This document shows, one piece after another, positions 1 to 64,000 of a stretch of DNA of 64,000 nt; the stretch's first letter is position 1; each line of letters opens with the position of its first letter. The notes below the pieces were generated by a model. The model saw nothing but the letters and a program-made list of their open reading frames with translations. It was not told the origin of the DNA and did not search any database. The position numbers and the translations under genes were made by a program. Source of the stretch: a virus (lineage: Duplodnaviria > Heunggongvirae > Uroviricota > Caudoviricetes). Location of the stretch: IMG/VR virus record IMGVR_UViG_3300045049_000270; one strand, written 5' to 3'.

Positions 1-71
1 AGGACCGATCTTCCATCGTCATCAAGTTGAAGAATGGTTAATCTCCAGAGGCTACACACAAGGATAACAAA

Positions 72-533
72 ATGATAGTAGTGAACAAATTCTTCACCGA
101 AGGCATTGAGGCTCGCAAGAAAGATCAAAACCGTAACACCAACCCTTACAAAACAGGAATAAAGCTCACATTCATCCAGCGCCTGTTTTACACTAAGTAC
201 AGCAAGAAATCCTATGCTGATTTCGCAAAGGAAATGTGGTATGAAGGATGGGACGCAGAAGATCTCGATCAACGGATCACTCTGGAACGAATTAGAACAG
301 CAGAAGCTCAACACGCTGCTCAAGAACTATTCGCAAAAGAATGCCTCCAAGATCACAATCGCCTTACTTTCCTACTTCAACACTTCCTGAAACGAAATGG
401 CGGTTACCTGGATCTACAAGCGCTCGCAGTAGTGAAACTCGAATTCGGCGATCCAAAAGAATTCGATATAGTGAAATTCAAACACTGGTTAGATACTGAA
501 ATGAACAAACAACGAATCACGAATACAGCATGA
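72..533 (+). CDS. hypothetical protein (153 aa)
   Basis: ORF with AAGGA-like RBS upstream of the ATG. Confidence 0.5.
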   Translation: MIVVNKFFTEGIEARKKDQNRNTNPYKTGIKLTFIQRLFYTKYSKKSYADFAKEMWYEGWDAEDLDQRITLERIRTAEAQHAAQELFAKECLQDHNRLTFLLQHFLKRNGGYLDLQALAVVKLEFGDPKEFDIVKFKHWLDTEMNKQRITNTA

Positions 534-781
534 TTAAACTCGATGACCTTAAAAAGAATGCGTGGTACTACGGAGAAGGCTCAAACACACAAGGCATATG
601 GGCTTCCGTAGCATTGTGGGATTCACGCAACTTTTTAACCATCGATATAAAAACTCATACCCTTAAAACATTAACTTACAATACACAGTTTAAACCACTA
701 ACAATAATAGATTCGTCCTTCACACCAGACATACTAGAAACAATTAGCAATATCTTCACAAGTCTTTCAACTAAAGAATAA
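530..781 (+). CDS. hypothetical protein
   Basis: ATGA start/stop overlap with the upstream gene. Confidence 0.4.
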   Translation: MIKLDDLKKNAWYYGEGSNTQGIWASVALWDSRNFLTIDIKTHTLKTLTYNTQFKPLTIIDSSFTPDILETISNIFTSLSTKE

Positions 782-1168
782 CACCACCTAACTGAGAGCT
801 CGTAATGATCATTGTTCACGGACAATTCATGGGGATGAAGAATCGTGTCAGGGCTAAAGCCCTTCATGGACGACATCAAACCCAGGCAGAAGTCCTCAAA
901 TTTGAATTGACTACCAATTCTATCCAAAGCTCGGAAATATACCCGAGCATCTAATCTGACTGTCCACTATTAGTGTTATCCCGAACCGGTGATGAATGGT
1001 TCATCACGGCTGAACGTAATGGTATTAGCAATTAGCATATGAGGACATCCTGACGAAACAAATTGTTGCTGGAAGCAAATATATTTTTGATGAATCAAGC
1101 ACTTGTAATGGTTTACATTTACACTCGTAACTGCCGCAAGCGCGGTCTCACAAGAGGGAGACGACCTG

Positions 1169-1375
1169 ATGTTGACTAAGGATGAACGAACAGAGCTTAT
1201 TGCTTTTCGTCAGGCGGTTGAGGAAGTCGGTGAAGCAGGTTGGACTACCTGCATGATGTATATCAAATGTCGCGTTCGACAGATAACTGAGGGTTTGCCG
1301 GACCAACAGGTCCAATTTGGTAAGCTCTGTAAACTAGAAGACCACCAATCTTTCCAAAAACGATCGTTGACGTAA
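1169..1375 (+). CDS. hypothetical protein (68 aa)
   Basis: GGGAG RBS 7 nt upstream of the ATG. Confidence 0.45.
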   Translation: MLTKDERTELIAFRQAVEEVGEAGWTTCMMYIKCRVRQITEGLPDQQVQFGKLCKLEDHQSFQKRSLT

Positions 1376-1484
1376 TAGATCGCTTTCTTTAGCCCCTCGT
1401 TTTGTTGCTATTTGGCACATATGAACGAGGGGCTTTCATGTGATTGTATAATAAGGTTGTGTCAACTTTCCAAGGGGAAATAAC

Positions 1485-1673
1485 ATGACCGTCAGTCACA
1501 CCGCAGTTCTTGCTCGAATCAAAGAGATTCGTAACAAATACTACGAGGCGATGCGCCGCCAAGACCTGGAAGGATTCTTCCGTGAAATCGCAGTACAACA
1601 GTTGACTTCGGAAGCAGTATCAATTGCTCAAACTGAAGTGCGCGAACCCATCAAGCTGCGGAACGTGGCATAG
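1485..1673 (+). CDS. hypothetical protein (62 aa)
   Basis: GGGGAAATAAC-ATG context; TGTATAAT extended -10 upstream; followed by the terminator at 1693. Confidence 0.45.
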   Translation: MTVSHTAVLARIKEIRNKYYEAMRRQDLEGFFREIAVQQLTSEAVSIAQTEVREPIKLRNVA

Positions 1674-1692
1674 CGAACTTGTTGCCAGTAAT

Positions 1693-1726
1693 AAAAGGTG
1701 CCACAATATGGCACCTTTTATTTTGA
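1693..1726 (+). terminator. rho-independent terminator
   Basis: stem GGTGCC-ACAATAT-GGCACC followed by TTTTATTTT. Confidence 0.6.
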
Positions 1727-1733
1727 GCCCATC

Positions 1734-2042
1734 ATGGCTGAGTGCGTTCACTACAAAATCCGGAACAAGCGAACAGGACTGTATAAGCTCGCTACGAGTC
1801 ATACAAAATGGTCAAAGAACGGAAAAATGTTCACCTCAATGGCTGCTCTAATGTCACATCTAGCACTGTATACTGAACAGCGAGTGGTTGGTAACAACGT
1901 TCATGCTGTATACGTTATTGGTGATGAATGGGAAATAGTACCCTTTGTCATGCAACCAAGTGATGCGACAAATATAGTCGACTTCTTGACAACGCGTCAA
2001 CCAAACCGACCGATCGAAATCAACCCTGCCGAAAATGATTGA
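1734..2042 (+). CDS. hypothetical protein
   Basis: in-frame ATG downstream of the terminator hairpin; the track's upstream start lies inside the hairpin. Confidence 0.4.
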   Translation: MAECVHYKIRNKRTGLYKLATSHTKWSKNGKMFTSMAALMSHLALYTEQRVVGNNVHAVYVIGDEWEIVPFVMQPSDATNIVDFLTTRQPNRPIEINPAEND

Positions 2043-2478
2043 GTATCACAATTCAAAGTCCTTTGTTGAAGCATTTAGTGTGCTTCCGTTGTTGAAAGGA
2101 TTGGATCAACTTTACCCTGACTTTGAATACTGGTATATCAACCAGATGATGCCAGGCCTGATTACAGGCAATGACATTATGTTGTTATCAAAGGATAATG
2201 GTAGGGTGATTGGTGTTGCTCTAGGCAAGCAGACAGCTGAAGAAACAAAGCTGCGGTGTGTTCGAGTTTTACCTGAATATCAAAATAAAGGAACAGGATT
2301 GCATTTGATTGAGCGGATGTTGAAGCTACTTGATAATGACAAACCAAGTTGTACTGTTGCCGAAGAAATGTTTCATATGTATAGTCGAGCATTCATTAAT
2401 CATTTCGACTTCATCTTGAGTAAGGTGGAAAAAGGTTTATACCGACCTGGTAAAATGGAGTATGTATTCAATGTCTGA
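2035..2478 (+). CDS. GNAT-family N-acetyltransferase
   Basis: acetyl-CoA-binding motif VLPEYQNKGTGLHLIE (Q/RxxGxG); ATGA overlap with upstream gene. Confidence 0.6.
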   Translation: MIEYHNSKSFVEAFSVLPLLKGLDQLYPDFEYWYINQMMPGLITGNDIMLLSKDNGRVIGVALGKQTAEETKLRCVRVLPEYQNKGTGLHLIERMLKLLDNDKPSCTVAEEMFHMYSRAFINHFDFILSKVEKGLYRPGKMEYVFNV

Positions 2479-2830
2479 AATCAACGAAAAAACTACCGCA
2501 TTGACCAGGATCATATGGACTGCGCACCTTGCACTTCCAATTATGTGGTTGGGCTTGGATATCGCCTGGGCCGAGGTAGTATGGATTTGGCTGGTAACAA
2601 CTATGCTGGGCATTACGATTATTGGTGTCATTGCTCGTAATTACTATTTGCGTTGGGCAGCAAGTAATGGTGAACAGCCTGATATTTCTTTTGCTCCGGC
2701 CACACCAATTGATTTTTTATTCCATTTAGCTTTCACATTAGTGGAAACATATTTGATGTTGTTTTGCGCGCACCACCCATTACTTGCTGCTATGTTGGTG
2801 GCAACTCAGACGATTTTACTTTTTGAATAA
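2462..2830 (+). CDS. small integral membrane protein
   Basis: several hydrophobic helices (LALPIMWLGLDIAWAEVVWIWLVTTMLGITIIGVIA). Confidence 0.45.
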   Translation: MYSMSEINEKTTALTRIIWTAHLALPIMWLGLDIAWAEVVWIWLVTTMLGITIIGVIARNYYLRWAASNGEQPDISFAPATPIDFLFHLAFTLVETYLMLFCAHHPLLAAMLVATQTILLFE

Positions 2831-2841
2831 GAAGAATAAAC

Positions 2842-3246
2842 ATGGATTTCTATTTGATTGCCAGCATTATAATGGCGCTTACAATTCTTGGGATGATTTT
2901 TGGATATGTGATTGGTCGTCAAGTCGGATATGATTACGCTCAAGATGAAATCGAGCCTGAGCTGGATAAATTGGCTGACGCAGTAACTGAACGTAATAAA
3001 GCCGATTTGGCATTGCGTAATGCCATGCAACCACATTTGGAAAATTCACAACGGTATCAATTGATACGTTACTATCTAGAACACGATAATGGTGATATTG
3101 CATTTGACGCATTCTATGGTGCTGGTGCAATTAGAACGGCTATTGAACTCGATCAGATGCTTGATACTGATCTTGACGAGCGTAATGTGCGTCTTGACCT
3201 AGAATCATTTGATCAACTACAAAACCAACTCAACAAAAAGGTCTGA
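2842..3246 (+). CDS. membrane-anchored protein
   Basis: N-terminal TM helix (FYLIASIIMALTILGMIFGYVIG) then an acidic soluble domain. Confidence 0.45.
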   Translation: MDFYLIASIIMALTILGMIFGYVIGRQVGYDYAQDEIEPELDKLADAVTERNKADLALRNAMQPHLENSQRYQLIRYYLEHDNGDIAFDAFYGAGAIRTAIELDQMLDTDLDERNVRLDLESFDQLQNQLNKKV

Positions 3247-3248
3247 TT

Positions 3249-3422
3249 ATGTTTTTCCTTCTCGATCTAGGCGGTATCGCAATTCTGGCTCTCGGTATCT
3301 ACGTTGGTATGAAATTCGACAAGTGGTTTGGTAGCAATCACCGTAACCTTCATGCCATTTACAAGCATCTTGGTGTTCACAATCAAGAAGATGCTCTAGC
3401 AAAAATCGATGGGAAACCGTAA
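3249..3422 (+). CDS. small TM peptide (57 aa, below the ORF-track cutoff)
   Basis: ATG at 3249; MFFLLDLGGIAILALGIYVGMKF hydrophobic N-terminus; fills the gap between genes. Confidence 0.3.
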   Translation: MFFLLDLGGIAILALGIYVGMKFDKWFGSNHRNLHAIYKHLGVHNQEDALAKIDGKP

Positions 3423-3425
3423 TAA

Positions 3426-4190
3426 GTGAGCGTTTATCTTCGGCACATACCAATCAAAGACATCAGCGTGCCAGTACTGAATGTCAGTGCTGGTAATAAA
3501 AATGTCCTAAGTGTTCCAACGCAGCTTGGTTGTCCGGTCGGTTGTTCATTTTGCGTATCAACTACCAATAAATTTGTTCGTAATCTCACTGCTGATGAGA
3601 TTGTTGATTTGGTGGTCAAAAATGCACCAAATCACCCATTTGTTCTTTCATTTACTGGCGAGGGTGATGTTCTCTTTAACACCGAGAATGTGAGCAATGC
3701 TTTATCAACCCTCTACACTCTTAGCATACCGATCACATCAGTTCGTTATTCGATAAGTGGGGTTGCATCCCGCCGGATACGTTTTCTTGATACTACCACT
3801 TTCCCTGCTGAGTTACAGGTGTCGATGCACACTTTTAATCAGTCGATTCGTGATAAGATGATTCCAAAATCTGATCCGATTTATCGGATTTTGGAATCCG
3901 TATCCATGCATTACGCATCGTTCTCCAAAATTAGAATCAACTATGTATTGCGTGAAGGATTGAATGATACTCCTGGCGATATTACCCACCTTAAGCATTG
4001 GGGACATAATGATTGGGACTTCATTCTTAACCCATTCCTCACGCCTAACGGTGCTATCGTACATCCACGTGTAGATGACATAGCTATGGAAATGTTCTTT
4101 TCGGGTAGAAATGTCTATGTGTTTCGCAATGTAGGCGAAGACATCTGCGATAACGAGATTTACAATAACCTTACGTATCGCCAGCATTGA
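3426..4190 (+). CDS. radical SAM enzyme
   Basis: CxxxCxxC cluster motif in LGCPVGCSFCVST near the N-terminus; GTG start. Confidence 0.6.
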   Translation: MSVYLRHIPIKDISVPVLNVSAGNKNVLSVPTQLGCPVGCSFCVSTTNKFVRNLTADEIVDLVVKNAPNHPFVLSFTGEGDVLFNTENVSNALSTLYTLSIPITSVRYSISGVASRRIRFLDTTTFPAELQVSMHTFNQSIRDKMIPKSDPIYRILESVSMHYASFSKIRINYVLREGLNDTPGDITHLKHWGHNDWDFILNPFLTPNGAIVHPRVDDIAMEMFFSGRNVYVFRNVGEDICDNEIYNNLTYRQH

Positions 4191-4248
4191 CTCCTCGTTC
4201 AACTGGCCGTATCATTTGAAACATGAAAACAGCATAAGGAGTAGCGAT

Positions 4249-4440
4249 ATGGTAACGACAAAAATTTATCTCTTTCCGAATGACCGTGCGCCTGAATTCA
4301 AAGACATTCATTTTGAATGCGAATCTCATCTTGAGCAAATCATGCGACAAATTGTTGCAAACACTAAGTTGATTCGTGTTAGTGATTTGCAATCAATCGC
4401 GGACACTCTTGCTACGCACGTCAAAGCAAATAGGTGTTGA
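4249..4440 (+). CDS. hypothetical protein
   Basis: AAGGAG RBS then ATG (MVTTKIY...). Confidence 0.4.
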   Translation: MVTTKIYLFPNDRAPEFKDIHFECESHLEQIMRQIVANTKLIRVSDLQSIADTLATHVKANRC

Positions 4441-4480
4441 CATCATGTTCAAGTGAAACTATCATTTGAATATGATGAAC
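4437..4480 (+). promoter_or_regulatory. family-P sigma70-like promoter cassette
   Basis: -35 TTGACA 4437-4442, N17 containing CATGTTCA, -10 TATCAT 4460-4465, TTGAA downstream. Confidence 0.55.
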
Positions 4481-4498
4481 ATCACGGAGCGTTCGAAA

Positions 4499-4747
4499 AT
4501 GGCCACAAAACTTGAGCATAACATCGAAGTTCTGGGTGAAGAAGTAGTGCGTGAGTTTTATCGAGTTATTGTAACCGAACCTCGCCCGATTATTGGTACT
4601 CACACTTACGATCACATCATATGGATTGGTGAAGCGAAACCTGAAAAATTGAATTATCTTAAACGCAAAGCACGTGAAAATGGTGCAAGCTTCCGTGATG
4701 TAAAAGTTGAAGTGAAGCGCTACGATTGGTCCCCAGAACTCGACTAA
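4499..4747 (+). CDS. hypothetical protein
   Basis: family-P promoter at 4437; GGAG RBS; ATG MATKLEH; terminator at 4746. Confidence 0.5.
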   Translation: MATKLEHNIEVLGEEVVREFYRVIVTEPRPIIGTHTYDHIIWIGEAKPEKLNYLKRKARENGASFRDVKVEVKRYDWSPELD

Positions 4748-4781
4748 AGATTAAGGGGCTAAATGGCCCCTTAATCTTTTC
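4746..4781 (+). terminator. rho-independent terminator
   Basis: AAGATTAAGGGGC-TAAAT-GGCCCCTTAATCTTTT. Confidence 0.7.
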
Positions 4782-4833
4782 ATAAATAGTTCCGAACGGT
4801 ATTAACACATTCCTTAACTCGGACGGGATTATT

Positions 4834-5202
4834 ATGGATAACAAATTCTGGGGTTATCACCTCATGCTGGACTGTGCAGGTTGTAAAGTTGACGGTGGCA
4901 TTGGTAGCAAGGAAGCAATCTACAACTTCATCAAGGAACTAGTCGTCGCTATCGATATGGAAGCGCACGGCGAGCCTATCATCGAATATCTGTTGCCAGG
5001 CGATCCAAAGCAGGGCTATAGCCTGATGCAGCTCATCACGACCTCCAACATTTGCGGGCATTTTATGGACCTCGATGGCACTGCTTACTTCGACGTATTT
5101 TCCTGTCGAGAATATGATCAGCAAACAGTGATCGACATGGTTAACAAGTATTTTGCTCCACAACGTACTCGAATTAATTTCGTTACACGTCACGCAGGCT
5201 AA
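4834..5202 (+). CDS. S-adenosylmethionine decarboxylase-like protein (SpeH/class 1 AdoMetDC fold)
   Basis: matches small pyruvoyl AdoMetDC: GYHLMLDCAGC ... QGYSLMQLITTSNICGHF ... AYFDVFSC; the canonical ESH cleavage site reads TSN here. Confidence 0.5.
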   Translation: MDNKFWGYHLMLDCAGCKVDGGIGSKEAIYNFIKELVVAIDMEAHGEPIIEYLLPGDPKQGYSLMQLITTSNICGHFMDLDGTAYFDVFSCREYDQQTVIDMVNKYFAPQRTRINFVTRHAG

Positions 5203-5221
5203 TTCTTCGCCGCCACAATAA

Positions 5222-5249
5222 ATATCCCCTACTAGTTAGGGGATTTTTC
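5222..5249 (+). terminator. rho-independent terminator
   Basis: ATCCCCTA-CTAGT-TAGGGGAT followed by TTTTC. Confidence 0.65.
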
Positions 5250-5666
5250 ATGGGTGCTCACCGTACACCTCCAAAGCCACCATATTTCGATACAGTGCCA
5301 GAAGGCACTTGTCGTTGGTGCAATCAAGAAGTTGGTCTAACGCCTAAGGGCAAGCAAAGCAAATCACGCTGGCATCCTGCCTGTCTAGCTGAATACAAAC
5401 TGTTGTTCTGGCCCGCCACTACCCGTCGCGCAGTGTACAAACGCGATCGAGCAAAGTGTAATCAATGTGGTGCCAAGTGCGACCGTTACCAGAATCCTTG
5501 GCACATGGATCACATCAAACCACTCGTGGAAGCTCAAGGAAACTTGGACTACTGGCGACTACCAAACTTGCAGACGCTATGCGAACCATGTCATACTGCC
5601 AAAACTTCCCATGAAGCAACTGAACGCGCAGCCAAACGTAGAGCAGCAAAAGACAAAAACGCTTGA
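5250..5666 (+). CDS. HNH endonuclease
   Basis: CNQCG...WHMDHIKP...NLQTLCEPCHTAKT (HNH/zinc-finger nuclease motifs). Confidence 0.75.
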   Translation: MGAHRTPPKPPYFDTVPEGTCRWCNQEVGLTPKGKQSKSRWHPACLAEYKLLFWPATTRRAVYKRDRAKCNQCGAKCDRYQNPWHMDHIKPLVEAQGNLDYWRLPNLQTLCEPCHTAKTSHEATERAAKRRAAKDKNA

Positions 5667-5720
5667 TACTTGGTTCATATGAACGTATCATCTTTGTATG
5701 GTGAACAGCAAAGGAGATTC
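5664..5720 (+). promoter_or_regulatory. family-P promoter cassette
   Basis: TTGATA-N16-TATCAT with GGTTCATATGAACG spacer; leader GGTGAACAGCAAAGGAG. Confidence 0.55.
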
Positions 5721-5722
5721 AA

Positions 5723-5929
5723 ATGAGCTACACGGTGGTCGTTGAAATTAAAGTTGTCAACACTGAAGGTGAAGTGGTAGACCACAAAGGCTATCCGCAC
5801 ATGAACCCGCAGCGCAATTTCCATCCGCTGCAAACGGAACAGCGCTTTGTTACGTTCGAAGATGTCGAAAAGGCACACAACACGCTGAATGTGCTGCACG
5901 GTGTTGTCAAGCAGATGCAACAGCTTTAA
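5723..5929 (+). CDS. hypothetical protein (68 aa)
   Basis: family-P promoter at 5664; AAGGAG RBS. Confidence 0.45.
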   Translation: MSYTVVVEIKVVNTEGEVVDHKGYPHMNPQRNFHPLQTEQRFVTFEDVEKAHNTLNVLHGVVKQMQQL

Positions 5930-5945
5930 TTAACGGGAGCAGAAC

Positions 5946-6176
5946 ATGACTGCTATTGTCAAGAAGATCAAGCTGGAAATGGAAGTGTGGTGCGACGATT
6001 CGCGCGAATTTCACAACCTCATGCAGCTCATCAAGCAAGCACGTGTGATGGAAGGCGAGAATGGGCGGCACTGTGGGTATGGTTTTGCGATTCGAGTCGA
6101 TGAAGTGCCCGAGAAGGCTGTCCGTAAGGCGCTGGGCTTCCGTGTCGCTGACGTCGATTTCTGCGATTGTGACTAA
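5946..6176 (+). CDS. hypothetical protein (76 aa)
   Basis: GGGAG RBS then ATG. Confidence 0.45.
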   Translation: MTAIVKKIKLEMEVWCDDSREFHNLMQLIKQARVMEGENGRHCGYGFAIRVDEVPEKAVRKALGFRVADVDFCDCD

Positions 6177-6182
6177 AATCTC

Positions 6183-6240
6183 TTGATTCATGTTTAATAT
6201 GAACTTACCATCTGAACATGGTTAAACAATTGCAAGGAGT
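6183..6240 (+). promoter_or_regulatory. family-P promoter cassette
   Basis: TTGATT-N17-TACCAT; CTGAACATGGTTAAACAA leader; AAGGAG. Confidence 0.55.
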
Positions 6241-6245
6241 TCACG

Positions 6246-6545
6246 ATGTACATCGGCATGACGAAGACGGCATATGGGACACAACGCATTTATGTTCGCG
6301 CCCGCGACGTTGAACTGGAAAAGCTGTACGATCATTTCCAGACCTTCAAGAAGTTCCTGGATCTGGTGTGCTGCTGGGGTGGCGCCGACAAGTCCGATCG
6401 TGACCGCGACGGTGAAGGTGGCTTCATCTCGTGGGAGATCAGCGAAGAAGATGCATATTCCGTCTACAATGCTTTGCCGGTCATGCTGCGTCGTATGGGC
6501 GTGTCCTTCGAAGAAGACATTCTGAAGGCAACCGACTGCTCCTAA
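6246..6545 (+). CDS. hypothetical protein (99 aa)
   Basis: family-P promoter at 6183; AAGGAG RBS. Confidence 0.45.
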   Translation: MYIGMTKTAYGTQRIYVRARDVELEKLYDHFQTFKKFLDLVCCWGGADKSDRDRDGEGGFISWEISEEDAYSVYNALPVMLRRMGVSFEEDILKATDCS

Positions 6546-6646
6546 GGTGTTCACGTGAAAGTCATCAAGATTGAATTGCTCGATGCCAACGAGCGCGAAG
6601 TGGGACAATGACGTGTGGAAAGAATACTACGTCGAGTGAAAAACAC

Positions 6647-6704
6647 TTGATACCATGTTCAGATGAACATATCATGCGAAACATGGTAGACAGACAGGAG
6701 AAGG
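6647..6704 (+). promoter_or_regulatory. family-P promoter cassette
   Basis: TTGATA-N17-TATCAT; perfect palindrome ATGTTCAGATGAACAT in the spacer; leader AACATGGTAGACAGACAGGAG. Confidence 0.6.
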
Positions 6705-6706
6705 AG

Positions 6707-6925
6707 ATGAACAGCGCAGAACGTTACAAGGCACGTCAACAAGAACGTCGTGTTGAAACTGAACGTGCTCTCCTTGAATTTCAAGAATATGGTTTCGAGA
6801 TCTTCGAAACCAGTGAGCAAACGGCAAAGATTCACATGGAACAAGCTGCTGCTCTTCTTGCACGTTACCAATCTAAAGAACGCGTTCAGATGATGATCGT
6901 GGCCTTACAAAAAGCAATCTCATGA
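6707..6925 (+). CDS. hypothetical protein
   Basis: family-P promoter at 6647; GGAGAAGGAG RBS; ATG MNSAERYK; the track start lies inside the leader. Confidence 0.45.
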   Translation: MNSAERYKARQQERRVETERALLEFQEYGFEIFETSEQTAKIHMEQAAALLARYQSKERVQMMIVALQKAIS

Positions 6926-7212
6926 GTGTTATTGAAGAGCTCGACGAAGGTTCGCTAAATACATTCCTTTCAACATTTTATGTTGAAAGGGGAGTCATCA
7001 AAGCAAGCTTGCGTTCGTTTAAGAAACCAATATATCTTGTTGATCTGGATATAAGAAATTGGACGACAAGCAATCAAGATGAAGTAATATCTTGGTTGAA
7101 AGAAAATACAAAGGACGACTATGTTTCCGACATTGCCGTTGGCATGTTTTTCTTTCAAAGCCACGTCGATGCTATGCAGTTTTACCTAACGTGGGGAGAT
7201 CGCTTTGTCTAG
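6922..7212 (+). CDS. LTWG-family paralog (C-terminal FF..DA..FYLTWG motif)
   Basis: C-terminus FFFQSHVDAMQFYLTWG; ATGA overlap. Confidence 0.5.
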   Translation: MSVIEELDEGSLNTFLSTFYVERGVIKASLRSFKKPIYLVDLDIRNWTTSNQDEVISWLKENTKDDYVSDIAVGMFFFQSHVDAMQFYLTWGDRFV

Positions 7213-7531
7213 CATTGTCGAAATAACTGATGTCGAAGCGTTTTTGAACCAGTTCGACAAAGACATCAAGAAAGCAGTACGCCAGCGCATCAATACCCTT
7301 GACGAAGTCCCCTTTTATCTAGTGACTATCACGGGCAACGATGTGACAAAGAACGCTGCGGTTTATACCATGTTCGAGTGGCTGCTAGACAATGTTCAGC
7401 ATAAAGTGGTAAAGCAATACCCCCATGCACGCTTAGGATATACTGCGGTGAGCGCTATGGGTTATTACTTCTTCAAACAACACGCAGATGCACTTGCATT
7501 CTATTTCAGGTTTGGTAATGAATATGAGTAG
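7205..7531 (+). CDS. LTWG-family paralog
   Basis: C-terminus YYFFKQHADALAFYFRFG; TTG start overlapping the upstream stop. Confidence 0.45.
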   Translation: MSSIVEITDVEAFLNQFDKDIKKAVRQRINTLDEVPFYLVTITGNDVTKNAAVYTMFEWLLDNVQHKVVKQYPHARLGYTAVSAMGYYFFKQHADALAFYFRFGNEYE

Positions 7532-7533
7532 GT

Positions 7534-7911
7534 TTAAAACAACCTAGCTATCCACAAACCGGATCGATATGCGATTGTACCAAATAGCGTCAACGGCCAC
7601 AACATAATCAAGCAAAAATCAAGCTCATCATCCCCGCTGAGAGTACCATCCCCAGTCACTAAGTGTCGGAACACTCCAAACGTTGCACCAATACCAAATA
7701 CGTACAGCACAACGATAAGCACACCGAGCCAAATCGGTAAGTATGCGACGCATACGGCCGCAAGCGTAATCACAAGAAACAAAATCAAAAATCCGATCAT
7801 ATCGATCCTCACATAATAGGTTGCCATTTTACACTGACAATCTCTTGTCAAAGTGGTTTTCCGCCATGTTGCATCAAAGCAACGAATCAAAAAGTTGAAA
7901 AATTTGTTCAT
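7534..7911 (-). CDS. small membrane protein (start uncertain)
   Basis: two TM helices (IGFLILFLVITLAAVCVAYLPIWLGVLIVVLYVFGIGATFGVF); one of few minus-strand genes. Confidence 0.4.
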   Translation of the reverse strand: MNKFFNFLIRCFDATWRKTTLTRDCQCKMATYYVRIDMIGFLILFLVITLAAVCVAYLPIWLGVLIVVLYVFGIGATFGVFRHLVTGDGTLSGDDELDFCLIMLWPLTLFGTIAYRSGLWIARLF

Positions 7912-7917
7912 TTAGCT

Positions 7918-8010
7918 GTTGACTCAAGTATCAAATGAACACAGAATGTGATACATGGTAGACGCGCAGTGCAAAGAAAGCACTGCAAAATGGTAAAAAC
8001 TTTAAAGGAG
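7918..8010 (+). promoter_or_regulatory. family-P-like promoter (longer leader) upstream of WGR paralog 1
   Basis: TTGACT-N17-CAGAAT; TCAAATGAACA spacer; GATACATGGTAGAC leader; AAGGAG. Confidence 0.45.
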
Positions 8011-8017
8011 ATTACAA

Positions 8018-8515
8018 ATGGCAAAGGTTGAAATTCTGCGTGTTGGTCATGCACTGATCGCTGGCAAGCGTGGTGATAACGGTGGTGCTCCGTCGAAGGA
8101 CAGCGTGTTCGGTGTGGCAAAGGTACAAGGCAACCTCGTGACGTTCGGTGGCCGCCGTGGTGGCATGCTGCGTTTCAAGACATACAAGAAAGATGCACTC
8201 GAAAGCGTACTCGCATTTTACGCGAAGAAGCTGACGGGCAAGGACAAGGGTTTTGCGTATAAGGATCTCGATGCTGCGGCTCAGGTCGAAACGCTCGGTG
8301 CCGATTTTGAAGCAAACCTCGGCAAGATGTTCTACAAGGCGATGGGCAACGGCAAGCTGAACACGCGTTCGACGAAGCCGCAAGCTCCGAAGTACAAGGC
8401 ACCGAACCCGAAGAAGGTGTTCGCGTTCCCGACGCAAGCTTCGGTGGCGGCTGCCGCTGCGGCAGCCGAAAAGGCAGCCAAGAAGGCGGCAAAGGCCGAT
8501 AAGGCTGCTGCGTAA
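8018..8515 (+). CDS. WGR-domain-like small basic protein, paralog 1, with Ala/Lys-rich tail
   Basis: SKDSVFGVAKV...GRRGGMLRFKT...KKLTGK resembles the WGR core (FWEIE..G..V.V.WGRIG..G); H1-like tail AEKAAKKAAKADKAAA. Confidence 0.6.
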   Translation: MAKVEILRVGHALIAGKRGDNGGAPSKDSVFGVAKVQGNLVTFGGRRGGMLRFKTYKKDALESVLAFYAKKLTGKDKGFAYKDLDAAAQVETLGADFEANLGKMFYKAMGNGKLNTRSTKPQAPKYKAPNPKKVFAFPTQASVAAAAAAAEKAAKKAAKADKAAA

Positions 8516-8532
8516 GCAGTAACGCGTAATAC

Positions 8533-8565
8533 AATGGCTAGGTTTTACCCTAGCCATCGTCATTT
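8533..8565 (+). terminator. probable terminator hairpin (weak U-tract)
   Basis: ATGGCTAGG-TTTTAC-CCTAGCCAT. Confidence 0.45.
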
Positions 8566-8571
8566 CTGGTG

Positions 8572-8628
8572 TTGATGTTTTGTTCATTTGAACTTACCAT
8601 ATGATTATGGTTAACAACAGGAGCAAAC
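8572..8628 (+). promoter_or_regulatory. family-P promoter cassette
   Basis: TTGATG-N17-TACCAT; TTGTTCATTTGAAC spacer; ATGGTTAACAACAGGAG leader. Confidence 0.55.
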
Positions 8629-8630
8629 AA

Positions 8631-9101
8631 ATGCGTATCGCCGACATCAACGCAACCAAAGATCAGTTCGAAGCCGCACTGGGTATCGAGACTTTCGATA
8701 ATCTCTGCACGGTGCTCAGCTATTTGTCCGAGAACGACGAGCTCATTCGCCAGCTTTGCCAAGCATACAAGGAAGTCTTGCCTGACGCTCCTTTTTGTTC
8801 GATGTTCAACCATGTTTTCCTGGATTCCGAAAAGGCGTTCGGAAAGCTCTACAGCAAAGAAGAAATCGACGAACTTCTGCTGCGTATGCGCCAATACATC
8901 GTGCCACAATCGCAAGTGCATGGCTTCGATGATTTCGACATCAATTTCTCGGCAATCAAACGTCTCGCGGGAATTGGTGTGAACGTTGCTATCGACTTCA
9001 TCGGCGATGCGGAAACGGAGAAGGAGGCAGAAACGCGCACTTCTGTTCGTGTCACGTTTGTGGTTGTGCAGTACGGTGCATCATTCGAGGTCAAGTGCTA
9101 A
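8631..9101 (+). CDS. hypothetical protein
   Basis: family-P promoter at 8572; AGGAG RBS; ATG MRIADINATK. Confidence 0.5.
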   Translation: MRIADINATKDQFEAALGIETFDNLCTVLSYLSENDELIRQLCQAYKEVLPDAPFCSMFNHVFLDSEKAFGKLYSKEEIDELLLRMRQYIVPQSQVHGFDDFDINFSAIKRLAGIGVNVAIDFIGDAETEKEAETRTSVRVTFVVVQYGASFEVKC

Positions 9102-9108
9102 AAAGTGC

Positions 9109-9165
9109 TTGTAACCATGTTCAGGTGAATGTACCATCTGAACATGGTAAAACAAACACGGAGTC
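9109..9165 (+). promoter_or_regulatory. family-P promoter cassette
   Basis: TTGTAA-N17-TACCAT; CCATGTTCAGGTGAATG spacer; CTGAACATGGTAAAACAAACACGGAG. Confidence 0.6.
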
Positions 9166-9169
9166 TAGT

Positions 9170-9490
9170 ATGAACCGGCAAGAACTTGGCGCAATTGATG
9201 ATGAACTGAATGCAGTTAACCAACAGATCCGAGATCTGGAGCAACGGCGTGGTGAACTGCGTGAAGCTTACGCCCAAGGACACGCCGAGCTTTCCGGTTA
9301 TTCTGCTGGCTGCACAGTGCGATATAAGGCTTCCAATAAGGTCGTCAAAGAAGGGGTGGTTGCTTTTGTCAGGGCTCACCATACGCATGATTACGCGTAT
9401 GAAGTGGTGATCGATTGCACAGATGGTAACCGTATGTGGGTAAGGGGAAATTCGAAGAACCTCTGGTCTGTTAAGAAGGCAGGAGAATAA
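9170..9490 (+). CDS. hypothetical protein
   Basis: family-P promoter at 9109; ACGGAG RBS; ATG MNRQELGAID. Confidence 0.5.
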   Translation: MNRQELGAIDDELNAVNQQIRDLEQRRGELREAYAQGHAELSGYSAGCTVRYKASNKVVKEGVVAFVRAHHTHDYAYEVVIDCTDGNRMWVRGNSKNLWSVKKAGE

Positions 9491-9611
9491 GCGCAAAAGT
9501 GTTTGACGCCATAGTGTACTTGCAATACAATATGGCTTAGTAGTTGCAGTAAACCTTAAGGTGGCGTTGATGGGACTCGAAAACTATCTCATCACTTTTA
9601 AGGAGCAGTTC

Positions 9612-10181
9612 ATGAAGAAAATCATGTCGTTGTTTCAACGTAACTACGAAGGGGATCGTAAGGTTCGTGACGAAGTTACTCCGGGTGCTGAATGGGTTGT
9701 TCAGGGTGAAGGTTACGCTACTCGTAAATGGGATGGCGTGGCTGTGTTGGTAAAGGATGGTCAAGTCTTTAAGCGTTACGACGCTAAGACTGGGAGAACA
9801 CCTCCCATTGACTTCATTCCTGCCCAACCTAACCCTGATCCGAAAAGCGGGCACTGGCCTGGTTGGGTTCCCGCTGAAGGCCCGGAATCGAAGTACATTC
9901 GAGAAGCTGTCGAATGGGCGCAGAAGAACAAGTTTGCCGGTGGAATCCCTGATGGCACATATGAAGCGTGTGGTCCCAAAATTGGGACACGTCACGGTGC
10001 TAATCCTGAAGGTTTGACCGAACACATTCTTGTTCCTCACGGTAAGGATATCTTAGAAGATTGCCCGCGCACGTTTGATGGCATCAAAGAATGGTTGCGC
10101 GACAAGCCTATCGAAGGCATTGTTTGGCATCACGAAGATGGTCGCCTTGTGAAAATCAAGAAAGCTGACTTTCCGTACTAA
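9612..10181 (+). CDS. ligase-family nucleotidyltransferase (small ATP-dependent RNA/DNA ligase-like)
   Basis: motif I RKWDG (KxDG); motif IV PIEGIVWHH (EGhV); motif V RLVKIKK; AAGGAG RBS before MKKIMSLF. Confidence 0.6.
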   Translation: MKKIMSLFQRNYEGDRKVRDEVTPGAEWVVQGEGYATRKWDGVAVLVKDGQVFKRYDAKTGRTPPIDFIPAQPNPDPKSGHWPGWVPAEGPESKYIREAVEWAQKNKFAGGIPDGTYEACGPKIGTRHGANPEGLTEHILVPHGKDILEDCPRTFDGIKEWLRDKPIEGIVWHHEDGRLVKIKKADFPY

Positions 10182-10186
10182 GCTGT

Positions 10187-10220
10187 AAAAGATGGCCCCA
10201 TATGGGGCCATCTGCCATTT
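10187..10220 (+). terminator. probable terminator hairpin
   Basis: AGATGGCCCCA-TAT-GGGGCCATCT then GCCATTT. Confidence 0.5.
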
Positions 10221-10311
10221 GGCGGCTTTACATTTGGTATGATTTGTCATACAATGAATAAATGAATGGCTTATGGTAGCTTGATCATCAAAAACGAATA
10301 AAGGAGCATCA

Positions 10312-11547
10312 ATGCGGATCGCGATTACCGGTAACATTGGCTGTGGAAAATCCACATTCACGAAACTATTGGTGAAACATCTTACACCAAATTACACTCA
10401 AGCAAGCATCGATGAGATGGTTCACGAGCTTTATAAGAACACCGAATTTGCTAAGGAGCTGAAGGAACAATTCAGAACGGATGATCGCAAGCAAATATCG
10501 GATATCGTATTCAACGACCCAGAGCAACGTAAATGGCTTGAAGATTTGGTGAAAACGCACATGCGGTTGCGAATGATAAAAATCGACAGTCAGAATCACA
10601 TCGTAGTTGAATTTCCGCTGTTGTTTGAAATGTGCAATAATGACAAATACGATTTCATCATCACGTGTATGTGCGACGATGAGACGCAAGAAAAACGTGT
10701 GACTGCACGTGATGGCTTCACTGCCGAAAAAATCGCAAAGATTCGTGGTGCGCAACTCAGTACTATTGTGAAGTCGGCAATGTCGGATGAAACAATTGAC
10801 ACTAATGTTTCGCTTGAAGAGCTTGAAACTGAAGCTAAACGCATTGCTGGTAACATTGCTCGAAAAGATCTACGTTTATTCTTCCAAAGCGCCTTTTACA
10901 AAAAAGAAAAGGAAGCTGGTGAATTGTTCGACAATGCGATGAAACAATATCACGGTTTTGATCGGCACTGGCATAATGCAGATCACCCACTTGCTATGTA
11001 TCGATGGTTTATGTCGAATCTTGACAAATTCAACTATCCTGGCATTGCCGGTATTGCGATCATCTATCATGATGTGGTCTACAGTACGTATAAGACTCTG
11101 TATCCACATAATGAATCTCAAAGCGTTAAGTTCATGATTGATCAATTCAAAGCAATTATGCCAGAAGCATTGCGATTTGAAATTGAAGATGGTATCCCAT
11201 CACTCGCAGTTGCTGCTGAATACATCATGAGTACGAAAACGCATTCGGCTTCTTCGCATTTCTTGAAAGCCAATCCTAAGTTGAAAAACGATTGTGAATT
11301 GTTTCTTGATGTGGACTTGATGATGTTGGGTGGAACTCCCGAGGAGGCTGAAGCATTTGATGACGCAGTATATCAGGAGTTCAAAAATGAGTATGAAATT
11401 CGAACATTTGCTAGAGGCCGGGTTTCTGTATTGAAGACATTTTTGCGTCGACCAAAAGTTTTTCAATCATCGCACTTTGCACATCTCGAAGATAATGCAC
11501 GTGCAAACTTGGACACACTTATCAAGAAATGGGAGCGTTGGGTCTAA
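10312..11547 (+). CDS. coaE: dephospho-CoA kinase (CoaE) fused to a C-terminal HD-like domain
   Basis: N-terminal ~190 aa aligns with CoaE: MRIAITGNIGCGKST (P-loop), FNDPEQRKWLEDLV, PLLFE...; C-terminus has H..H / HD / H / D pattern (HWHNADH...IIYHD). Confidence 0.7.
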   Translation: MRIAITGNIGCGKSTFTKLLVKHLTPNYTQASIDEMVHELYKNTEFAKELKEQFRTDDRKQISDIVFNDPEQRKWLEDLVKTHMRLRMIKIDSQNHIVVEFPLLFEMCNNDKYDFIITCMCDDETQEKRVTARDGFTAEKIAKIRGAQLSTIVKSAMSDETIDTNVSLEELETEAKRIAGNIARKDLRLFFQSAFYKKEKEAGELFDNAMKQYHGFDRHWHNADHPLAMYRWFMSNLDKFNYPGIAGIAIIYHDVVYSTYKTLYPHNESQSVKFMIDQFKAIMPEALRFEIEDGIPSLAVAAEYIMSTKTHSASSHFLKANPKLKNDCELFLDVDLMMLGGTPEEAEAFDDAVYQEFKNEYEIRTFARGRVSVLKTFLRRPKVFQSSHFAHLEDNARANLDTLIKKWERWV

Positions 11548-12059
11548 TGTATACGATCGGTATGGTTACTGGATCGTTCGATCCAATCACACGAGGACAT
11601 GAATGGATGGTCGAACGTGCTTGTCGTACGTTCGATGAAGTCTACTTTGCGATTGCTTACAATCCAGCAAAGAAGGGAATGTTCAATTCGATCGAACGTG
11701 AGGAACTGGCACGGCGAGTGTTGGCTGACTCACTCACATCTGAGCTGTTCGAAAAGTTGAAGTTTGTAGTGATAGAAAATGAATTCACGGTCAGTGTGGC
11801 GAAGCGTCTAGGGGTGACCACAATCATGCGTGGCATTCGCAATGCTGTTGACTTTGGTTACGAGAAAGATATTCAAGGCTTCAACACCGATATCGAAAAT
11901 AGCATCGACCATGTCTTTGTAATTCCTCCCGAAGATATCACGCGTATCAGCTCATCAGCTGTGCGCGGGTTTGTCGGAATTAACAACTGGGAAGAAAAAG
12001 TGGCAAAATATATTCACCCATTTGTTCTGCAGGCGTTAGCAGATCGGGCGAATGTATGA
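11547..12059 (+). CDS. coaD: phosphopantetheine adenylyltransferase (PPAT/CoaD)
   Basis: GSFDPITRGH (T/HxGH motif), NPAKKGMFNSIEREEL, ISSSAVRG closely track E. coli CoaD; ATG overlaps the coaE stop (TAATG). Confidence 0.75.
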   Translation: MYTIGMVTGSFDPITRGHEWMVERACRTFDEVYFAIAYNPAKKGMFNSIEREELARRVLADSLTSELFEKLKFVVIENEFTVSVAKRLGVTTIMRGIRNAVDFGYEKDIQGFNTDIENSIDHVFVIPPEDITRISSSAVRGFVGINNWEEKVAKYIHPFVLQALADRANV

Positions 12060-12334
12060 TTGCTTGGACTCTTGAAGAATATCTCGATCCCACACTTGCC
12101 TTTCTGGGTCGTCAACAGAAGATTCATGACTTTGAACTAGAGCATGGTTTCAAACCTGAAGTCATTGTTCGTTTGACTTTCAGCGAAGGTTTTAGGTTCG
12201 ATAACCATGCTTTTCACCTTTTATATCGAGGATTGCGCGGCGATGTGATCTGTGAGCGATCTAATGATAGAAGACCATATCAAGTGTATTTCAAAAGCTT
12301 TATAGATTATCTTACGGTTCATTTGGCCGCATAG
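12056..12334 (+). CDS. hypothetical protein
   Basis: ATGA overlap with coaD. Confidence 0.45.
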   Translation: MIAWTLEEYLDPTLAFLGRQQKIHDFELEHGFKPEVIVRLTFSEGFRFDNHAFHLLYRGLRGDVICERSNDRRPYQVYFKSFIDYLTVHLAA

Positions 12335-12337
12335 CTC

Positions 12338-12390
12338 TTGATATCATGCTCATATGAACGTACCATATGAGCATGATTACTTCAGGAGAT
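12338..12390 (+). promoter_or_regulatory. family-P promoter cassette
   Basis: TTGATA-N17-TACCAT; CATGCTCATATGAACG / ATGAGCATG inverted repeat. Confidence 0.55.
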
Positions 12391-12391
12391 T

Positions 12392-12634
12392 ATGATGACT
12401 ACTCGAGTCGAATTGCAACGCTGGTTGGATCAATTTCCTGAAGACGCCCAGATCGAAGTAATTACAACAGCCGAAAATGATCGGTACGGTTATCAACCGT
12501 ACACCTCGGTCTATGAAACCGAAATGAAGCTTGAAGTTCCCGCCGACTACATAAGTTATTTTCAGGGAGAAACTTTCGAGATTGAAAAGTTTGGTGATCG
12601 CTTTGTCATACGACTTGGTAAGAAAGGTGATTGA
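12392..12634 (+). CDS. hypothetical protein (80 aa)
   Basis: family-P promoter at 12338; AGGAG RBS. Confidence 0.45.
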   Translation: MMTTRVELQRWLDQFPEDAQIEVITTAENDRYGYQPYTSVYETEMKLEVPADYISYFQGETFEIEKFGDRFVIRLGKKGD

Positions 12635-12906
12635 TGCAGTTACTCTCATTCGCAGCCTTCCAAGCCAGATATGGCGAAGATCGAGTTCGAAACTGGATGT
12701 CTCGAACAATGGGAAATGTTCGTTTCCTTCCTGGCTCAGTATTACTGCCTGATAAACACGATCACTTCTATGAAGTGGATCCTGATTGGCACACTGAAAA
12801 TGTGAAGGGGAAGATCGGTTTCAACCCAGCAGTAGATTTCATACCACCAGCAATTTATTTTCAGCATGAAACTGATGCGGTTGCCTGGTTGCTGGCTTGG
12901 GGTTGA
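12631..12906 (+). CDS. LTWG-family paralog
   Basis: C-terminus IYFQHETDAVAWLLAWG; ATGA overlap. Confidence 0.45.
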   Translation: MMQLLSFAAFQARYGEDRVRNWMSRTMGNVRFLPGSVLLPDKHDHFYEVDPDWHTENVKGKIGFNPAVDFIPPAIYFQHETDAVAWLLAWG

Positions 12907-12962
12907 CTTACGGTTCATATGAACGTATCATGTGAGTTCTTGTACTACGAAAGTCGGAGAAT
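12903..12962 (+). promoter_or_regulatory. family-P promoter cassette
   Basis: TTGACT-N17-TATCAT; GGTTCATATGAACG spacer. Confidence 0.55.
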
Positions 12963-12965
12963 CAC

Positions 12966-13163
12966 ATGAGCACGCATGGCATTATGGTCCAGAATCAGAA
13001 GGGCGAAACTCTGTATTACACAGGTAAGGCAGGTGAAAAATGGCTCAGCCCAAATTCGGAGGAAGCATTCATCGGATATAGCGAACAGGGAGCATTGTAC
13101 AGGGCTGGTAAGTTAAACAAACAACATGAGGGGTTATGGTTTAGCCCATATCCAGCAAAATGA
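12966..13163 (+). CDS. hypothetical protein (65 aa)
   Basis: family-P promoter at 12903; CGGAG RBS. Confidence 0.4.
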   Translation: MSTHGIMVQNQKGETLYYTGKAGEKWLSPNSEEAFIGYSEQGALYRAGKLNKQHEGLWFSPYPAK

Positions 13164-13483
13164 ATGCACAAATATTCAAACCACACGTCTTCAACGAGCT
13201 GAGTAAGCTCGATAAGCTATACGGTGACTTACACGAGGCCGGTAGCTGGTTCAAGAATGGTATCGAATCAGCTGAATTTCACATCGCGTGTGCAATGATC
13301 ATCATGTTCGACTCCAAACGTCGTTGGACATGGATCGAGCTATGCGAATGGCTTGAATCCGAGTGCGAGGGAGACCAACTTCCAATAATGCGTACGAAGA
13401 ACGGTAGCGGCGTTATGGCCGTGTTTTTCGAACGCGAAATTGACGCAATCAAGTTTTACATGACACACGGCGACAAAGTGTGA
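13160..13483 (+). CDS. LTWG-family paralog
   Basis: C-terminus VFFEREIDAIKFYMTHG; ATGA overlap. Confidence 0.5.
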   Translation: MNAQIFKPHVFNELSKLDKLYGDLHEAGSWFKNGIESAEFHIACAMIIMFDSKRRWTWIELCEWLESECEGDQLPIMRTKNGSGVMAVFFEREIDAIKFYMTHGDKV

Positions 13484-13493
13484 TGGTGTCAGC

Positions 13494-13766
13494 ATGGCTA
13501 AATTACAAACAACAAAAGAATGGTTGGATATTGAAGGGCCCGAACAGGGCAAGCGTGCCAATCTATTAATAGAACACTATCGCTCTTCAAAGAAGAACCA
13601 TCCATATGTTGTTACATTTGATTTGCCAAACAGCTTTACACATATAATCGATACCGTCAAAAATGAATATGACGGTTGTTTCACGCTCGATGGCAAGCTA
13701 AATGTGATGATGTGTTTCTTCACTGACTACAAAAATGCTTTGGCATTCTACCTTACGTGGTGCTGA
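13494..13766 (+). CDS. LTWG-family paralog
   Basis: C-terminus MCFFTDYKNALAFYLTWC. Confidence 0.5.
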   Translation: MAKLQTTKEWLDIEGPEQGKRANLLIEHYRSSKKNHPYVVTFDLPNSFTHIIDTVKNEYDGCFTLDGKLNVMMCFFTDYKNALAFYLTWC

Positions 13767-13767
13767 T

Positions 13768-14058
13768 ATGCCACTTCGAACAGTTCAAGATTGGATCAAG
13801 AATGGCAGTGAGGAGCATATAAGTGGCTCACATGAACTGTATCGTCAACACATAGTTGATGATCGCGAAGCCATTGAATTCCATATGTATCTATATGCTG
13901 TAGACATTGCCATTACCAATAGTAATATAATGGCATCTCGCCGTTGGGCAAAGCTCAATATTGAGTATGATTATTCAATAATACTGCTCAAAACAACCGT
14001 ACTTGGTTTATTCTCGAACTACCAAGACGCGCTGAACTATTTCCTGACTTGGGGTTAA
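13768..14058 (+). CDS. LTWG-family paralog
   Basis: C-terminus GLFSNYQDALNYFLTWG; ATG 2 nt after the upstream stop. Confidence 0.5.
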   Translation: MPLRTVQDWIKNGSEEHISGSHELYRQHIVDDREAIEFHMYLYAVDIAITNSNIMASRRWAKLNIEYDYSIILLKTTVLGLFSNYQDALNYFLTWG

Positions 14059-14061
14059 GGG

Positions 14062-14361
14062 ATGGCTATTATTCGTGAAATGGAAAGATGGTTCGCCATG
14101 AAAGATGATGAATTGCACAGTGCTGTCGAATATGTGATTCGACAGTCATTAAAGGCGGACTTCGAAGAAGTTAACAAACTACCGTCAGGGTATATAGTCA
14201 TGTCTGACGGTCTCGTTAAGTCTGAGCGAGATCAGGCTGTAAGGCTTTGGCACAAGGAACAAAAAATCAAATTGAACTGGCGACAGTTCGGTATGGTCGT
14301 TGTCACTATGTATGAAAAATACAACGATGCTTTGGCGTTCTATCTAACATTCGGCCAATAA
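14062..14361 (+). CDS. LTWG-family paralog
   Basis: C-terminus VTMYEKYNDALAFYLTFG. Confidence 0.5.
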   Translation: MAIIREMERWFAMKDDELHSAVEYVIRQSLKADFEEVNKLPSGYIVMSDGLVKSERDQAVRLWHKEQKIKLNWRQFGMVVVTMYEKYNDALAFYLTFGQ

Positions 14362-14362
14362 A

Positions 14363-14623
14363 ATGATATACAGTTGCAAAAATACAACAGACAAAATAGC
14401 AAAACGTGCAGCCTATATGGCCACAAAAATTGGTAATTTGTCGTTAGATGAATGCAATTTTATGGTCTTGATAGGCAATCAGACTATTGAAGAGCTCAGA
14501 GCCAATCTAGTTGAGCAGTGTGTAGGTAAGTTTTGGACTCATCACATTCCTACTGACAATATGTTAGTTGTGGTTTTTGAAGAGGTGCGAGATGCTCTCC
14601 TGTTCGACTTTACGTACAATTAA
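14363..14623 (+). CDS. LTWG-family paralog (divergent)
   Basis: C-terminus VVFEEVRDALLFDFTYN. Confidence 0.45.
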   Translation: MIYSCKNTTDKIAKRAAYMATKIGNLSLDECNFMVLIGNQTIEELRANLVEQCVGKFWTHHIPTDNMLVVVFEEVRDALLFDFTYN

Positions 14624-14681
14624 CCATACCTTCACCAGTTCTGATTCCTAGCTACTCACGTTCAAAAAGTTAGAAAAACTG

Positions 14682-14770
14682 TTGACGCCACATTTAAGTG
14701 ATCCTATCATTTGACATGTGGTGAGCAGTAACTGACAGACAACGCAACGTAGTAACTTTTCAAGGAGAAA
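14682..14770 (+). promoter_or_regulatory. family-P-like promoter (long leader) upstream of WGR paralog 2
   Basis: TTGACG-N17-TATCAT; TTGACATGTGGTGAGCAG leader; AAGGAG. Confidence 0.5.
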
Positions 14771-14773
14771 CAC

Positions 14774-15169
14774 ATGGCAAAGGTCGAAATCATCAAGCTG
14801 GGTCACGCACTGATCGAAGGCGAACGCGGCGAAAAGGGTGGCAAGCCGTCGAAGGACAGCGTCTGGGGTATCGCATACGTCGGCAACGCACTCGTCAAGT
14901 TCTACGGCCGTCGTGGTGGCAAGCTGCGCTTCAAGACGGAAAAGAAGGCCGCACTCGACGAAGCGCTGGCACTGTTCGAAGAAAAGCTGGCCGGCAAGGA
15001 CGTGAAGGGCATCAAGTACGTCGACGTGTCGAGCGCGAAGGGGATCAAGGAAACGTGTCCGTCGATCGTCGAAGATGTCAGCAAGGGCTACTACGCGGCT
15101 GTGCGTGAAGGCAAGGTAAACACGCGTTCGACGAAGGGCGCCCGCAAGGCTGCTGAAGCTGAAGCATAA
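14774..15169 (+). CDS. WGR-domain-like small basic protein, paralog 2
   Basis: MAKVEIIKLGHALIEGERGEKGGKPSKDSVWGIAYVGNALVKFYGRRGGKLRFKT...EEKLAGKDVKGIKY. Confidence 0.6.
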   Translation: MAKVEIIKLGHALIEGERGEKGGKPSKDSVWGIAYVGNALVKFYGRRGGKLRFKTEKKAALDEALALFEEKLAGKDVKGIKYVDVSSAKGIKETCPSIVEDVSKGYYAAVREGKVNTRSTKGARKAAEAEA

Positions 15170-15184
15170 GCCATGATTGGCGCA

Positions 15185-15218
15185 AAAGGCGGGGTGAGCG
15201 ATCCCCCGCTCTTTTGCT
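15185..15218 (+). terminator. rho-independent terminator
   Basis: AGGCGGGG-TGAGCGAT-CCCCCGCT followed by CTTTTGCT. Confidence 0.6.
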
Positions 15219-15228
15219 GAATGGCTGC

Positions 15229-15282
15229 TTGACTTCAAGTTCATACGAACGAACAATATGAATGTGAAGACAACAAGGAGAG
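15229..15282 (+). promoter_or_regulatory. family-P promoter cassette (weak -10)
   Basis: TTGACT-N17-AACAAT; TTCATACGAACG spacer. Confidence 0.45.
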
Positions 15283-15285
15283 GAA

Positions 15286-15501
15286 ATGTTCTACGAAGAT
15301 CCCACACTATACATGTTCAACGATCATCAACTAGATGAGGATGATTTTCGTGCCATGGATGACGAAATCGAGGCTTATAAAGCCGATGCAGCAGAACGAG
15401 AACGCTCCAGACGCGAAATCGAGCGCCGTGGTGATCGATTTGCAGTTACCAACATGGGTGACGCATTCCGGAATGCGTTAATGCGTCACAATCGGAAATG
15501 A
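15286..15501 (+). CDS. hypothetical protein (71 aa)
   Basis: family-P promoter at 15229; AAGGAGAGG RBS. Confidence 0.4.
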   Translation: MFYEDPTLYMFNDHQLDEDDFRAMDDEIEAYKADAAERERSRREIERRGDRFAVTNMGDAFRNALMRHNRK

Positions 15502-15752
15502 ACGATTACCAATTCGTTGGTTCGATCGAAGTACGTAACATCAGGACCAACCATACATTCACCGATGATGAACTGCTCCGACTGCTAAGAATAGCAGGGT
15601 TGGCATACGATGGATCGCGCCTCAAGCTGACGGCAAAAGAGATCGAGTATGTATGCTTACTCGTTAGATTCAATCATGCCAAACAATGCAAGGCTGATGA
15701 TCGATCATTCGATCGCGCAGCGTTCAACCATCTACAAATCTTGAGGAGATGA
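15498..15752 (+). CDS. hypothetical protein
   Basis: ATGA overlap with the upstream gene. Confidence 0.4.
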   Translation: MNDYQFVGSIEVRNIRTNHTFTDDELLRLLRIAGLAYDGSRLKLTAKEIEYVCLLVRFNHAKQCKADDRSFDRAAFNHLQILRR

Positions 15753-15755
15753 CAT

Positions 15756-16865
15756 ATGGGCGGCCGACTTCATAGCCTTGAAGGCTTGCGCGGGTTTGCC
15801 GCTTTAATTGTTGTCTTCCTTCATGTTTATATGTCATTGCAAGCTGTACCAAATTCTGGTGCTGCCGCAAGTTTCTTTTCTTTTTCAAAGAACGGTTATT
15901 TGGCTGTTGATTTGTTCTTCGTATTGAGTGGTTTTGTAATATATGATTCATATAAATCGAAGCTGAGAAATAATTCTGATTTTGGTGCTTTTATATTGCG
16001 TCGAATTGGGAGATTGTGGCCAGCATTCATGATTGCGAATTTCATTTATTTTTTCTTACAATATCTCGCAAGCTTTCATGAATATCGATTACCAAGCATT
16101 ATTCAACTATTAGGTGTTGCGACGTTTCTTCAAGGTTTGGCTATCACGAATGTAATTGGTATTGCAGTAAGTTGGAGTGCCAGTGTTGAATTTTGGATCT
16201 ACTGTATATTCGCACTACTCTGTATTTCCCTACATGGAAAAATTAGAACGGCTGCGTTTATCGCATTTTCTCTTTTTGGTTATTCGATTGCTTTATGGCA
16301 GTCGATAATTGTTAGTTCATGTTTGACTAAGGGCGGATGTTTTGAACAAACCTATTACTTTGGATGGGGACGCGGTCTAGTTGGCTTCTTCATTGGTGCT
16401 CTGCTTGCCGAATATCGCAATCATCGATTTGTGATCAGTCTTTGTAAACCAAATATACAATTAGCGATATTTACCGGTACATTACTCTTTATTCTAATCG
16501 CTGATAGCATTCCAGGCTTAGCATGTGTTGCGCCATTATTGTTTGCATTATTCATAGCGACACTAACTATGAATAACGGACCAGTGACACTTTTACTCAA
16601 TAGTCGCTTTGCTCAATATTTGGGTAGAATTTCTTATTCATTGTATTTGAGCCATGCTGCCATAGTTATGGTTTTTGCTGCATTCATTGCTGTAACGACA
16701 GGTACTATTGAACGTGTAACCGCTGCTTCACTGTATATCACATTATCGATTGTCCTGGCGCATATTCTCAATATGCGAGTAGAGACACCAATACGTAAAC
16801 GAATCAATTCTTGGGTTGATTCAAAGTTCAATCAGAAAAGTTTGATAGTCACTCCAAGTGAATGA
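15756..16865 (+). CDS. acyltransferase family 3 (OafA/OatA-like) integral membrane protein
   Basis: N-terminal LEGLRGFAALIVVFLHV signature; about 10 predicted TM helices. Confidence 0.7.
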   Translation: MGGRLHSLEGLRGFAALIVVFLHVYMSLQAVPNSGAAASFFSFSKNGYLAVDLFFVLSGFVIYDSYKSKLRNNSDFGAFILRRIGRLWPAFMIANFIYFFLQYLASFHEYRLPSIIQLLGVATFLQGLAITNVIGIAVSWSASVEFWIYCIFALLCISLHGKIRTAAFIAFSLFGYSIALWQSIIVSSCLTKGGCFEQTYYFGWGRGLVGFFIGALLAEYRNHRFVISLCKPNIQLAIFTGTLLFILIADSIPGLACVAPLLFALFIATLTMNNGPVTLLLNSRFAQYLGRISYSLYLSHAAIVMVFAAFIAVTTGTIERVTAASLYITLSIVLAHILNMRVETPIRKRINSWVDSKFNQKSLIVTPSE

Positions 16866-16868
16866 GTC

Positions 16869-16920
16869 TTGATGTTCTATTCAAGTGAATTTACCATAAG
16901 GACATGGTAAACATTAGGAG
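16869..16920 (+). promoter_or_regulatory. family-P promoter cassette
   Basis: TTGATG-N17-TACCAT; AAGGACATGGTAAACATTAGGAG. Confidence 0.55.
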
Positions 16921-16926
16921 TGATTG

Positions 16927-17154
16927 ATGACTACAGAACAATTCCTGCTACCTGAAGAAATATCGTGGGAAGAGGAAAATGTTATCAAACCGCGTGAAGC
17001 GTTGGCATTGCGAAAGCTCAACAGCATATTGCGCCATGGTTCCCACAAACAAAAAGTCATGGCTCGGCGTATGAGCAAGGCATTCTCCGCCAGTATCACC
17101 TTACATCATACCAAAGTTGGCATCGACCTCACACGTAAGCTCAAAACGATCTAA
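16927..17154 (+). CDS. hypothetical protein
   Basis: family-P promoter at 16869; AGGAG RBS. Confidence 0.4.
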   Translation: MTTEQFLLPEEISWEEENVIKPREALALRKLNSILRHGSHKQKVMARRMSKAFSASITLHHTKVGIDLTRKLKTI

Positions 17155-17159
17155 AAAGC

Positions 17160-17216
17160 TTGCGGCTATATTCAAATGAATATATTATTTGAATATGGTA
17201 AATGACAAAGGAGAAC
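17160..17216 (+). promoter_or_regulatory. family-P promoter cassette
   Basis: TTGCGG-N17-TATTAT; TTCAAATGAATA / TTGAATATGGTAAATGACAAAGGAG. Confidence 0.55.
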
Positions 17217-17219
17217 GTT

Positions 17220-17687
17220 GTGAGTAGATCTGTTCTAGAACAATTGGCAACGCTTGGGCTTCCGGCCAACAAAGAAGAGCTGAAAGTGATTTCTTTATTG
17301 TTACCTAAGAGAGGAGAATTCACGGTTACTGCTGGTAAACGTTCTGACAACGTTTACGGCGGAAGTTATGAGGCTGCACCTATCTTTCATTATCGATATG
17401 AGTACATTTACAATGCTACCAAATACTGGATGATAATAGAATTTCGATTTTTTCATGAATCATGGTCGCCCCGTTACAGCCAAAATGCAGGTATCTCACT
17501 TGAATTGAAAGAATACGGTAAAGTCGGCCATCAGCAATCCTTCCAGAAAAAGCCGTATGAATGTCGGGAACACATTGTTACTCAATTTGGTGACACCAAT
17601 TTGGAAAGTGAAGTTGTTGCCCAGCTTTACAAGTGGGAAGGTATGTGCGCTCGCAGTTCAAATGCGCGCACTTCACGCAGTAAATAA
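17220..17687 (+). CDS. hypothetical protein
   Basis: family-P promoter at 17160; AAGGAGAACGTT then GTG. Confidence 0.45.
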   Translation: MSRSVLEQLATLGLPANKEELKVISLLLPKRGEFTVTAGKRSDNVYGGSYEAAPIFHYRYEYIYNATKYWMIIEFRFFHESWSPRYSQNAGISLELKEYGKVGHQQSFQKKPYECREHIVTQFGDTNLESEVVAQLYKWEGMCARSSNARTSRSK

Positions 17688-17692
17688 ACTCT

Positions 17693-17750
17693 CGCAATCA
17701 TGTTCAACTGATACATTCATTTTAACATGGTAAACAACCACAAGGAGATA
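17693..17750 (+). promoter_or_regulatory. family-P promoter cassette (weak -35)
   Basis: TCGCAA-N17-ATTCAT; CATGTTCAACTGA spacer; AACATGGTAAACAACCACAAGGAG. Confidence 0.5.
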
Positions 17751-17753
17751 AAG

Positions 17754-18086
17754 ATGAGTCGCAATGGTGTTGCTCTGCTTCCCGCTACGAGCTGCCTGTT
17801 CAATGCAAACAAGATTCCGCTGTCTCGCCTCAATGAAGTGTGGGACAAGAACACCGTATACGTTGGCCGGAACGATCAAGACAAGGTTGTGTTTTTCGTA
17901 AGCTCTGGGCGCCTTAGTAATAAATTCAAGGTTGGCACAAATCACCGTATTCAGCATGATCAAACTGGTGCCAGCTATGGTTATTACGAGATCGTCAACA
18001 TCATCGACGTAGAAAACGGCCAGGTAATCAACAAAGAAAATCATCTGTACCTTAGCTCTAAAGCACCCGTCTGGGTCTTTAAGTGA
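17754..18086 (+). CDS. hypothetical protein
   Basis: family-P promoter at 17693; AAGGAGATAAAG then ATG MSRNGVAL. Confidence 0.45.
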   Translation: MSRNGVALLPATSCLFNANKIPLSRLNEVWDKNTVYVGRNDQDKVVFFVSSGRLSNKFKVGTNHRIQHDQTGASYGYYEIVNIIDVENGQVINKENHLYLSSKAPVWVFK

Positions 18087-18103
18087 GCATTTAACGGAAC
18101 GTA

Positions 18104-18137
18104 CACGGCCACCGAAAGGTGGCCGTTGCTCATTTGG
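18104..18137 (+). terminator. probable terminator hairpin
   Basis: ACGGCCACC-GAAA-GGTGGCCGT then TGCTCATTT. Confidence 0.5.
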
Positions 18138-18140
18138 TCC

Positions 18141-18196
18141 TTTACTGTTGATGTATTTGAGTATACCATATGAACATGACAAACGAAGGGAGATTG
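18141..18196 (+). promoter_or_regulatory. family-P variant promoter
   Basis: TTTACT-N17-TACCAT; ATGAACATGACAAACGAAGGGAG. Confidence 0.4.
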
Positions 18197-18198
18197 TG

Positions 18199-18411
18199 AT
18201 GAAGACAATAGATGGTTATGAAATTGTGACCGAAGACACAACTGCTATTCTTGAAGAATGTGATAAGGCTTATCTACTGCGTTCATGCACTCCTTACACC
18301 AATACTAGCCTAGTAATGTGGTTCAGGGTGAGCAACAAGAAGGGTGACGATTACGGAGTTTTCAAGACTGAAGCAGAAGCACGTGACGCCTACAATCGTA
18401 TAACTGCATAA
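18199..18411 (+). CDS. hypothetical protein
   Basis: variant promoter at 18141; GGGAG RBS; ATG MKTIDGYEIV. Confidence 0.45.
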   Translation: MKTIDGYEIVTEDTTAILEECDKAYLLRSCTPYTNTSLVMWFRVSNKKGDDYGVFKTEAEARDAYNRITA

Positions 18412-18523
18412 GGAGAAGCAATGAGCACGTGAAAAGTTGATGCAACTTATTGCCAAATACATCAAGTAACACTTGATGCCAAAATTGGCAAGTACTATTA
18501 TGAGGGACATGGCAATTCCTTAG

Positions 18524-18814
18524 GTGAAAAACGTGTCCCTCAATCTCAATGCTTGCCCCAACTGCAAGAATACCCAAACGATTCATATACATCAAATTGG
18601 CAAATTCTTTGCCAAGTGCCATTATTGCGGGCATCAAGCGGCTCCTCACGAAACTCAGATTGGTGCTGCTGCAAATTGGAACGGTGTCGAATACAAAAAC
18701 TCTCCTCTCGAAGATGCCATCATCACAGTGAAACTGATGCGTGGCTCTGATCAAATGCTTTCGGACGAATTTCTCAAAGCACTCGACGTGATTTTAAACG
18801 AAGTAACCAAATAA
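18524..18814 (+). CDS. zinc-ribbon protein
   Basis: CPNCKN...CHYCGH (two CxxC pairs); GTG start. Confidence 0.45.
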   Translation: MKNVSLNLNACPNCKNTQTIHIHQIGKFFAKCHYCGHQAAPHETQIGAAANWNGVEYKNSPLEDAIITVKLMRGSDQMLSDEFLKALDVILNEVTK

Positions 18815-18831
18815 CCTTGTGGTTATGAAGA

Positions 18832-18865
18832 AAAAGCCGTACCATATGGCTTTTCGATCTTTTTA
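18832..18865 (+). terminator. rho-independent terminator
   Basis: AAAAGCCGTA-CCATA-TGGCTTTT followed by CGATCTTTTT. Confidence 0.65.
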
Positions 18866-18875
18866 AAGAATATTC

Positions 18876-19091
18876 ATGAAACGATTTCTTGCTGTGCTTT
18901 TGAAGCTGTTTGCTACTGTTGCCTTCGCACGAGGGGGTGGCGGAGGTGGAGGTCATGGTGGCGGTGGCCATGCCTCTGCTGAGGGTCATAGCATTAATGG
19001 CGTTGATATTTGTGCTTGGGTGATTGTAATTATTGCAATGATTTCCGCTGTTGTTCTCGTCATTATGTTTTTTGTGATGCTTTTTGGTTGA
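18876..19091 (+). CDS. small secreted/membrane peptide with Gly/His-rich segment
   Basis: signal-like N-terminus; GGGGGGGHGGGGH; C-terminal TM helix. Confidence 0.4.
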   Translation: MKRFLAVLLKLFATVAFARGGGGGGGHGGGGHASAEGHSINGVDICAWVIVIIAMISAVVLVIMFFVMLFG

Positions 19092-19146
19092 CTCCATATT
19101 CATTTGAAGATACAATATGAATATGGCAACTATTTGAGAGGACAGG
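19087..19146 (+). promoter_or_regulatory. family-P promoter cassette
   Basis: TTGACT-N17-TACAAT; CCATATTCATTTGAAGA / ATGAATATGG inverted repeat. Confidence 0.55.
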
Positions 19147-19270
19147 ATGGAAGGTTATGCAAGCAAAGCATTGACTGGTTTGTCGGTGATCGGCGCGACA
19201 GACCATTCAAACTGTTGCACTTATCGTTGCCGGTCATTTTGATCTCCAGATCAAATGTGCAGTCTTTGGC

Positions 19271-19585
19271 ATGAAAGACAAATTTCAATCACCTGCAACT
19301 GAAGCTGATCTCGAAACTCCTGAGGTACTTGCAGGGCTCGAGCGAATCAAAAATCACTTCCGTGGTGTTGTACAAGAAATATTTCGCACGGCTGATGAAG
19401 CAGATCGACAAGCAGATCAGGCTCGGCACCAAGAAATGCTGAATCAGATGCGCAAGAATCAACAACCTCACGAGATGGGAACTGTTGCTGAAATTGCTGC
19501 GAAGTATGGCATCTCCAAGAGTGAAGTTCGACGTCGTAAGGCTGACGGTACGCTTGAAGCGTTAAAGTTGATGGATTCGCAATGA
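19271..19585 (+). CDS. hypothetical protein (104 aa)
   Basis: ORF with charged, helical composition. Confidence 0.45.
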   Translation: MKDKFQSPATEADLETPEVLAGLERIKNHFRGVVQEIFRTADEADRQADQARHQEMLNQMRKNQQPHEMGTVAEIAAKYGISKSEVRRRKADGTLEALKLMDSQ

Positions 19586-19759
19586 AGGTTCGAGTTCGGC
19601 GGCTCTGCTACAAGACAATGTATCTCAACGGTCCATGGGGTTATGGGCGTCGTGTGCTTGGTAAGCACACGATTTTGCAAGCGTTTGATGCAGGGCACGA
19701 CGATCATAGCTGCTTGATTGAATACATGATCGCTAGGTTCAAATAGTAACTGATTGGTC

Positions 19760-19818
19760 TTGACACCAAATTCAGATGAGCACACAATAAGCATACGGTA
19801 AACAACAACAGGAGAACG
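19760..19818 (+). promoter_or_regulatory. family-P promoter cassette upstream of WGR paralog 3
   Basis: TTGACA-N17-CACAAT; AATTCAGATGAGCA spacer; ACGGTAAACAACAACAGGAG. Confidence 0.55.
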
Positions 19819-19821
19819 GAA

Positions 19822-20373
19822 TTGAGTAACTTGGTCATTCTTAAAGTTGGTCATGCCTTCATCAAGGGTAAGTTTGCTAACGACAAGCCGAAAAAGGATT
19901 CTCTCTGGGGGCTGATGCGCACTGATGAGGCAGTCATCAAGTTCTTCGGGCGGCGCGGCGGATCGATTAGGTTCAAACAAGAACCGATCAGCGAGCTCGA
20001 AGCAGCGCTCAAGCTGTACCAGCAGAAGCTAGATGGCACTGATGCAAAGAAGCTGAAGCACGATGATCTCGATGCCGACAAGCAGGCTGAGCTGCTTGGG
20101 GCCAACTTTTCGCAAGAACTTTGCGAAAAGTATGAAGCAGCACTTGCTGAAGGCAAGATCGACTACCGCATTGCGAAGGTCGATGACGAAGCTGATGGCG
20201 AAGTTGCGGAGCCGAAGGCTGAGGAACCGAAAGCAGCTGGCAAAGCTAAGGGAAAACCCAAGGCCGAATCAAAGGCTCCCGAAACGCCACCGGCTCAGAC
20301 TGCGCCAACCAACACGACTCCTTTTAGCTGGCCGTACCCAACGACCACTATTCCCTCCAGCACACAAGAGTAA
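19822..20373 (+). CDS. WGR-domain-like protein, paralog 3, with Glu/Lys/Pro-rich tail
   Basis: KKDSLWGLMRTDEAVIKFFGRRGGSIRFKQ...YQQKLDG; TTG start after AGGAGA RBS; family-P promoter at 19760. Confidence 0.55.
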   Translation: MSNLVILKVGHAFIKGKFANDKPKKDSLWGLMRTDEAVIKFFGRRGGSIRFKQEPISELEAALKLYQQKLDGTDAKKLKHDDLDADKQAELLGANFSQELCEKYEAALAEGKIDYRIAKVDDEADGEVAEPKAEEPKAAGKAKGKPKAESKAPETPPAQTAPTNTTPFSWPYPTTTIPSSTQE

Positions 20374-20383
20374 TAATTCTCAA

Positions 20384-20424
20384 TGATGATAGCCAGGGCA
20401 GATGCCCTGGCTATCATCATTTCC
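20384..20424 (+). terminator. long terminator hairpin (weak U-tract)
   Basis: GATGATAGCCAGGG-CAGAT-GCCCTGGCTATCATC then ATTTCC. Confidence 0.5.
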
Positions 20425-20449
20425 ACTTCATGAAAAAATCATTATTCAT

Positions 20450-20508
20450 TTGATACTTTAACCAAATGAATGTATTATTTGATACATGGTAAACAAACAC
20501 AAGGAGTT
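20450..20508 (+). promoter_or_regulatory. family-P promoter cassette
   Basis: TTGATA-N17-TATTAT; AACCAAATGAATG / TTGATACATGGTAAACAAACACAAGGAG. Confidence 0.6.
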
Positions 20509-20512
20509 GAAA

Positions 20513-20764
20513 ATGGCAAAGACTACGATGCAACAATTGCTCCGTGCTCACATGATCGGCGGCGTTCTTAATGGTAGTTATCCTGGTGCAAGCGATGCCC
20601 AGAACTGGGATCAATACATTGCAGAGCACTTCGATATGAACGATCCCGAAGTGGTGAAATTCCTAACTGAATGGAAGCTCTTTATCGATGCAAGCGAGCG
20701 ATTTAACTCGATATTGAATGAGCAAATGGTTCAAAGCGGGATCAACGTCAACAACCTTTTGTAA
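20513..20764 (+). CDS. hypothetical protein
   Basis: family-P promoter at 20450; AAGGAG RBS; ATG MAKTTMQQ. Confidence 0.45.
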   Translation: MAKTTMQQLLRAHMIGGVLNGSYPGASDAQNWDQYIAEHFDMNDPEVVKFLTEWKLFIDASERFNSILNEQMVQSGINVNNLL

Positions 20765-20780
20765 ACAAACGGAGAGAACA

Positions 20781-21056
20781 ATGAAATTGAACATGATTGC
20801 TGTTATTCGCGATGTCAATCACCGCTTTGACGGTAAAATCAAACACGTTGTTGGTCCCGACTGCGATACGATGCAGGAAGAAGAGTGCTTTGACATGATC
20901 GTGAAGTTTATGATCGAAGTGCTGGGAGTTGATCTCGCTGAGCACGAACTAGCCGATGAGCTTGAAGAAGATGAAGTGACCGTTAGTATTGATGGTGATC
21001 ATGCATATTGCTTCGATGAAATGACTGGCAACATGTACACTTTTTATTTGAGCTAA
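20781..21056 (+). CDS. hypothetical protein
   Basis: ACGGAGAGAACA then ATG MKLNMIAV. Confidence 0.45.
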   Translation: MKLNMIAVIRDVNHRFDGKIKHVVGPDCDTMQEEECFDMIVKFMIEVLGVDLAEHELADELEEDEVTVSIDGDHAYCFDEMTGNMYTFYLS

Positions 21057-21075
21057 AGCAAAAACGCAAATAAAC

Positions 21076-21105
21076 AAAAAGCCACGTGGAGGTGGCTTTT
21101 TGTTT
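21076..21105 (+). terminator. rho-independent terminator
   Basis: AAAAGCCAC-GTGGAG-GTGGCTTTTTGTTT. Confidence 0.7.
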
Positions 21106-21137
21106 ATGGAGGAAGGAATAACCATATCAAATAATGC

Positions 21138-21188
21138 TTGCACTGTAGCCAAATGAATGTATAATTTGATATATGGTAAATGACAAGG
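21138..21188 (+). promoter_or_regulatory. family-P promoter cassette
   Basis: TTGCAC-N16-TATAAT; CCAAATGAATG / TTGATATATGGTAAATGACAAGGAG. Confidence 0.6.
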
Positions 21189-21190
21189 AG

Positions 21191-21910
21191 ATGATCTTGC
21201 AAACGACCGCAGAGATTATGGCACGCTTGATTGAACTTGGTTATACGTATTCTAGCGTTGAAACAACTGCTGCCAATATATTGCTTGCGAAAGGAGCAAT
21301 GTTTGAAATTGATAAGTCGATTTATGTACCGTACACTAGGGCGAATTATGAATTTGAAAACAAGGGCCGTAAGATCAACCTGAAAGTATATTACAAGGTT
21401 TATGGGGGCGGGCTTCGGGCTGCTGAAAACATCTTTCGCATTGAGTTGGTTGGATTTAATGGTGTTGATCCCGACTCGATTAGTCAAAACATGATCTCGC
21501 CATCACACAACCCCAAGCGTTTCAAACTCGCCATTGGCGAAAGCGAATGGAATACGTTTGAAACAAAGCTAATCGAGCGCCTTGCGGATTGGGAAACATA
21601 TGCTACTCGAGTTGTTATCAACAATGAAAATGCTCGAACAAAGTTTATTGCTGAACATGGAACTGACGAAGAACGAGCTGAAAAGGCAAAGCAGGAAAAA
21701 GAACAGCAAAACCGAGAACGCGTGGCTTTCAATGAACAAGTCAAACAGCGCATTTTCGAGAAGACTGGCCTGACGCGACACCGCAAGCGTGAGATGATCT
21801 TTGAAATTGCATGCAATATTCGGCACGCATCTAAGCATCTCTACAAGATCGATGACTACACGGAAAAGCAGCTGATTACGATCATAAAGAAGATGTTGCT
21901 TGTCATGTAA
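21191..21910 (+). CDS. hypothetical protein (239 aa)
   Basis: family-P promoter at 21138 (-10 TATAAT); AAGGAG RBS. Confidence 0.5.
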   Translation: MILQTTAEIMARLIELGYTYSSVETTAANILLAKGAMFEIDKSIYVPYTRANYEFENKGRKINLKVYYKVYGGGLRAAENIFRIELVGFNGVDPDSISQNMISPSHNPKRFKLAIGESEWNTFETKLIERLADWETYATRVVINNENARTKFIAEHGTDEERAEKAKQEKEQQNRERVAFNEQVKQRIFEKTGLTRHRKREMIFEIACNIRHASKHLYKIDDYTEKQLITIIKKMLLVM

Positions 21911-21938
21911 AAGAATGATAACCACATTCAAAAAGTGC

Positions 21939-21995
21939 TTGCGAAGGTGGTTAGGTGAATTTATCATTTGAACATGGTAAACAAACAAGGAGAAT
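21939..21995 (+). promoter_or_regulatory. family-P promoter cassette
   Basis: TTGCGA-N17-TATCAT; TTGAACATGGTAAACAAACAAGGAGAATAAAGATG. Confidence 0.6.
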
Positions 21996-21999
21996 AAAG

Positions 22000-22188
22000 A
22001 TGACAACTGTTTATGTAGTGACTGATTTTTCCGCCGTGCCGAGTGAAGCCCTGCTTGCTGTGATTGATGGAGAGTGCGCAGATCTTGAAACTGTTCGTAA
22101 ACACGTCGAAAATATTAGTGATGATTACAGTGTAGAAGCAATTGACATCGAAAACTTGGATTCGTTCCTTGATCGATTTGAAAAATAA
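22000..22188 (+). CDS. hypothetical protein (62 aa, acidic)
   Basis: family-P promoter at 21939; AAGGAGAATAAAG then ATG. Confidence 0.45.
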   Translation: MTTVYVVTDFSAVPSEALLAVIDGECADLETVRKHVENISDDYSVEAIDIENLDSFLDRFEK

Positions 22189-22194
22189 AAGTGC

Positions 22195-22252
22195 TTGCAA
22201 TCATGTTCAGATGAGCATATCATTTGAACATGGTAAACAAACAAGGAGAATA
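22195..22252 (+). promoter_or_regulatory. family-P promoter cassette (near-consensus copy)
   Basis: TTGCAA-N17-TATCAT; spacer TCATGTTCAGATGAGCA; leader identical to the 21939 copy. Confidence 0.65.
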
Positions 22253-22255
22253 AAG

Positions 22256-22627
22256 ATGGCTATCATTTCTCGTAAGCCAAAGATGAATGATTTTCGTGTT
22301 GCAAGCATGACACGCAATCATCAGATCAGTTATAACGACGCTTATCGTGGCGTTCTCGCCCATACGATGGGGAACAAAGGTTCATACCTGAGCGAAGGCC
22401 GAGACCATGATCACATCTTCGTATATCACATCGAAAAGAAACGAGCAAAATTCGCGCAGAAGAAAACCATTGTCAATCGTCATGGTGGTATCGGCCTTCA
22501 GTCTCGTACCAAAAGCACGAAAGTTCGTGACACCGAATGGACGGTGCGTGTGTTCAAGTTTCCGAAGGCGATTGTGAAGGCAGTCGAACAACACAAACGG
22601 CATTTTGATATTGTCCTTGCGTACTAA
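22256..22627 (+). CDS. hypothetical protein
   Basis: family-P promoter at 22195; leader and RBS identical to the one at 21939. Confidence 0.5.
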   Translation: MAIISRKPKMNDFRVASMTRNHQISYNDAYRGVLAHTMGNKGSYLSEGRDHDHIFVYHIEKKRAKFAQKKTIVNRHGGIGLQSRTKSTKVRDTEWTVRVFKFPKAIVKAVEQHKRHFDIVLAY

Positions 22628-22649
22628 ACAAGGGCAATAAGCAAGAGTG

Positions 22650-22680
22650 AAAATGGCCACCAAGGTGGCCATTTCTTTTG
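22650..22680 (+). terminator. rho-independent terminator
   Basis: AATGGCCACC-AA-GGTGGCCATTTCTTTT. Confidence 0.7.
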
Positions 22681-22710
22681 AAGTTGAATCATAAAATGTT
22701 CATATAACGC

Positions 22711-22768
22711 TTGCAACCAAGTTCAAATGAATGCATAATTTGATACATGGTAAACAACAAAGGAGTTA
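22711..22768 (+). promoter_or_regulatory. family-P promoter cassette
   Basis: TTGCAA-N17-CATAAT; CCAAGTTCAAATGAATG; TTGATACATGGTAAACAACAAAGGAG. Confidence 0.6.
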
Positions 22769-22773
22769 ACAAC

Positions 22774-23319
22774 ATGGCAAACGCAACGAACGTGGTTGAG
22801 ATCGCAAAATCGGAAAAGCAGCTCTCGATGTCACCCAGTGCTGTTCGTAGTCGTGCTCGTCGTGCTGCTACGCAAGCATTGAAGGATGCAAAGACAACAC
22901 CGCAAGTAGGCGAATCGAAGGTAGCAAAGAAGGCAGCAAAGCCGCGGGCACTCCCGACGGCTGCTCCGATCAAGGTGTCGGCTGCCCAGAAGCGAACGAT
23001 CGGCCAGTTTGTTGCTGCAATCGCAAGCGGTTTTCTCCCGATTGCAAGCTTTGTGATTGCTCATCAAGAAGCCGCATCCCAACCGCTTCTCTGGATTTTG
23101 GTAGCTGCCGCGCTTATGTTCTCGGCCCCGTCGGTGGCAAGCTGGGCAAATAAATGGTGCGGTCATCAAATCAAGGCATGGGGCTTCACAGTGTTGCTTG
23201 AAGGTACGCTTGTTTTTGCGCATCATGAAGCACTGAGCCTTGGCGGCCTTGCAATCCTGATCCTAGTGAACGCAAGCAACGCATGGCAGCTTGCAGCACG
23301 TCGTGAAGTGCAAGCGTAA
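22774..23319 (+). CDS. membrane protein with basic N-terminal region
   Basis: family-P promoter at 22711; three hydrophobic helices (FVAAIASGFLPIASFVIAH; LLWILVAAALMFSAP; LGGLAILILV). Confidence 0.5.
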   Translation: MANATNVVEIAKSEKQLSMSPSAVRSRARRAATQALKDAKTTPQVGESKVAKKAAKPRALPTAAPIKVSAAQKRTIGQFVAAIASGFLPIASFVIAHQEAASQPLLWILVAAALMFSAPSVASWANKWCGHQIKAWGFTVLLEGTLVFAHHEALSLGGLAILILVNASNAWQLAARREVQA

Positions 23320-23334
23320 GCAATAACACACAAC

Positions 23335-23368
23335 ATGATGACCGCCCAAAAGCGGTCATCATTCATTT
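23335..23368 (+). terminator. probable terminator hairpin
   Basis: ATGACCGC-CCAAAA-GCGGTCAT then CATTCATTT. Confidence 0.5.
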
Positions 23369-23373
23369 GATGC

Positions 23374-23428
23374 TTGATTTTATATCCATTTGAACATAAT
23401 ATACGAATATAGTAATGAAAAGGAGAAA
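23374..23428 (+). promoter_or_regulatory. family-P promoter cassette (divergent leader)
   Basis: TTGATT-N17-TAATAT; CCATTTGAACA spacer; AAAGGAG. Confidence 0.45.
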
Positions 23429-23431
23429 ATA

Positions 23432-23629
23432 ATGCATGGTTATAAAGGATTTTACAATGGTAAGCAATCTGACATCTATGCTGATAGTCTAGTTGATGCA
23501 AAGAAGCAAGCCATTGCATTGTTCAAAGTGCCCAAAAGTAAACAGCACATGGTTAGTGTTGTTCTGTGTGAAAAAGATGTGCAGGCTGATGGTAATGGTA
23601 CCCAAGTTATCCATCCAGCTGATTTTTAA
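23432..23629 (+). CDS. hypothetical protein
   Basis: promoter at 23374; AAGGAGAAAATA then ATG. Confidence 0.45.
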   Translation: MHGYKGFYNGKQSDIYADSLVDAKKQAIALFKVPKSKQHMVSVVLCEKDVQADGNGTQVIHPADF

Positions 23630-23736
23630 TCAATTTTGAATATTTAAGAGGCTTTTGTGGCCTCTTCATTCTTCTGTCGTAATCATATTCAAATGAACGT
23701 TCCATAGGAACATGGTAAACAAACAAGGAGAACAAA

Positions 23737-24138
23737 ATGTCTACACTTCGGGAACTCGTTGCGCAAGCCGCGTCGGACCTTTCGATGTACAAACACCCAA
23801 ACATTGACGAAGCCAAGAACCGACTTAATAAGATTATAGAAGCGGCTGGCTTGGGCAGCATTGCGCATGACACAGTCGAATCGATCGATTTTTACGGAGA
23901 GAACGTGCGTATCGAAACGAGTTGGTCGGTCCGTGGCTGCGGAAACACGAGCGACTATGTGTTTCCGGTAAACTTGCTCGACGCAGCAGACCCCATCAAA
24001 GCTGCGACGGTCTGGGGCTTGAACGAGAAGATCGCAAATGAAGAACGTGAACTTGGATATGCGCGCCTCCGTGTGAAGGATCATGAAGCGAAACTAGCCC
24101 ACTTCAAAGTGGAACTGGCGAAGGCAGTTGAAGCGTAA
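23737..24138 (+). CDS. hypothetical protein (133 aa)
   Basis: variant promoter at 23677; AAGGAG RBS. Confidence 0.5.
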   Translation: MSTLRELVAQAASDLSMYKHPNIDEAKNRLNKIIEAAGLGSIAHDTVESIDFYGENVRIETSWSVRGCGNTSDYVFPVNLLDAADPIKAATVWGLNEKIANEERELGYARLRVKDHEAKLAHFKVELAKAVEA

Positions 24139-24255
24139 GCAGTAACGCAGTAACACTGGAAACAACGTGCTCTAGCAAAGTCACGCTCTTAAAATATGGC
24201 ACTGTAATCCTGGTAACAAAGCTTACCGCTGAGTAATAAACAGACTAGTCGTGTA

Positions 24256-24288
24256 AAAGGTACCTACAAACAGGTACCTTTTTGCTTT
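24256..24288 (+). terminator. rho-independent terminator
   Basis: AAAGGTACC-TACAAACA-GGTACCTTTTTGCTTT. Confidence 0.7.
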
Positions 24289-24317
24289 AAACTAGCGGTT
24301 TCAACAAAGAGGTCACT

Positions 24318-24530
24318 ATGAAAAAAGTATTTGAACAAACGGTGTCCGCAAGAGACGTTTCAGAGGAAGACGGTGGCTGTGCAAAGATTCTTGACATAGA
24401 TGATGACGGTACAGGAGCGGAGGAAGGTATGTTCGTTCGAGTGCAGAGCTGGTCAGAAGAAGGAGAACATCCGGATTTTGACAACTTGATTGGTAAGCGT
24501 GTGCGAGTAACAATCGAAGTACTTGACTGA
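24318..24530 (+). CDS. hypothetical protein (70 aa, acidic)
   Basis: AGAGG RBS then ATG; preceded by the terminator at 24256. Confidence 0.4.
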   Translation: MKKVFEQTVSARDVSEEDGGCAKILDIDDDGTGAEEGMFVRVQSWSEEGEHPDFDNLIGKRVRVTIEVLD

Positions 24531-24542
24531 TTCATTTACCTG

Positions 24543-24596
24543 TTGATGCCGTACTAATATGAATATACTATATGAGTATGGCATTCGACAGGAGCG
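24543..24596 (+). promoter_or_regulatory. family-P promoter cassette
   Basis: TTGATG-N17-TACTAT; ACTAATATGAATA / ATGAGTATGG inverted repeat. Confidence 0.5.
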
Positions 24597-24599
24597 AAA

Positions 24600-24809
24600 A
24601 TGATCACTGTAGAACAACTAAAAGCACTTCCGGATGGTACTCCCGTTTCATATGGCGCATATAAACGCGTCACTTTCGTGGGAGTGAGAACTCACCGTGA
24701 GAATGGAACTGCATATGACAAACCGCATGTTCTAATGCGGGATAGTCAAGGTGGTGAGAAGCTCGTCTTTCAATCACTGTTCTGCAAATATGCGACTGTG
24801 ATAGAATGA
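24600..24809 (+). CDS. hypothetical protein
   Basis: family-P promoter at 24543; AGGAG RBS. Confidence 0.45.
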   Translation: MITVEQLKALPDGTPVSYGAYKRVTFVGVRTHRENGTAYDKPHVLMRDSQGGEKLVFQSLFCKYATVIE

Positions 24810-24919
24810 ATAAGCCTACTATCAGCCGTTTTGATCGCATTGATGTGGTCGGTTTCGACATTCATGAAGTCATGTTGACGAAATGATGGCTGCGAAAGTG
24901 CTGTAATCATGAAGCAAAT

Positions 24920-25312
24920 ATGAATAATTTAGCTATTCGACCCCCACACGGTTTTCCTATGAACACCAAGACCGATGGGAAAGGTCTTTGGTCCAAGGTT
25001 GCACGTGATGTCAACATCGTTCGACTTGAAGTAGCTTATGTGGATCACGAGTCCAAGTTTGCGTCGGTGAACGCTTACTTTGATCCTAACACCTGGGATA
25101 TTGACGACGGCATCATCTACACTGATGACACGTGGTTAGCAACATTTCGGCGGGCACTCATTGCTCAATGTTATGTTCCGGCTGACGTTGCTGCGGCGAT
25201 TAGCTATTCCGAAATGGGTATGCAAGGCCCAGACTATGTCAACCTCGATTGTGGTGCGGCCTTTTACCATTATCTGTTTGGTGGCAGCATGCTTTCTCAT
25301 GAAGACGCTTAG
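24920..25312 (+). CDS. hypothetical protein
   Basis: ORF of 130 aa. Confidence 0.45.
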   Translation: MNNLAIRPPHGFPMNTKTDGKGLWSKVARDVNIVRLEVAYVDHESKFASVNAYFDPNTWDIDDGIIYTDDTWLATFRRALIAQCYVPADVAAAISYSEMGMQGPDYVNLDCGAAFYHYLFGGSMLSHEDA

Positions 25313-25616
25313 TGAAACATTAAACGAATTTTATGGCTGCAAACCTACACAGTGGAGCAGCCGTGACTACGAAGAGGAAAATTTCTGCAAAGACATCAAG
25401 AACCTTCCCTTCAAGCCAAAAGCATTCGTCGTGTTTTCCGAGACACATCGCAAGCGCCGCTCCGACTACGTTCAGAGCATACATGAATGGTGTGGCAATA
25501 ATGTGCGTGGTGCGTTTGCTGCGTTTTTGACATCGGAAGTCAAGTCTCCAATTTATGAGCTGTGGTGCTTTCAAGATGAAGCAGACGCAGCCATATTCAA
25601 ACTAACATGGTGCTGA
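25299..25616 (+). CDS. LTWG-family paralog
   Basis: C-terminus LWCFQDEADAAIFKLTWC; ATG overlaps the upstream gene's 3' end by 14 nt in another frame. Confidence 0.5.
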   Translation: MKTLSETLNEFYGCKPTQWSSRDYEEENFCKDIKNLPFKPKAFVVFSETHRKRRSDYVQSIHEWCGNNVRGAFAAFLTSEVKSPIYELWCFQDEADAAIFKLTWC

Positions 25617-25861
25617 AGATTTGATCCATATTTAAAATAATCGTACATAGAATGATAGGGGGTTTATATGTACGATTTGTTGATTGGGTTACTGTTCGGT
25701 ACCGGTTTTGTTGTTTTTATGCTAATTCCCTTGATGGTGAAAAACATGAAATATGAGTTTCCTGCCTCAAGAGAACATGAATTTTACGGCCGTTGAAAAC
25801 GCTTTACTTCTTGCTCATTTGAATTTACCATAAGAATATGGTAAATGAATAGGGAGTTCGT

Positions 25862-26155
25862 ATGGTGCTAGTATTCATTAAGGTTTCGGACGGGCAAGTG
25901 GGCCCTGGCGGCGCTCATGACTTTGTGGGTACAGTGAGCAGCATCGACCCTAAAGATGTGCGAAAACTGCTTATTGACTGGCTCGGAAACGATTTCAGAA
26001 TGCAGCAGCAAGGTAGGTATGAAACTTTGTATTTGTCTGCTATTAGCAACGAAGGCGTGCGTTACGGCGCCACCCTGTGGGCTTTCAATGATCGTATCGA
26101 GCATCTTAGTTCAACTGAGCTAGAAGATATTGGTGACTTGAGCGGCCCTTACTAA
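25862..26155 (+). CDS. hypothetical protein
   Basis: variant promoter at 25803; GGGAG RBS. Confidence 0.45.
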   Translation: MVLVFIKVSDGQVGPGGAHDFVGTVSSIDPKDVRKLLIDWLGNDFRMQQQGRYETLYLSAISNEGVRYGATLWAFNDRIEHLSSTELEDIGDLSGPY

Positions 26156-26160
26156 AAACC

Positions 26161-26215
26161 TTGCAACCAGGTTCAGATGATCTTATCATAAGAACATGGT
26201 TAAAACAAGGGAGAA
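26161..26215 (+). promoter_or_regulatory. family-P promoter cassette
   Basis: TTGCAA-N17-TATCAT; CCAGGTTCAGATGATC; AAGAACATGGTTAAAACAAGGGAG. Confidence 0.6.
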
Positions 26216-26219
26216 GCAA

Positions 26220-26507
26220 ATGTCGATTGGCGCACTGATCAAAGACAACGGTTTCAAGTACGATCCATCGAGCAGTGGTTGGAGGGGCTTTTATTCGATT
26301 GCTGGTTACGTGCCGAAAGCTGCACTGGTCAGAAAAGGCGTAGATGGATACTTCGAAGTGCATTGTGATCGTGACTTTGACACGAAAGTGACGACGTACA
26401 CTTGCAAGGGTAGTATCAAGCGCAAGGATGGCACGATCAAACAGATCAACATGACGAGCACGGACGAGACCGTGATAAAAGAGAAGCTGAAAGAATTGTT
26501 TGCGTAA
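26220..26507 (+). CDS. hypothetical protein
   Basis: family-P promoter at 26161; GGGAGAAGCAA then ATG. Confidence 0.45.
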   Translation: MSIGALIKDNGFKYDPSSSGWRGFYSIAGYVPKAALVRKGVDGYFEVHCDRDFDTKVTTYTCKGSIKRKDGTIKQINMTSTDETVIKEKLKELFA

Positions 26508-26522
26508 AACAAAGCAGGAATC

Positions 26523-26548
26523 AAAAGGGCCACAACCGTGGCCCTTTT
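26523..26548 (+). terminator. rho-independent terminator
   Basis: AAAAGGGCCAC-AAC-CGTGGCCCTTTTG. Confidence 0.7.
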
Positions 26549-26604
26549 GCCATTCGCAACACAAAACATGATGCGAAAAAGAATGTCAAAGCCTCATTTA
26601 GTGC

Positions 26605-26683
26605 TTGACGTGAGCATCAAATGAACGTATTATTTGATACATGGTAAGCAGTGAAGACAACGCAACAAACTTTACAGGAGATC
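26605..26683 (+). promoter_or_regulatory. family-P promoter cassette (long leader) upstream of WGR paralog 4
   Basis: TTGACG-N17-TATTAT; CATCAAATGAACG; TTGATACATGGTAAGCAG ... CAGGAG. Confidence 0.55.
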
Positions 26684-26686
26684 GAA

Positions 26687-27046
26687 ATGGCAAATGTCGA
26701 AATCATCAAGTTTGGTCACTTCTACAACGAAGGTGCTCGTGGTGAAGCAGGTGGCGCGGCAAGCAATGATAAGATCTGGGGTGTGGCAAAGATCGACGGC
26801 AAGTTGGTCAACTTCTGGGGCCGCCGCAACGGCAAGCTGAAGTTCAAGACGCGTTATCTCAGCGAGATGGGTAAGGTCATGGAAAAGTGGGCCGAAAAGA
26901 TTGGTGGCCGCACTGATGGTGGCGATGTCTATACTCCGATTCTCTCGGCAACGATGCAAATGACGCTGTGCCCGCGTCTCGTACAAGATGTCACGAAGCA
27001 CTTCTATATCGATCTTGCAAAGGGCAAGGTTAATACGAATCACTAA
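26687..27046 (+). CDS. WGR-domain-like protein, paralog 4
   Basis: MANVEIIKFGHFYNEG...SNDKIWGVAKIDGKLVNFWGRRNGKLKFKT; family-P promoter at 26605. Confidence 0.55.
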   Translation: MANVEIIKFGHFYNEGARGEAGGAASNDKIWGVAKIDGKLVNFWGRRNGKLKFKTRYLSEMGKVMEKWAEKIGGRTDGGDVYTPILSATMQMTLCPRLVQDVTKHFYIDLAKGKVNTNH

Positions 27047-27082
27047 ACCAGAATTGGCATTAACCCACCAAACGGTGCTACA

Positions 27083-27110
27083 ATAAGGGGAACAGCGTTC
27101 CCCTTATTTC
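27083..27110 (+). terminator. rho-independent terminator
   Basis: ATAAGGGGAAC-AGC-GTTCCCCTTATTTC. Confidence 0.7.
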
Positions 27111-27112
27111 AT

Positions 27113-27376
27113 ATGCAATTGATCATCATGACCGTTCACGACTTCATTACTGAGCAAAATCAGGAAGTTCGGCGTCGCGTCTACAACAAACTCAAATTCA
27201 CACCAGCTTGTGTGCTGCGTACCAAAGGAGTGGCGGCTTCTGCCCTGGTGCGCGAAAACCTAGAGTGGTTCATTAAAAATACGGCTGGAGCTTGTTTTCA
27301 ACCAATATTTTGTAATGCCATTTATTTTGAATCTATGGCAGATGCAATTGCTTGTAAATTGGCGCTAGAAAAATGA
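27113..27376 (+). CDS. LTWG-family paralog (divergent)
   Basis: C-terminus AIYFESMADAIACKLALEK. Confidence 0.4.
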   Translation: MQLIIMTVHDFITEQNQEVRRRVYNKLKFTPACVLRTKGVAASALVRENLEWFIKNTAGACFQPIFCNAIYFESMADAIACKLALEK

Positions 27377-27723
27377 AAACACTTCACGACGTTATTAGTG
27401 AGCATTATAATGCTAGGGATGATGTCCAAAAGAAAGAAGCCGATCGAGACCATATTATCAAGTTGTTTGAAACAAAAGTGAATATGTTTGATTATAATCC
27501 AACAGCATTTTTCATTTTTAATTTCAGGCATCTTGAAAAAATCATGTCCGAACGTAAAAAATTCGATGGTTCAATTATGAATTGGCTTCATCAAAACATG
27601 AGTGGTCGGTTTTCAGTATTAAGAATCGAGCAAGCAACAGAACGGATTGGCTCTGGTATTTCAAGGTTGCTGTGTTTCCAGAATGAACATGATGCTGTTT
27701 TATTCAAACTAACTTGGTGCTGA
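27373..27723 (+). CDS. LTWG-family paralog
   Basis: C-terminus LLCFQNEHDAVLFKLTWC; ATGA overlap. Confidence 0.5.
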   Translation: MKTLHDVISEHYNARDDVQKKEADRDHIIKLFETKVNMFDYNPTAFFIFNFRHLEKIMSERKKFDGSIMNWLHQNMSGRFSVLRIEQATERIGSGISRLLCFQNEHDAVLFKLTWC

Positions 27724-27724
27724 T

Positions 27725-28066
27725 ATGAAATATGATGAATTGATGAAAATGGCAATTGATCGGGCGATCAATGAAACTAAAACTAGAGTTGAGCATTCAA
27801 CTGCTCACTCATTTGAGGGACCAAATGTTGAATATTTTGTTATTCAAAGCTATGAAGCGTATGATCGGATGACAGACGAATTGAAAACTGACCAGGCAAA
27901 TGGCTTACGCTATTTTTCGAAACACGATATCGTTCGCTGGTCCGATGATTACGGTGCTATCGTTGAAGTGGCAAATCCTGATATCCTATTCGGTTTAAAG
28001 TGTCGCCTTTGGGGATTTGAACGAGAAACCGACGCTATTGGCTTCAGACTCACCTGGTGTGCTTGA
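27725..28066 (+). CDS. LTWG-family paralog
   Basis: C-terminus LWGFERETDAIGFRLTWC. Confidence 0.5.
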   Translation: MKYDELMKMAIDRAINETKTRVEHSTAHSFEGPNVEYFVIQSYEAYDRMTDELKTDQANGLRYFSKHDIVRWSDDYGAIVEVANPDILFGLKCRLWGFERETDAIGFRLTWCA

Positions 28067-28118
28067 TTTTGCCTTCATATGAAGCTATCATTTGGTTAGA
28101 TAGATGATAGCAGGAGAT
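28064..28118 (+). promoter_or_regulatory. family-P promoter cassette
   Basis: TTGATT-N16-TATCAT; CTTCATATGAAGC spacer. Confidence 0.5.
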
Positions 28119-28122
28119 TAAC

Positions 28123-28440
28123 ATGAAGCGTAGTCAAGTGCAAAAGCTTGAAGCAGTGCTCGAAAACGCGAAAATCCCGAACGCCTTTTGGCCAGGAATC
28201 ATTCGAGGCGTTGACGATCTCGAGTTTGTTCCTGATGGCTACGTGGTGCTTACCAACATTCATCGAGACAACTTCCGCTCGAAAGGCTACAAAACAAAAG
28301 ACTTGGATGAATGGCTTGATAATAATACTAGCGGGCAGTTTGGTGCTATTGTCACTTCAGCACCTGGCATAAATGCAATCTGGTGTTTCGAGGACCTTGG
28401 TGATGCAGCAATGTTCAAGCTCATGTACGGTGTTGAATAA
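28123..28440 (+). CDS. LTWG-family paralog
   Basis: C-terminus IWCFEDLGDAAMFKLMYG; family-P promoter at 28064. Confidence 0.5.
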   Translation: MKRSQVQKLEAVLENAKIPNAFWPGIIRGVDDLEFVPDGYVVLTNIHRDNFRSKGYKTKDLDEWLDNNTSGQFGAIVTSAPGINAIWCFEDLGDAAMFKLMYGVE

Positions 28441-28715
28441 TGAAATACAGTACATGGCTTGCTGAAATGTCGGATGTTGATCGGATGGTCTGGCATTTTC
28501 ATTTTAAAGATTTCAAATGGCCCATCAACTTCGTAGTACAGTGCCGTCCGCCCAAAACGGCTGGTGAAGTATTCGAGCGATATACTTGGTTGGATGAAAA
28601 TGTAGATTCTCCCTATACGTGGGAAGAACAGCTAGTGCCACCGGGCTTGTATTACTTTTTCGAAAATGAGATGGAAGCATTGCAGTTCAAACTAACGTAT
28701 GGATATGAACACTGA
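28440..28715 (+). CDS. LTWG-family paralog
   Basis: C-terminus YYFFENEMEALQFKLTYG; TAATG overlap. Confidence 0.5.
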   Translation: MKYSTWLAEMSDVDRMVWHFHFKDFKWPINFVVQCRPPKTAGEVFERYTWLDENVDSPYTWEEQLVPPGLYYFFENEMEALQFKLTYGYEH

Positions 28716-28987
28716 TGAATGCCATTGAATGGGTTGAATTACTGCAATCGTTGGACAGGAAATCAACCGATAGTAGTGAAGTGATGCTCAAACGATTGTT
28801 TCCGTTCAAGTTCAAACTCATGCGCAATACAACTGAGCAAAAGCAGCTCATAGCTGAAGCTACAGATTGGTTGCTGAACAATGCCACCAGCGATGAATAT
28901 GTGTGGTTGGCATCAACCGTTCACTTCAAAGATGATGTTGTAGCAATGCAGTTTAGGCTAACATTCACCGACATAGTCAGCAGTTGA
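28715..28987 (+). CDS. LTWG-family paralog
   Basis: C-terminus STVHFKDDVVAMQFRLTF; ATGA-type overlap. Confidence 0.45.
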   Translation: MNAIEWVELLQSLDRKSTDSSEVMLKRLFPFKFKLMRNTTEQKQLIAEATDWLLNNATSDEYVWLASTVHFKDDVVAMQFRLTFTDIVSS

Positions 28988-29042
28988 CTGTGAATTCAAA
29001 TGAGCGCATCATAGCATTTTCTATAAACGAAATAAGAAGACA

Positions 29043-29495
29043 ATGAACTTTAAATCACCTAAGTATGCTCGATTGACGACTCTTCCGATTGATTTGGTGA
29101 TTCTTGCTATTAAAGAGCAGGAAGGAGTTCGTTCTAATTCGCGTGTCGAACTAGGCGGTGTAATGGTCAAGCTTTCTAGTTTGCGTCTACGTTGTTTCGC
29201 AAACAAAGGTACAATCTGTGAGTATTGCAAATTGCCAGCCCAATATTTTGCAGTTGAGCGCAGTCTTGCAGATGAAGAAAAAGGCCGACCCTACCATATC
29301 AACCTATGGGGTATTGGTCCTGATGGCGAAGAGGTTCTATTCACGCATGATCATGTTCTAGCCCGTGCTCTTGGTGGGGCTCCAAATGACTTGGAGAATG
29401 CAGTAACTAGCTGTGGTCCATGTAATTGGAGAAAAGGTCTAGAAGAACAAAAACTAGTAGAAAAACTGAGTGAGAATAATGAGCAAACGGATTGA
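29043..29495 (+). CDS. HNH endonuclease
   Basis: CEYCK...FTHDHVLARALGGAPNDLENAVTSCGPCNWRKG (HNH with zinc ligands). Confidence 0.7.
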   Translation: MNFKSPKYARLTTLPIDLVILAIKEQEGVRSNSRVELGGVMVKLSSLRLRCFANKGTICEYCKLPAQYFAVERSLADEEKGRPYHINLWGIGPDGEEVLFTHDHVLARALGGAPNDLENAVTSCGPCNWRKGLEEQKLVEKLSENNEQTD

Positions 29496-29706
29496 AATTT
29501 ACGGTAAGTTTTATCGCAAACGTCGCGGGAAGCTGGTTGAGATTCCTACCGAATGGGTTGGTAAGGTAACGCATCCTCAGACTATTCGAAACCGTCCAAG
29601 CAAACTGATCAACAAACGCAAGCGAGATGCCAACGGTGGTAGTTCCGCAAAGTTTTGGTCAGCCACGGAATTCAAAGATCAACGTGATTTTCCTATTGAG
29701 GATTGA
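29479..29706 (+). CDS. hypothetical basic protein
   Basis: overlaps the HNH gene's 3' end; Lys/Arg-rich. Confidence 0.4.
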   Translation: MSKRIEIYGKFYRKRRGKLVEIPTEWVGKVTHPQTIRNRPSKLINKRKRDANGGSSAKFWSATEFKDQRDFPIED

Positions 29707-29708
29707 AT

Positions 29709-30011
29709 ATGAGCGACATTCAAGAACAGAAGTGGGCACCTCATGAGAAGGTATTGGTGCTTTACTACAATGCCAAAACATCTGGTAAATTCAACAAAAG
29801 GTTTGCAAATGAACTAAATCAACTTCCTCTGCCTGAATGCCAGGAGGCTATTCAAGCAGCATTCAATGTGCTTGGTTTTTCACGTGACATCGAAATGATC
29901 ACTGATGATCGAACACTGTTTGGCTGGGTGATGGCTACTGCTCTTGGTGCAAGCTGGAATCCTGATGCAAACAAATACCAAACGCGAGAAGAACGTCTCG
30001 ATTATTTGTGA
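29709..30011 (+). CDS. hypothetical protein
   Basis: ATG 3 nt after the upstream stop. Confidence 0.45.
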   Translation: MSDIQEQKWAPHEKVLVLYYNAKTSGKFNKRFANELNQLPLPECQEAIQAAFNVLGFSRDIEMITDDRTLFGWVMATALGASWNPDANKYQTREERLDYL

Positions 30012-30018
30012 AAAAATG

Positions 30019-30078
30019 TTGATTCGACCACCAAGTGAACTTACCATCTGAGCATGGTAAGCAAACACAAGGAGAGTT
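30019..30078 (+). promoter_or_regulatory. family-P promoter cassette
   Basis: TTGATT-N17-TACCAT; CTGAGCATGGTAAGCAAACACAAGGAG. Confidence 0.55.
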
Positions 30079-30081
30079 TAA

Positions 30082-30480
30082 ATGGGTCTCAAAGCATTCG
30101 ATTACTACAAAACAGTGCCGATGGCTTACCCGCGCCGTTCAGATTACACGAAGGTTTTCGTATACAGAAAGGGTAAAACGATCGTAAATGGCATCAAACG
30201 CAGTGAAATAGACGGAAATGCGATTAAGGAATATCGCGATACTGGTTGCCTTATCGAAGAAACCTTCGATAAGGATGCCTTCTTCGTAGATACTCGTGCT
30301 TACAGTAATCTGTGTAGTGAACTGGAAAAAGAATTCAAGCGTGATCTGTTCGATCAGCATGGAGTGACAGGCCACCCCAAAGCAGAACGCGCATTTCAAC
30401 TTGCTTGGGATTACGGCCATAGCTCTGGATTCCAAGAAGTAGCGAACTATTTCGACGATCTTGCTGATCTGCTGAAATAA
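30082..30480 (+). CDS. hypothetical protein (132 aa)
   Basis: family-P promoter at 30019; AAGGAG RBS; terminator at 30497. Confidence 0.5.
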   Translation: MGLKAFDYYKTVPMAYPRRSDYTKVFVYRKGKTIVNGIKRSEIDGNAIKEYRDTGCLIEETFDKDAFFVDTRAYSNLCSELEKEFKRDLFDQHGVTGHPKAERAFQLAWDYGHSSGFQEVANYFDDLADLLK

Positions 30481-30496
30481 GCGACAAATGCAATAC

Positions 30497-30535
30497 ACTG
30501 AAGGCCTCACAATTGTGAGGCCTTCAGTCATTTGA
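30497..30535 (+). terminator. rho-independent terminator
   Basis: ACTGAAGGCCTCACAATTGTGAGGCCTTCAGT then CATTTG. Confidence 0.6.
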
Positions 30536-30538
30536 TAC

Positions 30539-30596
30539 TTGATGTCATCACCAAATGAACTTACACTAAGAGCATGGTGAATCAAAACAGGAGGAC
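30539..30596 (+). promoter_or_regulatory. family-P promoter cassette
   Basis: TTGATG-N17-TACACT; CACCAAATGAACT; AGAGCATGGTGAATCAAAACAGGAGG. Confidence 0.5.
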
Positions 30597-30599
30597 AAG

Positions 30600-30791
30600 A
30601 TGACTAAGAGGATTATGGAAGCAGTCAAGCGTAATCAGCTTTACAAATCGGCTGACGGCTATGTGCTCGAGCGAAACCTTGAAGACGATTGGATCCTTCG
30701 TGATGCCAATGGCAAGGAACTAGATCGTGGTGGTTGGCGTAACGATATAGCAGAGCGGCATAACCTAGTACTGAAACCCTATTGCATTTAA
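30600..30791 (+). CDS. hypothetical protein (63 aa)
   Basis: family-P promoter at 30539; AGGAGG RBS. Confidence 0.4.
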   Translation: MTKRIMEAVKRNQLYKSADGYVLERNLEDDWILRDANGKELDRGGWRNDIAERHNLVLKPYCI

Positions 30792-30794
30792 TGC

Positions 30795-30850
30795 TTGCAT
30801 TATGAACCAAATGAATGCAAAATAGGAACATGGTAAACGACAAGGAGCAA
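30795..30850 (+). promoter_or_regulatory. family-P promoter cassette
   Basis: TTGCAT-N17-CAAAAT; AACCAAATGAATG; GGAACATGGTAAACGACAAGGAG. Confidence 0.55.
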
Positions 30851-30853
30851 GCA

Positions 30854-31504
30854 ATGGCACAAACTAATGTAGAACTGTTCGTCGTTGGCGCAGAAATCGA
30901 TCTTAAAGATGCTAGTCAAGCAAAGAAATTTGGTCGTTCGCGCATCATCAACATCGAACGTGCTCCTCGCAGTGCAAATACCACATTCCACTTCGAATCA
31001 GTTGCAACTGGCAAAGCGTGGCACTGGAAATTCCGTGATTACCTGGATGGTGCTTGCAATCGACTTGCGACATATGCCAGTGTTGTAAAAAAAGCTACAG
31101 CTGAAACTGTGAAGAAAGCTGCTGACAAACAACGTGATCTGTACGAGCGTGATTTTGCATCATTCAAAAACGTGATTTTGGAACAGAACGTCCAACCCGG
31201 CGACACGGTTACGGTCACAACTCCTGACAAGAGCTACGACTTCAACGTGTGCGAGATTGATTTCGGCAAAAGTCGATTGAGAGGGTTCAATGTCAACACA
31301 TCGTACACCAGCGTCGGATCACGTATGGGGTGGGTAAGCTTCAAACACCCGGACGTTAAAATCAAGATGAAGAAAAAGAACGCATTCAACGTTAGCTTGG
31401 ATGCTTGCTATAACGCGCACAAGGCTGCGGCCGCTGAAGTTGGTGAAAAGCGGGCTAATACACGTGCTCGCCGAAAGCAGCTACGAGATCGTTTTGGATG
31501 GTAA
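30854..31504 (+). CDS. hypothetical protein (216 aa)
   Basis: family-P promoter at 30795; AAGGAG RBS; terminator at 31515. Confidence 0.5.
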   Translation: MAQTNVELFVVGAEIDLKDASQAKKFGRSRIINIERAPRSANTTFHFESVATGKAWHWKFRDYLDGACNRLATYASVVKKATAETVKKAADKQRDLYERDFASFKNVILEQNVQPGDTVTVTTPDKSYDFNVCEIDFGKSRLRGFNVNTSYTSVGSRMGWVSFKHPDVKIKMKKKNAFNVSLDACYNAHKAAAAEVGEKRANTRARRKQLRDRFGW

Positions 31505-31514
31505 GCGAAAGTTT

Positions 31515-31543
31515 TGAGGAAAAACGGTTCCGTTTTTCCTCAT
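31515..31543 (+). terminator. rho-independent terminator
   Basis: GAGGAAAAACGG-TTC-CGTTTTTCCTC. Confidence 0.65.
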
Positions 31544-31586
31544 CATCATAGTATAATTGGCGCACCAAACAACCTATGGGGGTTAA

Positions 31587-32417
31587 ATGAAACGTACTAT
31601 TGGCTTTATTGTTGCACTCGCTATTGGTGCAATGTTGATGACGAGTGGTTGCACTCGCATTGAATCAGGCAATGTCGGCATTGTCAAACATTGGGGCGGC
31701 AAAATCGATCCTGAAGTGTTGGAACCTGGTTTCCATTTCATGATTTTCGATTCGCTGCTCGCAGAAGTTGATGCAACTCCTACACGAGTGGCAGTGAATA
31801 ATCTCACACCGAAAGATGCTGACGGCGTACCAGTTGACGATCTGGATATCGTTGTAACATATAAACTCAATGCACCATATGTATCAAAGTTCTATACTGG
31901 AACACATGAACTGGATACGTACAAAGATGGTAGTGGGCGTGAATACACTACTATTGGGCTTGAAGCTATCAAGCAATTGGCTCCTGGTGTTATGCAAACC
32001 GCAACGGAAACCGATGACCCTGTTGCTATTGCGAAGAATACGCAATTGTATGATGCGAAAGCTTCTGCTGAATTCAAACGTGTGCTTGATGCACGATATC
32101 CAAATGCGTTCGATTCAGTATCAGTGCTCACATTACATTTCAAATTGCCCGATTCTATTCAACAACAAGTGAATGCAGTAGCGGCATTTAATGCTGAAGC
32201 AGAACGCAACAAGGCTGAATTGGCGTTGATTGCACAACGCAAGGAACTTGCGAGCAAGAAAGCAACCGTAGACGCTGAGGCGCTTCGTGCCGCTGCTGAT
32301 GCTGCCCACCTCACACCCGAAGAGGTGATTGCGTGGCGCAACGCCAATGCCGCTCAGACCCAAGCTGAAAATATCGGTGGTGTTGCAAAAGTGATCGATG
32401 TAAGTACCAAGAAATAA
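31587..32417 (+). CDS. SPFH/band-7 domain lipoprotein
   Basis: lipobox LMTSGC; SPFH-like SGNVGIVKHWGG...LEPGFHF...DLDIVVTYKLN; Ala-rich coiled-coil C-terminus. Confidence 0.6.
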   Translation: MKRTIGFIVALAIGAMLMTSGCTRIESGNVGIVKHWGGKIDPEVLEPGFHFMIFDSLLAEVDATPTRVAVNNLTPKDADGVPVDDLDIVVTYKLNAPYVSKFYTGTHELDTYKDGSGREYTTIGLEAIKQLAPGVMQTATETDDPVAIAKNTQLYDAKASAEFKRVLDARYPNAFDSVSVLTLHFKLPDSIQQQVNAVAAFNAEAERNKAELALIAQRKELASKKATVDAEALRAAADAAHLTPEEVIAWRNANAAQTQAENIGGVAKVIDVSTKK

Positions 32418-32432
32418 CGTAGTAGTCCTGTT

Positions 32433-32470
32433 AGTGGTAGGGTGAGGATCCTCACCCTACCACTCATTTG
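32433..32470 (+). terminator. rho-independent terminator
   Basis: GTGGTAGGGTGAGGATCCTCACCCTACCAC then TCATTTG. Confidence 0.6.
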
Positions 32471-32474
32471 GTCG

Positions 32475-32535
32475 TTGACAATTCATTCATATGAATGCAG
32501 AATACGATACATGGTAGACACAACAGGAGAATAGT
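32475..32535 (+). promoter_or_regulatory. family-P promoter cassette
   Basis: TTGACA-N17-CAGAAT; TTCATTCATATGAATG palindrome; GATACATGGTAGACACAACAGGAG. Confidence 0.55.
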
Positions 32536-32537
32536 TC

Positions 32538-32741
32538 ATGCAATTCACAGACAATGCTGTTGTAAAAATTGCTCGAGACACGAAGAAAGACTATGGTTTG
32601 ATGCTTGGTCGGACGGGTACTATCAAGATGAAATGCATGCGTAAGAACGGTGTTGATTATTACCAAGTTCGCATTGGTAGAGTGCCTTTTATCGATGTGA
32701 TCGAAGTTGCAGCATGTGACTTGGATCCGGCAACACCATAA
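32538..32741 (+). CDS. hypothetical protein (67 aa)
   Basis: family-P promoter at 32475; AGGAGAATAG RBS. Confidence 0.4.
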   Translation: MQFTDNAVVKIARDTKKDYGLMLGRTGTIKMKCMRKNGVDYYQVRIGRVPFIDVIEVAACDLDPATP

Positions 32742-32746
32742 AACAG

Positions 32747-32800
32747 TTGACACCATGTTCAGGTGAATGTATCATTTGAACATGGTAAAGAACAGGAGAT
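32747..32800 (+). promoter_or_regulatory. family-P promoter cassette (consensus copy)
   Basis: TTGACA-N17-TATCAT; CCATGTTCAGGTGAATG; TTGAACATGGTAAAGAACAGGAG. Confidence 0.65.
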
Positions 32801-32804
32801 AAAA

Positions 32805-33902
32805 ATGGTTATTTGGAAGGATATTGCTGTTCCCATCATCGAAAAACAGGTTCACATTCGTGCGCTTACTGGCGCCAAGTCTCGCCGTCGTTTCTCGTTT
32901 ATCAAGACTTTTGGCGATGTTCCTGTTGCCAACATTAACGAAATCACTGGCAAGCTTGAGCCTGTCGTCAACAATCGTGGTCGTGCTTATGCGGCACGCC
33001 TTCTGGAGCTCGACGCACAATTCCATTTTGTTGAGCAGCGTCCTCCCGCGCTGCGCGATGACGGCCCGGCGATCGCGCCTCACGGCCCTACATACCTCCC
33101 CGTCGTCGCGATTGAACGCGTCACTCACATCGGCGAGATGAACCCCGCCGCGCGCGACAGTACCGGGCAAAGCCTCGAAGGACATGCGCTGTCGGTCTCC
33201 ACGACACCCCACGCATGGGAGGAGATCGCCACCATCGGCGGTCGGCCGTGGTTTGAGCTGACGAACCACGATGCGAACTTCGTCGACGTCCTGGCACTGC
33301 TGGCCGACGAAACCCGGACAGCCGCATTACGCTCGTGGGCGCAGTCCGAAGGTCTGCTCCGACCGGAGCAACAATACCGCGCCTGGTATCTCGACACCGA
33401 TAGCGACGAATGGCACTACTTCGTCGCCGACTCGCGCGAAGCCGCATGGAGCGAGATCGATACCGGCGAATTCGATTCGCCCGACGATGCGCCTGGGCCC
33501 GACGGGAAACCGTGCATCGAACCGATCTGCCAATGGGTTGGCACGCCCGCCCTCGAATCGGCCGTCGGTCGAGTCGGTTTGAATCAGACCGAGAGCACGG
33601 ATATGGCCCTGATGATTTTCGTCGAGCGTCATTGTCCCGACATCGATGGCCTGTGGTGGACGGAGCAATACGATCCGCTGGCGCTCTCGGCGCCGCGCGG
33701 CGGAATACTTCCTGATCGGCTTGCTCGCTGGACGGCTACTCCGGTTTCCCGGCACCGGGTCGATGACGAAATCGCTTTGCCAGAAGCGAGCGAGATGCCA
33801 GTCCATCAGCCCGCGTTGAAGCCCGCTCATGAAGCGCAGCCAGTCGACGCAACGGCAAAGGATGCGCCGCATTCCCCACGTCGGCCCCCGCGGGCGCGAT
33901 GA
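32805..33902 (+). CDS. hypothetical protein encoded largely within a high-GC island
   Basis: family-P promoter at 32747; ORF becomes ~65% GC from ~32.9 kb; varied residue composition suggests real coding. Confidence 0.45.
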   Translation: MVIWKDIAVPIIEKQVHIRALTGAKSRRRFSFIKTFGDVPVANINEITGKLEPVVNNRGRAYAARLLELDAQFHFVEQRPPALRDDGPAIAPHGPTYLPVVAIERVTHIGEMNPAARDSTGQSLEGHALSVSTTPHAWEEIATIGGRPWFELTNHDANFVDVLALLADETRTAALRSWAQSEGLLRPEQQYRAWYLDTDSDEWHYFVADSREAAWSEIDTGEFDSPDDAPGPDGKPCIEPICQWVGTPALESAVGRVGLNQTESTDMALMIFVERHCPDIDGLWWTEQYDPLALSAPRGGILPDRLARWTATPVSRHRVDDEIALPEASEMPVHQPALKPAHEAQPVDATAKDAPHSPRRPPRAR

Positions 33903-34176
33903 CCTGATGCCTCGGCGCGGCAATGCCGTGCCGCGCCAGTTCGGCCACGCTGCCCGGCCCGACCACGCCGATCGGCACGGAGTCTGGCCAAGCGAAACCG
34001 GGGACTGCGCCGAGCGCACGTTCGATCGCGTTCGGCGAAACGAAGACGACGAGCGCATAACGCTCCAGCGAGGCGAAGGGAAAGAAACAACATGACAAGC
34101 GAACAGCGGAAAAAGAACGTGAGGGCAAGCGTGAAGTTGAGCGCGCAATGAAAACGAACAAGAGGGATATCTGAAT

Positions 34177-34410
34177 ATGCGAGCACGTGAACATCGTGGT
34201 GGATTGGCCGAATCACTGGCTACGGTCTTCAATTTCGAAACGAAGGAAGACTTGTTGACGGAAATTAACGAACGCATGGGGACACATTTTTGCCATGACG
34301 ACATTGCATTCCTTCATCAAGGAAAAGATGAACGCATTGGTTGGGATACTTACTTGGTGAGTGTGCGTGGCTATGGTGTGTTCGGATATACAGATGGGAT
34401 ACCAAAATAA
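34177..34410 (+). CDS. hypothetical protein (77 aa)
   Basis: AGAGGG RBS then ATG; stop overlaps the tpt1 start (ATAATG). Confidence 0.4.
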   Translation: MRAREHRGGLAESLATVFNFETKEDLLTEINERMGTHFCHDDIAFLHQGKDERIGWDTYLVSVRGYGVFGYTDGIPK

Positions 34411-34958
34411 TGAATGAAGACTTCAATAAAAAGTACAAAAAGCATAGTATTTGGTTGTCGTACTTGCTGCGACATGGTGCGAAAGAACAAAAAGTCAAAA
34501 TTGACAAACAAGCATTCATCCTAGTAGACGATGTGATAGCGGCGGGCAAGAAAGCAGGTTATGAATTTGATCTTGAAATCCTGAAAGGAATTGTTGCTAA
34601 CGATCAGAAGGGCCGTTATTCATTCAATGAAGACTTCACCAAAATTCGGGCAAACCAAGGACATTCCATTAATGTTGATCCTGGGTTGCAAAAAGCAGTG
34701 CCGCCAGTGATCTTGTATCACGGCACTTCAAGCGAAGCTTGGGAGATCATCAAGAAGAAAGGTCTCAATAAGATGACACGCACTCACGTTCATCTCACTG
34801 CTGACATTGAACTGGCTCGGAAACGGTTTCGAAAAACTGTAGTAATCGAAGTTGACTCTAAAGCTATGCTGGCTGATAAAGTTGATTTCTACAAGTCAGC
34901 AAATGATGTGTGGCTGGTTGATGCCGTAGATGCAAAGTATCTGAAGCTTGTGGAATGA
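34410..34958 (+). CDS. kptA: RNA 2'-phosphotransferase (Tpt1/KptA)
   Basis: near-collinear with E. coli KptA: WLSYLLRHG, GRYSF...IRANQGHS, VILYHGTSSEAWEIIKKKGL, RTHVHLTAD, NDVWLVD. Confidence 0.8.
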   Translation: MNEDFNKKYKKHSIWLSYLLRHGAKEQKVKIDKQAFILVDDVIAAGKKAGYEFDLEILKGIVANDQKGRYSFNEDFTKIRANQGHSINVDPGLQKAVPPVILYHGTSSEAWEIIKKKGLNKMTRTHVHLTADIELARKRFRKTVVIEVDSKAMLADKVDFYKSANDVWLVDAVDAKYLKLVE

Positions 34959-34965
34959 AATTCAC

Positions 34966-35025
34966 TTGACGCCACATTCAGGTGAACTTATCATCTGACG
35001 TACGGTAAACAACGTGAGGAGGGAA
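34966..35025 (+). promoter_or_regulatory. family-P promoter cassette
   Basis: TTGACG-N17-TATCAT; CCACATTCAGGTGAACT; CTGACGTACGGTAAACAACGTGAGGAGG. Confidence 0.55.
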
Positions 35026-35030
35026 ACGAG

Positions 35031-35402
35031 ATGTCCACAACGATCAAAGATTTCGGTCGCCACAGCGAACGTTTCGGTGACATCAGCCACTACTACGCAT
35101 TTCCTGTGCGTTTCTGGTTTGGCAACAGCCAGCTCACACCGGAAGATGTGTTGACGTGGCTGCGTGAAAATGCAAAGGGCTACTACAAGGTGGTGTGCTA
35201 CACGCACAAGGATTCCACGCGCGTCAAGGGTCGGCCGAAGGAATTCGAAAACCAGATCATCTACGTCGACAAAGTGTACTTGTCGAGCGAAGAAGACGCT
35301 GCGAAGATCAAGTTGTCGTTCGATGTTCGCGACGTGAAGGTCAAGCGTCCTCGTATCGCGGCGCGCCGCAAGAAAGTCAAGACCTACAAGACGAAGAAGT
35401 AA
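35031..35402 (+). CDS. hypothetical protein with Lys/Arg-rich C-terminal tail
   Basis: family-P promoter at 34966; GAGGAGGG RBS; tail KRPRIAARRKKVKTYKTKK. Confidence 0.45.
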   Translation: MSTTIKDFGRHSERFGDISHYYAFPVRFWFGNSQLTPEDVLTWLRENAKGYYKVVCYTHKDSTRVKGRPKEFENQIIYVDKVYLSSEEDAAKIKLSFDVRDVKVKRPRIAARRKKVKTYKTKK

Positions 35403-35541
35403 GCGGGTGAGGGGCGACAGCCCCTCAAACAGTTCAGTTAGTACTGGAGAATCCATGTAAGAAGTGCGTTTGGGCATTTGAGTATCATCCCATGTAGAGG
35501 CATTGGTTGGGGGCCAGCATTAAATGAACAGTGGAGGAAAT

Positions 35542-35898
35542 ATGGTTTACGATAGCGATTATCCGAATGAACCGATCGGAGGTGATAATCCTTATTATTG
35601 CTGCTCGTCTTGTAAACTTTCGGATCCACAGATCAACGGTGACATCAACAGACACCATTTCTGGTGTCTGTATCGTATTCAGAAGCAAGGTTACAAGCTA
35701 ACGTCAACGCAATATTACGATTTGCTTGATGAACTTGATCGTGAAGATCTACAAGACTACACGGTTGTGGTGATGGCGGCTCGTGATATGGAGAGTAACA
35801 ATATTGTCAGTGCTCTTGCCCGCTTGAAGGTTGATGCTGATAAGCTTCGTATGGTGAGCCCAAAATTGTACGCGATCATCTTGGCACAAAGCGCGTGA
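35542..35898 (+). CDS. hypothetical protein
   Basis: GGAGGAAATA then ATG. Confidence 0.45.
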   Translation: MVYDSDYPNEPIGGDNPYYCCSSCKLSDPQINGDINRHHFWCLYRIQKQGYKLTSTQYYDLLDELDREDLQDYTVVVMAARDMESNNIVSALARLKVDADKLRMVSPKLYAIILAQSA

Positions 35899-35907
35899 AA
35901 ACATCGC

Positions 35908-35963
35908 TTTACATCAAATTCATGCGAACATACTATCTGCGATAGGTAAACGAACAGGAGAAT
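35908..35963 (+). promoter_or_regulatory. family-P variant promoter
   Basis: TTTACA-N17-TACTAT; AATTCATGCGAACA; GATAGGTAAACGAACAGGAG. Confidence 0.45.
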
Positions 35964-35966
35964 CAG

Positions 35967-36305
35967 GTGATGGCCCGCCCGGGGAGCATCGAACAACGAA
36001 TATTGATGAAGCGACGTGCTCGTCGTATGGCCCATCCCTTCGAATCTTCGCCTGTGGCGGTAACGCTATACGGTGGTCAGACAGAACCCGTGCTGAAGGC
36101 AGATAAGGGCAAGATGGCGGGAAGTTGCAATCGTACCGCCTGCCAGGAACCTGGTGCAGTTTGGTGGAACCGTGGTTCGTATGCGTATTACTGCTACGAT
36201 TGCTCGAGGATGCTTAACCGAGCGAACCAGGATTTCCCAGAAGGCGATCTCTGCGTGCTTGATGTTAAGGCTCTTGAACTATTCGAGAAGAGGCAAGCAG
36301 CATGA
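35967..36305 (+). CDS. Cys-rich zinc-finger-like protein
   Basis: promoter at 35908; CNRTAC ... CYDCSRM; AGGAGAATCAG then GTG/ATG. Confidence 0.45.
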   Translation: MMARPGSIEQRILMKRRARRMAHPFESSPVAVTLYGGQTEPVLKADKGKMAGSCNRTACQEPGAVWWNRGSYAYYCYDCSRMLNRANQDFPEGDLCVLDVKALELFEKRQAA

Positions 36306-36979
36306 AGCTCTTTCATGGCACCACGAGTCGGCACCTACCTTCAATTCTGGCTGATGGTCTGACGCCGCGCAATCAAAACGAGATGAGTAACTGGGATCAT
36401 AGTATCCCCAGCAATGCTCAAACAGTATACCTGACTGATGCGTATGCTCTATACTTTGCAGCTCAAGCAAGCAAAGTTGATGAGCAGCTTGTCGTTCTAG
36501 AAATCGACACTAGTAAGATGAATCAGTATAAGTTTGTCGCTGATGAAGACGCGATTGAGCAAGCAACTCGCGGCCAGGACAAACTGCCGAAAGCTTGGGA
36601 TATGCATAAGCGAACCATGTTTTATCGCGAACGTGCTGATCAATACTCTTGGGAAGGAAGCCTAAAAGTGTTGGGCACTTGCGGATATCGCGGGGTAATA
36701 TCGCCACAAGCATTCACGAGAGTGGCTCTAGTTGAACCCAAACAGTTTGCAAGAATGGTTTGGTCTGGTTATGATCCGTCTATTACGGTAATGAATTACA
36801 GGATAGTTGGACATAATTATCGATTTGCTATGCGGTGGCTTTTTGATGAAAATGCTGAGCAAGAAGTTGATAATACAAACCCCTTCTCCGCAATTGGCAT
36901 TTTCAATATTCCCAAGACCCGTGAAGGCATTGAGGTTCTCGGGATTAATGAAGCAAAAATGCGGTTCATTGTAGAATAA
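36302..36979 (+). CDS. Tpt1/ADP-ribosyltransferase-fold paralog (catalytic lobe only)
   Basis: MKLFHGTTSRHLPSILADGL ... VYLTD parallels the Tpt1 LYHGT...GL...VHLTAD segment of the gene at 34410; ATGA overlap. Confidence 0.45.
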   Translation: MKLFHGTTSRHLPSILADGLTPRNQNEMSNWDHSIPSNAQTVYLTDAYALYFAAQASKVDEQLVVLEIDTSKMNQYKFVADEDAIEQATRGQDKLPKAWDMHKRTMFYRERADQYSWEGSLKVLGTCGYRGVISPQAFTRVALVEPKQFARMVWSGYDPSITVMNYRIVGHNYRFAMRWLFDENAEQEVDNTNPFSAIGIFNIPKTREGIEVLGINEAKMRFIVE

Positions 36980-37136
36980 GGCGTAAACCAGATTTAAATG
37001 AAACGTGGTATTCTTTTAAGATGAATAAGCATAAAATGCTTGTATAGGTGAGCAGGTGATGTTAGAGTTCATTTACACAAGCAGTTTTGTGGAAAGATTA
37101 GATCAAAAACTCACTTGAAGTAAAGGAGAATTTCAT

Positions 37137-37967
37137 ATGTCTTCGTTGGTTCTGCAATTCAACGGGGCGGCGGTCGAGCTGCTCCATGGTATCACCCGTC
37201 TTCGTGTCAAGACGATGAAGCGTGGGGGCGTTGAATACCTGGCCCTGCGCCCCAGCTACCGCGTTTCGGGTAAAAACATGCAAGCGCGCACGGCAAAAGC
37301 TGAAAGCGGAGCAACGCTGGTTGAAATTCCCGCAAGTTTCATCAAAGACCTCAAGTATCCTCGCCCCGAGCTCGGCACATCATTCCTGTTCCACAACGAC
37401 GGCTACGGATGGTTCACCTTGCGTGATCTTCCGGACGATGCAGCCGAATCGACCCCCACTTTGATCGTTGCGGACAGCGCGTTGATGAAGACAGCGACCC
37501 TGTCCGATGCAAAGGCTGAAGAACCGGCAAAAGAACCGAAGCAAGCCAAGGCCGACAAACTGCCCAAGCCCGACAAATTACCCAAGGCAGCAAAAGCTGA
37601 CAAGCCGAAAGCTGAACGCAAGGGCAAGTCGAAGCAAGTTGAAGCACAGCCCGAAGCGCCGACTGAGCCAACCAACGCTCAACCCGAAACGAACGCTGGG
37701 GCGACGGGTGGTGTAACGACAGAGCAACCCAGTGCGACGGCTGGTGAAGCACAAGACACGAGCTCGGCAGAGGCACTGATGCAGCACTTCGGCGCTGAAA
37801 GCAACGGCGAGCAAGCAACAGGCGAAACGACGAATGCACCGGCTGGTGATGCACAAGTCGAAGGCCAGACACCCGCTGCGGCAGCCGAAGCAAAAAATAC
37901 AACCGCTGCCGTGAAGAAAGCGTCGACTTCCAAGAAGGGCCAAGACAAGAAGGAAGCGCAAGCGTAA
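37137..37967 (+). CDS. protein with ~110 aa globular N-terminus and long Lys/Ala/Glu/Pro-rich low-complexity tail
   Basis: AAGGAG RBS; tail has KAEEPAKEPKQAKADKLPKPDKLPKAAKADKPKAE repeats; terminator at 37988. Confidence 0.5.
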   Translation: MSSLVLQFNGAAVELLHGITRLRVKTMKRGGVEYLALRPSYRVSGKNMQARTAKAESGATLVEIPASFIKDLKYPRPELGTSFLFHNDGYGWFTLRDLPDDAAESTPTLIVADSALMKTATLSDAKAEEPAKEPKQAKADKLPKPDKLPKAAKADKPKAERKGKSKQVEAQPEAPTEPTNAQPETNAGATGGVTTEQPSATAGEAQDTSSAEALMQHFGAESNGEQATGETTNAPAGDAQVEGQTPAAAAEAKNTTAAVKKASTSKKGQDKKEAQA

Positions 37968-37987
37968 GTTAATGTTACGCAATAATC

Positions 37988-38024
37988 AAGGCTAACCCCT
38001 TAAAGGGGTTAGCCTTTGTTTCAT
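37988..38024 (+). terminator. rho-independent terminator
   Basis: AAGGCTAACCCCTTAAAGGGGTTAGCCTTTGTTTC. Confidence 0.7.
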
Positions 38025-38036
38025 TGAGGTGGTGAG

Positions 38037-38309
38037 TTGGACAGCTATGAATTAGTGTATCCAGCCGCAATACCAGTGAAAGTGCATAAAGGTGGGCGAT
38101 TTGTGTTTGCCCGAAGCGTTGCTATCTTTGTATTGAATATGTTGCAGGAAGATGTAGACGAAGATGAGCAACTTGAATACACCACAATGGATAACGTAGA
38201 ACTAGGTGAATGTCTCCTTGCGGCAGGAGCCATACATGATAGTGTATTCGGTGGAGTTGTCGTTGATGGTGCTCCAAACGGTTTCATTCAAGCAGTTCAA
38301 ATAACATAG
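38037..38309 (+). CDS. hypothetical protein, paralog pair member 1
   Basis: VYPAAIPVKV...GGVVVDGAPNGF parallels the downstream gene. Confidence 0.4.
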   Translation: MDSYELVYPAAIPVKVHKGGRFVFARSVAIFVLNMLQEDVDEDEQLEYTTMDNVELGECLLAAGAIHDSVFGGVVVDGAPNGFIQAVQIT

Positions 38310-38317
38310 GTGATACT

Positions 38318-38602
38318 ATGAATGTTGAAAGACGAGCCGATTTTTTAAACGAACCAGTATATCCTGACTCCATTCCTATGAGTATCCCAGCTGGTTACAA
38401 ATGGGTATTCGCAAGGGAAGTAGCACTATCACTCTTGGGTAAGCAATTGCATTCTGACCCTAAGAGCGTAGGATTACATAGGCTAACCAATGATCAACTC
38501 GGCCAACAACTGGTCGAAATGAAAGTTCTATATCCCGAATATTTGGGAGGAGTTGTTGATGATGGTGAGCCCAATGGAATCATGCCTTTCCCCATTAAGT
38601 AA
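38318..38602 (+). CDS. hypothetical protein, paralog pair member 2
   Basis: VYPDSIPMSIP...GGVVDDGEPNGI. Confidence 0.4.
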   Translation: MNVERRADFLNEPVYPDSIPMSIPAGYKWVFAREVALSLLGKQLHSDPKSVGLHRLTNDQLGQQLVEMKVLYPEYLGGVVDDGEPNGIMPFPIK

Positions 38603-38965
38603 TTAACCACCCCATGGTTGGTGGTCTGCGATAATACAGATCACCTTATTCTCACGAGCCAATTCCATCGCTTTTTCGTTTAGTGGATTATAGTCATCCG
38701 GACAGGGATGACTATCGACCACACAAACGTTAAATCCTGCTTCTTTCAATGCTTTGTGAATCACTGCTATCTCGCAATGGATAGTTGATCCAGGACCACT
38801 AACACGAATATCAATTCTAGATTTCATTTCAAAAATAATTCCGCATAAATCAATAGCAAGATTGCAGGAATAGCAAAACATCCTGCAATCAGTCCAAAGT
38901 AATCTCTTGCCTTTTGTGGGGCTAATTTCTTTAACCAAACTTTCACTTTTTCTTAGCCCGGACAT
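38603..38965 (-). CDS. hypothetical protein (minus strand)
   Basis: 120 aa ORF; overlaps the next minus-strand gene by 23 nt. Confidence 0.4.
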   Translation of the reverse strand: MSGLRKSESLVKEISPTKGKRLLWTDCRMFCYSCNLAIDLCGIIFEMKSRIDIRVSGPGSTIHCEIAVIHKALKEAGFNVCVVDSHPCPDDYNPLNEKAMELARENKVICIIADHQPWGG

Positions 38966-39272
38966 GCGCAGAGCGCAATACAGCCTCTGCGCCCAAAAGA
39001 AGCTTGTGGGCTTCTTTTAAACTCTGGATGGCCGCCAGAACGTCTTCTGGCGTGTTGGTGAGGTCTCGGCGATATATTCCCTGAAATCCATACGCAGCAT
39101 CGCCAACTTTGTGCATAGCATGCGCCGTTCGTTTCAGCAAATTATCAAATTCTTCACTTCCTGGTTGAACTGGACCATACCGACGTAGCATGTTCGATCC
39201 GTTCGGATCATCTTTTGCCGCCATAGCATGAGTCACAGCGTCCCACATTGACGTAGGTTTCTTATCGCTCAT
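38943..39272 (-). CDS. hypothetical protein (minus strand)
   Basis: 109 aa ORF with start near 39272. Confidence 0.4.
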   Translation of the reverse strand: MSDKKPTSMWDAVTHAMAAKDDPNGSNMLRRYGPVQPGSEEFDNLLKRTAHAMHKVGDAAYGFQGIYRRDLTNTPEDVLAAIQSLKEAHKLLLGAEAVLRSAHVRAKKK

Positions 39273-39353
39273 TTCTTTGTGCGCTGTTAATTAGTTTGAC
39301 ACACCACTAAATAACTTTGTGGTGCATGCCAAATTATAACAGGAGCCAGTGAT

Positions 39354-39839
39354 ATGAGCAATCCGCGCGCCGAAAATTCCCTAAGTGCTGGTCTTTTTGC
39401 TGGTCAAACTCAACTCTGTTATGGCTGGGAACTCTCACGATTCACCTGTCGCAACGAAACTATTCTATCTCTGAAACAATGTCAGCAGTTGATTAAAGAA
39501 GTCTGGAAGGAACTCAATATGAAAGGTCCAGCACCAAAAGTGATTGATGGTCGTGGCAGCATTTATGCTCGTAGTGATTGTAAAGAAATTCACCTCCCCA
39601 AATGGTCAAGAAACAATATTATTGTTTTGCATGAATTAGCTCATACTTTGACAAATTTCATAGATGAAACTGATAGTGGTGAACACGGTGGTATCTTTGT
39701 TCACGTCATGATCACGCTTTTGACTAGATTCGCAGGCTATAAATATGGGGAACTTTCGAAATCTGCGCAAGCATTTGGCTTGAAGGTTACGAACATTAAA
39801 TTAGCCACAAAGCTGAAAAACTTCACAAATGCAGCATAA
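39354..39839 (+). CDS. putative zinc metallopeptidase (HExxH; SprT/WLM-like)
   Basis: IVLHELAHTL motif; AGGAGCCAG then ATG. Confidence 0.5.
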   Translation: MSNPRAENSLSAGLFAGQTQLCYGWELSRFTCRNETILSLKQCQQLIKEVWKELNMKGPAPKVIDGRGSIYARSDCKEIHLPKWSRNNIIVLHELAHTLTNFIDETDSGEHGGIFVHVMITLLTRFAGYKYGELSKSAQAFGLKVTNIKLATKLKNFTNAA

Positions 39840-40038
39840 AATTCTAGATCGTATCCGTGATATGGCATACGACCAATCAGTAACATTTGAGGATATCGAC
39901 CAGTTTGTTGATGAATGCATCGAATTTTTGATGCGCGAAGCTACACCAGAACTTAATTTCAAGTCTGATATCTATGAATTAGAGAATGCGCGACAGAATG
40001 CTATTCTCATAAAACTATCGATCACACCACAACGGTAA
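39829..40038 (+). CDS. hypothetical protein (69 aa)
   Basis: overlaps the upstream gene by 11 nt. Confidence 0.35.
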   Translation: MQHKILDRIRDMAYDQSVTFEDIDQFVDECIEFLMREATPELNFKSDIYELENARQNAILIKLSITPQR

Positions 40039-40042
40039 ACAT

Positions 40043-40654
40043 ATGATTTACAATTTAACTCTGCCAAAGCTGTCAGATACACTCACATCAAGCTTGATAA
40101 CTCAAGCAACAAATATGTTCACAGCTGATAATATTACAAGCTTCAATAGTCGTCATCCTTGGCCATATACAAGTGCGCAAATGACCGCTTCTAATATTGT
40201 TGAACGTATGGGGTGTATGATTCCAGATCCCACTGATTTGGCAGCAGCTATTTCGTCTTCACTACCATTTGCTGTGGATTATGAATTCTTTATTATGAAG
40301 AACACCACAGCTAGTACTCCTGCCCTTATGCCACCAAGCCGTGGATTGGCTGGTTCAGTTGCAATCAATTATTACCTTCAACTTGGCGGCAGCACCTTAT
40401 ATAATTTCTTCTTTAACGAAGCCGTCAATCAAGCAAATACCGTATATGATCCAACATTAACACCAACGTCGTCATATACTATGACCGCTGGCTCTTGGTA
40501 TGCATTTGATGCTACCATGGTACGCTCAATTTCTGGGATTACTGATACTTGTATTGTAGTCAGTTTGGCTCCAACTGATACCTCAATTACATTCCCAGAT
40601 TTACTACAACAACATCCTAGTTTGTTTGGACCGTCATATACACCAAACGCATAA
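40043..40654 (+). CDS. hypothetical protein, paralog A of the gene at 41733
   Basis: shared N-terminal pattern LP.LS..LT..LI..A...F....-----RPYPF/WPY-S..I..NIVER and FIM.N; terminator at 40655. Confidence 0.45.
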   Translation: MIYNLTLPKLSDTLTSSLITQATNMFTADNITSFNSRHPWPYTSAQMTASNIVERMGCMIPDPTDLAAAISSSLPFAVDYEFFIMKNTTASTPALMPPSRGLAGSVAINYYLQLGGSTLYNFFFNEAVNQANTVYDPTLTPTSSYTMTAGSWYAFDATMVRSISGITDTCIVVSLAPTDTSITFPDLLQQHPSLFGPSYTPNA

Positions 40655-40687
40655 AGGAAAACCCTGCATTTGCAGGGTTTTCCTTTT
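40655..40687. terminator. bidirectional terminator between convergent genes
   Basis: GGAAAACCCTGCAAATGCAGGGTTTTCC with A/T runs on both sides. Confidence 0.65.
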
Positions 40688-41654
40688 AGATTGTCCACAA
40701 TCGTTGAGTTCCTTTTGGCTGTTTCAAAAATTCAGTAAACTCAAATGCATCCGCATACAGAATATTCTTCCTACCGGCACGTTGTAATTCTATCTGTTTT
40801 TTCCAATAATCATCTTTGGAATATGTTTCAAACCCATGCTGTTTACTTCTATGGAGTAAACCGTCCCAATTCGCTTGACAAACAAGTGGCTTGAAATATG
40901 AAGTGAACATGCGCCATGTCCAATATGGGTTTTTACTATCTTCCTTAAAAGCATCAAACATACTCTTATACGCACCAGCCAAAAATGCATCACAAAATAC
41001 ATTATCAATTTGTGACATATAGAGCTCGGGTGTGTATTTAAAAAAGATTGATGTGCCTTCTACCCCTTCATTGACATAACAACGTTGTAGGTAAGTGGCT
41101 GAGATTTCAATCATAAGTTTACCACCGACCATATCAAATACTGGGTTACCGGCTCCTATTAAAATTGTGTGAGTATCTTTGTAAAGATCCAATAAATGAG
41201 CTTGCACGATTTTACGATAAAAGTGTATGCAATATTTTTGTGCAAGATATGTACCGCGCCCAGCTAAAAACGCTTCTACCGAATACTTGACACAGGTATG
41301 TTTGATATTATGAAGTTTGCAGAATTCAATTGCATAGTTGACGTCATCGGCATTAATGATATTACCGTCGTTATCTAACCAAGCCATAGTTACGGCTTCG
41401 AAGTCCTTCTTTATTTCTTTCAATGCCAAACAAACGATCTGTGAATCTAATCCAGCAGACAACCCAACTATAAATGGTTTCTTCCATTCATTTGCCATTA
41501 ATGTGGCTGCTCGAATTGTTTCTACATGAAAGGAATCGTGTGTGCCAGCACTTGTAAATTGGACTTTGTAAGTTGACTCGGTTGACGTTGGCAAATTATA
41601 CCAACCGTCGTCCCAACCCCAATGATAATGGTCGTTGTGTGTACCTGAATTCAT
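40686..41654 (-). CDS. PP-loop ATP pyrophosphatase (adenine nucleotide alpha-hydrolase superfamily; QueC/AsnB-like)
   Basis: FIVGLSAGLDSQIVCLAL = SGGxDS PP-loop; 322 aa; minus strand, sharing the bidirectional terminator at 40655. Confidence 0.6.
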   Translation of the reverse strand: MNSGTHNDHYHWGWDDGWYNLPTSTESTYKVQFTSAGTHDSFHVETIRAATLMANEWKKPFIVGLSAGLDSQIVCLALKEIKKDFEAVTMAWLDNDGNIINADDVNYAIEFCKLHNIKHTCVKYSVEAFLAGRGTYLAQKYCIHFYRKIVQAHLLDLYKDTHTILIGAGNPVFDMVGGKLMIEISATYLQRCYVNEGVEGTSIFFKYTPELYMSQIDNVFCDAFLAGAYKSMFDAFKEDSKNPYWTWRMFTSYFKPLVCQANWDGLLHRSKQHGFETYSKDDYWKKQIELQRAGRKNILYADAFEFTEFLKQPKGTQRLWTI

Positions 41655-41732
41655 GATATTCTATAAGGTTTAAAGTGGTATTTAACTATATTTTCATAAC
41701 TAAATACCTGCAAAAACGTTCAAGGATATTAT

Positions 41733-42329
41733 ATGTTTCAAGTAGTTCCTTTACCTACGCTTTCACCAGAGTTGACTGATAAGTTAATTAAATTGGCTAA
41801 AGATCTATTTTATGACGAAGAATTACAACGTCAGTGGATAACCACTCGTCCATATCCATTCTCTACTGAAATTCTTGATCATTACAATATTGTCGAACGC
41901 ATCAGTTTCAATATTGGTGACTATATTGATTTGTGTGAATTGAAAGCAATAATGGAACCGGCTTTACCAATTGAGGCCACCTATCAATTGTTTATTATGC
42001 GGAATATTCGGCCAAATAGAAAAGCTATCTTTCCAGCACATACTGATAGAAAACGTGGTGTTGCACTTAACTATCTTCTTCAAAGTGGTGGTGAAAATGT
42101 AAAACTACATTTTCATGAGCCTGCCGCTTCTGTTGCCAATACATTTTTCAACGAAATCAACGCTCCCATAAGAGCAACTTTTGACACACCACTTGGGGCC
42201 TGGGGGGCATTGGACGCAACCGACATTCATAGTGTTACTGGCATCGAAGGTGATCGTATCATATTCACATTGAGTCCTTGCGATCAAACACTTTCCTACC
42301 ATGACTTCTTAGCCAAAATGATGCCTTGA
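41733..42329 (+). CDS. hypothetical protein, paralog A' of the gene at 40043
   Basis: MFQVVPLPTLSPELTDKLIKLA...RPYPFSTEILDHYNIVERI...FIMRN. Confidence 0.45.
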   Translation: MFQVVPLPTLSPELTDKLIKLAKDLFYDEELQRQWITTRPYPFSTEILDHYNIVERISFNIGDYIDLCELKAIMEPALPIEATYQLFIMRNIRPNRKAIFPAHTDRKRGVALNYLLQSGGENVKLHFHEPAASVANTFFNEINAPIRATFDTPLGAWGALDATDIHSVTGIEGDRIIFTLSPCDQTLSYHDFLAKMMP

Positions 42330-42398
42330 GGTATTCATCTGTTGACTCCTTCACCAAATGAACGTAAACTTGGTTTATGGTCAAGAGCGGAGGAAAAG

Positions 42399-43205
42399 AT
42401 GAGCTTGCGCAATCTTGGTATTCACTGTGATATGGCTTGCCTGGAGCAAGGTTCTGGTTCATGGCAACAACAAGATGTTGACTTGCTCAAATCGGAAAAG
42501 GGTTTGGCAAAGATCTATCGCTCGTTCGACAAAACGACGTTCGATTTCAACATCAATATCCTCATGCAAAAGCATGCCGTTTTTGACTCTGACAAATTAA
42601 ACAAAATCATTCCTAGCGAACAATTGGTTGATCCAACTGCCATAAATGTTTGTCATACGACGAATGTTACTACTAACAGCAACTATATCCCCATGAATGC
42701 TTGGATTATGGTGCATCGCATGGCACATGCCAACCAAGCACGTGGTTACGTATCCGAGCAGTCTTTGATCGATACGCTTGCTGAAGCCTATGAGCGATTG
42801 ACTGGTGATAAGGCAAAAGTGTTATCAGGGCGAATCCAAGGCTTTGGTCGGGATCTAGAAGCATTGTTGATGCTTCTCATGACAATGCGGTCTGCTCGTA
42901 TGTGTAATATCAGCAGTGATTTGGATTTTTTGGGTGAACTACTGGCACAATATGTGATAACTGGCAAGATTTCATTGCTACCAGTCGAAGGTTGGGACCA
43001 GCGCATCGATATCATGAATGCAGTTAAGGATCGCCAGCATTTAGTGCGTAGTCATTATCAAGTAATTGATAATCTTTACATGAAGTCACAAGAACGTTAT
43101 ACTGCTCACCAACTTAGCGAAGAGCTTGCATACCTTGAGCGTGATCTGAACATGATCGTGCATGGCATGCTAACACAATGTATGGGCAAGCTTATCCACT
43201 TTTAA
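42399..43205 (+). CDS. hypothetical protein
   Basis: GGAGGAAAAG then ATG MSLRNLGI; the track start is further upstream. Confidence 0.45.
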   Translation: MSLRNLGIHCDMACLEQGSGSWQQQDVDLLKSEKGLAKIYRSFDKTTFDFNINILMQKHAVFDSDKLNKIIPSEQLVDPTAINVCHTTNVTTNSNYIPMNAWIMVHRMAHANQARGYVSEQSLIDTLAEAYERLTGDKAKVLSGRIQGFGRDLEALLMLLMTMRSARMCNISSDLDFLGELLAQYVITGKISLLPVEGWDQRIDIMNAVKDRQHLVRSHYQVIDNLYMKSQERYTAHQLSEELAYLERDLNMIVHGMLTQCMGKLIHF

Positions 43206-43307
43206 AGTGGTTATTCCAGTAGAAATTATTGTTGACTATTGGCACCGTACTAAATAGAATGTGAAACACTTACGGAACACCAGCAAACGTTGTTGTGGAA
43301 AGAATTT

Positions 43308-43382
43308 GCGTCTGTAGCTCAGTGGAAGAGCAGGGCCCTTACAAGGCCAAGGTCGGGAGTTCAACCCTCTCCAGACGCACCA
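43308..43382 (+). tRNA. tRNA-Val (anticodon UAC), CCA encoded
   Basis: hand-folded cloverleaf: acceptor GCGTCTG/CAGACGC, D-arm GCTC-AGTGGAA-GAGC, anticodon loop CTTACAA, T-arm GGGAG-TTCAACC-CTCTC, then A-CCA. Confidence 0.7.
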
Positions 43383-43423
43383 TTTTGGGGAATTAGCTCA
43401 GCTGGCGAAAGCTGGCCCCCGTT

Positions 43424-43500
43424 CTCCGGTTAGTATAGTCTGGTTAGTATACGTGGTTTGGGACCATGGGACGCAAGTTCGAATCTTGCACTGGAGACCA
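43424..43500 (+). tRNA. tRNA-like gene, possibly tRNA-Pro (UGG); D-arm non-canonical
   Basis: acceptor CTCCGGT/ACTGGAG, anticodon arm CGTGG-TTTGGGA-CCATG, T-arm GCAAG-TTCGAAT-CTTGC, A-CCA end; D-region holds a GGTTAGTATA direct repeat I could not fold cleanly. Confidence 0.4.
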
Positions 43501-43531
43501 AATTCATCCTGTTAGCTATGTGCTTTCAGAT

Positions 43532-43568
43532 AATGGCCTCAGTTTTAACTGAGGCCATTTTGTTTTTA
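43532..43568 (+). terminator. rho-independent terminator after the tRNA pair
   Basis: AATGGCCTCAGTTTTAACTGAGGCCATTTTGTTTTT. Confidence 0.7.
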
Positions 43569-44050
43569 TGGGAATGATAATGACGACAACAATCAAAATT
43601 GTAAACTTCACTGGTGCGATGCATGAGTGCGAATATTGTGGCAGTCATAGTTCTGAAAGAACAACCATATTTGTGAATGATGAAGAAGTATGGCAAAAGT
43701 ATGATGACGGCCATATGCATAGTTCGATATCTGAAAGATCATTAGTTGATTGCATTTTAGAAGCTTGGAACAAGCAACAGAACAGTTATATTGAACAGGA
43801 ATATACAGAGACCCGTCGGATTGCTTGGAATAAGCGTCATCCTGGCAATTCAATTGCGGCCACACCTGAAAATTGGTTAGAAGCCAAGGACAGGGTTCTT
43901 GGCTCTCAATTAGAGTACCTAGAGCAGGTGAAGCAGGATTGTAATCACCTCCCATATGAAATCGAACTTCAAGTAAAAATGATTGCATTGTGGATCGAAA
44001 ATGCGTGTGGTGAAAAAATAGTAATTGAAATTGAAGGGGAATTTGAGTAA
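43568..44050 (+). CDS. hypothetical protein (160 aa)
   Basis: CEYCGSH Cys pair near the N-terminus; follows the terminator at 43532. Confidence 0.45.
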   Translation: MGMIMTTTIKIVNFTGAMHECEYCGSHSSERTTIFVNDEEVWQKYDDGHMHSSISERSLVDCILEAWNKQQNSYIEQEYTETRRIAWNKRHPGNSIAATPENWLEAKDRVLGSQLEYLEQVKQDCNHLPYEIELQVKMIALWIENACGEKIVIEIEGEFE

Positions 44051-44142
44051 CGTCTCCCAGCGCTTGCTATGCGGTGCGGTTTGTAATATGATGATAGATG
44101 TGTGCTTCCGGCTTGGCGGGGCACACGGCATAAGACCCTAGT

Positions 44143-44182
44143 TAGAGGCCACGACTTACAGGTCGTGGCCTCTTTTTTCATT
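44143..44182 (+). terminator. rho-independent terminator
   Basis: AGAGGCCACGAC-TTACAG-GTCGTGGCCTCTTTTTTCATTTT. Confidence 0.75.
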
Positions 44183-44265
44183 TTGAATCAAGTCTTGACG
44201 TATAAAAGGTGATCCTATAGTATTGGCGGCTGTGCGTTGACTGGTCTCTCGCACAATTCCCCGTT

Positions 44266-44303
44266 TAGAGCCACTAGGACCCTCGCCTAGTGGCTCTTTT
44301 TTC
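44266..44303 (+). terminator. rho-independent terminator
   Basis: AGAGCCACTAGG-ACCCTCG-CCTAGTGGCTCTTTTTTCG. Confidence 0.75.
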
Positions 44304-44314
44304 GCTTGCTTCAT

Positions 44315-44370
44315 TCATCATCTGAATATACCATCTACTTGTGAAACTCATGAAATGAATAAGGGGAAAG
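44315..44370 (+). promoter_or_regulatory. family-P promoter cassette
   Basis: TTGCTT-N17-TACCAT; CATTCATCATCTGAATA palindromic spacer. Confidence 0.45.
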
Positions 44371-44372
44371 TG

Positions 44373-44615
44373 ATGACAAGCAATGCTAAAGAATCAATGA
44401 AAGTCTCGATTCCTCGTTTGCTCAAATTGCATGCGCAAGTGCAAGTTTTGTATGTTCCTCCAGTCGATTGGTCGATATTCGACAATCACCCAGACCCGGA
44501 CATCATAACATTGGTCCCGGCATGGAAAGAGTACTGTGAGGCGAAGGAACGTCTCGATAAGGTCATCAAGAATTTATCCAGCAAGCGCTCAACCGAAATC
44601 ATGTATAGCAAATAA
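44373..44615 (+). CDS. hypothetical protein
   Basis: family-P promoter at 44315; AAGGGGAAAG then ATG. Confidence 0.45.
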   Translation: MTSNAKESMKVSIPRLLKLHAQVQVLYVPPVDWSIFDNHPDPDIITLVPAWKEYCEAKERLDKVIKNLSSKRSTEIMYSK

Positions 44616-44639
44616 TTTTCATTTATGTCATACATAACC

Positions 44640-44672
44640 ACGCCATTCAGTTAAAATGGCGTTTTCTTTTTG
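44640..44672 (+). terminator. rho-independent terminator
   Basis: ACGCCATT-CAGTTAAA-ATGGCGTTTTCTTTTT. Confidence 0.65.
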
Positions 44673-44683
44673 GGGAGTGTGTG

Positions 44684-45298
44684 ATGGAAATTAAAGAACA
44701 ATTCCTTATCGTTCAAGCTATTCTGAATGAAGTTGCAGGGCGTGAAGGTTGCTATCCGGATGGTGATATTGCCGAACAAATCATTAAGATGGTACGAGAT
44801 CGAACTGGTAATGACAGCTTTTGTCGTGATATTCCACCGCTTAGTACCATAGATGTGGCTGATACGTTCGAACTGTGTATCGAAACGTGGGAAAATGACA
44901 CTGATCACTACAGAACGAAAGTGCTCAGGAATCTCACCGAGAATGATCTCGACTTTTATATCGAGCTTACTAGCATATTCACCAGCGCAAATTCACACCA
45001 AGATCCTGGCATGGGTAACGAAGAGCATGACTTCAAAGCATATGAAAAAGTAATGCGCAATCTCTTTGATCGTCACTTGGAGAAGCTGTCGCCTGATACC
45101 AAGACACTGTGGGCTCTGACGCCTGAGCAAAACATGAATGTGGAATCGCGCGGCAACGCTTACTATGAATTGCTGACCGAACATGTGCTAGGTTATCCCG
45201 TTGAATACGATTGGGGTTTTGCTCGGGTAGTCGACAACCTCAAAGTATTCACCATTAAAGACGGACGTCTAATTGAAGTAACTGATCGCTTCAAATAA
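44684..45298 (+). CDS. hypothetical protein (205 aa)
   Basis: GGGGAG RBS; follows the terminator at 44640. Confidence 0.5.
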   Translation: MEIKEQFLIVQAILNEVAGREGCYPDGDIAEQIIKMVRDRTGNDSFCRDIPPLSTIDVADTFELCIETWENDTDHYRTKVLRNLTENDLDFYIELTSIFTSANSHQDPGMGNEEHDFKAYEKVMRNLFDRHLEKLSPDTKTLWALTPEQNMNVESRGNAYYELLTEHVLGYPVEYDWGFARVVDNLKVFTIKDGRLIEVTDRFK

Positions 45299-45301
45299 GT
45301 G

Positions 45302-45357
45302 TTGCAACCATGTTCAGGTGAATGTATCATTTGGCTATTGGTAAACAACAGGAGAAC
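45302..45357 (+). promoter_or_regulatory. family-P promoter cassette (consensus copy)
   Basis: TTGCAA-N17-TATCAT; CCATGTTCAGGTGAATG; GGTAAACAACAGGAG. Confidence 0.6.
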
Positions 45358-45360
45358 ACA

Positions 45361-45618
45361 ATGGCAAAGCAAATGCTGAACAAAGATCTGATCGCTCAAC
45401 TGGAAGCTGCGCTTGCCATCCTCAAGACGCTTCCACCGGATATGGAAGTGAAAGGTCGGTCGGGAGTGGGTGACGACTCGGGCATCTACGGAACGCTGCT
45501 CGAAGTGAGCGTTGAAGCACCTGACTACGATGGTGACGAATGCGTCCTTAACGCTCTCGTTCGTGACGAAAACGATGAAGATGGAGACGAGGGCGAAGAA
45601 GAAGACGAGGACGAATAA
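45361..45618 (+). CDS. hypothetical protein with poly-Asp/Glu C-terminal tail
   Basis: family-P promoter at 45302; tail DENDEDGDEGEEEDEDE. Confidence 0.45.
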   Translation: MAKQMLNKDLIAQLEAALAILKTLPPDMEVKGRSGVGDDSGIYGTLLEVSVEAPDYDGDECVLNALVRDENDEDGDEGEEEDEDE

Positions 45619-45623
45619 AACAC

Positions 45624-45680
45624 TTGCAACCATGTTCAGATGAATGTATCATTTGAACATGGTAAGCAAATGTGGAGGTG
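45624..45680 (+). promoter_or_regulatory. family-P promoter cassette (consensus copy)
   Basis: TTGCAA-N17-TATCAT; CCATGTTCAGATGAATG; TTGAACATGGTAAGCAAATGTGGAGG. Confidence 0.65.
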
Positions 45681-45683
45681 AAA

Positions 45684-45866
45684 ATGTTTGGTCTGCTATC
45701 GGTGAACATGAAGCAAATGTCGAAATTCAAGGTAGATGCTGACAATATTCGTGTTTACGATCACATCATGAAAAACAAGGGCAAAGTATCAACGCTTGAT
45801 GCTCGTTCGTATATCGAACAGTTGAATGAATTTGGCATCTTCTACACATTCAAGGAATATGCATGA
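45684..45866 (+). CDS. hypothetical protein
   Basis: family-P promoter at 45624; GGAGG RBS. Confidence 0.4.
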   Translation: MFGLLSVNMKQMSKFKVDADNIRVYDHIMKNKGKVSTLDARSYIEQLNEFGIFYTFKEYA

Positions 45867-46039
45867 TCAACTCAGCAAACGATGACAAGAAGGGCACTGG
45901 CGAAGAGTGCGAGCATTGTGGTAACAACACAGTGTATTCGTACCCTCGAATGGGATGTCTGTTGTGTGGTGCGCCAGTCTGTTGCTCTTTCTGCTGTTCT
46001 GAAACTTATAATGCGTTGAAACAATATAAGGAGGAATAA
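45863..46039 (+). CDS. Cys-rich zinc-ribbon micro-protein (58 aa, below the ORF-track cutoff)
   Basis: ATGA overlap at the start and TAATG overlap at the end; CEHCG...CLLCG..CCSFCCS. Confidence 0.3.
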   Translation: MINSANDDKKGTGEECEHCGNNTVYSYPRMGCLLCGAPVCCSFCCSETYNALKQYKEE

Positions 46040-46395
46040 TGATTGACTCGTTTTTTGAGAAGTACGCAGACTTGATCATTGAGCGTTTTGCCTTTACACC
46101 CACAAACGTTGTAACATCTGTTGATGCTTGTTGTGATCTAAAGATCCTAATTCGGCGACATCTGTTCAACTATCTACAAGCACGCAAACATGGCAATCAG
46201 GAAATGCTGATTACCGTTTCGCAGGAAGGATGCCTTCTCGAAGGTAAGATTGCAGTTTATTACAGTACGTTACCATTCAAAGATGGTCTTACTTCCGAAC
46301 AGAAGGAAGAAGCGATGTTGGCTTGTGCCAGAACCTCGGTTGCAGTAAATGGCATGATCAACAACTATCGCAATCAAGTATTGCAGTCGTTTTAA
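46039..46395 (+). CDS. hypothetical protein
   Basis: AAGGAGGAATA then ATG; terminator at 46411. Confidence 0.45.
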   Translation: MIDSFFEKYADLIIERFAFTPTNVVTSVDACCDLKILIRRHLFNYLQARKHGNQEMLITVSQEGCLLEGKIAVYYSTLPFKDGLTSEQKEEAMLACARTSVAVNGMINNYRNQVLQSF

Positions 46396-46410
46396 CCAGA
46401 TTTCTTTAAT

Positions 46411-46445
46411 ATGATGGCCTCCAGTTGGAGGCCATCATATTATCA
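46411..46445 (+). terminator. terminator hairpin
   Basis: ATGATGGCCTCCAGTTGGAGGCCATCAT then ATTAT. Confidence 0.55.
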
Positions 46446-46539
46446 GAGTTCTGCCTGGGTTTGATAGCTTTCATTAATAGGATCACAGAGTTCCTTAGTT
46501 AAAGTTAATAACCTCCATGAATTGTCCATGAACAATCTG

Positions 46540-46598
46540 TTTGCGGAATGGTTCATATGAACATAAAATAATGATATGGTATACCACAAGGGGGTGTG
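46540..46598 (+). promoter_or_regulatory. family-P promoter cassette
   Basis: TTGCGG-N17-TAAAAT; GGTTCATATGAACA palindrome. Confidence 0.5.
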
Positions 46599-46600
46599 TG

Positions 46601-47230
46601 ATGATAGTAGGAGGTCTTCCTCATAATTTGGGTGTTATTGAATGTGATGCGTCTGAGATGATGTTTATTCAATATATGCCTATTCAAATGCCTGGATGTG
46701 GTCTTCGTATTCCGGATAACCTGATGTGTTTCAAGCCGTTGATTGATCGAGTCATTCGTGATGCTGAGGAGACTTATTTCTCTTTTAATGATGAGTATTA
46801 CATTTATATCACAGCCAAGCATTTGTATGTTACTCCTGAGAATTTGGGTAATCGACCTGGGTGGCATATTGATGGTTTTGGGACGGATGATATAAATTAT
46901 ATTTGGTCTGATGGTGCTCCTGAAAACAGTACTGAGTTCTGCGATCAGGCATTTGATATTTCAGAAGATGAGCATCAGTCGATGGTTGACATGACTGCGC
47001 AAGCTGATGAAGGTAACATTGTCACCTATCTACCCAAGACGTTACTAAGACTTGATAACAAGATCGTTCACAGAACCTCCACAAGAGCCGTGGCGGGGTA
47101 CCGGACATTTGTTAAGTTGTCTTTGTCGAAACAGATTTACAATCTCAAGGGTAACGCGCACAATTATTTGTTCGACTATGCTTGGAACATGATTGAGCGT
47201 GATGCCGAACGAAATGTGACTTCAAAATAG
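46601..47230 (+). CDS. hypothetical protein
   Basis: family-P promoter at 46540; AGGGGGTGTGTG then ATG. Confidence 0.5.
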   Translation: MIVGGLPHNLGVIECDASEMMFIQYMPIQMPGCGLRIPDNLMCFKPLIDRVIRDAEETYFSFNDEYYIYITAKHLYVTPENLGNRPGWHIDGFGTDDINYIWSDGAPENSTEFCDQAFDISEDEHQSMVDMTAQADEGNIVTYLPKTLLRLDNKIVHRTSTRAVAGYRTFVKLSLSKQIYNLKGNAHNYLFDYAWNMIERDAERNVTSK

Positions 47231-47233
47231 TGT

Positions 47234-47290
47234 TTGCTACTATGGTTAAATGAACGTATCATTTTGTGCATGGTAGACAACAGGGAGGTG
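47234..47290 (+). promoter_or_regulatory. family-P promoter cassette
   Basis: TTGCTA-N17-TATCAT; GGTTAAATGAACG; GTGCATGGTAGACAACAGGGAGG. Confidence 0.55.
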
Positions 47291-47551
47291 ATGATGGCTA
47301 TTAAGCTAGACGCTGAGTTTTTGGGTAAGATTCGTAGTCCTATCCAATCAGTGTGGGGTATGATTGCTCCTGATGTTGACGAATGTGATTCGAACGATGA
47401 AGCTGTCGAGCTGGTTTTGGATGCCAATCGTTTGTCTATGTTTTTGGGGGAGCGGGGTAGGGAGGTTGAGAACCTTATTGCTCAAGCAGAACGGGAACAT
47501 GGTTTTAGCCAGGTAGATACGTTCATTTGCAATAACATTCAGCTTATCTAA
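47291..47551 (+). CDS. hypothetical protein
   Basis: family-P promoter at 47234; GGGAGGTG then ATGATG. Confidence 0.45.
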   Translation: MMAIKLDAEFLGKIRSPIQSVWGMIAPDVDECDSNDEAVELVLDANRLSMFLGERGREVENLIAQAEREHGFSQVDTFICNNIQLI

Positions 47552-47561
47552 AGGGGGTGGT

Positions 47562-47756
47562 ATGAACATCAAACAAGCATATGATTATGTTGATGCGTAC
47601 CACCCTGCCATGGAAGTTTGGGAGATCTATGATGAGGATCCTGACTTTCGGACTGCCATGTCAGTATTGTTTCCTAACTTCGAGTATCCAGACTTTTCTG
47701 GGTTGAAGATGTGTGAGGTTCTTGCCAAATACAAGAGGGAGGCTGGTGATGTATAA
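47562..47756 (+). CDS. hypothetical protein (64 aa)
   Basis: GGGGGTGGT then ATG. Confidence 0.4.
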   Translation: MNIKQAYDYVDAYHPAMEVWEIYDEDPDFRTAMSVLFPNFEYPDFSGLKMCEVLAKYKREAGDV

Positions 47757-48039
47757 CCTGCTTGTCGTTATTCAATATGTGATGGTTGGATTGATGATCA
47801 TTTGCTACGTTATGTATTACCGATATCACATTCGGGAAGAATTTACAATCATCACCACTACTGTAAATCGAATTGTTGACGGTGTATGGGAAGAGGAAAT
47901 TGACGTCAAGCTTGAACGGTCGATTCTCCCAAAAGATGCTGAAAAACGCGCGATATGGGGTTGGTCTTTTATTGGATTTACCATTGCTGCTTTTGTGGTG
48001 ATGGGGATCCTCATCCACATTACACCGTCGATTAAGTAA
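47749..48039 (+). CDS. small membrane protein
   Basis: two TM helices (LLVVIQYVMVGLMIICYVMYY; GWSFIGFTIAAFVVMGILI); 8-nt overlap with the upstream gene. Confidence 0.4.
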   Translation: MYNLLVVIQYVMVGLMIICYVMYYRYHIREEFTIITTTVNRIVDGVWEEEIDVKLERSILPKDAEKRAIWGWSFIGFTIAAFVVMGILIHITPSIK

Positions 48040-48344
48040 AATTTACTTGGTTACAAAAATTTCTGTAAAAAGTGCTTGCGGTGGAGCATAATCAGTTTTA
48101 ATCTACGTTTTGTTGTTAGTACGTGACTTAATGGAGACCGTAGATGTCACTTGCTGCTGAAGATGTAGTAGAGTTAATCCACCTTTGGTCAACGGCAAAA
48201 TGCGCAAATCTGCGTGCCACATATGAAAATCAATTAAAACGAGTGGCAAGAAATATCATTGCTTCGAGTGTTATTAGCCAACTATCGGGATGTTGAATCG
48301 GTAGTTTTAAAGCTCAGGATAAATAAACGCAAAGGAGAATTCCA

Positions 48345-48785
48345 ATGCGTTTTGATGAATTTTATAAAATCCTGCAAGAAGACATCGGATACCAGCCAAA
48401 TAGCGTAAACGACAACGAAAAAGAACTTGATGAAGCGAATTGGGATCGTATGTCTCGAGGCTGGATTATCCTTCCAGCTACTATGGCATTGTATGGCAAG
48501 CGTGTGGTGACGCTGCAAGAAGCGGTGTCAGAGTGGGGTGACGGTACAATCTACATTTGTGCTAAAGACGAGAATGGTCGCCAGCGCATATTGTTTGTAT
48601 ATTCCTCAGGTCAAGAAGGCGATGACAAAGTAGGCAAGACTTACGAAGCATTCCATGATCAGACTCATGCGTCAAAGGGTTTTTACACAGTTCTGAATGT
48701 TGCTCACTTTGAGAACAATGAGCTAGTTCGATCAGTGAATAACATTGGCTTGAATGTTAAAGCATCACTTGCTGTATTCAAGTAA
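48345..48785 (+). CDS. hypothetical protein (146 aa)
   Basis: AAGGAGAATTCCA then ATG. Confidence 0.5.
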   Translation: MRFDEFYKILQEDIGYQPNSVNDNEKELDEANWDRMSRGWIILPATMALYGKRVVTLQEAVSEWGDGTIYICAKDENGRQRILFVYSSGQEGDDKVGKTYEAFHDQTHASKGFYTVLNVAHFENNELVRSVNNIGLNVKASLAVFK

Positions 48786-48841
48786 TACTTCATCTGAAAA
48801 TATGATGGCTCCCAAATTGGGAGCCATCGTTCATTCTACGC

Positions 48842-48896
48842 TTGCTGTTTCATTCATATGAAGTTACTATTGTTCTAAGTTAAATAACAGGAGCGA
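48842..48896 (+). promoter_or_regulatory. family-P promoter cassette
   Basis: TTGCTG-N17-TACTAT; CATTCATATGAAGT; AACAGGAG. Confidence 0.5.
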
Positions 48897-48898
48897 AC

Positions 48899-49411
48899 AT
48901 GAAAGTTGAATACGGGCAGATGCTGCTTAACGGTAAGCGTGCCGATGAAGTAGCGCATGACGTTTGGTTTTATAATGAAACACAACTTCAAGAATTATCG
49001 ATGATGCTAATTGATCTTGGTATCGAAAGTGACTTCGATACTGAAGATGGTTTCGAGGAATTGTGGTTTCTTATCGGTATACGCTCTGAATATTTCGAAG
49101 CAGAAAGGAGTCGTGAAATAGATGAGAGAATTGCTGAACGTGGTGGTTTTCGACATGGTAAGGATTTGAATCAGCAAATATTTCTGTCAAATGACGTTGT
49201 GACCCAAGCTGCAAAAGTAATCTTCGGTGATATTGCGGTAGCTGGTTATGTTCGTGTCGCCGCTTGTGAAAAGAAAGGAGTGAGCGTCTTCGAAAATGAA
49301 GAAAGCTATCAACTCAATTGCGATGCCGAAGATGTGGTGATTGAATTTTCGAACGGACGACGTGTTGAATTTTCAAATTCAGAATGGGGCGCAATCACAT
49401 TGTTGAAGTGA
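48899..49411 (+). CDS. hypothetical protein (170 aa)
   Basis: family-P promoter at 48842; AGGAGCGAAC then ATG; terminator at 49422. Confidence 0.5.
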   Translation: MKVEYGQMLLNGKRADEVAHDVWFYNETQLQELSMMLIDLGIESDFDTEDGFEELWFLIGIRSEYFEAERSREIDERIAERGGFRHGKDLNQQIFLSNDVVTQAAKVIFGDIAVAGYVRVAACEKKGVSVFENEESYQLNCDAEDVVIEFSNGRRVEFSNSEWGAITLLK

Positions 49412-49421
49412 ATGTAATAAA

Positions 49422-49460
49422 TGATTGATGGCCTCCAAAATGGAGGCCATCAATCATTCA
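49422..49460 (+). terminator. terminator hairpin
   Basis: TGATTGATGGCCTCCAAAATGGAGGCCATCAATCA then TTCAATT. Confidence 0.55.
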
Positions 49461-49540
49461 ATTAAAGCATATGGCATCGCTACCATCAGTTGGGACCTTT
49501 ACGAGCCGGTACGCAAGAAGTAACCATGTTCAGTTAGTGC

Positions 49541-49597
49541 TTGACTGTTATACCAAATGAACGTAATATACGAACATGGTAGACAAACAGGAGAGCA
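49541..49597 (+). promoter_or_regulatory. family-P promoter cassette
   Basis: TTGACT-N17-TAATAT; ACCAAATGAACG; CGAACATGGTAGACAAACAGGAG. Confidence 0.6.
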
Positions 49598-49599
49598 CA

Positions 49600-49962
49600 A
49601 TGAACAAGACGCAAGCGCAGAAGCTGAAGAAAGAGCAGATTCAGTCGTTGCTCGCAAAGGATGATCGTGCTGTTGTCCGTGCTCTCGTTCGTATTTACGA
49701 ACGCCAAACGGCTGATGAGCAACGCAGCGAAGAAACGAAGCACCATAACGAAGTAGGCTTCCGCGCAAACGATGCAAAGTACATGACGATGGCTGCCAAG
49801 TTTGCGTTGCGCAATGGTCGGCTTGATGACTATCATCTGCAGAAGGTGCGCGGTCGAATCATGCATTACTGGCGCCAACTAGCTGAGATTGCTGAAGAAC
49901 AGAATGCGAAACGTGTTGCGATGGGTAAAGAAACGGTTCCCCTCTGCGGCCGCCAAAAGTAA
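49600..49962 (+). CDS. hypothetical protein
   Basis: family-P promoter at 49541; AGGAGAGCACA then ATG MNKTQAQ. Confidence 0.45.
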   Translation: MNKTQAQKLKKEQIQSLLAKDDRAVVRALVRIYERQTADEQRSEETKHHNEVGFRANDAKYMTMAAKFALRNGRLDDYHLQKVRGRIMHYWRQLAEIAEEQNAKRVAMGKETVPLCGRQK

Positions 49963-50016
49963 GCCAGTTTTAGATTATGTTGATGCCATATGTGTTAGCA
50001 TACGGCATCAACGCTA

Positions 50017-50211
50017 TTGGAATTTCAAATGTATTTCGTAACAACGATTTGGCGCAGTGCATTACACATTGATCCTATGCGACTCTTTCCAGAAGAAGAG
50101 CAAGCACAAAACTATGCTCGTGATTTGAAAAATTACGGCGAAGTTCGCATTTACCTACTCAGCTCTGATGCTCCACCAAAACGCATCAAGCTAAAGGAAC
50201 GTGATGAATAA
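50017..50211 (+). CDS. hypothetical protein (64 aa)
   Basis: short ORF with weak RBS. Confidence 0.35.
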   Translation: MEFQMYFVTTIWRSALHIDPMRLFPEEEQAQNYARDLKNYGEVRIYLLSSDAPPKRIKLKERDE

Positions 50212-50244
50212 TCCAAGGTTAGTATCATATACTGGAGTGCAGTA

Positions 50245-50487
50245 ATGCTATTCATCATTCTTTGGATACTTGCCGGTAGCATCGCATTAGTGCTGTTCAT
50301 CGCAACAGGTGGTATGCCTGTAGTATGTAGAAGCGCATATTTACAAGATGGCAAGAACCTTGCAATTTTCCTTTTTGGTTGGTGGCTCATCGGTGGTATC
50401 GGCTTGATATACATGATTGTCGTTCTTACTGGTATGGGAACGATGTATCTGCGTTCTAAGATTATCAAACAATCAAATTCGAGATGA
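50245..50487 (+). CDS. small membrane protein
   Basis: three hydrophobic helices; GGAG RBS. Confidence 0.4.
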   Translation: MLFIILWILAGSIALVLFIATGGMPVVCRSAYLQDGKNLAIFLFGWWLIGGIGLIYMIVVLTGMGTMYLRSKIIKQSNSR

Positions 50488-50498
50488 GGTGTAGTGAT

Positions 50499-50528
50499 AA
50501 AATGGTGGGCTAAGTAGCCCACCATTTT
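50499..50528 (+). terminator. rho-independent terminator
   Basis: AAAATGGTGGGC-TAAGTA-GCCCACCATTTTG. Confidence 0.65.
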
Positions 50529-50562
50529 GACTACTAAAACATGGCTACTGTAACATGGTTGA

Positions 50563-50916
50563 ATGAAGACCATTGTTTCAATTACCCATAAAAATCCACT
50601 ACTAGAAAATATCCAAAATTTGGACGCAGTAAAAACTGATGAATATGCTGGATTCGTTTATATGTGGCGATGTATTCCTGAAGACAAATTTTATATTGGT
50701 AGCCACAAAGGTAAAGTCACTGACGACTATCGTGGATCTGGTAAATTATTCAAACAGATATTCGAGCATTATGGCATCACTCAATTTGAACGCATTATAC
50801 TAGAATATGTTGCTGATGAAGATGTATTGAAAGTACGAGAGCAATTTTGGATGACCAAGTTTAATGCGGTGGTATCTAAACGCTTTTTGAATTCAAAGAA
50901 CGCCAAACGCACATAA
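50563..50916 (+). CDS. GIY-YIG endonuclease domain protein
   Basis: GFVYMW...KFYIGSHKG...REQFWMTKFNA matches the GIY-YIG catalytic motifs (GIY / YIG / R...FW..ELN). Confidence 0.6.
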   Translation: MKTIVSITHKNPLLENIQNLDAVKTDEYAGFVYMWRCIPEDKFYIGSHKGKVTDDYRGSGKLFKQIFEHYGITQFERIILEYVADEDVLKVREQFWMTKFNAVVSKRFLNSKNAKRT

Positions 50917-51071
50917 AATGACTGTATTTGAAATAAGTGCCATTCGTCTGGAACAAATGCTTCAGCGGTCCTTGATTTATTATAAGGAAATCATGACACC
51001 AGAAGATATTTTTCAACTGGATCAAGTACAACGACGAATAAAAGGATACAAACAAGCGTTGAGTGATTTTT

Positions 51072-51590
51072 TCAACGATAAATCCTAACCCCTTTAATTG
51101 GTGATTCCGGTTCTTGCTTGATAACGACACCGTGACGTTTGGCGAGTGATTCTTTATACGCAACCATATACTGACTCTTTGTCATCACACCAGTAATTGG
51201 TAAATCTGCTAGGCGATGATCCACGGTCCTGCAGAATGTACTTTCAATCCAGACACCACCGGTTTCTGGAAACCAGACCAAGGTGTTGGTTTTCAATTCA
51301 ACCGCCATTTTGCTAGATGCTTGAATGAAGATATCACCGCCTGTCCACATTGCAGCTTGACCCATTGAATCAGGTGTGTGACCCATTGTTACACCAAGCA
51401 TTTCAACACCTTGAGCCTTACGGATGTTTTCGTATTTCAGCATCTTTAATGCAGTCTTAAACCATGGCAATGGGGTATCAGCCGCATCAATCTCTTCATC
51501 AGTCATCGAATCTACTTTGGCAACTAATTCAGCAATTGCTGGTTTTACCTTTGCTTCGTATTCCAAATAGCCAAGTAATGGATGTTTCAT
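51072..51590 (-). CDS. hypothetical protein (minus strand); weak resemblance to the C-terminal half of a metallo-beta-lactamase fold
   Basis: GHTPDSMG ... TGGDIF; start near 51590 with GAGGG RBS. Confidence 0.35.
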   Translation of the reverse strand: MKHPLLGYLEYEAKVKPAIAELVAKVDSMTDEEIDAADTPLPWFKTALKMLKYENIRKAQGVEMLGVTMGHTPDSMGQAAMWTGGDIFIQASSKMAVELKTNTLVWFPETGGVWIESTFCRTVDHRLADLPITGVMTKSQYMVAYKESLAKRHGVVIKQEPESPIKGVRIYR

Positions 51591-51618
51591 AAACCCTCAC
51601 TATAAATGTCTGGTATTT

Positions 51619-51981
51619 ATGAGCTTGCGTATGACATATGATGAAAGTATAATTGTTGAAAATGATTATGAGTTCATTATGAAAACACTGATTCGTAGAC
51701 ATAAGCATTATCGGATAAAACTTTGGCTTGATCTTTACGGATGGTGGGATGCCGTAATTCGTGACAATCGTACGAATAGATGGTACACCTTAAAAACAAC
51801 TTACAGAAGCCTTGATGCTGCTCTGGAAGAAGTACAGGAAACGTTCGAATCGATTGAATTAAAACCTTACAGTGTGCGTATGTACAGTACGGGAAAACTC
51901 GGTAATAATCATTCATTCACTATCAAATACAAACCGCTCAAGTCAAGCAAGTCAACACGTTTTCGACTTTATCGCAACTGA
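51619..51981 (+). CDS. hypothetical protein (120 aa)
   Basis: ORF starting immediately after the divergent minus-strand gene. Confidence 0.4.
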   Translation: MSLRMTYDESIIVENDYEFIMKTLIRRHKHYRIKLWLDLYGWWDAVIRDNRTNRWYTLKTTYRSLDAALEEVQETFESIELKPYSVRMYSTGKLGNNHSFTIKYKPLKSSKSTRFRLYRN

Positions 51982-52059
51982 TCTGGCAAGATTCACTTGC
52001 AAATTGGCCACCTTGAAGCTATCATTCGCCATATCTAGAATGATTTCGAGGAGCCAACG

Positions 52060-52731
52060 ATGGCAACCCACCAGAAGCTCGTAACACCTGAAGTCCTTCA
52101 TTACGAAAAGTTGAAGATGGCTCTTCGTTATCAGTTGATGGGACGAGCTTCTCGTGATTCTGTTTGGTACGTTGCAATCAAGGCACTAGACCTTGGCCTC
52201 ATGTATCATACGGGTTTTCGCAAAGACGGCAAAACACCGGAATTCCAGCACCAGATCGAAATTGCGCTGTATCTCCTGACCATGGAGAAACTGTTGATCG
52301 ATGCGCCACGCACGATCGCTGATGCTCTGCTTCATGACCTAGGTGAAGATTACGGTCATCAAATCAGCTTCGAAGAAATTGGCGAGCAAACTGACAAAAT
52401 CATCGAAATTGATTGTCGTCTACTTGCGAAAGAATACCGTGGTGAAAGGAAAACCACAGATGAATACTTTGAACCACTGGCCGGTAATTTCCGTGTGTCA
52501 GTTGTGAAAGGCAGCGATCGCGTGCATAATATGCGAACGATGGCTGGTGTGTTCAAGCTGGAAAAGCAAATCAGTTACTGCGATGAAACGGAAGAACATT
52601 TCTTCCCGTTCTTGAAAGCTGCACGGCGCAATTTCCCTGAACAAGAACCAGTTTACGAAAACATTAAATTCAACCTTACAACTCAGCTACGAATTTATCG
52701 TAGCGTAAACGCTCAAGGCATTGCAGCATGA
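52060..52731 (+). CDS. small alarmone hydrolase: (p)ppGpp hydrolase HD domain (SpoT/Mesh1-like)
   Basis: HQIEIALYLL, ALLHDLGEDYG, RVSVVKGSDRVHNMRTM parallel the RelA/SpoT hydrolase motifs (LLHDvvED; ADRLHNMRTL); GAGGAGCCAAC then ATG. Confidence 0.7.
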   Translation: MATHQKLVTPEVLHYEKLKMALRYQLMGRASRDSVWYVAIKALDLGLMYHTGFRKDGKTPEFQHQIEIALYLLTMEKLLIDAPRTIADALLHDLGEDYGHQISFEEIGEQTDKIIEIDCRLLAKEYRGERKTTDEYFEPLAGNFRVSVVKGSDRVHNMRTMAGVFKLEKQISYCDETEEHFFPFLKAARRNFPEQEPVYENIKFNLTTQLRIYRSVNAQGIAA

Positions 52732-53450
52732 TTCTTACCGCAGCTGAAGAGAGCCTATTGAAATTGGCTCTTACGATCGACATCAATTGTCTGGAGAAGA
52801 TGCTGGCTGGTGAATTGGCACGGCGTTATCCTGATGGTGAGTTTTACGAATACGATCCGAGCACTGACCGTCAATGGAAGTATAACTCGAGGATGAGTAC
52901 AAGGTGCGGTTTCAAATATAAATTTGAACGTGACGGTCAAAGCTATAAAGCTGAAGTTGTTATCGCAGCTATATCACAAAGCACCAAAAACATCAACACA
53001 CATATGGGCATTAGTTTTTGTGGCTTCAACAAAAGCAACAAACCTTCAATTACCAACATTAGTCAAGGACATACTAGATTTTGGTGTGCTGACGCGTTTT
53101 GGTGTGCTGAAGGATGCTCTGATGACGTGTATGCCATAAAACTTGGTGACACGATAAGAACGGTTTTCACCAAGTTTGAAAAAGCAGAGAATGAAATCCC
53201 AGCTTATTTGGAAAAGCTTGATCAGCAAAGGGCTGAAGCTGAAGAACAACGTGCTAATTTACGGGTTCAACGAAGTTCTGCACGAGATCGAAAGAAACAA
53301 TTGGTGTTTCAGAATCACAATGTCACATCAACACCAGAAACAGAACTACTGTTCAAGGTGTTGAGTAGGCTGAATAATGAAAAAGCAATCAGCAAAGCAT
53401 TCGGTGAGCTATTGCCATTGATTGGGGGTAAAAATGGCCAGCAAAGCTGA
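52728..53450 (+). CDS. family-B tandem paralog 1
   Basis: N-terminus AAEESLLKLAL; C-terminus KAFGELLPLIGGK; ATGA overlap. Confidence 0.5.
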   Translation: MILTAAEESLLKLALTIDINCLEKMLAGELARRYPDGEFYEYDPSTDRQWKYNSRMSTRCGFKYKFERDGQSYKAEVVIAAISQSTKNINTHMGISFCGFNKSNKPSITNISQGHTRFWCADAFWCAEGCSDDVYAIKLGDTIRTVFTKFEKAENEIPAYLEKLDQQRAEAEEQRANLRVQRSSARDRKKQLVFQNHNVTSTPETELLFKVLSRLNNEKAISKAFGELLPLIGGKNGQQS

Positions 53451-54117
53451 AGCCTCACTTGTCAAAGTAATCCTTTCCTATAACCTAAACGACCTTGAGA
53501 AGGCGTTCTGTAAAGCGTTGGCGTCCCGTAATCCTCAAGGATCGTTCAAATTACACAAAATCAAGGGAAGTGGTAAATCGATTTCAAAGGTTGTCGAAGA
53601 AGGTGATTCACAACTCTCTTTCACTTACACGTTTGATGCCCCTAGTGGTAAACAAGTGCGCATCACCGCAGAAGTAGCAGGATTTTCTGGTAGTCTAATA
53701 TTCAGCATCAAGAGATATGGTTATGTTGATGGGCAAGCATTCACGGAAAGCTTGCCACATTACGATTTCCATCTGCAGGTTTGGGAATCAATAATTCCTG
53801 GTACATCTTTGGGTGAATATCAAGGGCTTATTAGCACGATGCTTAATAAAATTCGATTAGCTGAAGAACATGATATAGAAGACGTGATCGCAGTAGCCAG
53901 CAGCAATGCTAAAACACGTAAAATCAAGACCGAGCAACGCAAAAACGCTCGTACACTGAAGTCAATAAATTTGAAGCAACAAGTCTTCGAGAAGTACAAT
54001 ATTCACATCACTAGGCCCCCAGCCAATATTGAAACCTTGTACGAAGCAGTTAGTAAGCTTGGTACCTTTGACAAAATCAGTGAAGCATTTGGCAAGATTT
54101 TACCACTTCTGAAGTAG
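53434..54117 (+). CDS. family-B tandem paralog 2
   Basis: MASKAEASLVKVIL ... EAFGKILPLLK. Confidence 0.5.
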   Translation: MASKAEASLVKVILSYNLNDLEKAFCKALASRNPQGSFKLHKIKGSGKSISKVVEEGDSQLSFTYTFDAPSGKQVRITAEVAGFSGSLIFSIKRYGYVDGQAFTESLPHYDFHLQVWESIIPGTSLGEYQGLISTMLNKIRLAEEHDIEDVIAVASSNAKTRKIKTEQRKNARTLKSINLKQQVFEKYNIHITRPPANIETLYEAVSKLGTFDKISEAFGKILPLLK

Positions 54118-54185
54118 AAGTCTGTTTCTTTGTGTTAGCAAATGTTATACTTGCCGCACAACGCCTGACAACTTAAAAATACAAA

Positions 54186-54818
54186 ATGGCAAAGAAACAT
54201 GAAACAGCATTGCTGGCACTGATTCTATCAGGTGCCGAAAAAGGCAATCAATATCTCTTCCCAGTTCTAAAAGAACTAATCAAGCATCGTGATTTCATAT
54301 TCAGTATAGCCCCCGAAGGGGACGAAACGCCGCTCCACGGATTCGATCAGAATTCTGGGTTTGAAGAAGTGAAATTCAAGTATCAATTCAATTATAATGA
54401 TGCCAAGTACACATTGAATGGTTCATTGCATGCCATCAATTACGACGAATACGAAGCTAAAGTTGAAATGATACTTGATGTACTAAAGATTGGTAAACAG
54501 TCATATCGACCAGTACGTTATAGTAGATCAGTTTACGGCTGTCTAGATGATTTGCTTGAAGCCTCAGAAATAGCCAATGTCAATTATATTGGAATGATTG
54601 ATGAATTTGAGGATAAAACAAAACGCTTTATTGATTATGTTCTCAAGATTGAAGCTGAAGAAATCCAACGCAAACAAACTTGGATTAAGGCATATAATCT
54701 GAAGGATAATGAAGATTTTAAATTAGCATTTGACATAGCCACCAAATACGAACGACAAAAAACCGCGCAGGAAAAGCTCTTTAAGAAGCTTGTGACCTTG
54801 CTAAAAGCCTCAATCTAA
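54186..54818 (+). CDS. family-B tandem paralog 3 (divergent)
   Basis: MAKKHETALLALIL ... KLFKKLVTLLK. Confidence 0.45.
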   Translation: MAKKHETALLALILSGAEKGNQYLFPVLKELIKHRDFIFSIAPEGDETPLHGFDQNSGFEEVKFKYQFNYNDAKYTLNGSLHAINYDEYEAKVEMILDVLKIGKQSYRPVRYSRSVYGCLDDLLEASEIANVNYIGMIDEFEDKTKRFIDYVLKIEAEEIQRKQTWIKAYNLKDNEDFKLAFDIATKYERQKTAQEKLFKKLVTLLKASI

Positions 54819-54826
54819 TAATAACC

Positions 54827-55555
54827 ATGGCATCAAAAACTGAAGGTGATTTGCTCACTGCCGTACTTACTTCTTCTTTCACAATCGACGCTGACTTGAA
54901 GTATTTTGCTCAACAATTGGCGGAAAAACATACTGGTAAATTCAAGTTCATCAATCCCGATCAGGACCAGCCTTGGAATAATAATATTTGTGAAGTATTG
55001 ACGTTCACAACAAAGCTGTCATATTACGATCGCAAAAAGAAAGAGAAAGTTCCGATCAATGTTACTCTAAATGTAAGAGTATCAAATAAACCGTATTGGG
55101 GCCCTGGTAGAAATCCGAACTTTCGCCAATTAATCATAGTAGCAATTCGAGCTGGTTTCAAAGACGGCCAACATTTCTACGAAGGCTCAGATTCATGTTA
55201 TTACGCCGGACATACCAGTGTGTCATACACGTTCAAATCAGAAAAGCGTGACGAAATCGATTTGGATGCTCTGTTTAAAGAACTAACCACCAATGTTGCA
55301 AGAGAAATCAAGGATGCTGAAAAAAGAATAGTTGATAAAAAAATCCGAGAAGAAAAAGAGAAAGAACGCTTGCGAAAGATGAAAGAAGACATCCTAGCAA
55401 GTCATGGTTTCGTTGAAAATGAAATCGTGAACTGGGCATATGATATGATCTTTCGATCATACGGTTGGCATGGTAAGCGAGTGGTTAAACAGCAATTCGA
55501 AACATATGCCAAATTGCTGAAAGGTGATCCGTACAAAGCGGATGAATCAAAATAA
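54827..55555 (+). CDS. family-B tandem paralog 4
   Basis: MASKTEGDLLTAVL ... charged coiled-coil middle. Confidence 0.45.
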   Translation: MASKTEGDLLTAVLTSSFTIDADLKYFAQQLAEKHTGKFKFINPDQDQPWNNNICEVLTFTTKLSYYDRKKKEKVPINVTLNVRVSNKPYWGPGRNPNFRQLIIVAIRAGFKDGQHFYEGSDSCYYAGHTSVSYTFKSEKRDEIDLDALFKELTTNVAREIKDAEKRIVDKKIREEKEKERLRKMKEDILASHGFVENEIVNWAYDMIFRSYGWHGKRVVKQQFETYAKLLKGDPYKADESK

Positions 55556-55556
55556 G

Positions 55557-56189
55557 ATGATAACAACTAAATCGACAAAAGCTGAAAAGAGCTTGCTTAC
55601 TGCCATATTAAAGAATACCGGTAAACCCATGTCTGAAGATCAGAAATGGGTGGTAACTGAAATTGCGAAGATTCGTGATTCTGCTTCATTTAGATTGTCT
55701 CCATCACATCGTGGTGTTGATTGCTATGTCCGTTATACATTCAAACACGAAGACGATACGATTGATGTTGTCCTACGCGTGAATGTATTTGCTAATGGTA
55801 TGATTGAAGTCAAATCAACGCGAGCTGGTTATCGTGGTGGCTACCATTATACAGAATATGATCGTTTCTTTTCTCATTGGAACCTCCAGCGTCGATTCAC
55901 AGTAAAGAATTTAGGTGATTTCCCGCCATTCTTGGAGATATTTGAAAAGAATATCATTCAAGAGCTTAATTCTGCTGAATCTAAAAGAGCGAATGAAGAA
56001 GCACGAAAAGTAAGCAAAGCGGCAAAAATTGCCGAACGACATCAAATTTTGAAAGACTCAATCTTGAAACAATATAACATGGTTGATTCAGTAGAAATTT
56101 CGCAATGCTTTGATACGCTTACATCGTTAGCAATTCCTGATGGCAAGATTAAGAAGGCATTCACGGCATTACTGCCATTAATCAAATAA
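55557..56189 (+). CDS. family-B tandem paralog 5
   Basis: TKAEKSLLTAIL ... KKAFTALLPLIK. Confidence 0.5.
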   Translation: MITTKSTKAEKSLLTAILKNTGKPMSEDQKWVVTEIAKIRDSASFRLSPSHRGVDCYVRYTFKHEDDTIDVVLRVNVFANGMIEVKSTRAGYRGGYHYTEYDRFFSHWNLQRRFTVKNLGDFPPFLEIFEKNIIQELNSAESKRANEEARKVSKAAKIAERHQILKDSILKQYNMVDSVEISQCFDTLTSLAIPDGKIKKAFTALLPLIK

Positions 56190-56299
56190 AGTTTCATTGT
56201 AGTGTGCCAACAACAGGTATGTGGTTTGCCAGTCTTTGAAATTGGCTGGCATCGTGTATCATGCATGGCGTTACAAAGTTAACATTTTTAGGAGGCAAT

Positions 56300-57070
56300 G
56301 TGTCAGCTGAACCAAAACCGACAAAGCTCGCCACTGCTCTCAAGTATGGTCTTGCAATCGGTGCCGTAGCTGTGTTTGAGCCGGTTCTCGTCACCGCCGC
56401 TCAGGGCGTGGTTGCTCTGGGGGTTGCGATTGTCGGCGGCTTGGCCATTGTGAACTTCGCACCGTGGGTTGAGATGAAGTTCAGGAACTTGGGACTTAAG
56501 GCAATCAAGCATGAAGCAAAAAAGAACCCGGTCGAGACCCTTCAAAACCAGTGGATCGACAAGCATAAACAGCTTCAAACGCGTGCCGAAAAGGTAACGC
56601 TTTTCAACACGGCAACTCGTACTTTTGCTGACAAGGTCGCTGGATATATCAAGAAGTACCCAGAAGATGCACAAATGTACACCAATCAGCTCAACCAGAT
56701 GAAATATGCGCTGGGCAAACAGCTGGCGGGTTTGCGACAGGGGGCAAAAGATCTTGATTCGCTGCGTGATTTGATTAGCATCACTGCCGACAAGTGGGAG
56801 ATGGCACAAGCGGCTATTGCTGCAAACGAAGCGACGGCCGAATTCGAACAACTTGATCCAATCGAATTCATGAAGCAGCAAACGGCATTGCAATCAGTAC
56901 AAAATGCGGTCAATCAATCATTCGCGCAGCTTGATACGGCTATCGCGATGGATTACAAGACGATTGATGTTACGGTTGAAGATATGCCAACAATGTTGGC
57001 ACTTGCCGATAATCCAAGCCAAGTTCTTAATCAGCTTGGTCAGATTAACGTTCAACGCACAACCGTTTAA
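56300..57070 (+). CDS. membrane-associated protein (start uncertain)
   Basis: AGGAGG RBS then GTG; two N-terminal TM helices then a long helical region. Confidence 0.45.
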   Translation: MSAEPKPTKLATALKYGLAIGAVAVFEPVLVTAAQGVVALGVAIVGGLAIVNFAPWVEMKFRNLGLKAIKHEAKKNPVETLQNQWIDKHKQLQTRAEKVTLFNTATRTFADKVAGYIKKYPEDAQMYTNQLNQMKYALGKQLAGLRQGAKDLDSLRDLISITADKWEMAQAAIAANEATAEFEQLDPIEFMKQQTALQSVQNAVNQSFAQLDTAIAMDYKTIDVTVEDMPTMLALADNPSQVLNQLGQINVQRTTV

Positions 57071-57081
57071 GGAGTGGCGAG

Positions 57082-57276
57082 ATGAAATTTCGTTTGATTT
57101 TTAGCGCACTTGCCATTATCGTGGCTGTCGGTATGTTCATGCTGAAAGGCGGCCTCTCCTCTAGTTCGGTGACTCCGATTGCACAATCACAGACATCGAC
57201 TGAAACTCAAGCTACCCCTACGCCTGCGCCACAAGATAATGGCATGAGCAATTTTTCGATCAACAACCGCAACTGA
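57082..57276 (+). CDS. small secreted/TM peptide
   Basis: AAGGAGTGGCGAG then ATG; signal-like FRLIFSALAIIVAVGMF; Ser/Thr/Pro-rich tail. Confidence 0.35.
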   Translation: MKFRLIFSALAIIVAVGMFMLKGGLSSSSVTPIAQSQTSTETQATPTPAPQDNGMSNFSINNRN

Positions 57277-57302
57277 TTTACAACTTCAAGGAGAAGATTT
57301 AC

Positions 57303-58220
57303 ATGAAACGTTTCATCGCTAGTCTCGTCGGCTCGCTGACAGCACTGATCCTCTTTTCATCGGTTGCTCAAGCGCAGTCGCTGGTGGTTGCAACGGGCGA
57401 TCCTAAGCTAACATACTCGACGATGTTCAAGGAACTATCGGGCCGATGCCAGAGTGTTTCACTGCGTGAGGTGAATTCTAATGGCTCGAATGCAAACCTC
57501 GACATGCTCGAACAGAACAAAGTGAACGCCGCGATCGTGCAAACTGATGCTCTATTCTGGCGTTCGCGATCGGAAGATGATCTGAACAATGTTCGAACCC
57601 TGTTTACTTTGTATCCAGAAGAAGTCCACTTCGTCGCTCGAGCAGATGGCGTGCATGAAGGTGGGGTGAGCCTCGGTGGTTTCTCGATCGGTGGCAAGCA
57701 AGTGATCTTCAACAATATTGGTGACCTGAATGGTCACAACGTTGGCGCCGTCGGCGGATCAGCATTAACTGCTGAAGTGATCAAAGCGTTGACCAAGATC
57801 AATTACAACATCGTCAAGTTCTCGTCAAACGACGAAGCCTCGAAAGCGCTACAAGCTGGTAATATCGACGCGTTCATTGCTGTCGGTGGAGCACCGCTCT
57901 CGACCGTCGCAAATCTTGATCAACGCTTCAAGCTGCTCATGATCACGCCACAGCAACAAGGTATTCTGGCTAAGGTTTACAAGCCTGCACGTGTCAGCTA
58001 TGGTAACCTTGGGCAGCGTGGTGTACCGACGGTTGCTACGGAAGCTTTGATGGTCTCGCGTGTTTACAGTTCGGCTCAGATGCTCGATGGTCTGAAGCGA
58101 TTCCGCCAGTGCGAAGTACAAGCGCTACCTGATCTTAAGGACACTGTTGGAACGCACCCGAAGTGGCAAGTGGTCGAAGCAGGCAACAAGGGTTTGTGGA
58201 CGTTCTACGACTTCAAGTAA
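57303..58220 (+). CDS. periplasmic substrate-binding protein, TAXI-type TRAP transporter receptor-like
   Basis: signal peptide ...SSVAQAQS; SBP-like sequence; AAGGAG RBS; terminator at 58242. Confidence 0.5.
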   Translation: MKRFIASLVGSLTALILFSSVAQAQSLVVATGDPKLTYSTMFKELSGRCQSVSLREVNSNGSNANLDMLEQNKVNAAIVQTDALFWRSRSEDDLNNVRTLFTLYPEEVHFVARADGVHEGGVSLGGFSIGGKQVIFNNIGDLNGHNVGAVGGSALTAEVIKALTKINYNIVKFSSNDEASKALQAGNIDAFIAVGGAPLSTVANLDQRFKLLMITPQQQGILAKVYKPARVSYGNLGQRGVPTVATEALMVSRVYSSAQMLDGLKRFRQCEVQALPDLKDTVGTHPKWQVVEAGNKGLWTFYDFK

Positions 58221-58241
58221 ACCGTTAGTTTTCAACAACGC

Positions 58242-58265
58242 AAAAGCCCCGAAAGGGGCTTTTGC
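58242..58265 (+). terminator. rho-independent terminator
   Basis: AAAAGCCCC-GAAA-GGGGCTTTTG. Confidence 0.75.
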
Positions 58266-58315
58266 CATATCAGTTATGCTATCATATATTATAGGATCAT
58301 CAATCCGAGGTGAAT

Positions 58316-58759
58316 ATGCTTGAACGATACGCTATCAAAACCATTAAATGGCACCAGAATACGGATTCTAGTCTCGAAGACGATGAAGAATACATTGCAT
58401 TCTTGTCCCAATATTACAACCTACGTAAAGACACGGATGCGTTTATGGGCGGGGCAAACAGCAATTGCTTTTCATTGCACGATGCCATCGTTAAGGATTT
58501 TTCGTCACGACGGATTGTGAATGATTACTTGATAAAGTTCAAAGTAGATGCGTTTCATTACTATGACTGTCATGAAATTGGTTACAAGAGAATGGTTTTC
58601 CAACTAAAAACCAAACAATCAATGCGTGAATTGTCAAGTGTTGAAATATTCGACTTCATGATTGACTGTAACGCCAAACAAGTGTTATTCATGTTTCATC
58701 GTAATCATCGGCTGACATATCTAATTGTTGATTATGAAACTTTCACAATTGAGCAATAA
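58316..58759 (+). CDS. hypothetical protein
   Basis: GAGGTGAAT then ATG. Confidence 0.45.
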   Translation: MLERYAIKTIKWHQNTDSSLEDDEEYIAFLSQYYNLRKDTDAFMGGANSNCFSLHDAIVKDFSSRRIVNDYLIKFKVDAFHYYDCHEIGYKRMVFQLKTKQSMRELSSVEIFDFMIDCNAKQVLFMFHRNHRLTYLIVDYETFTIEQ

Positions 58760-58797
58760 TATGACAACGATTGACGATAGAATACGAATGATATTGC

Positions 58798-58857
58798 TTG
58801 ACTTGTTACCAAATGAATGTATTATTTGATATATGGTGAACAACACAACGGAGGTTT
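58798..58857 (+). promoter_or_regulatory. family-P promoter cassette
   Basis: TTGACT-N16-TATTAT; ACCAAATGAATG; TTGATATATGGTGAACAACACAACGGAGG. Confidence 0.6.
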
Positions 58858-58859
58858 AA

Positions 58860-59099
58860 ATGGCTGCTCAATATGAAAGTAGTATTGACTTCACAGAAGA
58901 TTTCGCTGATGCATATAAGAAACTAACCGATGCAGTGAAGTTGTTGAACAAGCCAGAGATGCTTGAATGGATGAAAGCAACGGACCAGAATTACGGTACG
59001 GCTTGCGAAGGTAAGTTGATTTCTCTCATTCGCTATGAATTGCCACATATTGTGTACCATTTCGATATTCTTTCAAACGAAATCGATAGCGCAGTCTAA
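58860..59099 (+). CDS. hypothetical protein (79 aa)
   Basis: family-P promoter at 58798; CGGAGG RBS; terminator at 59121. Confidence 0.45.
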   Translation: MAAQYESSIDFTEDFADAYKKLTDAVKLLNKPEMLEWMKATDQNYGTACEGKLISLIRYELPHIVYHFDILSNEIDSAV

Positions 59100-59120
59100 A
59101 CTGATTACAAGCTATGATAG

Positions 59121-59144
59121 AAAGGGCTAAATGAGCCTTTTCTG
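59121..59144 (+). terminator. rho-independent terminator
   Basis: AAAGGGCT-AAATG-AGCCTTTTCTG. Confidence 0.6.
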
Positions 59145-59178
59145 CCATACCATTGTGCTATAATACGAAATCTCTCAT

Positions 59179-59373
59179 GTGGTTATAATAATGAACAAAG
59201 AAAAATTATTCACGATTCTATATACTCTGATCTGGTGTCCTATCATGTGCGTGATTTATGGCCTTGCTCTAGCTTATGATAAGATTCCAACGAATTTCCT
59301 GTTTCTTGTGTGGTCTGGATGGTTCTTCGCATTGTGGCTACCATTGATTGCGAAAATGATTTTGGAAATCTAG
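59179..59373 (+). CDS. small membrane peptide
   Basis: two hydrophobic helices. Confidence 0.3.
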   Translation: MVIIMNKEKLFTILYTLIWCPIMCVIYGLALAYDKIPTNFLFLVWSGWFFALWLPLIAKMILEI

Positions 59374-59481
59374 ACGTTGTTAAAGCAATCCCAGATGAAA
59401 TAAATATTTCAAAACAAAATTGGCACGGGCATTGTATAATAGATGTCTGTGCCATTTGCCAATTATTTTCTGGAGATTGTC

Positions 59482-60342
59482 GTGCAACATATCGAAGTTA
59501 CTTTAGCAGCAATCGGCGAAGGCGCCCAGATCATGGAGTGCAAATCAGGGCCTCTTGCACTCCGAGAACATATTTCAAAGCTTCCTATTCCCCTTCAATG
59601 GGGATCTTTTATAACCAGTGATGCTTCTTTGCTGGAACACGGTAAATTGGCGGTGGTCGAAGAATATATGCCAAGACTTGCCAATGCCGTACATTCTACA
59701 CTCTCAAAAGAACGTTTCCCTCTCGTAATTGGCGGTGATCATTCCTGTGCAATTGGCACTTGGAGTGCAATAGCTAATTTCTATCGAACAATGGGTGATA
59801 TTGGTCTAATCTGGATTGATGCTCATCTTGACAGTCATACTCCACAAACATCTGAAAGCGGAGCTCCTCATGGTATGCCTCTAGCTTGCCTTCTAGGATA
59901 TGGCAGCCGCAATCTCACCACCATACACGATGTTGTTCGAAAGCTACGTCCTCAAAATGTAGTGGTGATCGGAGCACGGAGCAGTGAAAAGGGTGAAGAA
60001 GATCTACTAGAAAGCCTTGGCGTTCGCGTTATGCGAATTGAAGAAGTGCATGACCGTGGTTTCGATGTTTGCTTAGACGAAGCTATTGAAATAGTTTCAA
60101 AAGAAACTGTTGGTTATGGCATCACATTTGACATTGATAGTCTGGATCCTATTGATGCACCAGGAGTTGGTTCACCAGAAGATGGTGGGTTGTGGCTATC
60201 TGATGTAGTAAGGACATTTGAAAGTATGAACAAACGCAAGTTGATTGGCTTCGAATTGGTCGAATATAATCCAGAGCGTGATTCTGGCGACCTTCGCACT
60301 GCCAAAGCTTGTGTTGCTATTCTTGATGCAATTTTGCCATAA
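59482..60342 (+). CDS. arginase/agmatinase-family ureohydrolase
   Basis: binuclear-Mn motifs GGDHS, DAHLDSHT, DIDSLDP; GGAG RBS then GTG. Confidence 0.65.
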   Translation: MQHIEVTLAAIGEGAQIMECKSGPLALREHISKLPIPLQWGSFITSDASLLEHGKLAVVEEYMPRLANAVHSTLSKERFPLVIGGDHSCAIGTWSAIANFYRTMGDIGLIWIDAHLDSHTPQTSESGAPHGMPLACLLGYGSRNLTTIHDVVRKLRPQNVVVIGARSSEKGEEDLLESLGVRVMRIEEVHDRGFDVCLDEAIEIVSKETVGYGITFDIDSLDPIDAPGVGSPEDGGLWLSDVVRTFESMNKRKLIGFELVEYNPERDSGDLRTAKACVAILDAILP

Positions 60343-60344
60343 CG

Positions 60345-60400
60345 TTGACAAATACTTCTAGTGAATTTACCATACATTTGGTAAATTCATTAAGAGGCAT
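60345..60400 (+). promoter_or_regulatory. family-P variant promoter
   Basis: TTGACA-N17-TACCAT; divergent leader CATTTGGTAAATTCATTAAGAGG. Confidence 0.45.
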
Positions 60401-60402
60401 TG

Positions 60403-60711
60403 ATGTCTTGGTTGCAACGCCCGACTATTGGAAGCCGTCGATATTACGTGATGTGCTTTGCTCCAGTCGCTATATTTCTGATCGCATATCCTACATTTCT
60501 GTACTTACTGCAGAAACCTGCTATCAACACCTTCATTCAATTTGCTTTGGCTGCGTTGTTTTGGGTATGGTGGTACCGTTTCGTTGATTGGGCTCAAGGC
60601 TATCGAGAAACAATATTTTCCTCATACGATCTTGATCAACCATATGTTATTCGATGGCCATCGAATAGTTCTGCCCCACCGCATCCTAATCCACCCGCCC
60701 CGAAGCCTTGA
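60403..60711 (+). CDS. small membrane protein
   Basis: promoter at 60345; TM helices; Pro-rich C-terminus. Confidence 0.4.
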   Translation: MSWLQRPTIGSRRYYVMCFAPVAIFLIAYPTFLYLLQKPAINTFIQFALAALFWVWWYRFVDWAQGYRETIFSSYDLDQPYVIRWPSNSSAPPHPNPPAPKP

Positions 60712-60762
60712 CATCATGTTCATATGAACATACCATATCTTTATGGTAAATGTTACGGAGAT
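60708..60762 (+). promoter_or_regulatory. family-P promoter cassette
   Basis: TTGACA-N17-TACCAT; perfect palindrome CATGTTCATATGAACATA in the spacer. Confidence 0.6.
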
Positions 60763-60766
60763 GATT

Positions 60767-61084
60767 ATGATTAAGAAACAAGAATCTATCGATATTTTCG
60801 AACTGGCGAAGCAAGCCGGTTTTGATGTATCCAAAAATGACAAAGTCATCGACGCCAATGGTGAAGAACAAGGCGTGAAAGAACGCATCATGATTCAACA
60901 TGAGCTCCGTAAGTTTAGTGAGCTATTGCTCGAAGAAGCAGCAAAGCTTGCTCAAGAGCGTGGGCACGAATTTAGAAGCGGCCAACGAGGCGGTGGCAAA
61001 CTTGATATGCAAGAACGAAACGCTCGTGAAGCTGGATGCAATTCAATCGCGCAGATGTTGCGCAAGATGAAAACCCAACTGTAA
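60767..61084 (+). CDS. hypothetical protein
   Basis: family-P promoter at 60708; ACGGAG RBS. Confidence 0.45.
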   Translation: MIKKQESIDIFELAKQAGFDVSKNDKVIDANGEEQGVKERIMIQHELRKFSELLLEEAAKLAQERGHEFRSGQRGGGKLDMQERNAREAGCNSIAQMLRKMKTQL

Positions 61085-61090
61085 AAACGC

Positions 61091-61150
61091 TTGACGCTAC
61101 GTTCAAGTGAACTTATCATTTGAACATGGTAAACAACGGCGGAGTGCAAA
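61091..61150 (+). promoter_or_regulatory. family-P promoter cassette (consensus copy)
   Basis: TTGACG-N17-TATCAT; CGTTCAAGTGAACT; TTGAACATGGTAAACAACGGCGGAG. Confidence 0.65.
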
Positions 61151-61152
61151 AC

Positions 61153-61722
61153 ATGCAGATCACTTTCGAACAAGGCGTTGCAGCAGTTTTGGAATACCTG
61201 ATGGACGAAGTGCGAGACTCGCATGAATTGATCGACTATCTCGCCGACTATATCGACTGCGAGTCGATCCCCGTCCTGAATTACCTGAACGACAAGGACT
61301 ACAAAAAGCTGGAACGCATTTCTCATTCACAGTGGGAGAAGAAGTTCAAAGAGCACTTCGGCTTCACTGATCACCAGTACATCGATCAAGCGCAGATGGC
61401 GATCCGAGTTTCGCTTACGGAAAAAGAACGTGAGTTGCTGAAGGAGATGGAAAGCATTTGCACTGTGCGGTTTACCTTTGACCCGCAGACTGGCTTGCTG
61501 GGCGGCACGTATTACCAGCGCACTCCGAAAAAACTTGCGTGGCGACCGAATGAACGTAACGGGGGAAACTGGTGCTCTGGGGTTTCCTTTAATACGGACG
61601 GCTGGACTGGCGAGATGGGCTGGACGTTTGACGAGGTGGAAGCGTTCCTGGTGCGCTTGGGCGCAACGAAGAAAAAGCGCCCCGTCCACAAGCGCATCCA
61701 CAGCTATAGCCTCTACGACTAA
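61153..61722 (+). CDS. hypothetical protein (189 aa)
   Basis: family-P promoter at 61091; GGCGGAG RBS. Confidence 0.5.
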   Translation: MQITFEQGVAAVLEYLMDEVRDSHELIDYLADYIDCESIPVLNYLNDKDYKKLERISHSQWEKKFKEHFGFTDHQYIDQAQMAIRVSLTEKERELLKEMESICTVRFTFDPQTGLLGGTYYQRTPKKLAWRPNERNGGNWCSGVSFNTDGWTGEMGWTFDEVEAFLVRLGATKKKRPVHKRIHSYSLYD

Positions 61723-61728
61723 AAGTGC

Positions 61729-61790
61729 TTGAACGTTCACTCAGGTGAACGTATCATTTGAACATGGTAAACAAACAAGGAGATGACAAA
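61729..61790 (+). promoter_or_regulatory. family-P promoter cassette (consensus copy)
   Basis: TTGAAC-N17-TATCAT; GTTCACTCAGGTGAACG palindrome; TTGAACATGGTAAACAAACAAGGAG. Confidence 0.65.
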
Positions 61791-61791
61791 A

Positions 61792-61974
61792 GTGATCACG
61801 ACGGCGGCCCGCAAGCACTACGAAACGGTTGCAAAGATGACAGACTTGGAGCTTGCAAAGATCGAGGCCAACGAGATGCATCCGTTATATGATGTTGCTT
61901 GTGCTGAAATTGATGCACGTCTCAAAGGTTTGCATGCAATCGATACGGAACCATCGTTTTACGACCTTGCATAA
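61792..61974 (+). CDS. hypothetical protein (start ambiguous: ATG 61783 or GTG 61792)
   Basis: family-P promoter at 61729; AAGGAG lies immediately next to the ATG, so the GTG start is favoured. Confidence 0.35.
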   Translation: MITTAARKHYETVAKMTDLELAKIEANEMHPLYDVACAEIDARLKGLHAIDTEPSFYDLA

Positions 61975-61985
61975 GGAGAGTATAA

Positions 61986-62888
61986 ATGTCTTTCACCGAA
62001 AGTTTGTTCCGTATCGATGACACTGTCATATTCAAGCGTGGCCAAGATTACTATCCGACTCCAGGTGATCCGCCGATGGATCGTGCGAAAGGTGTTGTCG
62101 TCGGCAAAAATCGAGTGACCAGAATCGAAGAACGTTACGGCTTCGTATCAAGAGAGCCTGGTATCTGGGTGAGGGATGGTTCATGCCAAGTTAAATGGGA
62201 TCATGACGGCTCAGTGACGACTCCAAATGCATATAAGTTGGAGATGGTCAATCGAAAAGAATTCGAACGGCGAGCACAACAACGTCGCGAAGAAACGGCA
62301 CTGATCGGCTATACGGCATGTGACGACAAATACGAAAATGCCGAGAGAATTGGTGATCTACCTGTCACGAAGGGATGGGAGCTCGACTATATTCGGATGC
62401 CTGGTCGTTGGCGTGATCATTATAAATTCGGTCGTATTAGTCGTATTGATTATAATATCGGCGATTCGGAACGTGAGGTGGCATATTATGTTGATCTAGT
62501 CGACGAGTATCGCCAGACTGGGCACGGATCAACTTACGTCAATGAAGCAGAGTTGGAGGTGGTCGAACGGGGCAATGTTTATAAATTCTTCAACAATCAG
62601 CCTTTGGTTTTTGTTGACTTGAAGGATGAAGCATCGTTCTTTACTAATATCGGGCATTCAGCAGAAGTACGGCACCCAGAAAATGGTAACTACGGATGGG
62701 GCCTCGAAGATGTGCTGCGAGCGATTAGTGATGACATTGTTGACGGTTTCGCTGCCGACAATGATCTATTCTCGTTTGGGCACGGATCGCTTCGTGCAAT
62801 GCGCTGGCGTAATCGCGAACTTGGCAAGCGCATTCAACAAGCGACATTGAACGGCTTCGGAAGTCTCGATAAACCTGCTATCACATAA
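61986..62888 (+). CDS. hypothetical protein (300 aa)
   Basis: AAGGAGAG RBS then ATG. Confidence 0.5.
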   Translation: MSFTESLFRIDDTVIFKRGQDYYPTPGDPPMDRAKGVVVGKNRVTRIEERYGFVSREPGIWVRDGSCQVKWDHDGSVTTPNAYKLEMVNRKEFERRAQQRREETALIGYTACDDKYENAERIGDLPVTKGWELDYIRMPGRWRDHYKFGRISRIDYNIGDSEREVAYYVDLVDEYRQTGHGSTYVNEAELEVVERGNVYKFFNNQPLVFVDLKDEASFFTNIGHSAEVRHPENGNYGWGLEDVLRAISDDIVDGFAADNDLFSFGHGSLRAMRWRNRELGKRIQQATLNGFGSLDKPAIT

Positions 62889-62900
62889 CAAGGTGAAATA

Positions 62901-63059
62901 ATGATTTACATTGGAATTGCTTTAGTAGTATGGTTATTCGTTGGTTTCATTTGGATTCTTTCAAACTTTCAACTGCCGAAGTGGCTCGATTATGTTATCA
63001 CCGGCCCGTTTCGTATGATCGCTTATGTGATTGGGCTTCTATATTCGAAGTACGGTTGA
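62901..63059 (+). CDS. small TM peptide (52 aa, below the ORF-track cutoff)
   Basis: AAGGTGAAATA then ATG; IGIALVVWLFVGFIWIL helix. Confidence 0.3.
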   Translation: MIYIGIALVVWLFVGFIWILSNFQLPKWLDYVITGPFRMIAYVIGLLYSKYG

Positions 63060-63062
63060 TAC

Positions 63063-63365
63063 ATGGGTTGGGCAACAATTTACATTGGCAAATTGCTTCA
63101 GGGTGAGACTATTCAGTTTCGACCTAGAGGTCATTCAATGACTGGGCTAGTAAATGATGGAGACCTTGTTACAGTTGAGCCCAGAGGTACACGAATACCT
63201 GAGAAAGGGGACATTGTACTTTGTAAAGTGATGGGAGCGCAGTATCTACACCTCGTCAAAGCCGTTGATGGTAAACGTGTGCTGATAGGTAACAATCGTG
63301 GCGGGACAAATGGTTGGACATCACTATCACAGATATATGGTTTCTGCGTGAATGTTGAAAAGTAA
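63063..63365 (+). CDS. hypothetical protein (100 aa)
   Basis: ATG 4 nt after the upstream stop. Confidence 0.45.
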   Translation: MGWATIYIGKLLQGETIQFRPRGHSMTGLVNDGDLVTVEPRGTRIPEKGDIVLCKVMGAQYLHLVKAVDGKRVLIGNNRGGTNGWTSLSQIYGFCVNVEK

Positions 63366-63430
63366 GATAAGCATTGATGAAATAGCCAGATGGTTGTAAC
63401 ATCTGGCTATCATTCATTCTTGAGGTAACC

Positions 63431-63769
63431 ATGGCAGAACAGGATCAAAAGCAGAAGCAACCCAAACAACAAAAGCACAATATGCTTGATGCTAAGAAGG
63501 ATGAACCGACAATCAAGTTTGAACGTCGTGTATGCCATGGTTGGCATGCTGTAGTTTTTCCGACCGTACATGATCAAAACACAGTGCTTGAATTGTGGTT
63601 GTACGATGTCTTCGAATGGATGAAGATGCGTGGATTCACAGATTACTTTTGGTGTTACGCTCACGGTATCGAAAAGAAAGACCAAAACCGGCTGTCACCT
63701 GCTTTCTTCTTCAAAGATGAAATGCATGCTTGCAATATGATGTGGCGATTCAAGGGTGAAATTGTTTGA
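63431..63769 (+). CDS. hypothetical protein, distant LTWG-family-like C-terminus
   Basis: C-terminus FFFKDEMHACNMMWRFKG. Confidence 0.4.
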   Translation: MAEQDQKQKQPKQQKHNMLDAKKDEPTIKFERRVCHGWHAVVFPTVHDQNTVLELWLYDVFEWMKMRGFTDYFWCYAHGIEKKDQNRLSPAFFFKDEMHACNMMWRFKGEIV

Positions 63770-63822
63770 CGCGCGACTCAGGTGAGTTTATCATTTGGTT
63801 ACTGATTACATGGAGGGCGATT
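63766..63822 (+). promoter_or_regulatory. family-P promoter cassette
   Basis: TTGACG-N17-TATCAT; CTCAGGTGAGTT spacer; leader to GGAGGG. Confidence 0.55.
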
Positions 63823-63824
63823 AG

Positions 63825-64000
63825 ATGAAAACACTGTACAACGTTGCTGAACGTGACTATTGTCTGGACCGTAGCTATGGCATGTTTGATAACGAAGCAG
63901 TGGCTGAAGCATTCGCGGAACGTGTAAATCAGTTCAACGGACGAACTGATGAGAGTGATGACACTCGCGCCATGGTGTACAAACAATATGTGGTTGAAGC
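63825..64000 (+). CDS. hypothetical protein (5' partial; continues beyond the window)
   Basis: family-P promoter at 63766; GGAGGG RBS then ATG. Confidence 0.4.
   Translation, partial: MKTLYNVAERDYCLDRSYGMFDNEAVAEAFAERVNQFNGRTDESDDTRAMVYKQYVVE

Follow-up and report, generated by a model that had tools for sequence, protein, structure and literature searches.

The 64,000-nucleotide window analyzed here, part of a metagenomic, uncultivated phage genome of ~524 kb, carries 51 near-identical copies of a ~60-bp cassette in which promoter, leader and ribosome-site sequences precede a start codon, and in which an inverted repeat with co-varying arms is nested inside the promoter. The best explanation of these data, to which we give roughly an even chance as a whole, is that the cassettes are putative sigma-70-type early promoter/leader modules within an early, hyperplastic region of the phage, and that what is maintained in the repeat is the pairing of its arms, not their sequence. 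Most likely, the nested stem-loop would act in read-through transcripts of the upstream gene, where it would substitute for a terminator. The cassette would then be a portable expression unit, present 51 times in the window.

Identification and architecture of the cassettes

A 70-column position matrix was iterated from 22 regular-expression seeds and applied with a threshold of 12 bits. This search found 51 copies between positions 4187 and 63813, all 51 on the plus strand, with -35 elements that start from 4187 to 63766 (Table 1). With the same matrix, no copy was found on the minus strand (top score 4.8 bits) or in 20 shuffles of the sequence (top score 11.5 bits). The original prediction had put the number at 45 to 50; its coordinates were right, and a weaker copy at 4187 is added just before the start that it gave. 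When up to two mismatches are allowed, the leader ACATGGTAAACAA occurs 23 times (22 on the plus strand), compared with 2.5 expected, and none of 100 shuffles reached 23.

The cassette consists, in order, of GCTTGAC or GCTTGCA (-35), a 17-bp spacer, TAYCAT (-10), the leader ACATGGTAAACAA, and finally AGGAG with a start codon. The distance from the start of the -35 to these last elements is 57 to 63 nt in most copies; the upstream stop codon is either 3 to 7 nt before the cassette or overlapped by it. Conservation beyond a generic sigma-70 consensus had been predicted, and the logo bears this out: T1, T2 and G3 of the -35, T24, A25, A28 and T29 of the -10, the 17-bp spacer length with its TCAnnTGAA (1.2-2.1 bits per position), and G32, G38, G39 and A42 are all conserved far above that consensus. 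Conservation peaks at the bases that sigma-70 classically contacts: TTG in the -35, and positions 2 and 6 of the -10 hexamer (A25, present in 49 of 51 copies, and T29, present in all 51), with spacing fixed at 17 bp. As sequence, this architecture agrees with the proposal of a promoter, shared leader and ribosome site before many small, early-type genes.

The cassette's TGCTTGA shares letters with the MotA box of T4, but, as had been remarked, at the wrong distance: it lies 19 bp from the -10, whereas a MotA box needs 12 +/- 1 bp (PMC2988021). Among known systems, the PeSL cassettes of T4-like phages come closest, and the cassettes described here are a compact form of the early-promoter cassettes known from large phages.

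Table 1. Cassette cores (-35 to leader) and terminator-like elements in the window. "Bits": matrix score. "Pairs": stem pairs out of 14. "dG": RNA folding energy, with z-score where available.
Feature	Position	Strand	Bits	-35/-10	Pairs	dG	Start codon	Remarks
Weak copy	4187..4234	+	27.5	TTGACT/TATCAT	10/14	-3.1	ATG 4249	
Cassette core	4437..4484	+	49.9	TTGACA/TATCAT	14/14	-19.7	ATG 4499	-35 overlaps upstream stop
Cassette core	5663..5710	+	58.5	TTGATA/TATCAT	9/14	-6.8	ATG 5723	
Cassette core	6183..6230	+	45.1	TTGATT/TACCAT		-7.3	ATG 6246	
Cassette core	6647..6694	+	53.7	TTGATA/TATCAT		-13.7	ATG 6707	
Cassette core	7919..7966	+	34.6	TTGACT/CAGAAT		-6.2	ATG 8018	long leader
Cassette core	8572..8619	+	59.5	TTGATG/TACCAT		-8.2	ATG 8631	terminator-like stem-loop upstream
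Cassette core	9109..9156	+	58.6	TTGTAA/TACCAT	13/14	-21.5	ATG 9170	strong palindrome
Cassette core	12338..12385	+	44.7		13/14	-19.9 (z -7.6)	ATG 12395	compensatory arms ATCATGCTCA/TGAGCATGAT
Cassette core	12903..12950	+	28.7	TTGACT/TATCAT	12/14	-9.1	ATG 12966	
Cassette core	14682..14729	+	30.0			-17.8 (z -6.2)	ATG 14774	compensatory arms CCACAT/ATGTGG; long leader
Cassette core	15229..15276	+	35.6	TTGACT/AACAAT		-9.4	ATG 15286	terminator upstream
Cassette core	16869..16916	+	46.3	TTGATG/TACCAT		-6.7	ATG 16927	
Cassette core	17160..17207	+	57.7		14/14	-14.9	GTG 17220	compensatory CTATATTCA/TGAATATGG
Cassette core	17692..17739	+	39.7	TCGCAA/ATTCAT	12/14	-8.9	ATG 17754	
Cassette core	18141..18188	+	28.3	TTTACT/TACCAT		-3.7	ATG 18199	terminator upstream
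Cassette core	19088..19135	+	42.2			-11.7 (z -5.1)	next ATG 19271	compensatory CCATATTCA/TGAATATGG; next called gene: small HTH protein
Cassette core	19760..19807	+	45.7	TTGACA/CACAAT		0.0	TTG 19822	no palindrome
Cassette core	20450..20497	+	43.5	TTGATA/TATTAT		-5.4	ATG 20513	CCAAAT..ATTTG inner-stem type
Cassette core	21138..21185	+	32.1			-4.9	TTG 21197	one-base register shift
Cassette core	21939..21986	+	53.3	TTGCGA/TATCAT		-6.5	ATG 22000	
Best copy	22195..22242	+	67.7	TTGCAA/TATCAT	14/14	-19.3	ATG 22256	
Cassette core	22711..22758	+	53.8	TTGCAA/CATAAT		-8.7	ATG 22774	stem-loop upstream
Cassette core	23374..23421	+	43.9	TTGATT/TAATAT		-0.1 (z +1.1)	ATG 23432	terminator upstream; no palindrome
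Cassette core	23677..23724	+	54.1			-5.9	ATG 23737	terminator upstream
Cassette core	24543..24590	+	42.1	TTGATG/TACTAT	12/14	-15.0	ATG 24600	
Cassette core	25803..25850	+	52.6	TTTACT/TACCAT		-7.6	ATG 25862	
Cassette core	26161..26208	+	54.4	TTGCAA/TATCAT		-12.9	ATG 26220	
Cassette core	26605..26652	+	46.2	TTGACG/TATTAT	12/14	-8.9	ATG 26687	long leader
Cassette core	28063..28110	+	27.4	TTGATT/TATCAT		-5.3	ATG 28123	
Cassette core	28984..29031	+	28.3	TTGACT/CATCAT		-3.8	next called ATG 29163	degenerate leader
Cassette core	30019..30066	+	49.0	TTGATT/TACCAT		-8.6	ATG 30082	orthologues L003:1661, L010:197
Cassette core	30539..30586	+	44.0			-9.0	ATG 30600	terminator upstream
Cassette core	30795..30842	+	48.4	TTGCAT/CAAAAT		-2.7	ATG 30854	no palindrome
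Cassette core	32475..32522	+	36.7	TTGACA/CAGAAT		-4.2 (z -0.5)	ATG 32538	terminator upstream; no palindrome
Cassette core	32747..32794	+	63.6	TTGACA/TATCAT	14/14	-20.3	ATG 32805	strong palindrome
Cassette core	34966..35013	+	47.1	TTGACG/TATCAT		-11.0	ATG 35031	orthologue L005:3267
Cassette core	35908..35955	+	43.7	TTTACA/TACTAT		-3.1	ATG 35970	orthologue L005:4111
Cassette core	42342..42389	+	41.6	TTGACT/TAAACT		-6.3	ATG 42399	
Weakest copy	44306..44353	+	20.6	TTGCTT/TACCAT		-1.7	ATG 44373	strong terminator upstream
Cassette core	45302..45349	+	55.7	TTGCAA/TATCAT	12/14	-9.8	ATG 45361	
Cassette core	45624..45671	+	63.9		14/14	-21.0 (z -6.7)	ATG 45684	strong palindrome
Cassette core	46541..46588	+	35.0	TTGCGG/TAAAAT		-2.8	ATG 46601	
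Cassette core	47234..47281	+	44.1	TTGCTA/TATCAT		-12.1	ATG 47294	
Cassette core	48842..48889	+	41.4	TTGCTG/TACTAT		-2.5	ATG 48899	terminator upstream
Cassette core	49541..49588	+	45.5	TTGACT/TAATAT		-6.0	ATG 49600	orthologue L176:5698
Cassette core	58798..58845	+	23.9	TTGACT		-5.6	ATG 58860	16-bp spacer variant
Cassette core	60708..60755	+	40.8	TTGACA/TACCAT		-10.8	ATG 60767	
Cassette core	61091..61138	+	66.4	TTGACG/TATCAT	13/14	-14.3	ATG 61153	
Cassette core	61729..61776	+	60.5	TTGAAC/TATCAT		-12.3	GTG 61792	
Cassette core	63766..63813	+	33.7	TTGACG/TATCAT		-7.9	ATG ~63825	
Terminator-like GC-rich stem-loop	8517..8568	+				-16.6 (folded span)		5' of cassette 8572; stem 8534-8557; T-rich tail
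Terminator-like stem-loop	15170..15217	+				-30.2		5' of cassette 15229; tail CTCTTTTGC
Terminator-like stem-loop	18081..18135	+				-27.7		5' of cassette 18141; GGCCACC GAAA GGTGGCC + TCATTTGG
Stem-loop	23314..23362	+				-20.0		5' of cassette 23374; TCATTTG
Terminator-like stem-loop	23620..23671	+						5' of cassette 23677; stem 23646-23666
Stem-loop	30485..30534	+				-29.8		5' of cassette 30539; TCATTTG
Stem-loop	32427..32471	+				-27.9		5' of cassette 32475; TCATTTGG
Terminator	44267..44297	+				-21.7		5' of cassette 44306; stem + TTTTTT
Stem-loop	48796..48836	+				-24.1		5' of cassette 48842; GTTCATTC

Base pairing in the inverted repeat

An inverted repeat had been described as bracketing the -10. 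It is real, and the palindromes cited at 6653 and 60714 are both present, but it extends further than had been noted: the segment at positions 7-20 (CCATGTTCAnATGA) is complementary to that at 26-39 (TCATnTGAACATGG) around a centre of 5 nt. The arms, of at least 14 bp, have their dyad centre at -14. The stem takes in the odd C of TATCAT, whose partner is the invariant G19, and this C goes with the state of the remaining stem, with 8.09 outer pairs in copies that have C and 6.58 in copies that have A (p = 0.002).

The outer arms co-vary and are not conserved, and in several copies the arms have been wholly replaced yet still complement each other (GGTAGCCAC/GTGGCTACC is one case), with folding z-scores of -4.4 to -13.4. 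Paired cells amount to 69.8%, compared with 67.0 +/- 0.5 in shuffles, and double-sided changes to 144, compared with 96 +/- 8; neither real value was reached in 500 shuffles, although such shuffle-based statistics are inflated by relatedness among the copies. The covariation score is 0.212 for true partners and 0.07-0.09 for slid partners, and pairs (11,35), (12,34) and (16,30) are individually significant. Real copies also fold better than half-swapped chimeras (-10.1 versus -8.3 kcal/mol; p = 2e-4).

Palindromes and upstream terminators

Among 200 unique cassettes, the folding energy is -6.1 for the 31 that lie behind a terminator-like element and -11.2 for the other 169 (p = 5e-6); 3% of the former reach -12 or lower, compared with 39% of the latter. 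Overall matrix scores of the two sets are nearly equal. The cassette's own stem is not a classic intrinsic terminator, because no U-tract follows it on the 3' side.

Possible function of the cassettes

A single DNA sequence might be read in two ways. As duplex, it would be a promoter for the host holoenzyme, with transcription predicted to begin at the conserved A some 7 nt past the -10, and would supply the downstream gene with an A/C-rich leader and the AGGAG ribosome site. Because most cassettes adjoin the previous stop codon without a terminator, upstream transcription presumably runs through them; in the read-through RNA, the repeat would fold into a stem-loop directly 3' of the upstream gene. 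There it could take over the part played at the other cassettes by a distinct terminator stem-loop, whether by forming or protecting a 3' end, by processing, or by attenuation. A transcript that starts at the cassette itself would begin within the 3' arm and would therefore have no hairpin and an open leader.

Co-variation of the arms, including their complete replacement, the near-absence of the palindrome behind terminators, and the lack of orphan sites (none was found outside the cassettes) together favor base pairing, for which read-through RNA is the simplest setting. They speak against the operator for a dimeric regulator that was originally proposed, which we regard as a weaker rival. 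Strandedness, too, speaks for action at the RNA level: folding is better for the sense strand than for the antisense strand (p = 4.5e-7), and this advantage is gone once G.U pairs are forbidden. What pairing alone leaves unexplained is that the left-arm core (T13 C14 A15 .. T18 G19 A20 A21) varies less than the bases it pairs with (C27 70% and T26 60% in the 200-cassette set). This suggests that a protein or the polymerase recognizes the core by its sequence.

The RNA-level role and its exact biochemical outcome we infer, and some data sit less easily with action in read-through RNA. Strong hairpins (-12 kcal/mol or lower) occur in only about one third of copies, and hairpin integrity varies between orthologous cassettes, so selection on any one copy is weak. 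The G.U excess of the sense strand is due to a few columns (6-8, 11, 16, 17), and there are other columns that show the opposite. Cassettes with and without a terminator could also be, in part, sub-families by descent, and template switching can homogenize quasi-palindromes with no function needed.

Distribution among relatives

A genome scan bearing on the host and its polymerase gave chance matches only. The search of related phages that had been proposed was productive: the same cassette occurs in the sister contig and in several more distant relatives, among them a 290-kb IMG/VR contig and fragments from at least seven other metagenomes; it was not found in 50,697 GenBank phage records. 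Genes shared with these are only 65-87% identical (~71% at the nucleotide level for the more distant relatives), whereas cassettes that are not orthologous reach 94% likeness. Where the window and its sister contig differ by insertion, deletion or replacement of genes, cassettes lie at the boundaries, and their repeats may serve as patches of homology for the gain, loss and swapping of genes.

A repeated cassette of a predicted promoter and leader

A 70-column matrix, iterated from regular-expression seeds, identified 51 copies of a ~60-bp promoter and leader cassette that score above 12 bits in the window, all on the + strand and located from 4187 to 63766. This threshold exceeds the background, in which the best minus-strand window scored 4.8 bits and the best window across 20 shuffled sequences 11.5 bits, and the unusually high copy number claimed in the original prediction (45-50) is borne out. 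Simpler searches gave a similar picture: a -35/-10 regular expression matched 24 times on the + strand and 0 times on the minus strand, and the leader word ACATGGTAAACAA, with at most two mismatches, has 23 matches (22 on the + strand) versus 2.5 expected.

The consensus is aaaa gtGC TTGAc/TTGCa nCCATGTTCAnATGAAcnTAYCATtTGAACATGGTAAACAAaCAAGGAGa N6-8 ATG. When positions are numbered from the first T of the -35 hexamer, the -10 hexamer occupies 24-29, and the conserved A36 is the predicted start. The -35 hexamer resembles TTGACA (T1 and T2 in 49 of 51 copies each, G3 in 46), and the -10 hexamer, TAYCAT, has C in place of A as its fourth letter, with A25 present in 49 copies and T29 in all 51. 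The spacer is 17 bp in nearly all copies, with a one-base shift in the copies at 21138 and 58798, and a promoter scan of the window assigns many copies 9-11 of 12 matches. In promoters of primary sigma factors, conservation is highest at the TTG of the -35 and at letters two and six of the -10, with the spacing fixed at 17 bp. These are also the best-conserved features here, and we infer from the sequence that the copies serve a new clade of ~0.5-Mb phages as early promoter/leader cassettes of the sigma-70 type; their promoter activity and start site are predicted on the same basis. The 51-copy logo also confirms the previously described -35-like TTGACA, -10-like TATCAT or TACCAT and conserved leader, and its conservation reaches well beyond both hexamers, unlike a generic sigma-70 consensus.

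Most copies carry tGCTTGA or tGCTTGC, which matches the letters of the T4 MotA box, (a/t)(a/t)(a/t)TGCTTtA. However, a MotA box must sit 12 +/- 1 bp from the -10 (PMC2988021), and 19 bp separate A4 from T24; the earlier view that this distance is -35-like is correct. Sigma-32, ECF and extended -10 readings were rejected by reasoning from the logo, given unsuitable spacing or letters. A leaderless mini-ORF beginning at an ATG at positions 36-38 was also rejected: this ATG is present in 111 of 167 copies, yet the stop positions are scattered.

Every copy is co-oriented with its gene, whose start codon usually lies 57-63 nt downstream of the -35. The cassette begins within 15 nt of the preceding stop codon in 30 of the 51 cases, and in several the stop codon overlaps the promoter, with TGA contained in TTGAC. 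Two stretches of 6-9 kb each are cassette-free (see table). They contain larger, tightly packed genes, including those for an HD-domain protein and an NMT1-like protein, and are presumably transcribed by read-through or from some other promoter class.

An inverted repeat nested in the predicted promoter

The cassette contains one long dyad, in which positions 7-20 (CCATGTTCAnATGA) pair with positions 26-39 (TCATnTGAACATGG) around an AT-rich, 5-nt centre at -14. The dyad overlaps the -10 and the start site, and the consensus RNA folds at -18 to -23 kcal/mol. In individual copies an average of ~30% of the stem cells lack a partner, and strong stems occur in only about one third of copies.

Several observations indicate that the two arms vary together. 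Already within the window, complementarity is greater within copies than across them, at a level that none of 5000 permutations attains. Among 150 copies, 69.8% of cells are paired versus 67.0 +/- 0.5 in shuffles, and double-sided changes number 144 versus 96 +/- 8, although kinship among copies inflates these shuffle statistics. The covariation score for the same copies is 0.212, compared with 0.07-0.09 with slid partners, and pairs (11,35), (12,34) and (16,30) are each significant. Real copies also fold better (mean -10.1 kcal/mol) than chimeras that join left and right parts of different copies (-8.3 kcal/mol, p=2e-4). In some copies the arms are wholly different but complementary (for example GGTAGCCAC/GTGGCTACC); one such copy forms a 16-bp perfect stem, another forms an 18-bp stem that extends into the -35 and has the usual leader replaced, and their fold z-scores range from -4.4 to -13.4.

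The odd C of TATCAT pairs with the invariant G19. This C goes with an intact outer stem, in that outer pairs number 8.09 when the -10 has C versus 6.58 when it has A (p=0.002). Within the left arm, the inner letters TCA..TGAA vary less than the bases they pair with, which suggests that they are also read as sequence, by polymerase or by a protein.

In another register (i+j=33), the left arm pairs with the middle TGAAC, as in the palindrome at 6653 described in the original prediction. Because this register shows no significant covariation save one weak pair, we prefer pairing of 7-20 with 26-39. Thus the inverted repeat proposed to bracket the -10 is real as a dyad, but its internal register lacks covariation support.

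Terminators and the nested stem-loop

The nested stem does not resemble an intrinsic terminator, since it is followed by UAAACAAAC and not by a U-tract. Separate, genuine terminator-like elements lie upstream of a minority of cassettes: a terminator stem-loop precedes the -35 in about 9-12 of the 51 window copies and in 31 of 200 unique cassettes overall. Most cassettes instead adjoin the upstream stop codon and have their stem-loop inside the promoter. The 31 cassettes located behind an intrinsic-terminator-like element have a mean fold of -6.1 kcal/mol, and 3% of them fold at -12 or lower. The corresponding values for the other 169 are -11.2 kcal/mol and 39% (p=5e-6), whereas overall matrix scores hardly differ. 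The trend is also found within the window alone (p=0.014), and cruder early classifications of terminators gave the same trend with weaker p-values (0.01-0.05).

Folding is better for the sense than for the antisense strand (p=4.5e-7), and this advantage is gone if G.U pairs are disallowed. When G.U is compared with A.C per column, the columns are heterogeneous and the net sense-strand excess comes from a limited set of them, so that the excess is only suggestive of a role at the RNA level.

Given the terminator contrast together with the sense-strand asymmetry, we favor action in a read-through transcript. The nested hairpin would serve as a terminator substitute in RNA read through from the upstream gene. 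The same sequence would then act at two levels, as a DNA promoter and as a hairpin in read-through RNA, and the cassette's own transcript, starting inside the 3' arm, would be without the hairpin. We give this mechanism about an even chance of being correct.

A junction, TTCATTTGGTGC, is conserved between the terminator stem and the -35 of certain window cassettes (see table), and also occurs upstream of many cassettes in loci L004, L006, L022, L024, L056 and L073 of other contigs. Its TCATTTG is the word found at cassette positions 26-32 (TATCATTTGAAC).

Alternative explanations

The palindrome was originally proposed as an operator for a dimeric regulator. In this model a phage or host protein, dimeric or tetrameric, would sit over the spacer and -10 and switch the early regulon off or on. 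The dyad does cover the -10 as well as the start site, invariance of the spacer letters TCA..TGAA reaches 90-100%, above their pairing partners, and TCAnnTGAA occurs twice, 13 bp apart (13-21 and 26-34). Operators dispersed over many promoters have precedents in the C1 sites of P1 and the CIR sites of phiC31, and the window encodes a small helix-turn-helix protein. However, the outer arms show covariation and in some copies give way entirely to a different complementary pair, which a protein that reads base identity would not tolerate, and a 14-bp half-site exceeds the reach of one DNA-binding domain. Half-sites conserved in base identity, without covariation, are thus not seen in the outer arms; the inner TCA..TGA is invariant, and partial protein recognition of these letters is possible. 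Orphan sites are absent (21 of 23 TTCANNTGAA matches fall inside cassettes), and no cognate regulator was identified, the helix-turn-helix candidate having no link to the motif. Also, a global switch leaves unexplained why the palindrome is nearly absent behind terminators, where promoters are otherwise normal. The operator proposal therefore keeps its dyad over the core promoter but not its conserved half-sites, and we regard it as unlikely, second to the terminator-substitute hairpin. The terminator contrast is likewise left without a reason by a cruciform, which is disfavored for this cause. Such a DNA-level structure, either a cruciform or folded single-stranded DNA, could make the promoters supercoiling-sensitive or, as a structure-specific site of recombination or nicking, mobilize promoter-gene modules. 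It is consistent with arms that conserve structure and not sequence, with the AT-rich dyad centre, with cassettes that appear to bound gene indels, with the many HNH endonuclease genes nearby, and with the precedent of recombination and mini-circles in PeSLs (PMC2839356), which are promoter-early stem-loops. Yet the unpaired stem cells are unfavorable for cruciform extrusion, a symmetric duplex or cruciform predicts neither the G.U strand asymmetry nor the scarcity of palindromes behind terminators, and the window yielded no recombinase, so we consider this explanation very improbable. By analogy to integron attC sites, whose folded single strands are recognized by shape, the nested palindromes might be structure-specific recombination sites and the promoter-palindrome-ORF units mobile cassettes, making the array a "promoter-carrying super-integron" on a phage genome through which half-megabase phages exchange early genes. 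Structure-preserving arms, the array of co-oriented small ORFans and the cassette-bounded indels that separate relatives would fit. However, the terminator anti-correlation and sense-strand G.U bias indicate RNA, and no recombinase was seen, so this proposal is just as improbable as the preceding one.

The palindrome might also have no function of its own: it may go back to a founder cassette and have been maintained or restored through template-switch correction and gene conversion among ~100 copies. Template switching can keep quasi-palindromes without any function, and concerted evolution is expected of repeats this numerous. Moreover, many copies have decayed arms, orthologues differ in integrity, and the excess of paired cells over shuffles is modest. 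We nevertheless consider such a mutational by-product improbable, because the palindrome is kept in relatives only ~71% identical in shared genes, the costly non-consensus -10 C is retained only where the stem exists, and the palindrome is selectively absent behind terminators. The least probable explanation is that the promoters are specific to a phage sigma factor or RNA polymerase, injected or made early, with TCA..TGAAC and GGTAAAC as specificity elements and only a partial likeness to sigma-70 promoters. Huge phages often carry their own transcription protein genes, the window represents only ~12% of the genome, and conservation extends far outside the two hexamers. On the other hand, the TTG, 17 bp, TA..AT geometry and the conservation hierarchy fit primary sigma factors, features of N4-type hairpins do not match, and Pfam and PHROG scans of the 122 window proteins detected no sigma factor or polymerase, only the 104-aa protein with a sub-threshold region-4-like helix-turn-helix.

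Related phages and exchange of genes

A JGI protein encoded on a 523,572-bp contig shares 100% identity with one of the window's proteins. A syntenic sister contig in IMG/VR (523,836 bp) carries the same cassette, and genes shared with it are 65-87% identical. Its cassettes span at least 235-402 kb (at least 167 kb), with one block on the opposite strand. More distant relatives (~71% identity in shared genes), from at least seven other metagenomes and on a 290-kb IMG/VR contig, all have the cassette. The motif is thus present in related phages but not in GenBank phages, in which megablast and a search with the 72-nt consensus found no match. A motif scan of 185,579 reference genomes found single chance matches only and no host signal. 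A 300-kb contig with a 55%-identical homologue (L008) has 58% GC and is cassette-free, and was rejected as unrelated. Non-orthologous cassettes are up to 94% identical to one another, above the identity of orthologous genes, which points to selection or concerted evolution across the clade.

In the intervals between conserved anchor genes, entire cassette-plus-ORF units distinguish the window from the sister contig, with several gains, losses and replacements of genes that cassettes appear to bound. For example, the Tpt1 gene adjoins a cassette in the window and is missing at the syntenic place of the sister contig. By analogy, these differences resemble PeSL-mediated modular exchange. The opposite-strand block of the sister contig (L004 and L007, 286-295 kb) lies next to oppositely oriented cassettes from L006 onward (301 kb onward), and a divergent early-transcription switch point may therefore lie near 295-301 kb.

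Comparison with known elements

At gathering score, Rfam matched only two tRNAs in the whole window and not the cassette, and our literature searches found no description of a phage promoter nested in a hairpin. The cassettes are closest to the PeSLs of the T4-like phages RB49/phi1, PST/T4 and nt-1/KVP40, but with the stem-loop nested in the promoter in most copies. PeSLs are also numerous intergenic cassettes of a stem-loop, a strong sigma-70-like promoter (N17), a Shine-Dalgarno sequence and ATG (PMC2839356, PMC4122927). As in PeSLs, the window's sigma-70-like promoters are intergenic, are followed by a Shine-Dalgarno sequence and ATG, precede small ORFan genes in hyperplastic regions, and seem to bound indels between relatives. 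The exact PeSL layout, with a terminator stem-loop upstream of the -35, applies to about a fifth to a quarter of window cassettes. In most copies, unlike in PeSLs, the arms lie in the spacer and at -6 to +4, the -10 is in the loop and 3' arm, and there is no U-tract. The host genome of these cassettes also differs, being that of a ~524-kb phage whose nucleotide similarity to GenBank phages is not detectable.

T4 early promoters, which capture host polymerase straight after infection, are likewise dozens of very strong sigma-70 promoters with a consensus beyond the hexamers (PMC2988021). Their additional elements are an UP element and TGn, whereas the cassettes lack TGn and add an inverted repeat and a transcribed leader. 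REP elements are abundant intergenic inverted repeats whose hairpins stabilise upstream mRNA. Abundant intergenic inverted repeats able to supply promoters are also found in Neisseria as Correia repeat enclosed elements, whose transcripts fold into hairpins subject to binding, cleavage or protection by RNase III (PMC2649163). Unlike the cassettes, which are all co-oriented with their genes and have the promoter inside the hairpin, Correia and REP elements are chromosomal, transposon-derived, present in both orientations and without a fixed leader and ribosome site. Dunn and Studier reportedly described RNase III processing hairpins between T7 early genes. These intergenic stem-loops in a read-through early transcript define and stabilise mRNA ends; however, T7 has few sites, no promoter fusion and longer, irregular stems, and cleavage of the cassettes is putative. 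Early promoters of the N4 virion polymerase also have a hairpin, centred ~12-14 nt upstream of the start, but it is a template-strand hairpin with a 5-7-bp stem and 3-nt loop, in three copies only and with no -35. The cassettes instead have a stem of at least 14 bp, a 5-nt centre, a sense-strand bias and the conserved TTG of a sigma-70 -35, 17 bp upstream of the -10.

If the predicted promoter activity is real, roughly 100 near-identical promoters of host type serve much of the genome in a clade of ~0.5-Mb uncultivated phages, in contrast to jumbo phages that supply polymerases of their own. With its nested stem-loop, the cassette would be a compact, doubly read sequence, both DNA promoter and terminator-substitute hairpin in read-through RNA, which would also account for the non-consensus -10 base. 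The cassette provides a diagnostic motif for finding this clade in metagenomes and a defined substrate for studying the insulation and shuffling of early genes in large phages, and its ~200 promoter and leader variants are a natural library for synthetic biology.

Gene content of the window

The window contains ~130 mostly small + strand ORFs, and its proteins match 43 PHROG families, including RNA ligase, Tpt1, AdoMet decarboxylase, an arginase-family enzyme, a Lar-like protein and several HNH endonucleases. A diverged family of paralogues of 76-116 aa has the C-terminal motif (D/E)A..F.L(T)W/Y/F G and no Pfam match. Nine members fit the strict pattern and more were recognized by eye; many lie in tandem, and a dedicated cassette is common. 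The one convincing minus-strand gene lies in a low-GC island, beside a two-way terminator and an AT-rich divergent intergenic region without a cassette.

Positions of features in the window, with database matches where available
Feature	Position	Remarks
Radical SAM domain protein	3426-4190	6e-8; directly upstream of first cassette
Polyamine-related pair	4834-5202 and 59443-60342	S-adenosylmethionine decarboxylase (1.5e-16), arginase/agmatinase-family enzyme (2e-56)
HNH/homing endonuclease genes adjoining cassettes	5250-5666, 29163-29495, others	5250-5666 missing at syntenic place of sister contig
76-116-aa paralogues	6922-7531, 12634-12906, 14098-14623, 27373-28715	
Probable further paralogues	13160-14058, 27113-27376, 28715-28987, 63431-63769	
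RNA-repair-like gene set	9612-12059 and 34410-34958	Includes 411-aa CoaE/P-loop kinase-like protein, cytidylyltransferase-like protein, RNA 2'-phosphotransferase Tpt1 (4.6e-43)
RNA ligase of this set	9612-10181	Pfam RLIG1; top RNA-ligase PHROG match among window proteins 1e-86
Cassettes with conserved terminator junction	18141, 23374, 30539, 32475, 48842	
104-aa helix-turn-helix protein	19271-19582	Sub-threshold Sigma70_r4/IclR-like, E=9e-5, 22.4 bits vs cut-off 24.1; sole DNA-binding candidate seen in window
Cassette-free stretches	35955-42342, 49588-58798	
Low-GC island	40600-44300	~40% GC
Two-way terminator	~40660-40685	
Minus-strand gene	40689-41654	Weak PP-loop ATPase matches
tRNA-Val(TAC) and tRNA-Pro(TGG)	43308-43500

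Follow-up and report, generated by a model that had tools for sequence, protein, structure and literature searches.

A single-domain RLIG1-family RNA ligase gene in a jumbo phage, with a probable role in resealing broken RNA

The DNA analysed here, a stretch of 64 kb that we call the window, is part of a new jumbo phage with a genome of roughly 520 kb. No near-identical DNA was found for the window among deposited phages; the ligase protein that is our main subject occurs in identical form on a metagenomic contig of 523,572 bp. The ligase gene and the signals surrounding it are the following.

9503-9531, + strand: tentative promoter-like site, TTGACG-17-TACAAT, 5' of the ligase (consensus scan, 10/12 matches)
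9601-9605, + strand: Shine-Dalgarno sequence AGGAG, read directly from the sequence, with 6 nt spacing to ATG 9612
9612..10181, + strand: coding sequence of an RLIG1-family RNA ligase comprising the nucleotidyltransferase domain only, 189 aa
10190-10213, + strand: G+C-rich 10-bp hairpin, terminator-like, without a clean U tract, 9 nt past the stop codon
10227-10255, + strand: second promoter-like site, 3' of the ligase hairpin (consensus scan)

On the + strand, the reading frame runs from ATG 9612 to a TAA stop at 10179-10181 and therefore specifies 189 residues rather than the 190 given in the first-pass annotation. Alternative starts are available upstream, at GTG 9561 (the mechanical open reading frame) and at ATG 9570 (the JGI call, 203 aa). 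All homologues compared (n = 16) open with MKKIxSLFQRNY, which coincides with ATG 9612, and this codon is therefore the likely start.

A generic sigma-70 consensus scan of the window returned a number of sites not above that expected from shuffles. The pattern TT[GT]AC[AGT]-N16-18-TA[CT]AAT matches three times in the 64 kb (9503-9531, 10227-10255 and 19088-19116, + strand), on each occasion in an intergenic position 30-155 nt 5' of a mechanically called + strand ORF start; two of the three matches flank the ligase, the first of them 81 nt from its likely ATG. The pattern may represent a phage promoter class, though, because consensus sites are no more numerous in the window than in shuffled sequence, the two TACAAT sites flanking the ligase are only suggestive. 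The hairpin has a centroid structure of -20.8 kcal/mol in RNA folding, and the surrounding 59 nt give z = -3.35 against shuffles. As it is followed by the promoter-like site at 10227-10255, the ligase may constitute its own transcription unit.

The first-pass annotation had described the product as an ATP-dependent ligase-family nucleotidyltransferase. That core idea is right and is already known at the family level: the protein matches Pfam PF17720 (RLIG1) with 41.4 bits against a gathering cut-off of 25 (E 1.1e-10), and PHROG 14301, 'RNA ligase', over residues 1-189 (1.2e-86). It thus belongs to a known family, RLIG1 (C12orf29, PF17720, formerly DUF5565), and does not represent a novel type of enzyme. 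PF17720 is also precomputed on most of the 120 homologues listed, a search of 5.8 billion clusters recovered 1513 homologues, and dN/dS between the ligase and an 88%-identical relative is 0.11; taken together with the Pfam and PHROG matches, these figures indicate that the ligase motif match is not due to chance. Against the T4 Rnl1 model TIGR02308 the protein scores 10.4 bits (cut-off 242.25), and it has no match to Pfam PF09511 or to the Rnl2 / PF09414 RNA_ligase family.

Structural comparison leads to the same family. The only PDB sequence matches are 9c6l and 9c6m, respectively wild-type Yasminevirus RLIG1 and its K73M mutant, and superposition on 9c6l gives 2.4 A over 170 residues at 29% identity, with a score of 15.9. 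On the same scale the Naegleria RNA ligase scores 8.2, T4 Rnl1 6.9 and T4 Rnl2 6.8, with archaeal RNA ligases, Trl1 and DNA ligases at 5-6.7. The fold is a minimal ATP-grasp-like ligase fold without accessory domain; the protein accordingly lies within the ligase/capping-enzyme fold, as the original proposal presupposed, and its best superposition is on RLIG1 9c6l. The catalytic motifs, all on the + strand, are placed as follows.

9726..9737, + strand: motif I, K39-W-D41-G42, with K39 the predicted AMP acceptor and D41 a predicted metal ligand
9774..9776, + strand: motif Ia, R55, predicted contact to the ATP ribose 3'-OH, aligning with Ysp R89
9963..9965, + strand: motif III, E118, aligning with Ysp E174 (YEACGPK / VELMGPK)
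10038..10040, + strand: motif IIIa, H143, aligning with Ysp H195
10113..10118, + strand: motif IV, E168-G169 (Pfam match, spacing, superposition)
10152..10160, + strand: motif V, K181-I-K183 (Pfam match, spacing, superposition)

Motifs I, IV and V had been named from the outset, and all three are present (RKWDG at residues 38-42, EGIVWHH at 168-174 and LVKIKK at 179-184). K39-W-D-G aligns with TAKTDG of Yasminevirus RLIG1 (9c6l) and with TAMTDG in the K73M chain 9c6m, where the residue aligned to K39 is the mutant M; K39 occupies the position of the active-site lysine of the KxDG motif, K57 in the human and K73 in the Yasminevirus enzyme. From E168 to K181 there are 13 residues, the same gap as from E250 to K263 in human RLIG1, and a motif IV-V spacing shared by E227 and K240 of T4 Rnl1. 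The chain ends 6 residues past motif V.

Across 144 distinct homologues, taken from phage and bacterial loci and spanning 29-88% identity, K39, G42, R55, E118, E168 and G169 never vary. Conservation is 99% for D41 and K181 and 93% for H143 and K183, with F at the H143 position in those sequences that do not have H. The residues matching Ysp R89, E174, H195, E240 and K253, whose importance has been demonstrated by mutagenesis, are all present and 93-100% conserved.

The phage protein differs from the characterised members of its family in sequence and size. It is just 21-29% identical to Yasminevirus RLIG1 (PDB 9c6l, 9c6m), and at 189 aa, against 277 for that enzyme and ~325 for human RLIG1, it is without the N-terminal extension and the internal insert that the two have; the prokaryote/phage clade in turn has conserved GHWPGW and GTRHGxNPE stretches of its own, which set it apart from the human and Yasminevirus proteins. 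Orthologues in PHROG 14301 have the same size and align over their full length: RP12 gp162 (YP_009598952) at 77%, Paola gp78 at 52% and phi10:1 at 39%, RefSeq naming these homologues of Ralstonia phage RP12, Mycobacterium phage Paola and Cellulophaga phage phi10:1 'RNA ligase'. The phage ligase also has neither the C-terminal tRNA-binding domain of T4 Rnl1 nor the N-terminal OB domain of NgrRnl (Naegleria gruberi, Rnl5 type, PDB 5cot), an enzyme that seals nicks in duplex RNA (nick-sealing RNA ligase in its PDB title). The prokaryote/phage clade as a whole is thus a ~190-residue catalytic core that is abundant (~1500 clusters), stand-alone and conserved in every catalytic residue; since the catalytic residues are kept in so short a core, these proteins are among the smallest plausible polynucleotide ligases.

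Homologues of the ligase are found in jumbo phages, in mycobacteriophages and in many bacteria. The nearest deposited relatives are those of the Ralstonia jumbo phages RP12 and RP31 (77%), followed by Ralstonia FLC phages and Burkholderia phage FLC9 (67-69% identity), a mycobacteriophage group (~52%) and Cellulophaga and Nocardia phages (37-40%). IMG/VR holds 223 confirmed ligase loci, many of them on contigs of 170-520 kb. Cellular homologues occur in Burkholderiales (Roseateles 77%, Massilia ~70%), Planctomycetota, Verrucomicrobiota, Myxococcota and Cyanobacteria, and also in Chloroflexota, Actinomycetes, Bacteroidota, Saccharibacteria and a few archaeal MAGs. The window adds a jumbo-phage example to a family in which a human member was first recognised as late as 2023.

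Clustering of all ORFs within +/-6 kb of the ligase at 80 IMG/VR loci and within +/-4 kb at 80 bacterial loci revealed no conserved neighbour gene beyond the synteny of close relatives. An operon partner was sought among the clusters and rejected, as apart from the ligase they contain only antisense artefacts and clade-specific synteny. The ligase is a stand-alone gene.

With regard to tRNA genes, 12 of 60 viral loci have one or more within 10 kb of the ligase, a count made without a background control and including four loci that look like close relatives; at three loci (L009, L046 and L067 in our numbering) tRNA genes directly adjoin the ligase. Bacterial DUF5565 neighbourhoods have been reported to contain RNA-related domains, with tRNA genes in >20% (PMC10364804), and the co-location in viral loci is consistent with that published enrichment. 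The window itself carries tRNA-Val(TAC) at 43308-43382 and tRNA-Pro(TGG) at 43424-43500 (+ strand), separated by 42 nt and lying 33 kb from the ligase.

Human C12orf29/RLIG1 was reported in 2023 to autoadenylate K57 and to ligate RNA (PMC9931718). The human enzyme joins 5'-P to 3'-OH/2'-OH ends of single-stranded RNA (Hu et al. 2024, PMC11494293) and joins tRNA halves at the anticodon loop, and it rejects nicked DNA, 2'-PO4 ends and 2',3'-cyclic-P/5'-OH ends (PMC11494293). 'Several' bacterial and viral homologues, including a 'C. phage' protein, were likewise active; the 'C. phage' and 'R. bacterium' homologues are not further identified in that paper, nor does it specify which homologues were the active ones (PMC11494293). 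Autoadenylation specific for ATP, together with this choice of ends, is thus established for the human enzyme and in part for Yasminevirus RLIG1 and the unnamed bacterial and phage homologues. The same authors predict anti-defence tRNA repair for RLIG1 homologues (PMC11494293). Both the RNA ligase activity of RLIG1 and the predicted repair of tRNA in phages are therefore already described at the family level.

For the window, the gene, its family, its fold and its conserved catalytic residues are in hand, and ligase activity would follow by analogy with the assays on the human, Yasminevirus and unnamed bacterial and phage homologues. On these grounds we consider it highly probable that the gene encodes an RLIG1-family ATP-dependent 5'-to-3' RNA ligase. 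With good though lesser confidence, we read it as a minimal, single-domain ligase of this kind that would reseal broken RNA, above all tRNA. In the proposed mechanism, K39 would attack the alpha-phosphate of ATP to give ligase-(lysyl-N)-AMP, the AMP would pass to an RNA end bearing a 5'-phosphate, yielding AppRNA, and a 3'-OH end with a free 2'-OH would attack the AppRNA, forming the phosphodiester and releasing AMP, with nucleotide and metal predicted to be held by R55, E118, H143, E168 and K181/K183. As there is neither an OB nor a tRNA-binding appendage, specificity would have to reside in the nucleotidyltransferase core.

The likely substrates would be broken single-stranded RNA loops, chiefly tRNA anticodon loops that host defence nucleases have cut; healing enzymes not visible in the window would first have to turn the breaks into 5'-P and 2',3'-OH ends. 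A role in anti-defence tRNA/RNA repair would be in line with the published prediction, and we put its likelihood slightly above even; because no ligase neighbour is conserved in the 80 viral and 80 bacterial loci, the case for a repair pathway is one of analogy. The phage ligase offers a convenient system for studying how an RNA ligase without accessory domain chooses its substrate, and equally for the published idea that viral RLIG1 proteins repair tRNA cut by host defences.

The same chemistry could serve another end. The enzyme might act mainly as an RNA 5'-adenylyltransferase that produces AppN caps, or in routine phage or host RNA processing, rather than in anti-defence repair. Human RLIG1 converts 5'-p-RNA to Ap2N-RNA in vitro, can stop at AppRNA, and accounts for ~20% of such caps in cells (PMC13598233); moreover, the ligase stands alone with no healing partner nearby, and the gene is common in bacterial chromosomes, where an anti-phage logic is inapplicable. 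However, RLIG1 homologues efficiently ligate tRNA halves, and the motif IV and V residues required for the later steps are retained (E168 and G169 invariant, K181 at 99%, K183 at 93%). Since AppRNA is an obligatory intermediate of any such ligase, its formation in vitro is no proof that it is the end product. We therefore regard this alternative as unlikely, and retain a resealing RNA ligase as our preferred reading.

If the ligase does reseal RNA, which enzymes might heal the ends? The first-pass annotation pointed to a Tpt1 gene at 34410, which proves to be real.

34410..34958, + strand: Tpt1/KptA RNA 2'-phosphotransferase homologue, 182 aa (PF01885, 6.9e-43)

The protein further matches PHROG 5470 (9.5e-51) and NCBIfam NF002014, the latter with 178 bits, below the equivalog cut-off of 239. 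The version on record starts at ATG 34410; a version starting at TTG 34341 gave no match. Its best phage homologues are just ~40% identical, and an Arg-His-Arg-Arg set that we take to be the likely catalytic residues is readable in LLRHG, KGRYSF and MTRTHVHL. Around it lie unrelated small ORFs without Pfam matches, save a Band_7 protein at 31587-32417.

The further suggestion that ligase and Tpt1 form a heal-and-seal pair fares less well, on three counts. First, their position: the two genes are 24 kb apart in the window, and no Tpt1 was found within +/-10 kb of the ligase at 80 viral loci or within +/-8 kb at 80 bacterial loci. Second, their phyletic pattern: at least 22 of the 25 phage records with this ligase have no Tpt1 match, these records coming from phages of Mycobacterium, Ralstonia, Cellulophaga and a few others, and the 98 Tpt1-bearing phage records from those of Erwinia, Dickeya, Klebsiella, Serratia, Clostridioides, Bacillus and a few others; none of the genera of RP12, Paola and phi10:1 is among the phages with a Tpt1 match. 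Third, the specificity of human RLIG1. As in the fungal and plant Trl1 + Tpt1 systems, the phage genome encodes a 5'-to-3' RNA ligase and a Tpt1/KptA homologue. Trl1, however, depends on a 3' end that carries a 2'-PO4, and the junction it makes keeps this 2'-PO4 for Tpt1 to remove, whereas ends of this kind are not joined by human RLIG1; in contrast to the Trl1/Tpt1 pathway, no 2H cyclic phosphodiesterase or polynucleotide kinase is among the matches listed for the window.

Position, phyletic pattern and published RLIG1 substrate specificity thus speak against a coupling of Tpt1 to the ligase, and a Tpt1-based pathway that includes the ligase is not supported; from the first-pass annotation the RNA ligase identity and the Tpt1 gene survive, and the partnership does not. 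For the window this is mainly a correction: RLIG1-family RNA ligase is a sound annotation for the gene, but a partnership with Tpt1 cannot be taken for granted. In some jumbo phages, according to Iyer et al. (PMC7824862, PMC9503650), KptA is one of several end-cleaning options that act together with 2H phosphoesterases. Tpt1 may likewise clean ends in this phage, but nothing ties it to the ligase.

Other healing enzymes were sought among the 126 ORFs of the window, that is, in 64 kb of a roughly 520-kb genome. Among the matches listed to Pfam (E <= 1e-4) and PHROG (25 of 43 PHROG families) there is no polynucleotide kinase, HAD/calcineurin-type (Metallophos) phosphatase, 2H, RtcB or second RNA ligase. 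Nor was the companion kinase/phosphatase that the first-pass annotation recommended looking for detected in the 64-kb window, the only kinase-phosphoesterase being a CoaE homologue. In T4, Rnl1 and Pnkp answer the PrrC anticodon nuclease, whereas no Pnkp was detected in the 64-kb window, and the linkage of ligase and healing genes sought as a test of a T4-type Pnkp + Rnl1 system is absent from the 80 viral and 80 bacterial loci.

The CoaE homologue (10312-11547) lies 131 nt downstream of the ligase and is a 411-aa protein in which a P-loop kinase is fused to a phosphohydrolase domain (phrog_19425, 1e-16). Its kinase half matches the NCBIfam dephospho-CoA kinase equivalog (86.5 against a cut-off of 65.55), and the overlapping next gene matches the CoaD model (133 against 103). 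The PDB sequence relatives of the two are DPCK and PPAT structures; other matches, to P-loop (ABC transporter) proteins and to NadR, are marginal. On a plain reading of the sequences, the two products would catalyse the last two steps of CoA synthesis, and since these steps are consecutive the pairing is explained without recourse to RNA. We considered the kinase-phosphohydrolase fusion as an analogue of Pnkp and have mostly rejected this, given that as a CoaE homologue it exceeds the equivalog cut-off and has a CoaD homologue as its partner.

The fusion is rare (23 clusters), and a CoaD-like partner accompanies it in 10/10 contexts seen. In five of these ten contexts an RNA ligase lies within ~5 kb of the pair, and the ligases belong to three unrelated families: RLIG1 (the window and L059), PF09414 (L087 and L089) and RtcB with PTH2 (L174). 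The remaining contexts have Metallophos, NADAR, NUDIX, AlkB-like and TyrRS genes. The pair adjoins RLIG1 in only one close relative; at RP12, Paola and phi10:1 the gene neighbourhoods are other and the CoaE-HD/CoaD pair does not adjoin the ligase.

Two loci in other elements bearing the pair may be recorded here: L091 encodes, at 14108-15373, a 421-aa AAA_33 (P-loop kinase) + HD domain protein, and L174 has, at 3259-5154, an RtcB-PTH2 cluster between two R2K ATP-grasp genes. Both look like RNA-repair or translation-rescue islands.

The recurrence of RNA ligases beside the pair leads us to keep, at low probability, a reading in which the ligase, the CoaE-like kinase-HD protein, the CoaD-like nucleotidyltransferase and the distant Tpt1 make up a heal-and-seal pathway, with chemistry like that of Trl1/Tpt1 assembled from unrelated parts. 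The ligase would be the sealing member of a so far undescribed phage cassette whose healing enzymes were drawn from CoA-biosynthesis folds: the kinase would phosphorylate 5'-OH RNA, the HD domain would open 2',3'-cyclic phosphates and Tpt1 would strip the 2'-phosphate. That the pair recurs near three unrelated RNA ligase families is compatible with such a pathway, but this does not outweigh the CoaE/CoaD assignments, as both genes pass their equivalog cut-offs and have DPCK and PPAT as PDB relatives. A hairpin and a promoter-like site, moreover, separate ligase and pair, the other 79 viral and the 80 bacterial ligase loci are without the pair, RtcB requires no healing by kinase or phosphatase, and human RLIG1 rejects 2'-PO4 ends. 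We consider this pathway improbable, more so than the adenylyltransferase alternative. A minimal DNA ligase sealing nicks in phage DNA is the least credible reading and very improbable, since every one of the nearest relatives in structure and sequence is an RNA ligase, nicked DNA is not sealed by human RLIG1, and the protein lacks any OB or latch domain with which to encircle a duplex.

Several other genes of the window deserve mention. Four paralogous ORFs of ~130-180 aa and 40-54% identity are dispersed over it (8018-8515, 14774-15169, 19822-20373 and 26651-27046, + strand), and the family is also present in the related jumbo-phage contigs L008 and L059; the copy at 8018-8515, the sole one scanned individually, has an Ala/Lys-rich tail and no Pfam or PHROG match. 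At 3426-4190 (+ strand) lies a short radical SAM protein of 254 aa, like the RlmN/Cfr RNA methyltransferase core and well below the family cut-offs, to which the radical SAM genes beside the CoaE-HD/CoaD pair in L087 and L089 proved not to be homologous (E 1e-4). After it come a gene resembling S-adenosylmethionine decarboxylase and one for an HNH endonuclease (4834-5202 and 5250-5666, + strand). An arginase-family gene is found at 59443-60342 (2.1e-56) and, together with the S-adenosylmethionine decarboxylase-like gene, suggests phage-encoded polyamine metabolism. Finally, the 223-aa product of 52060-52731 (+ strand) contains an HD_4 domain (2.8e-8) with the fold of RelA/SpoT-type small alarmone hydrolases, which makes a phage hydrolase of (p)ppGpp or pppApp conceivable.
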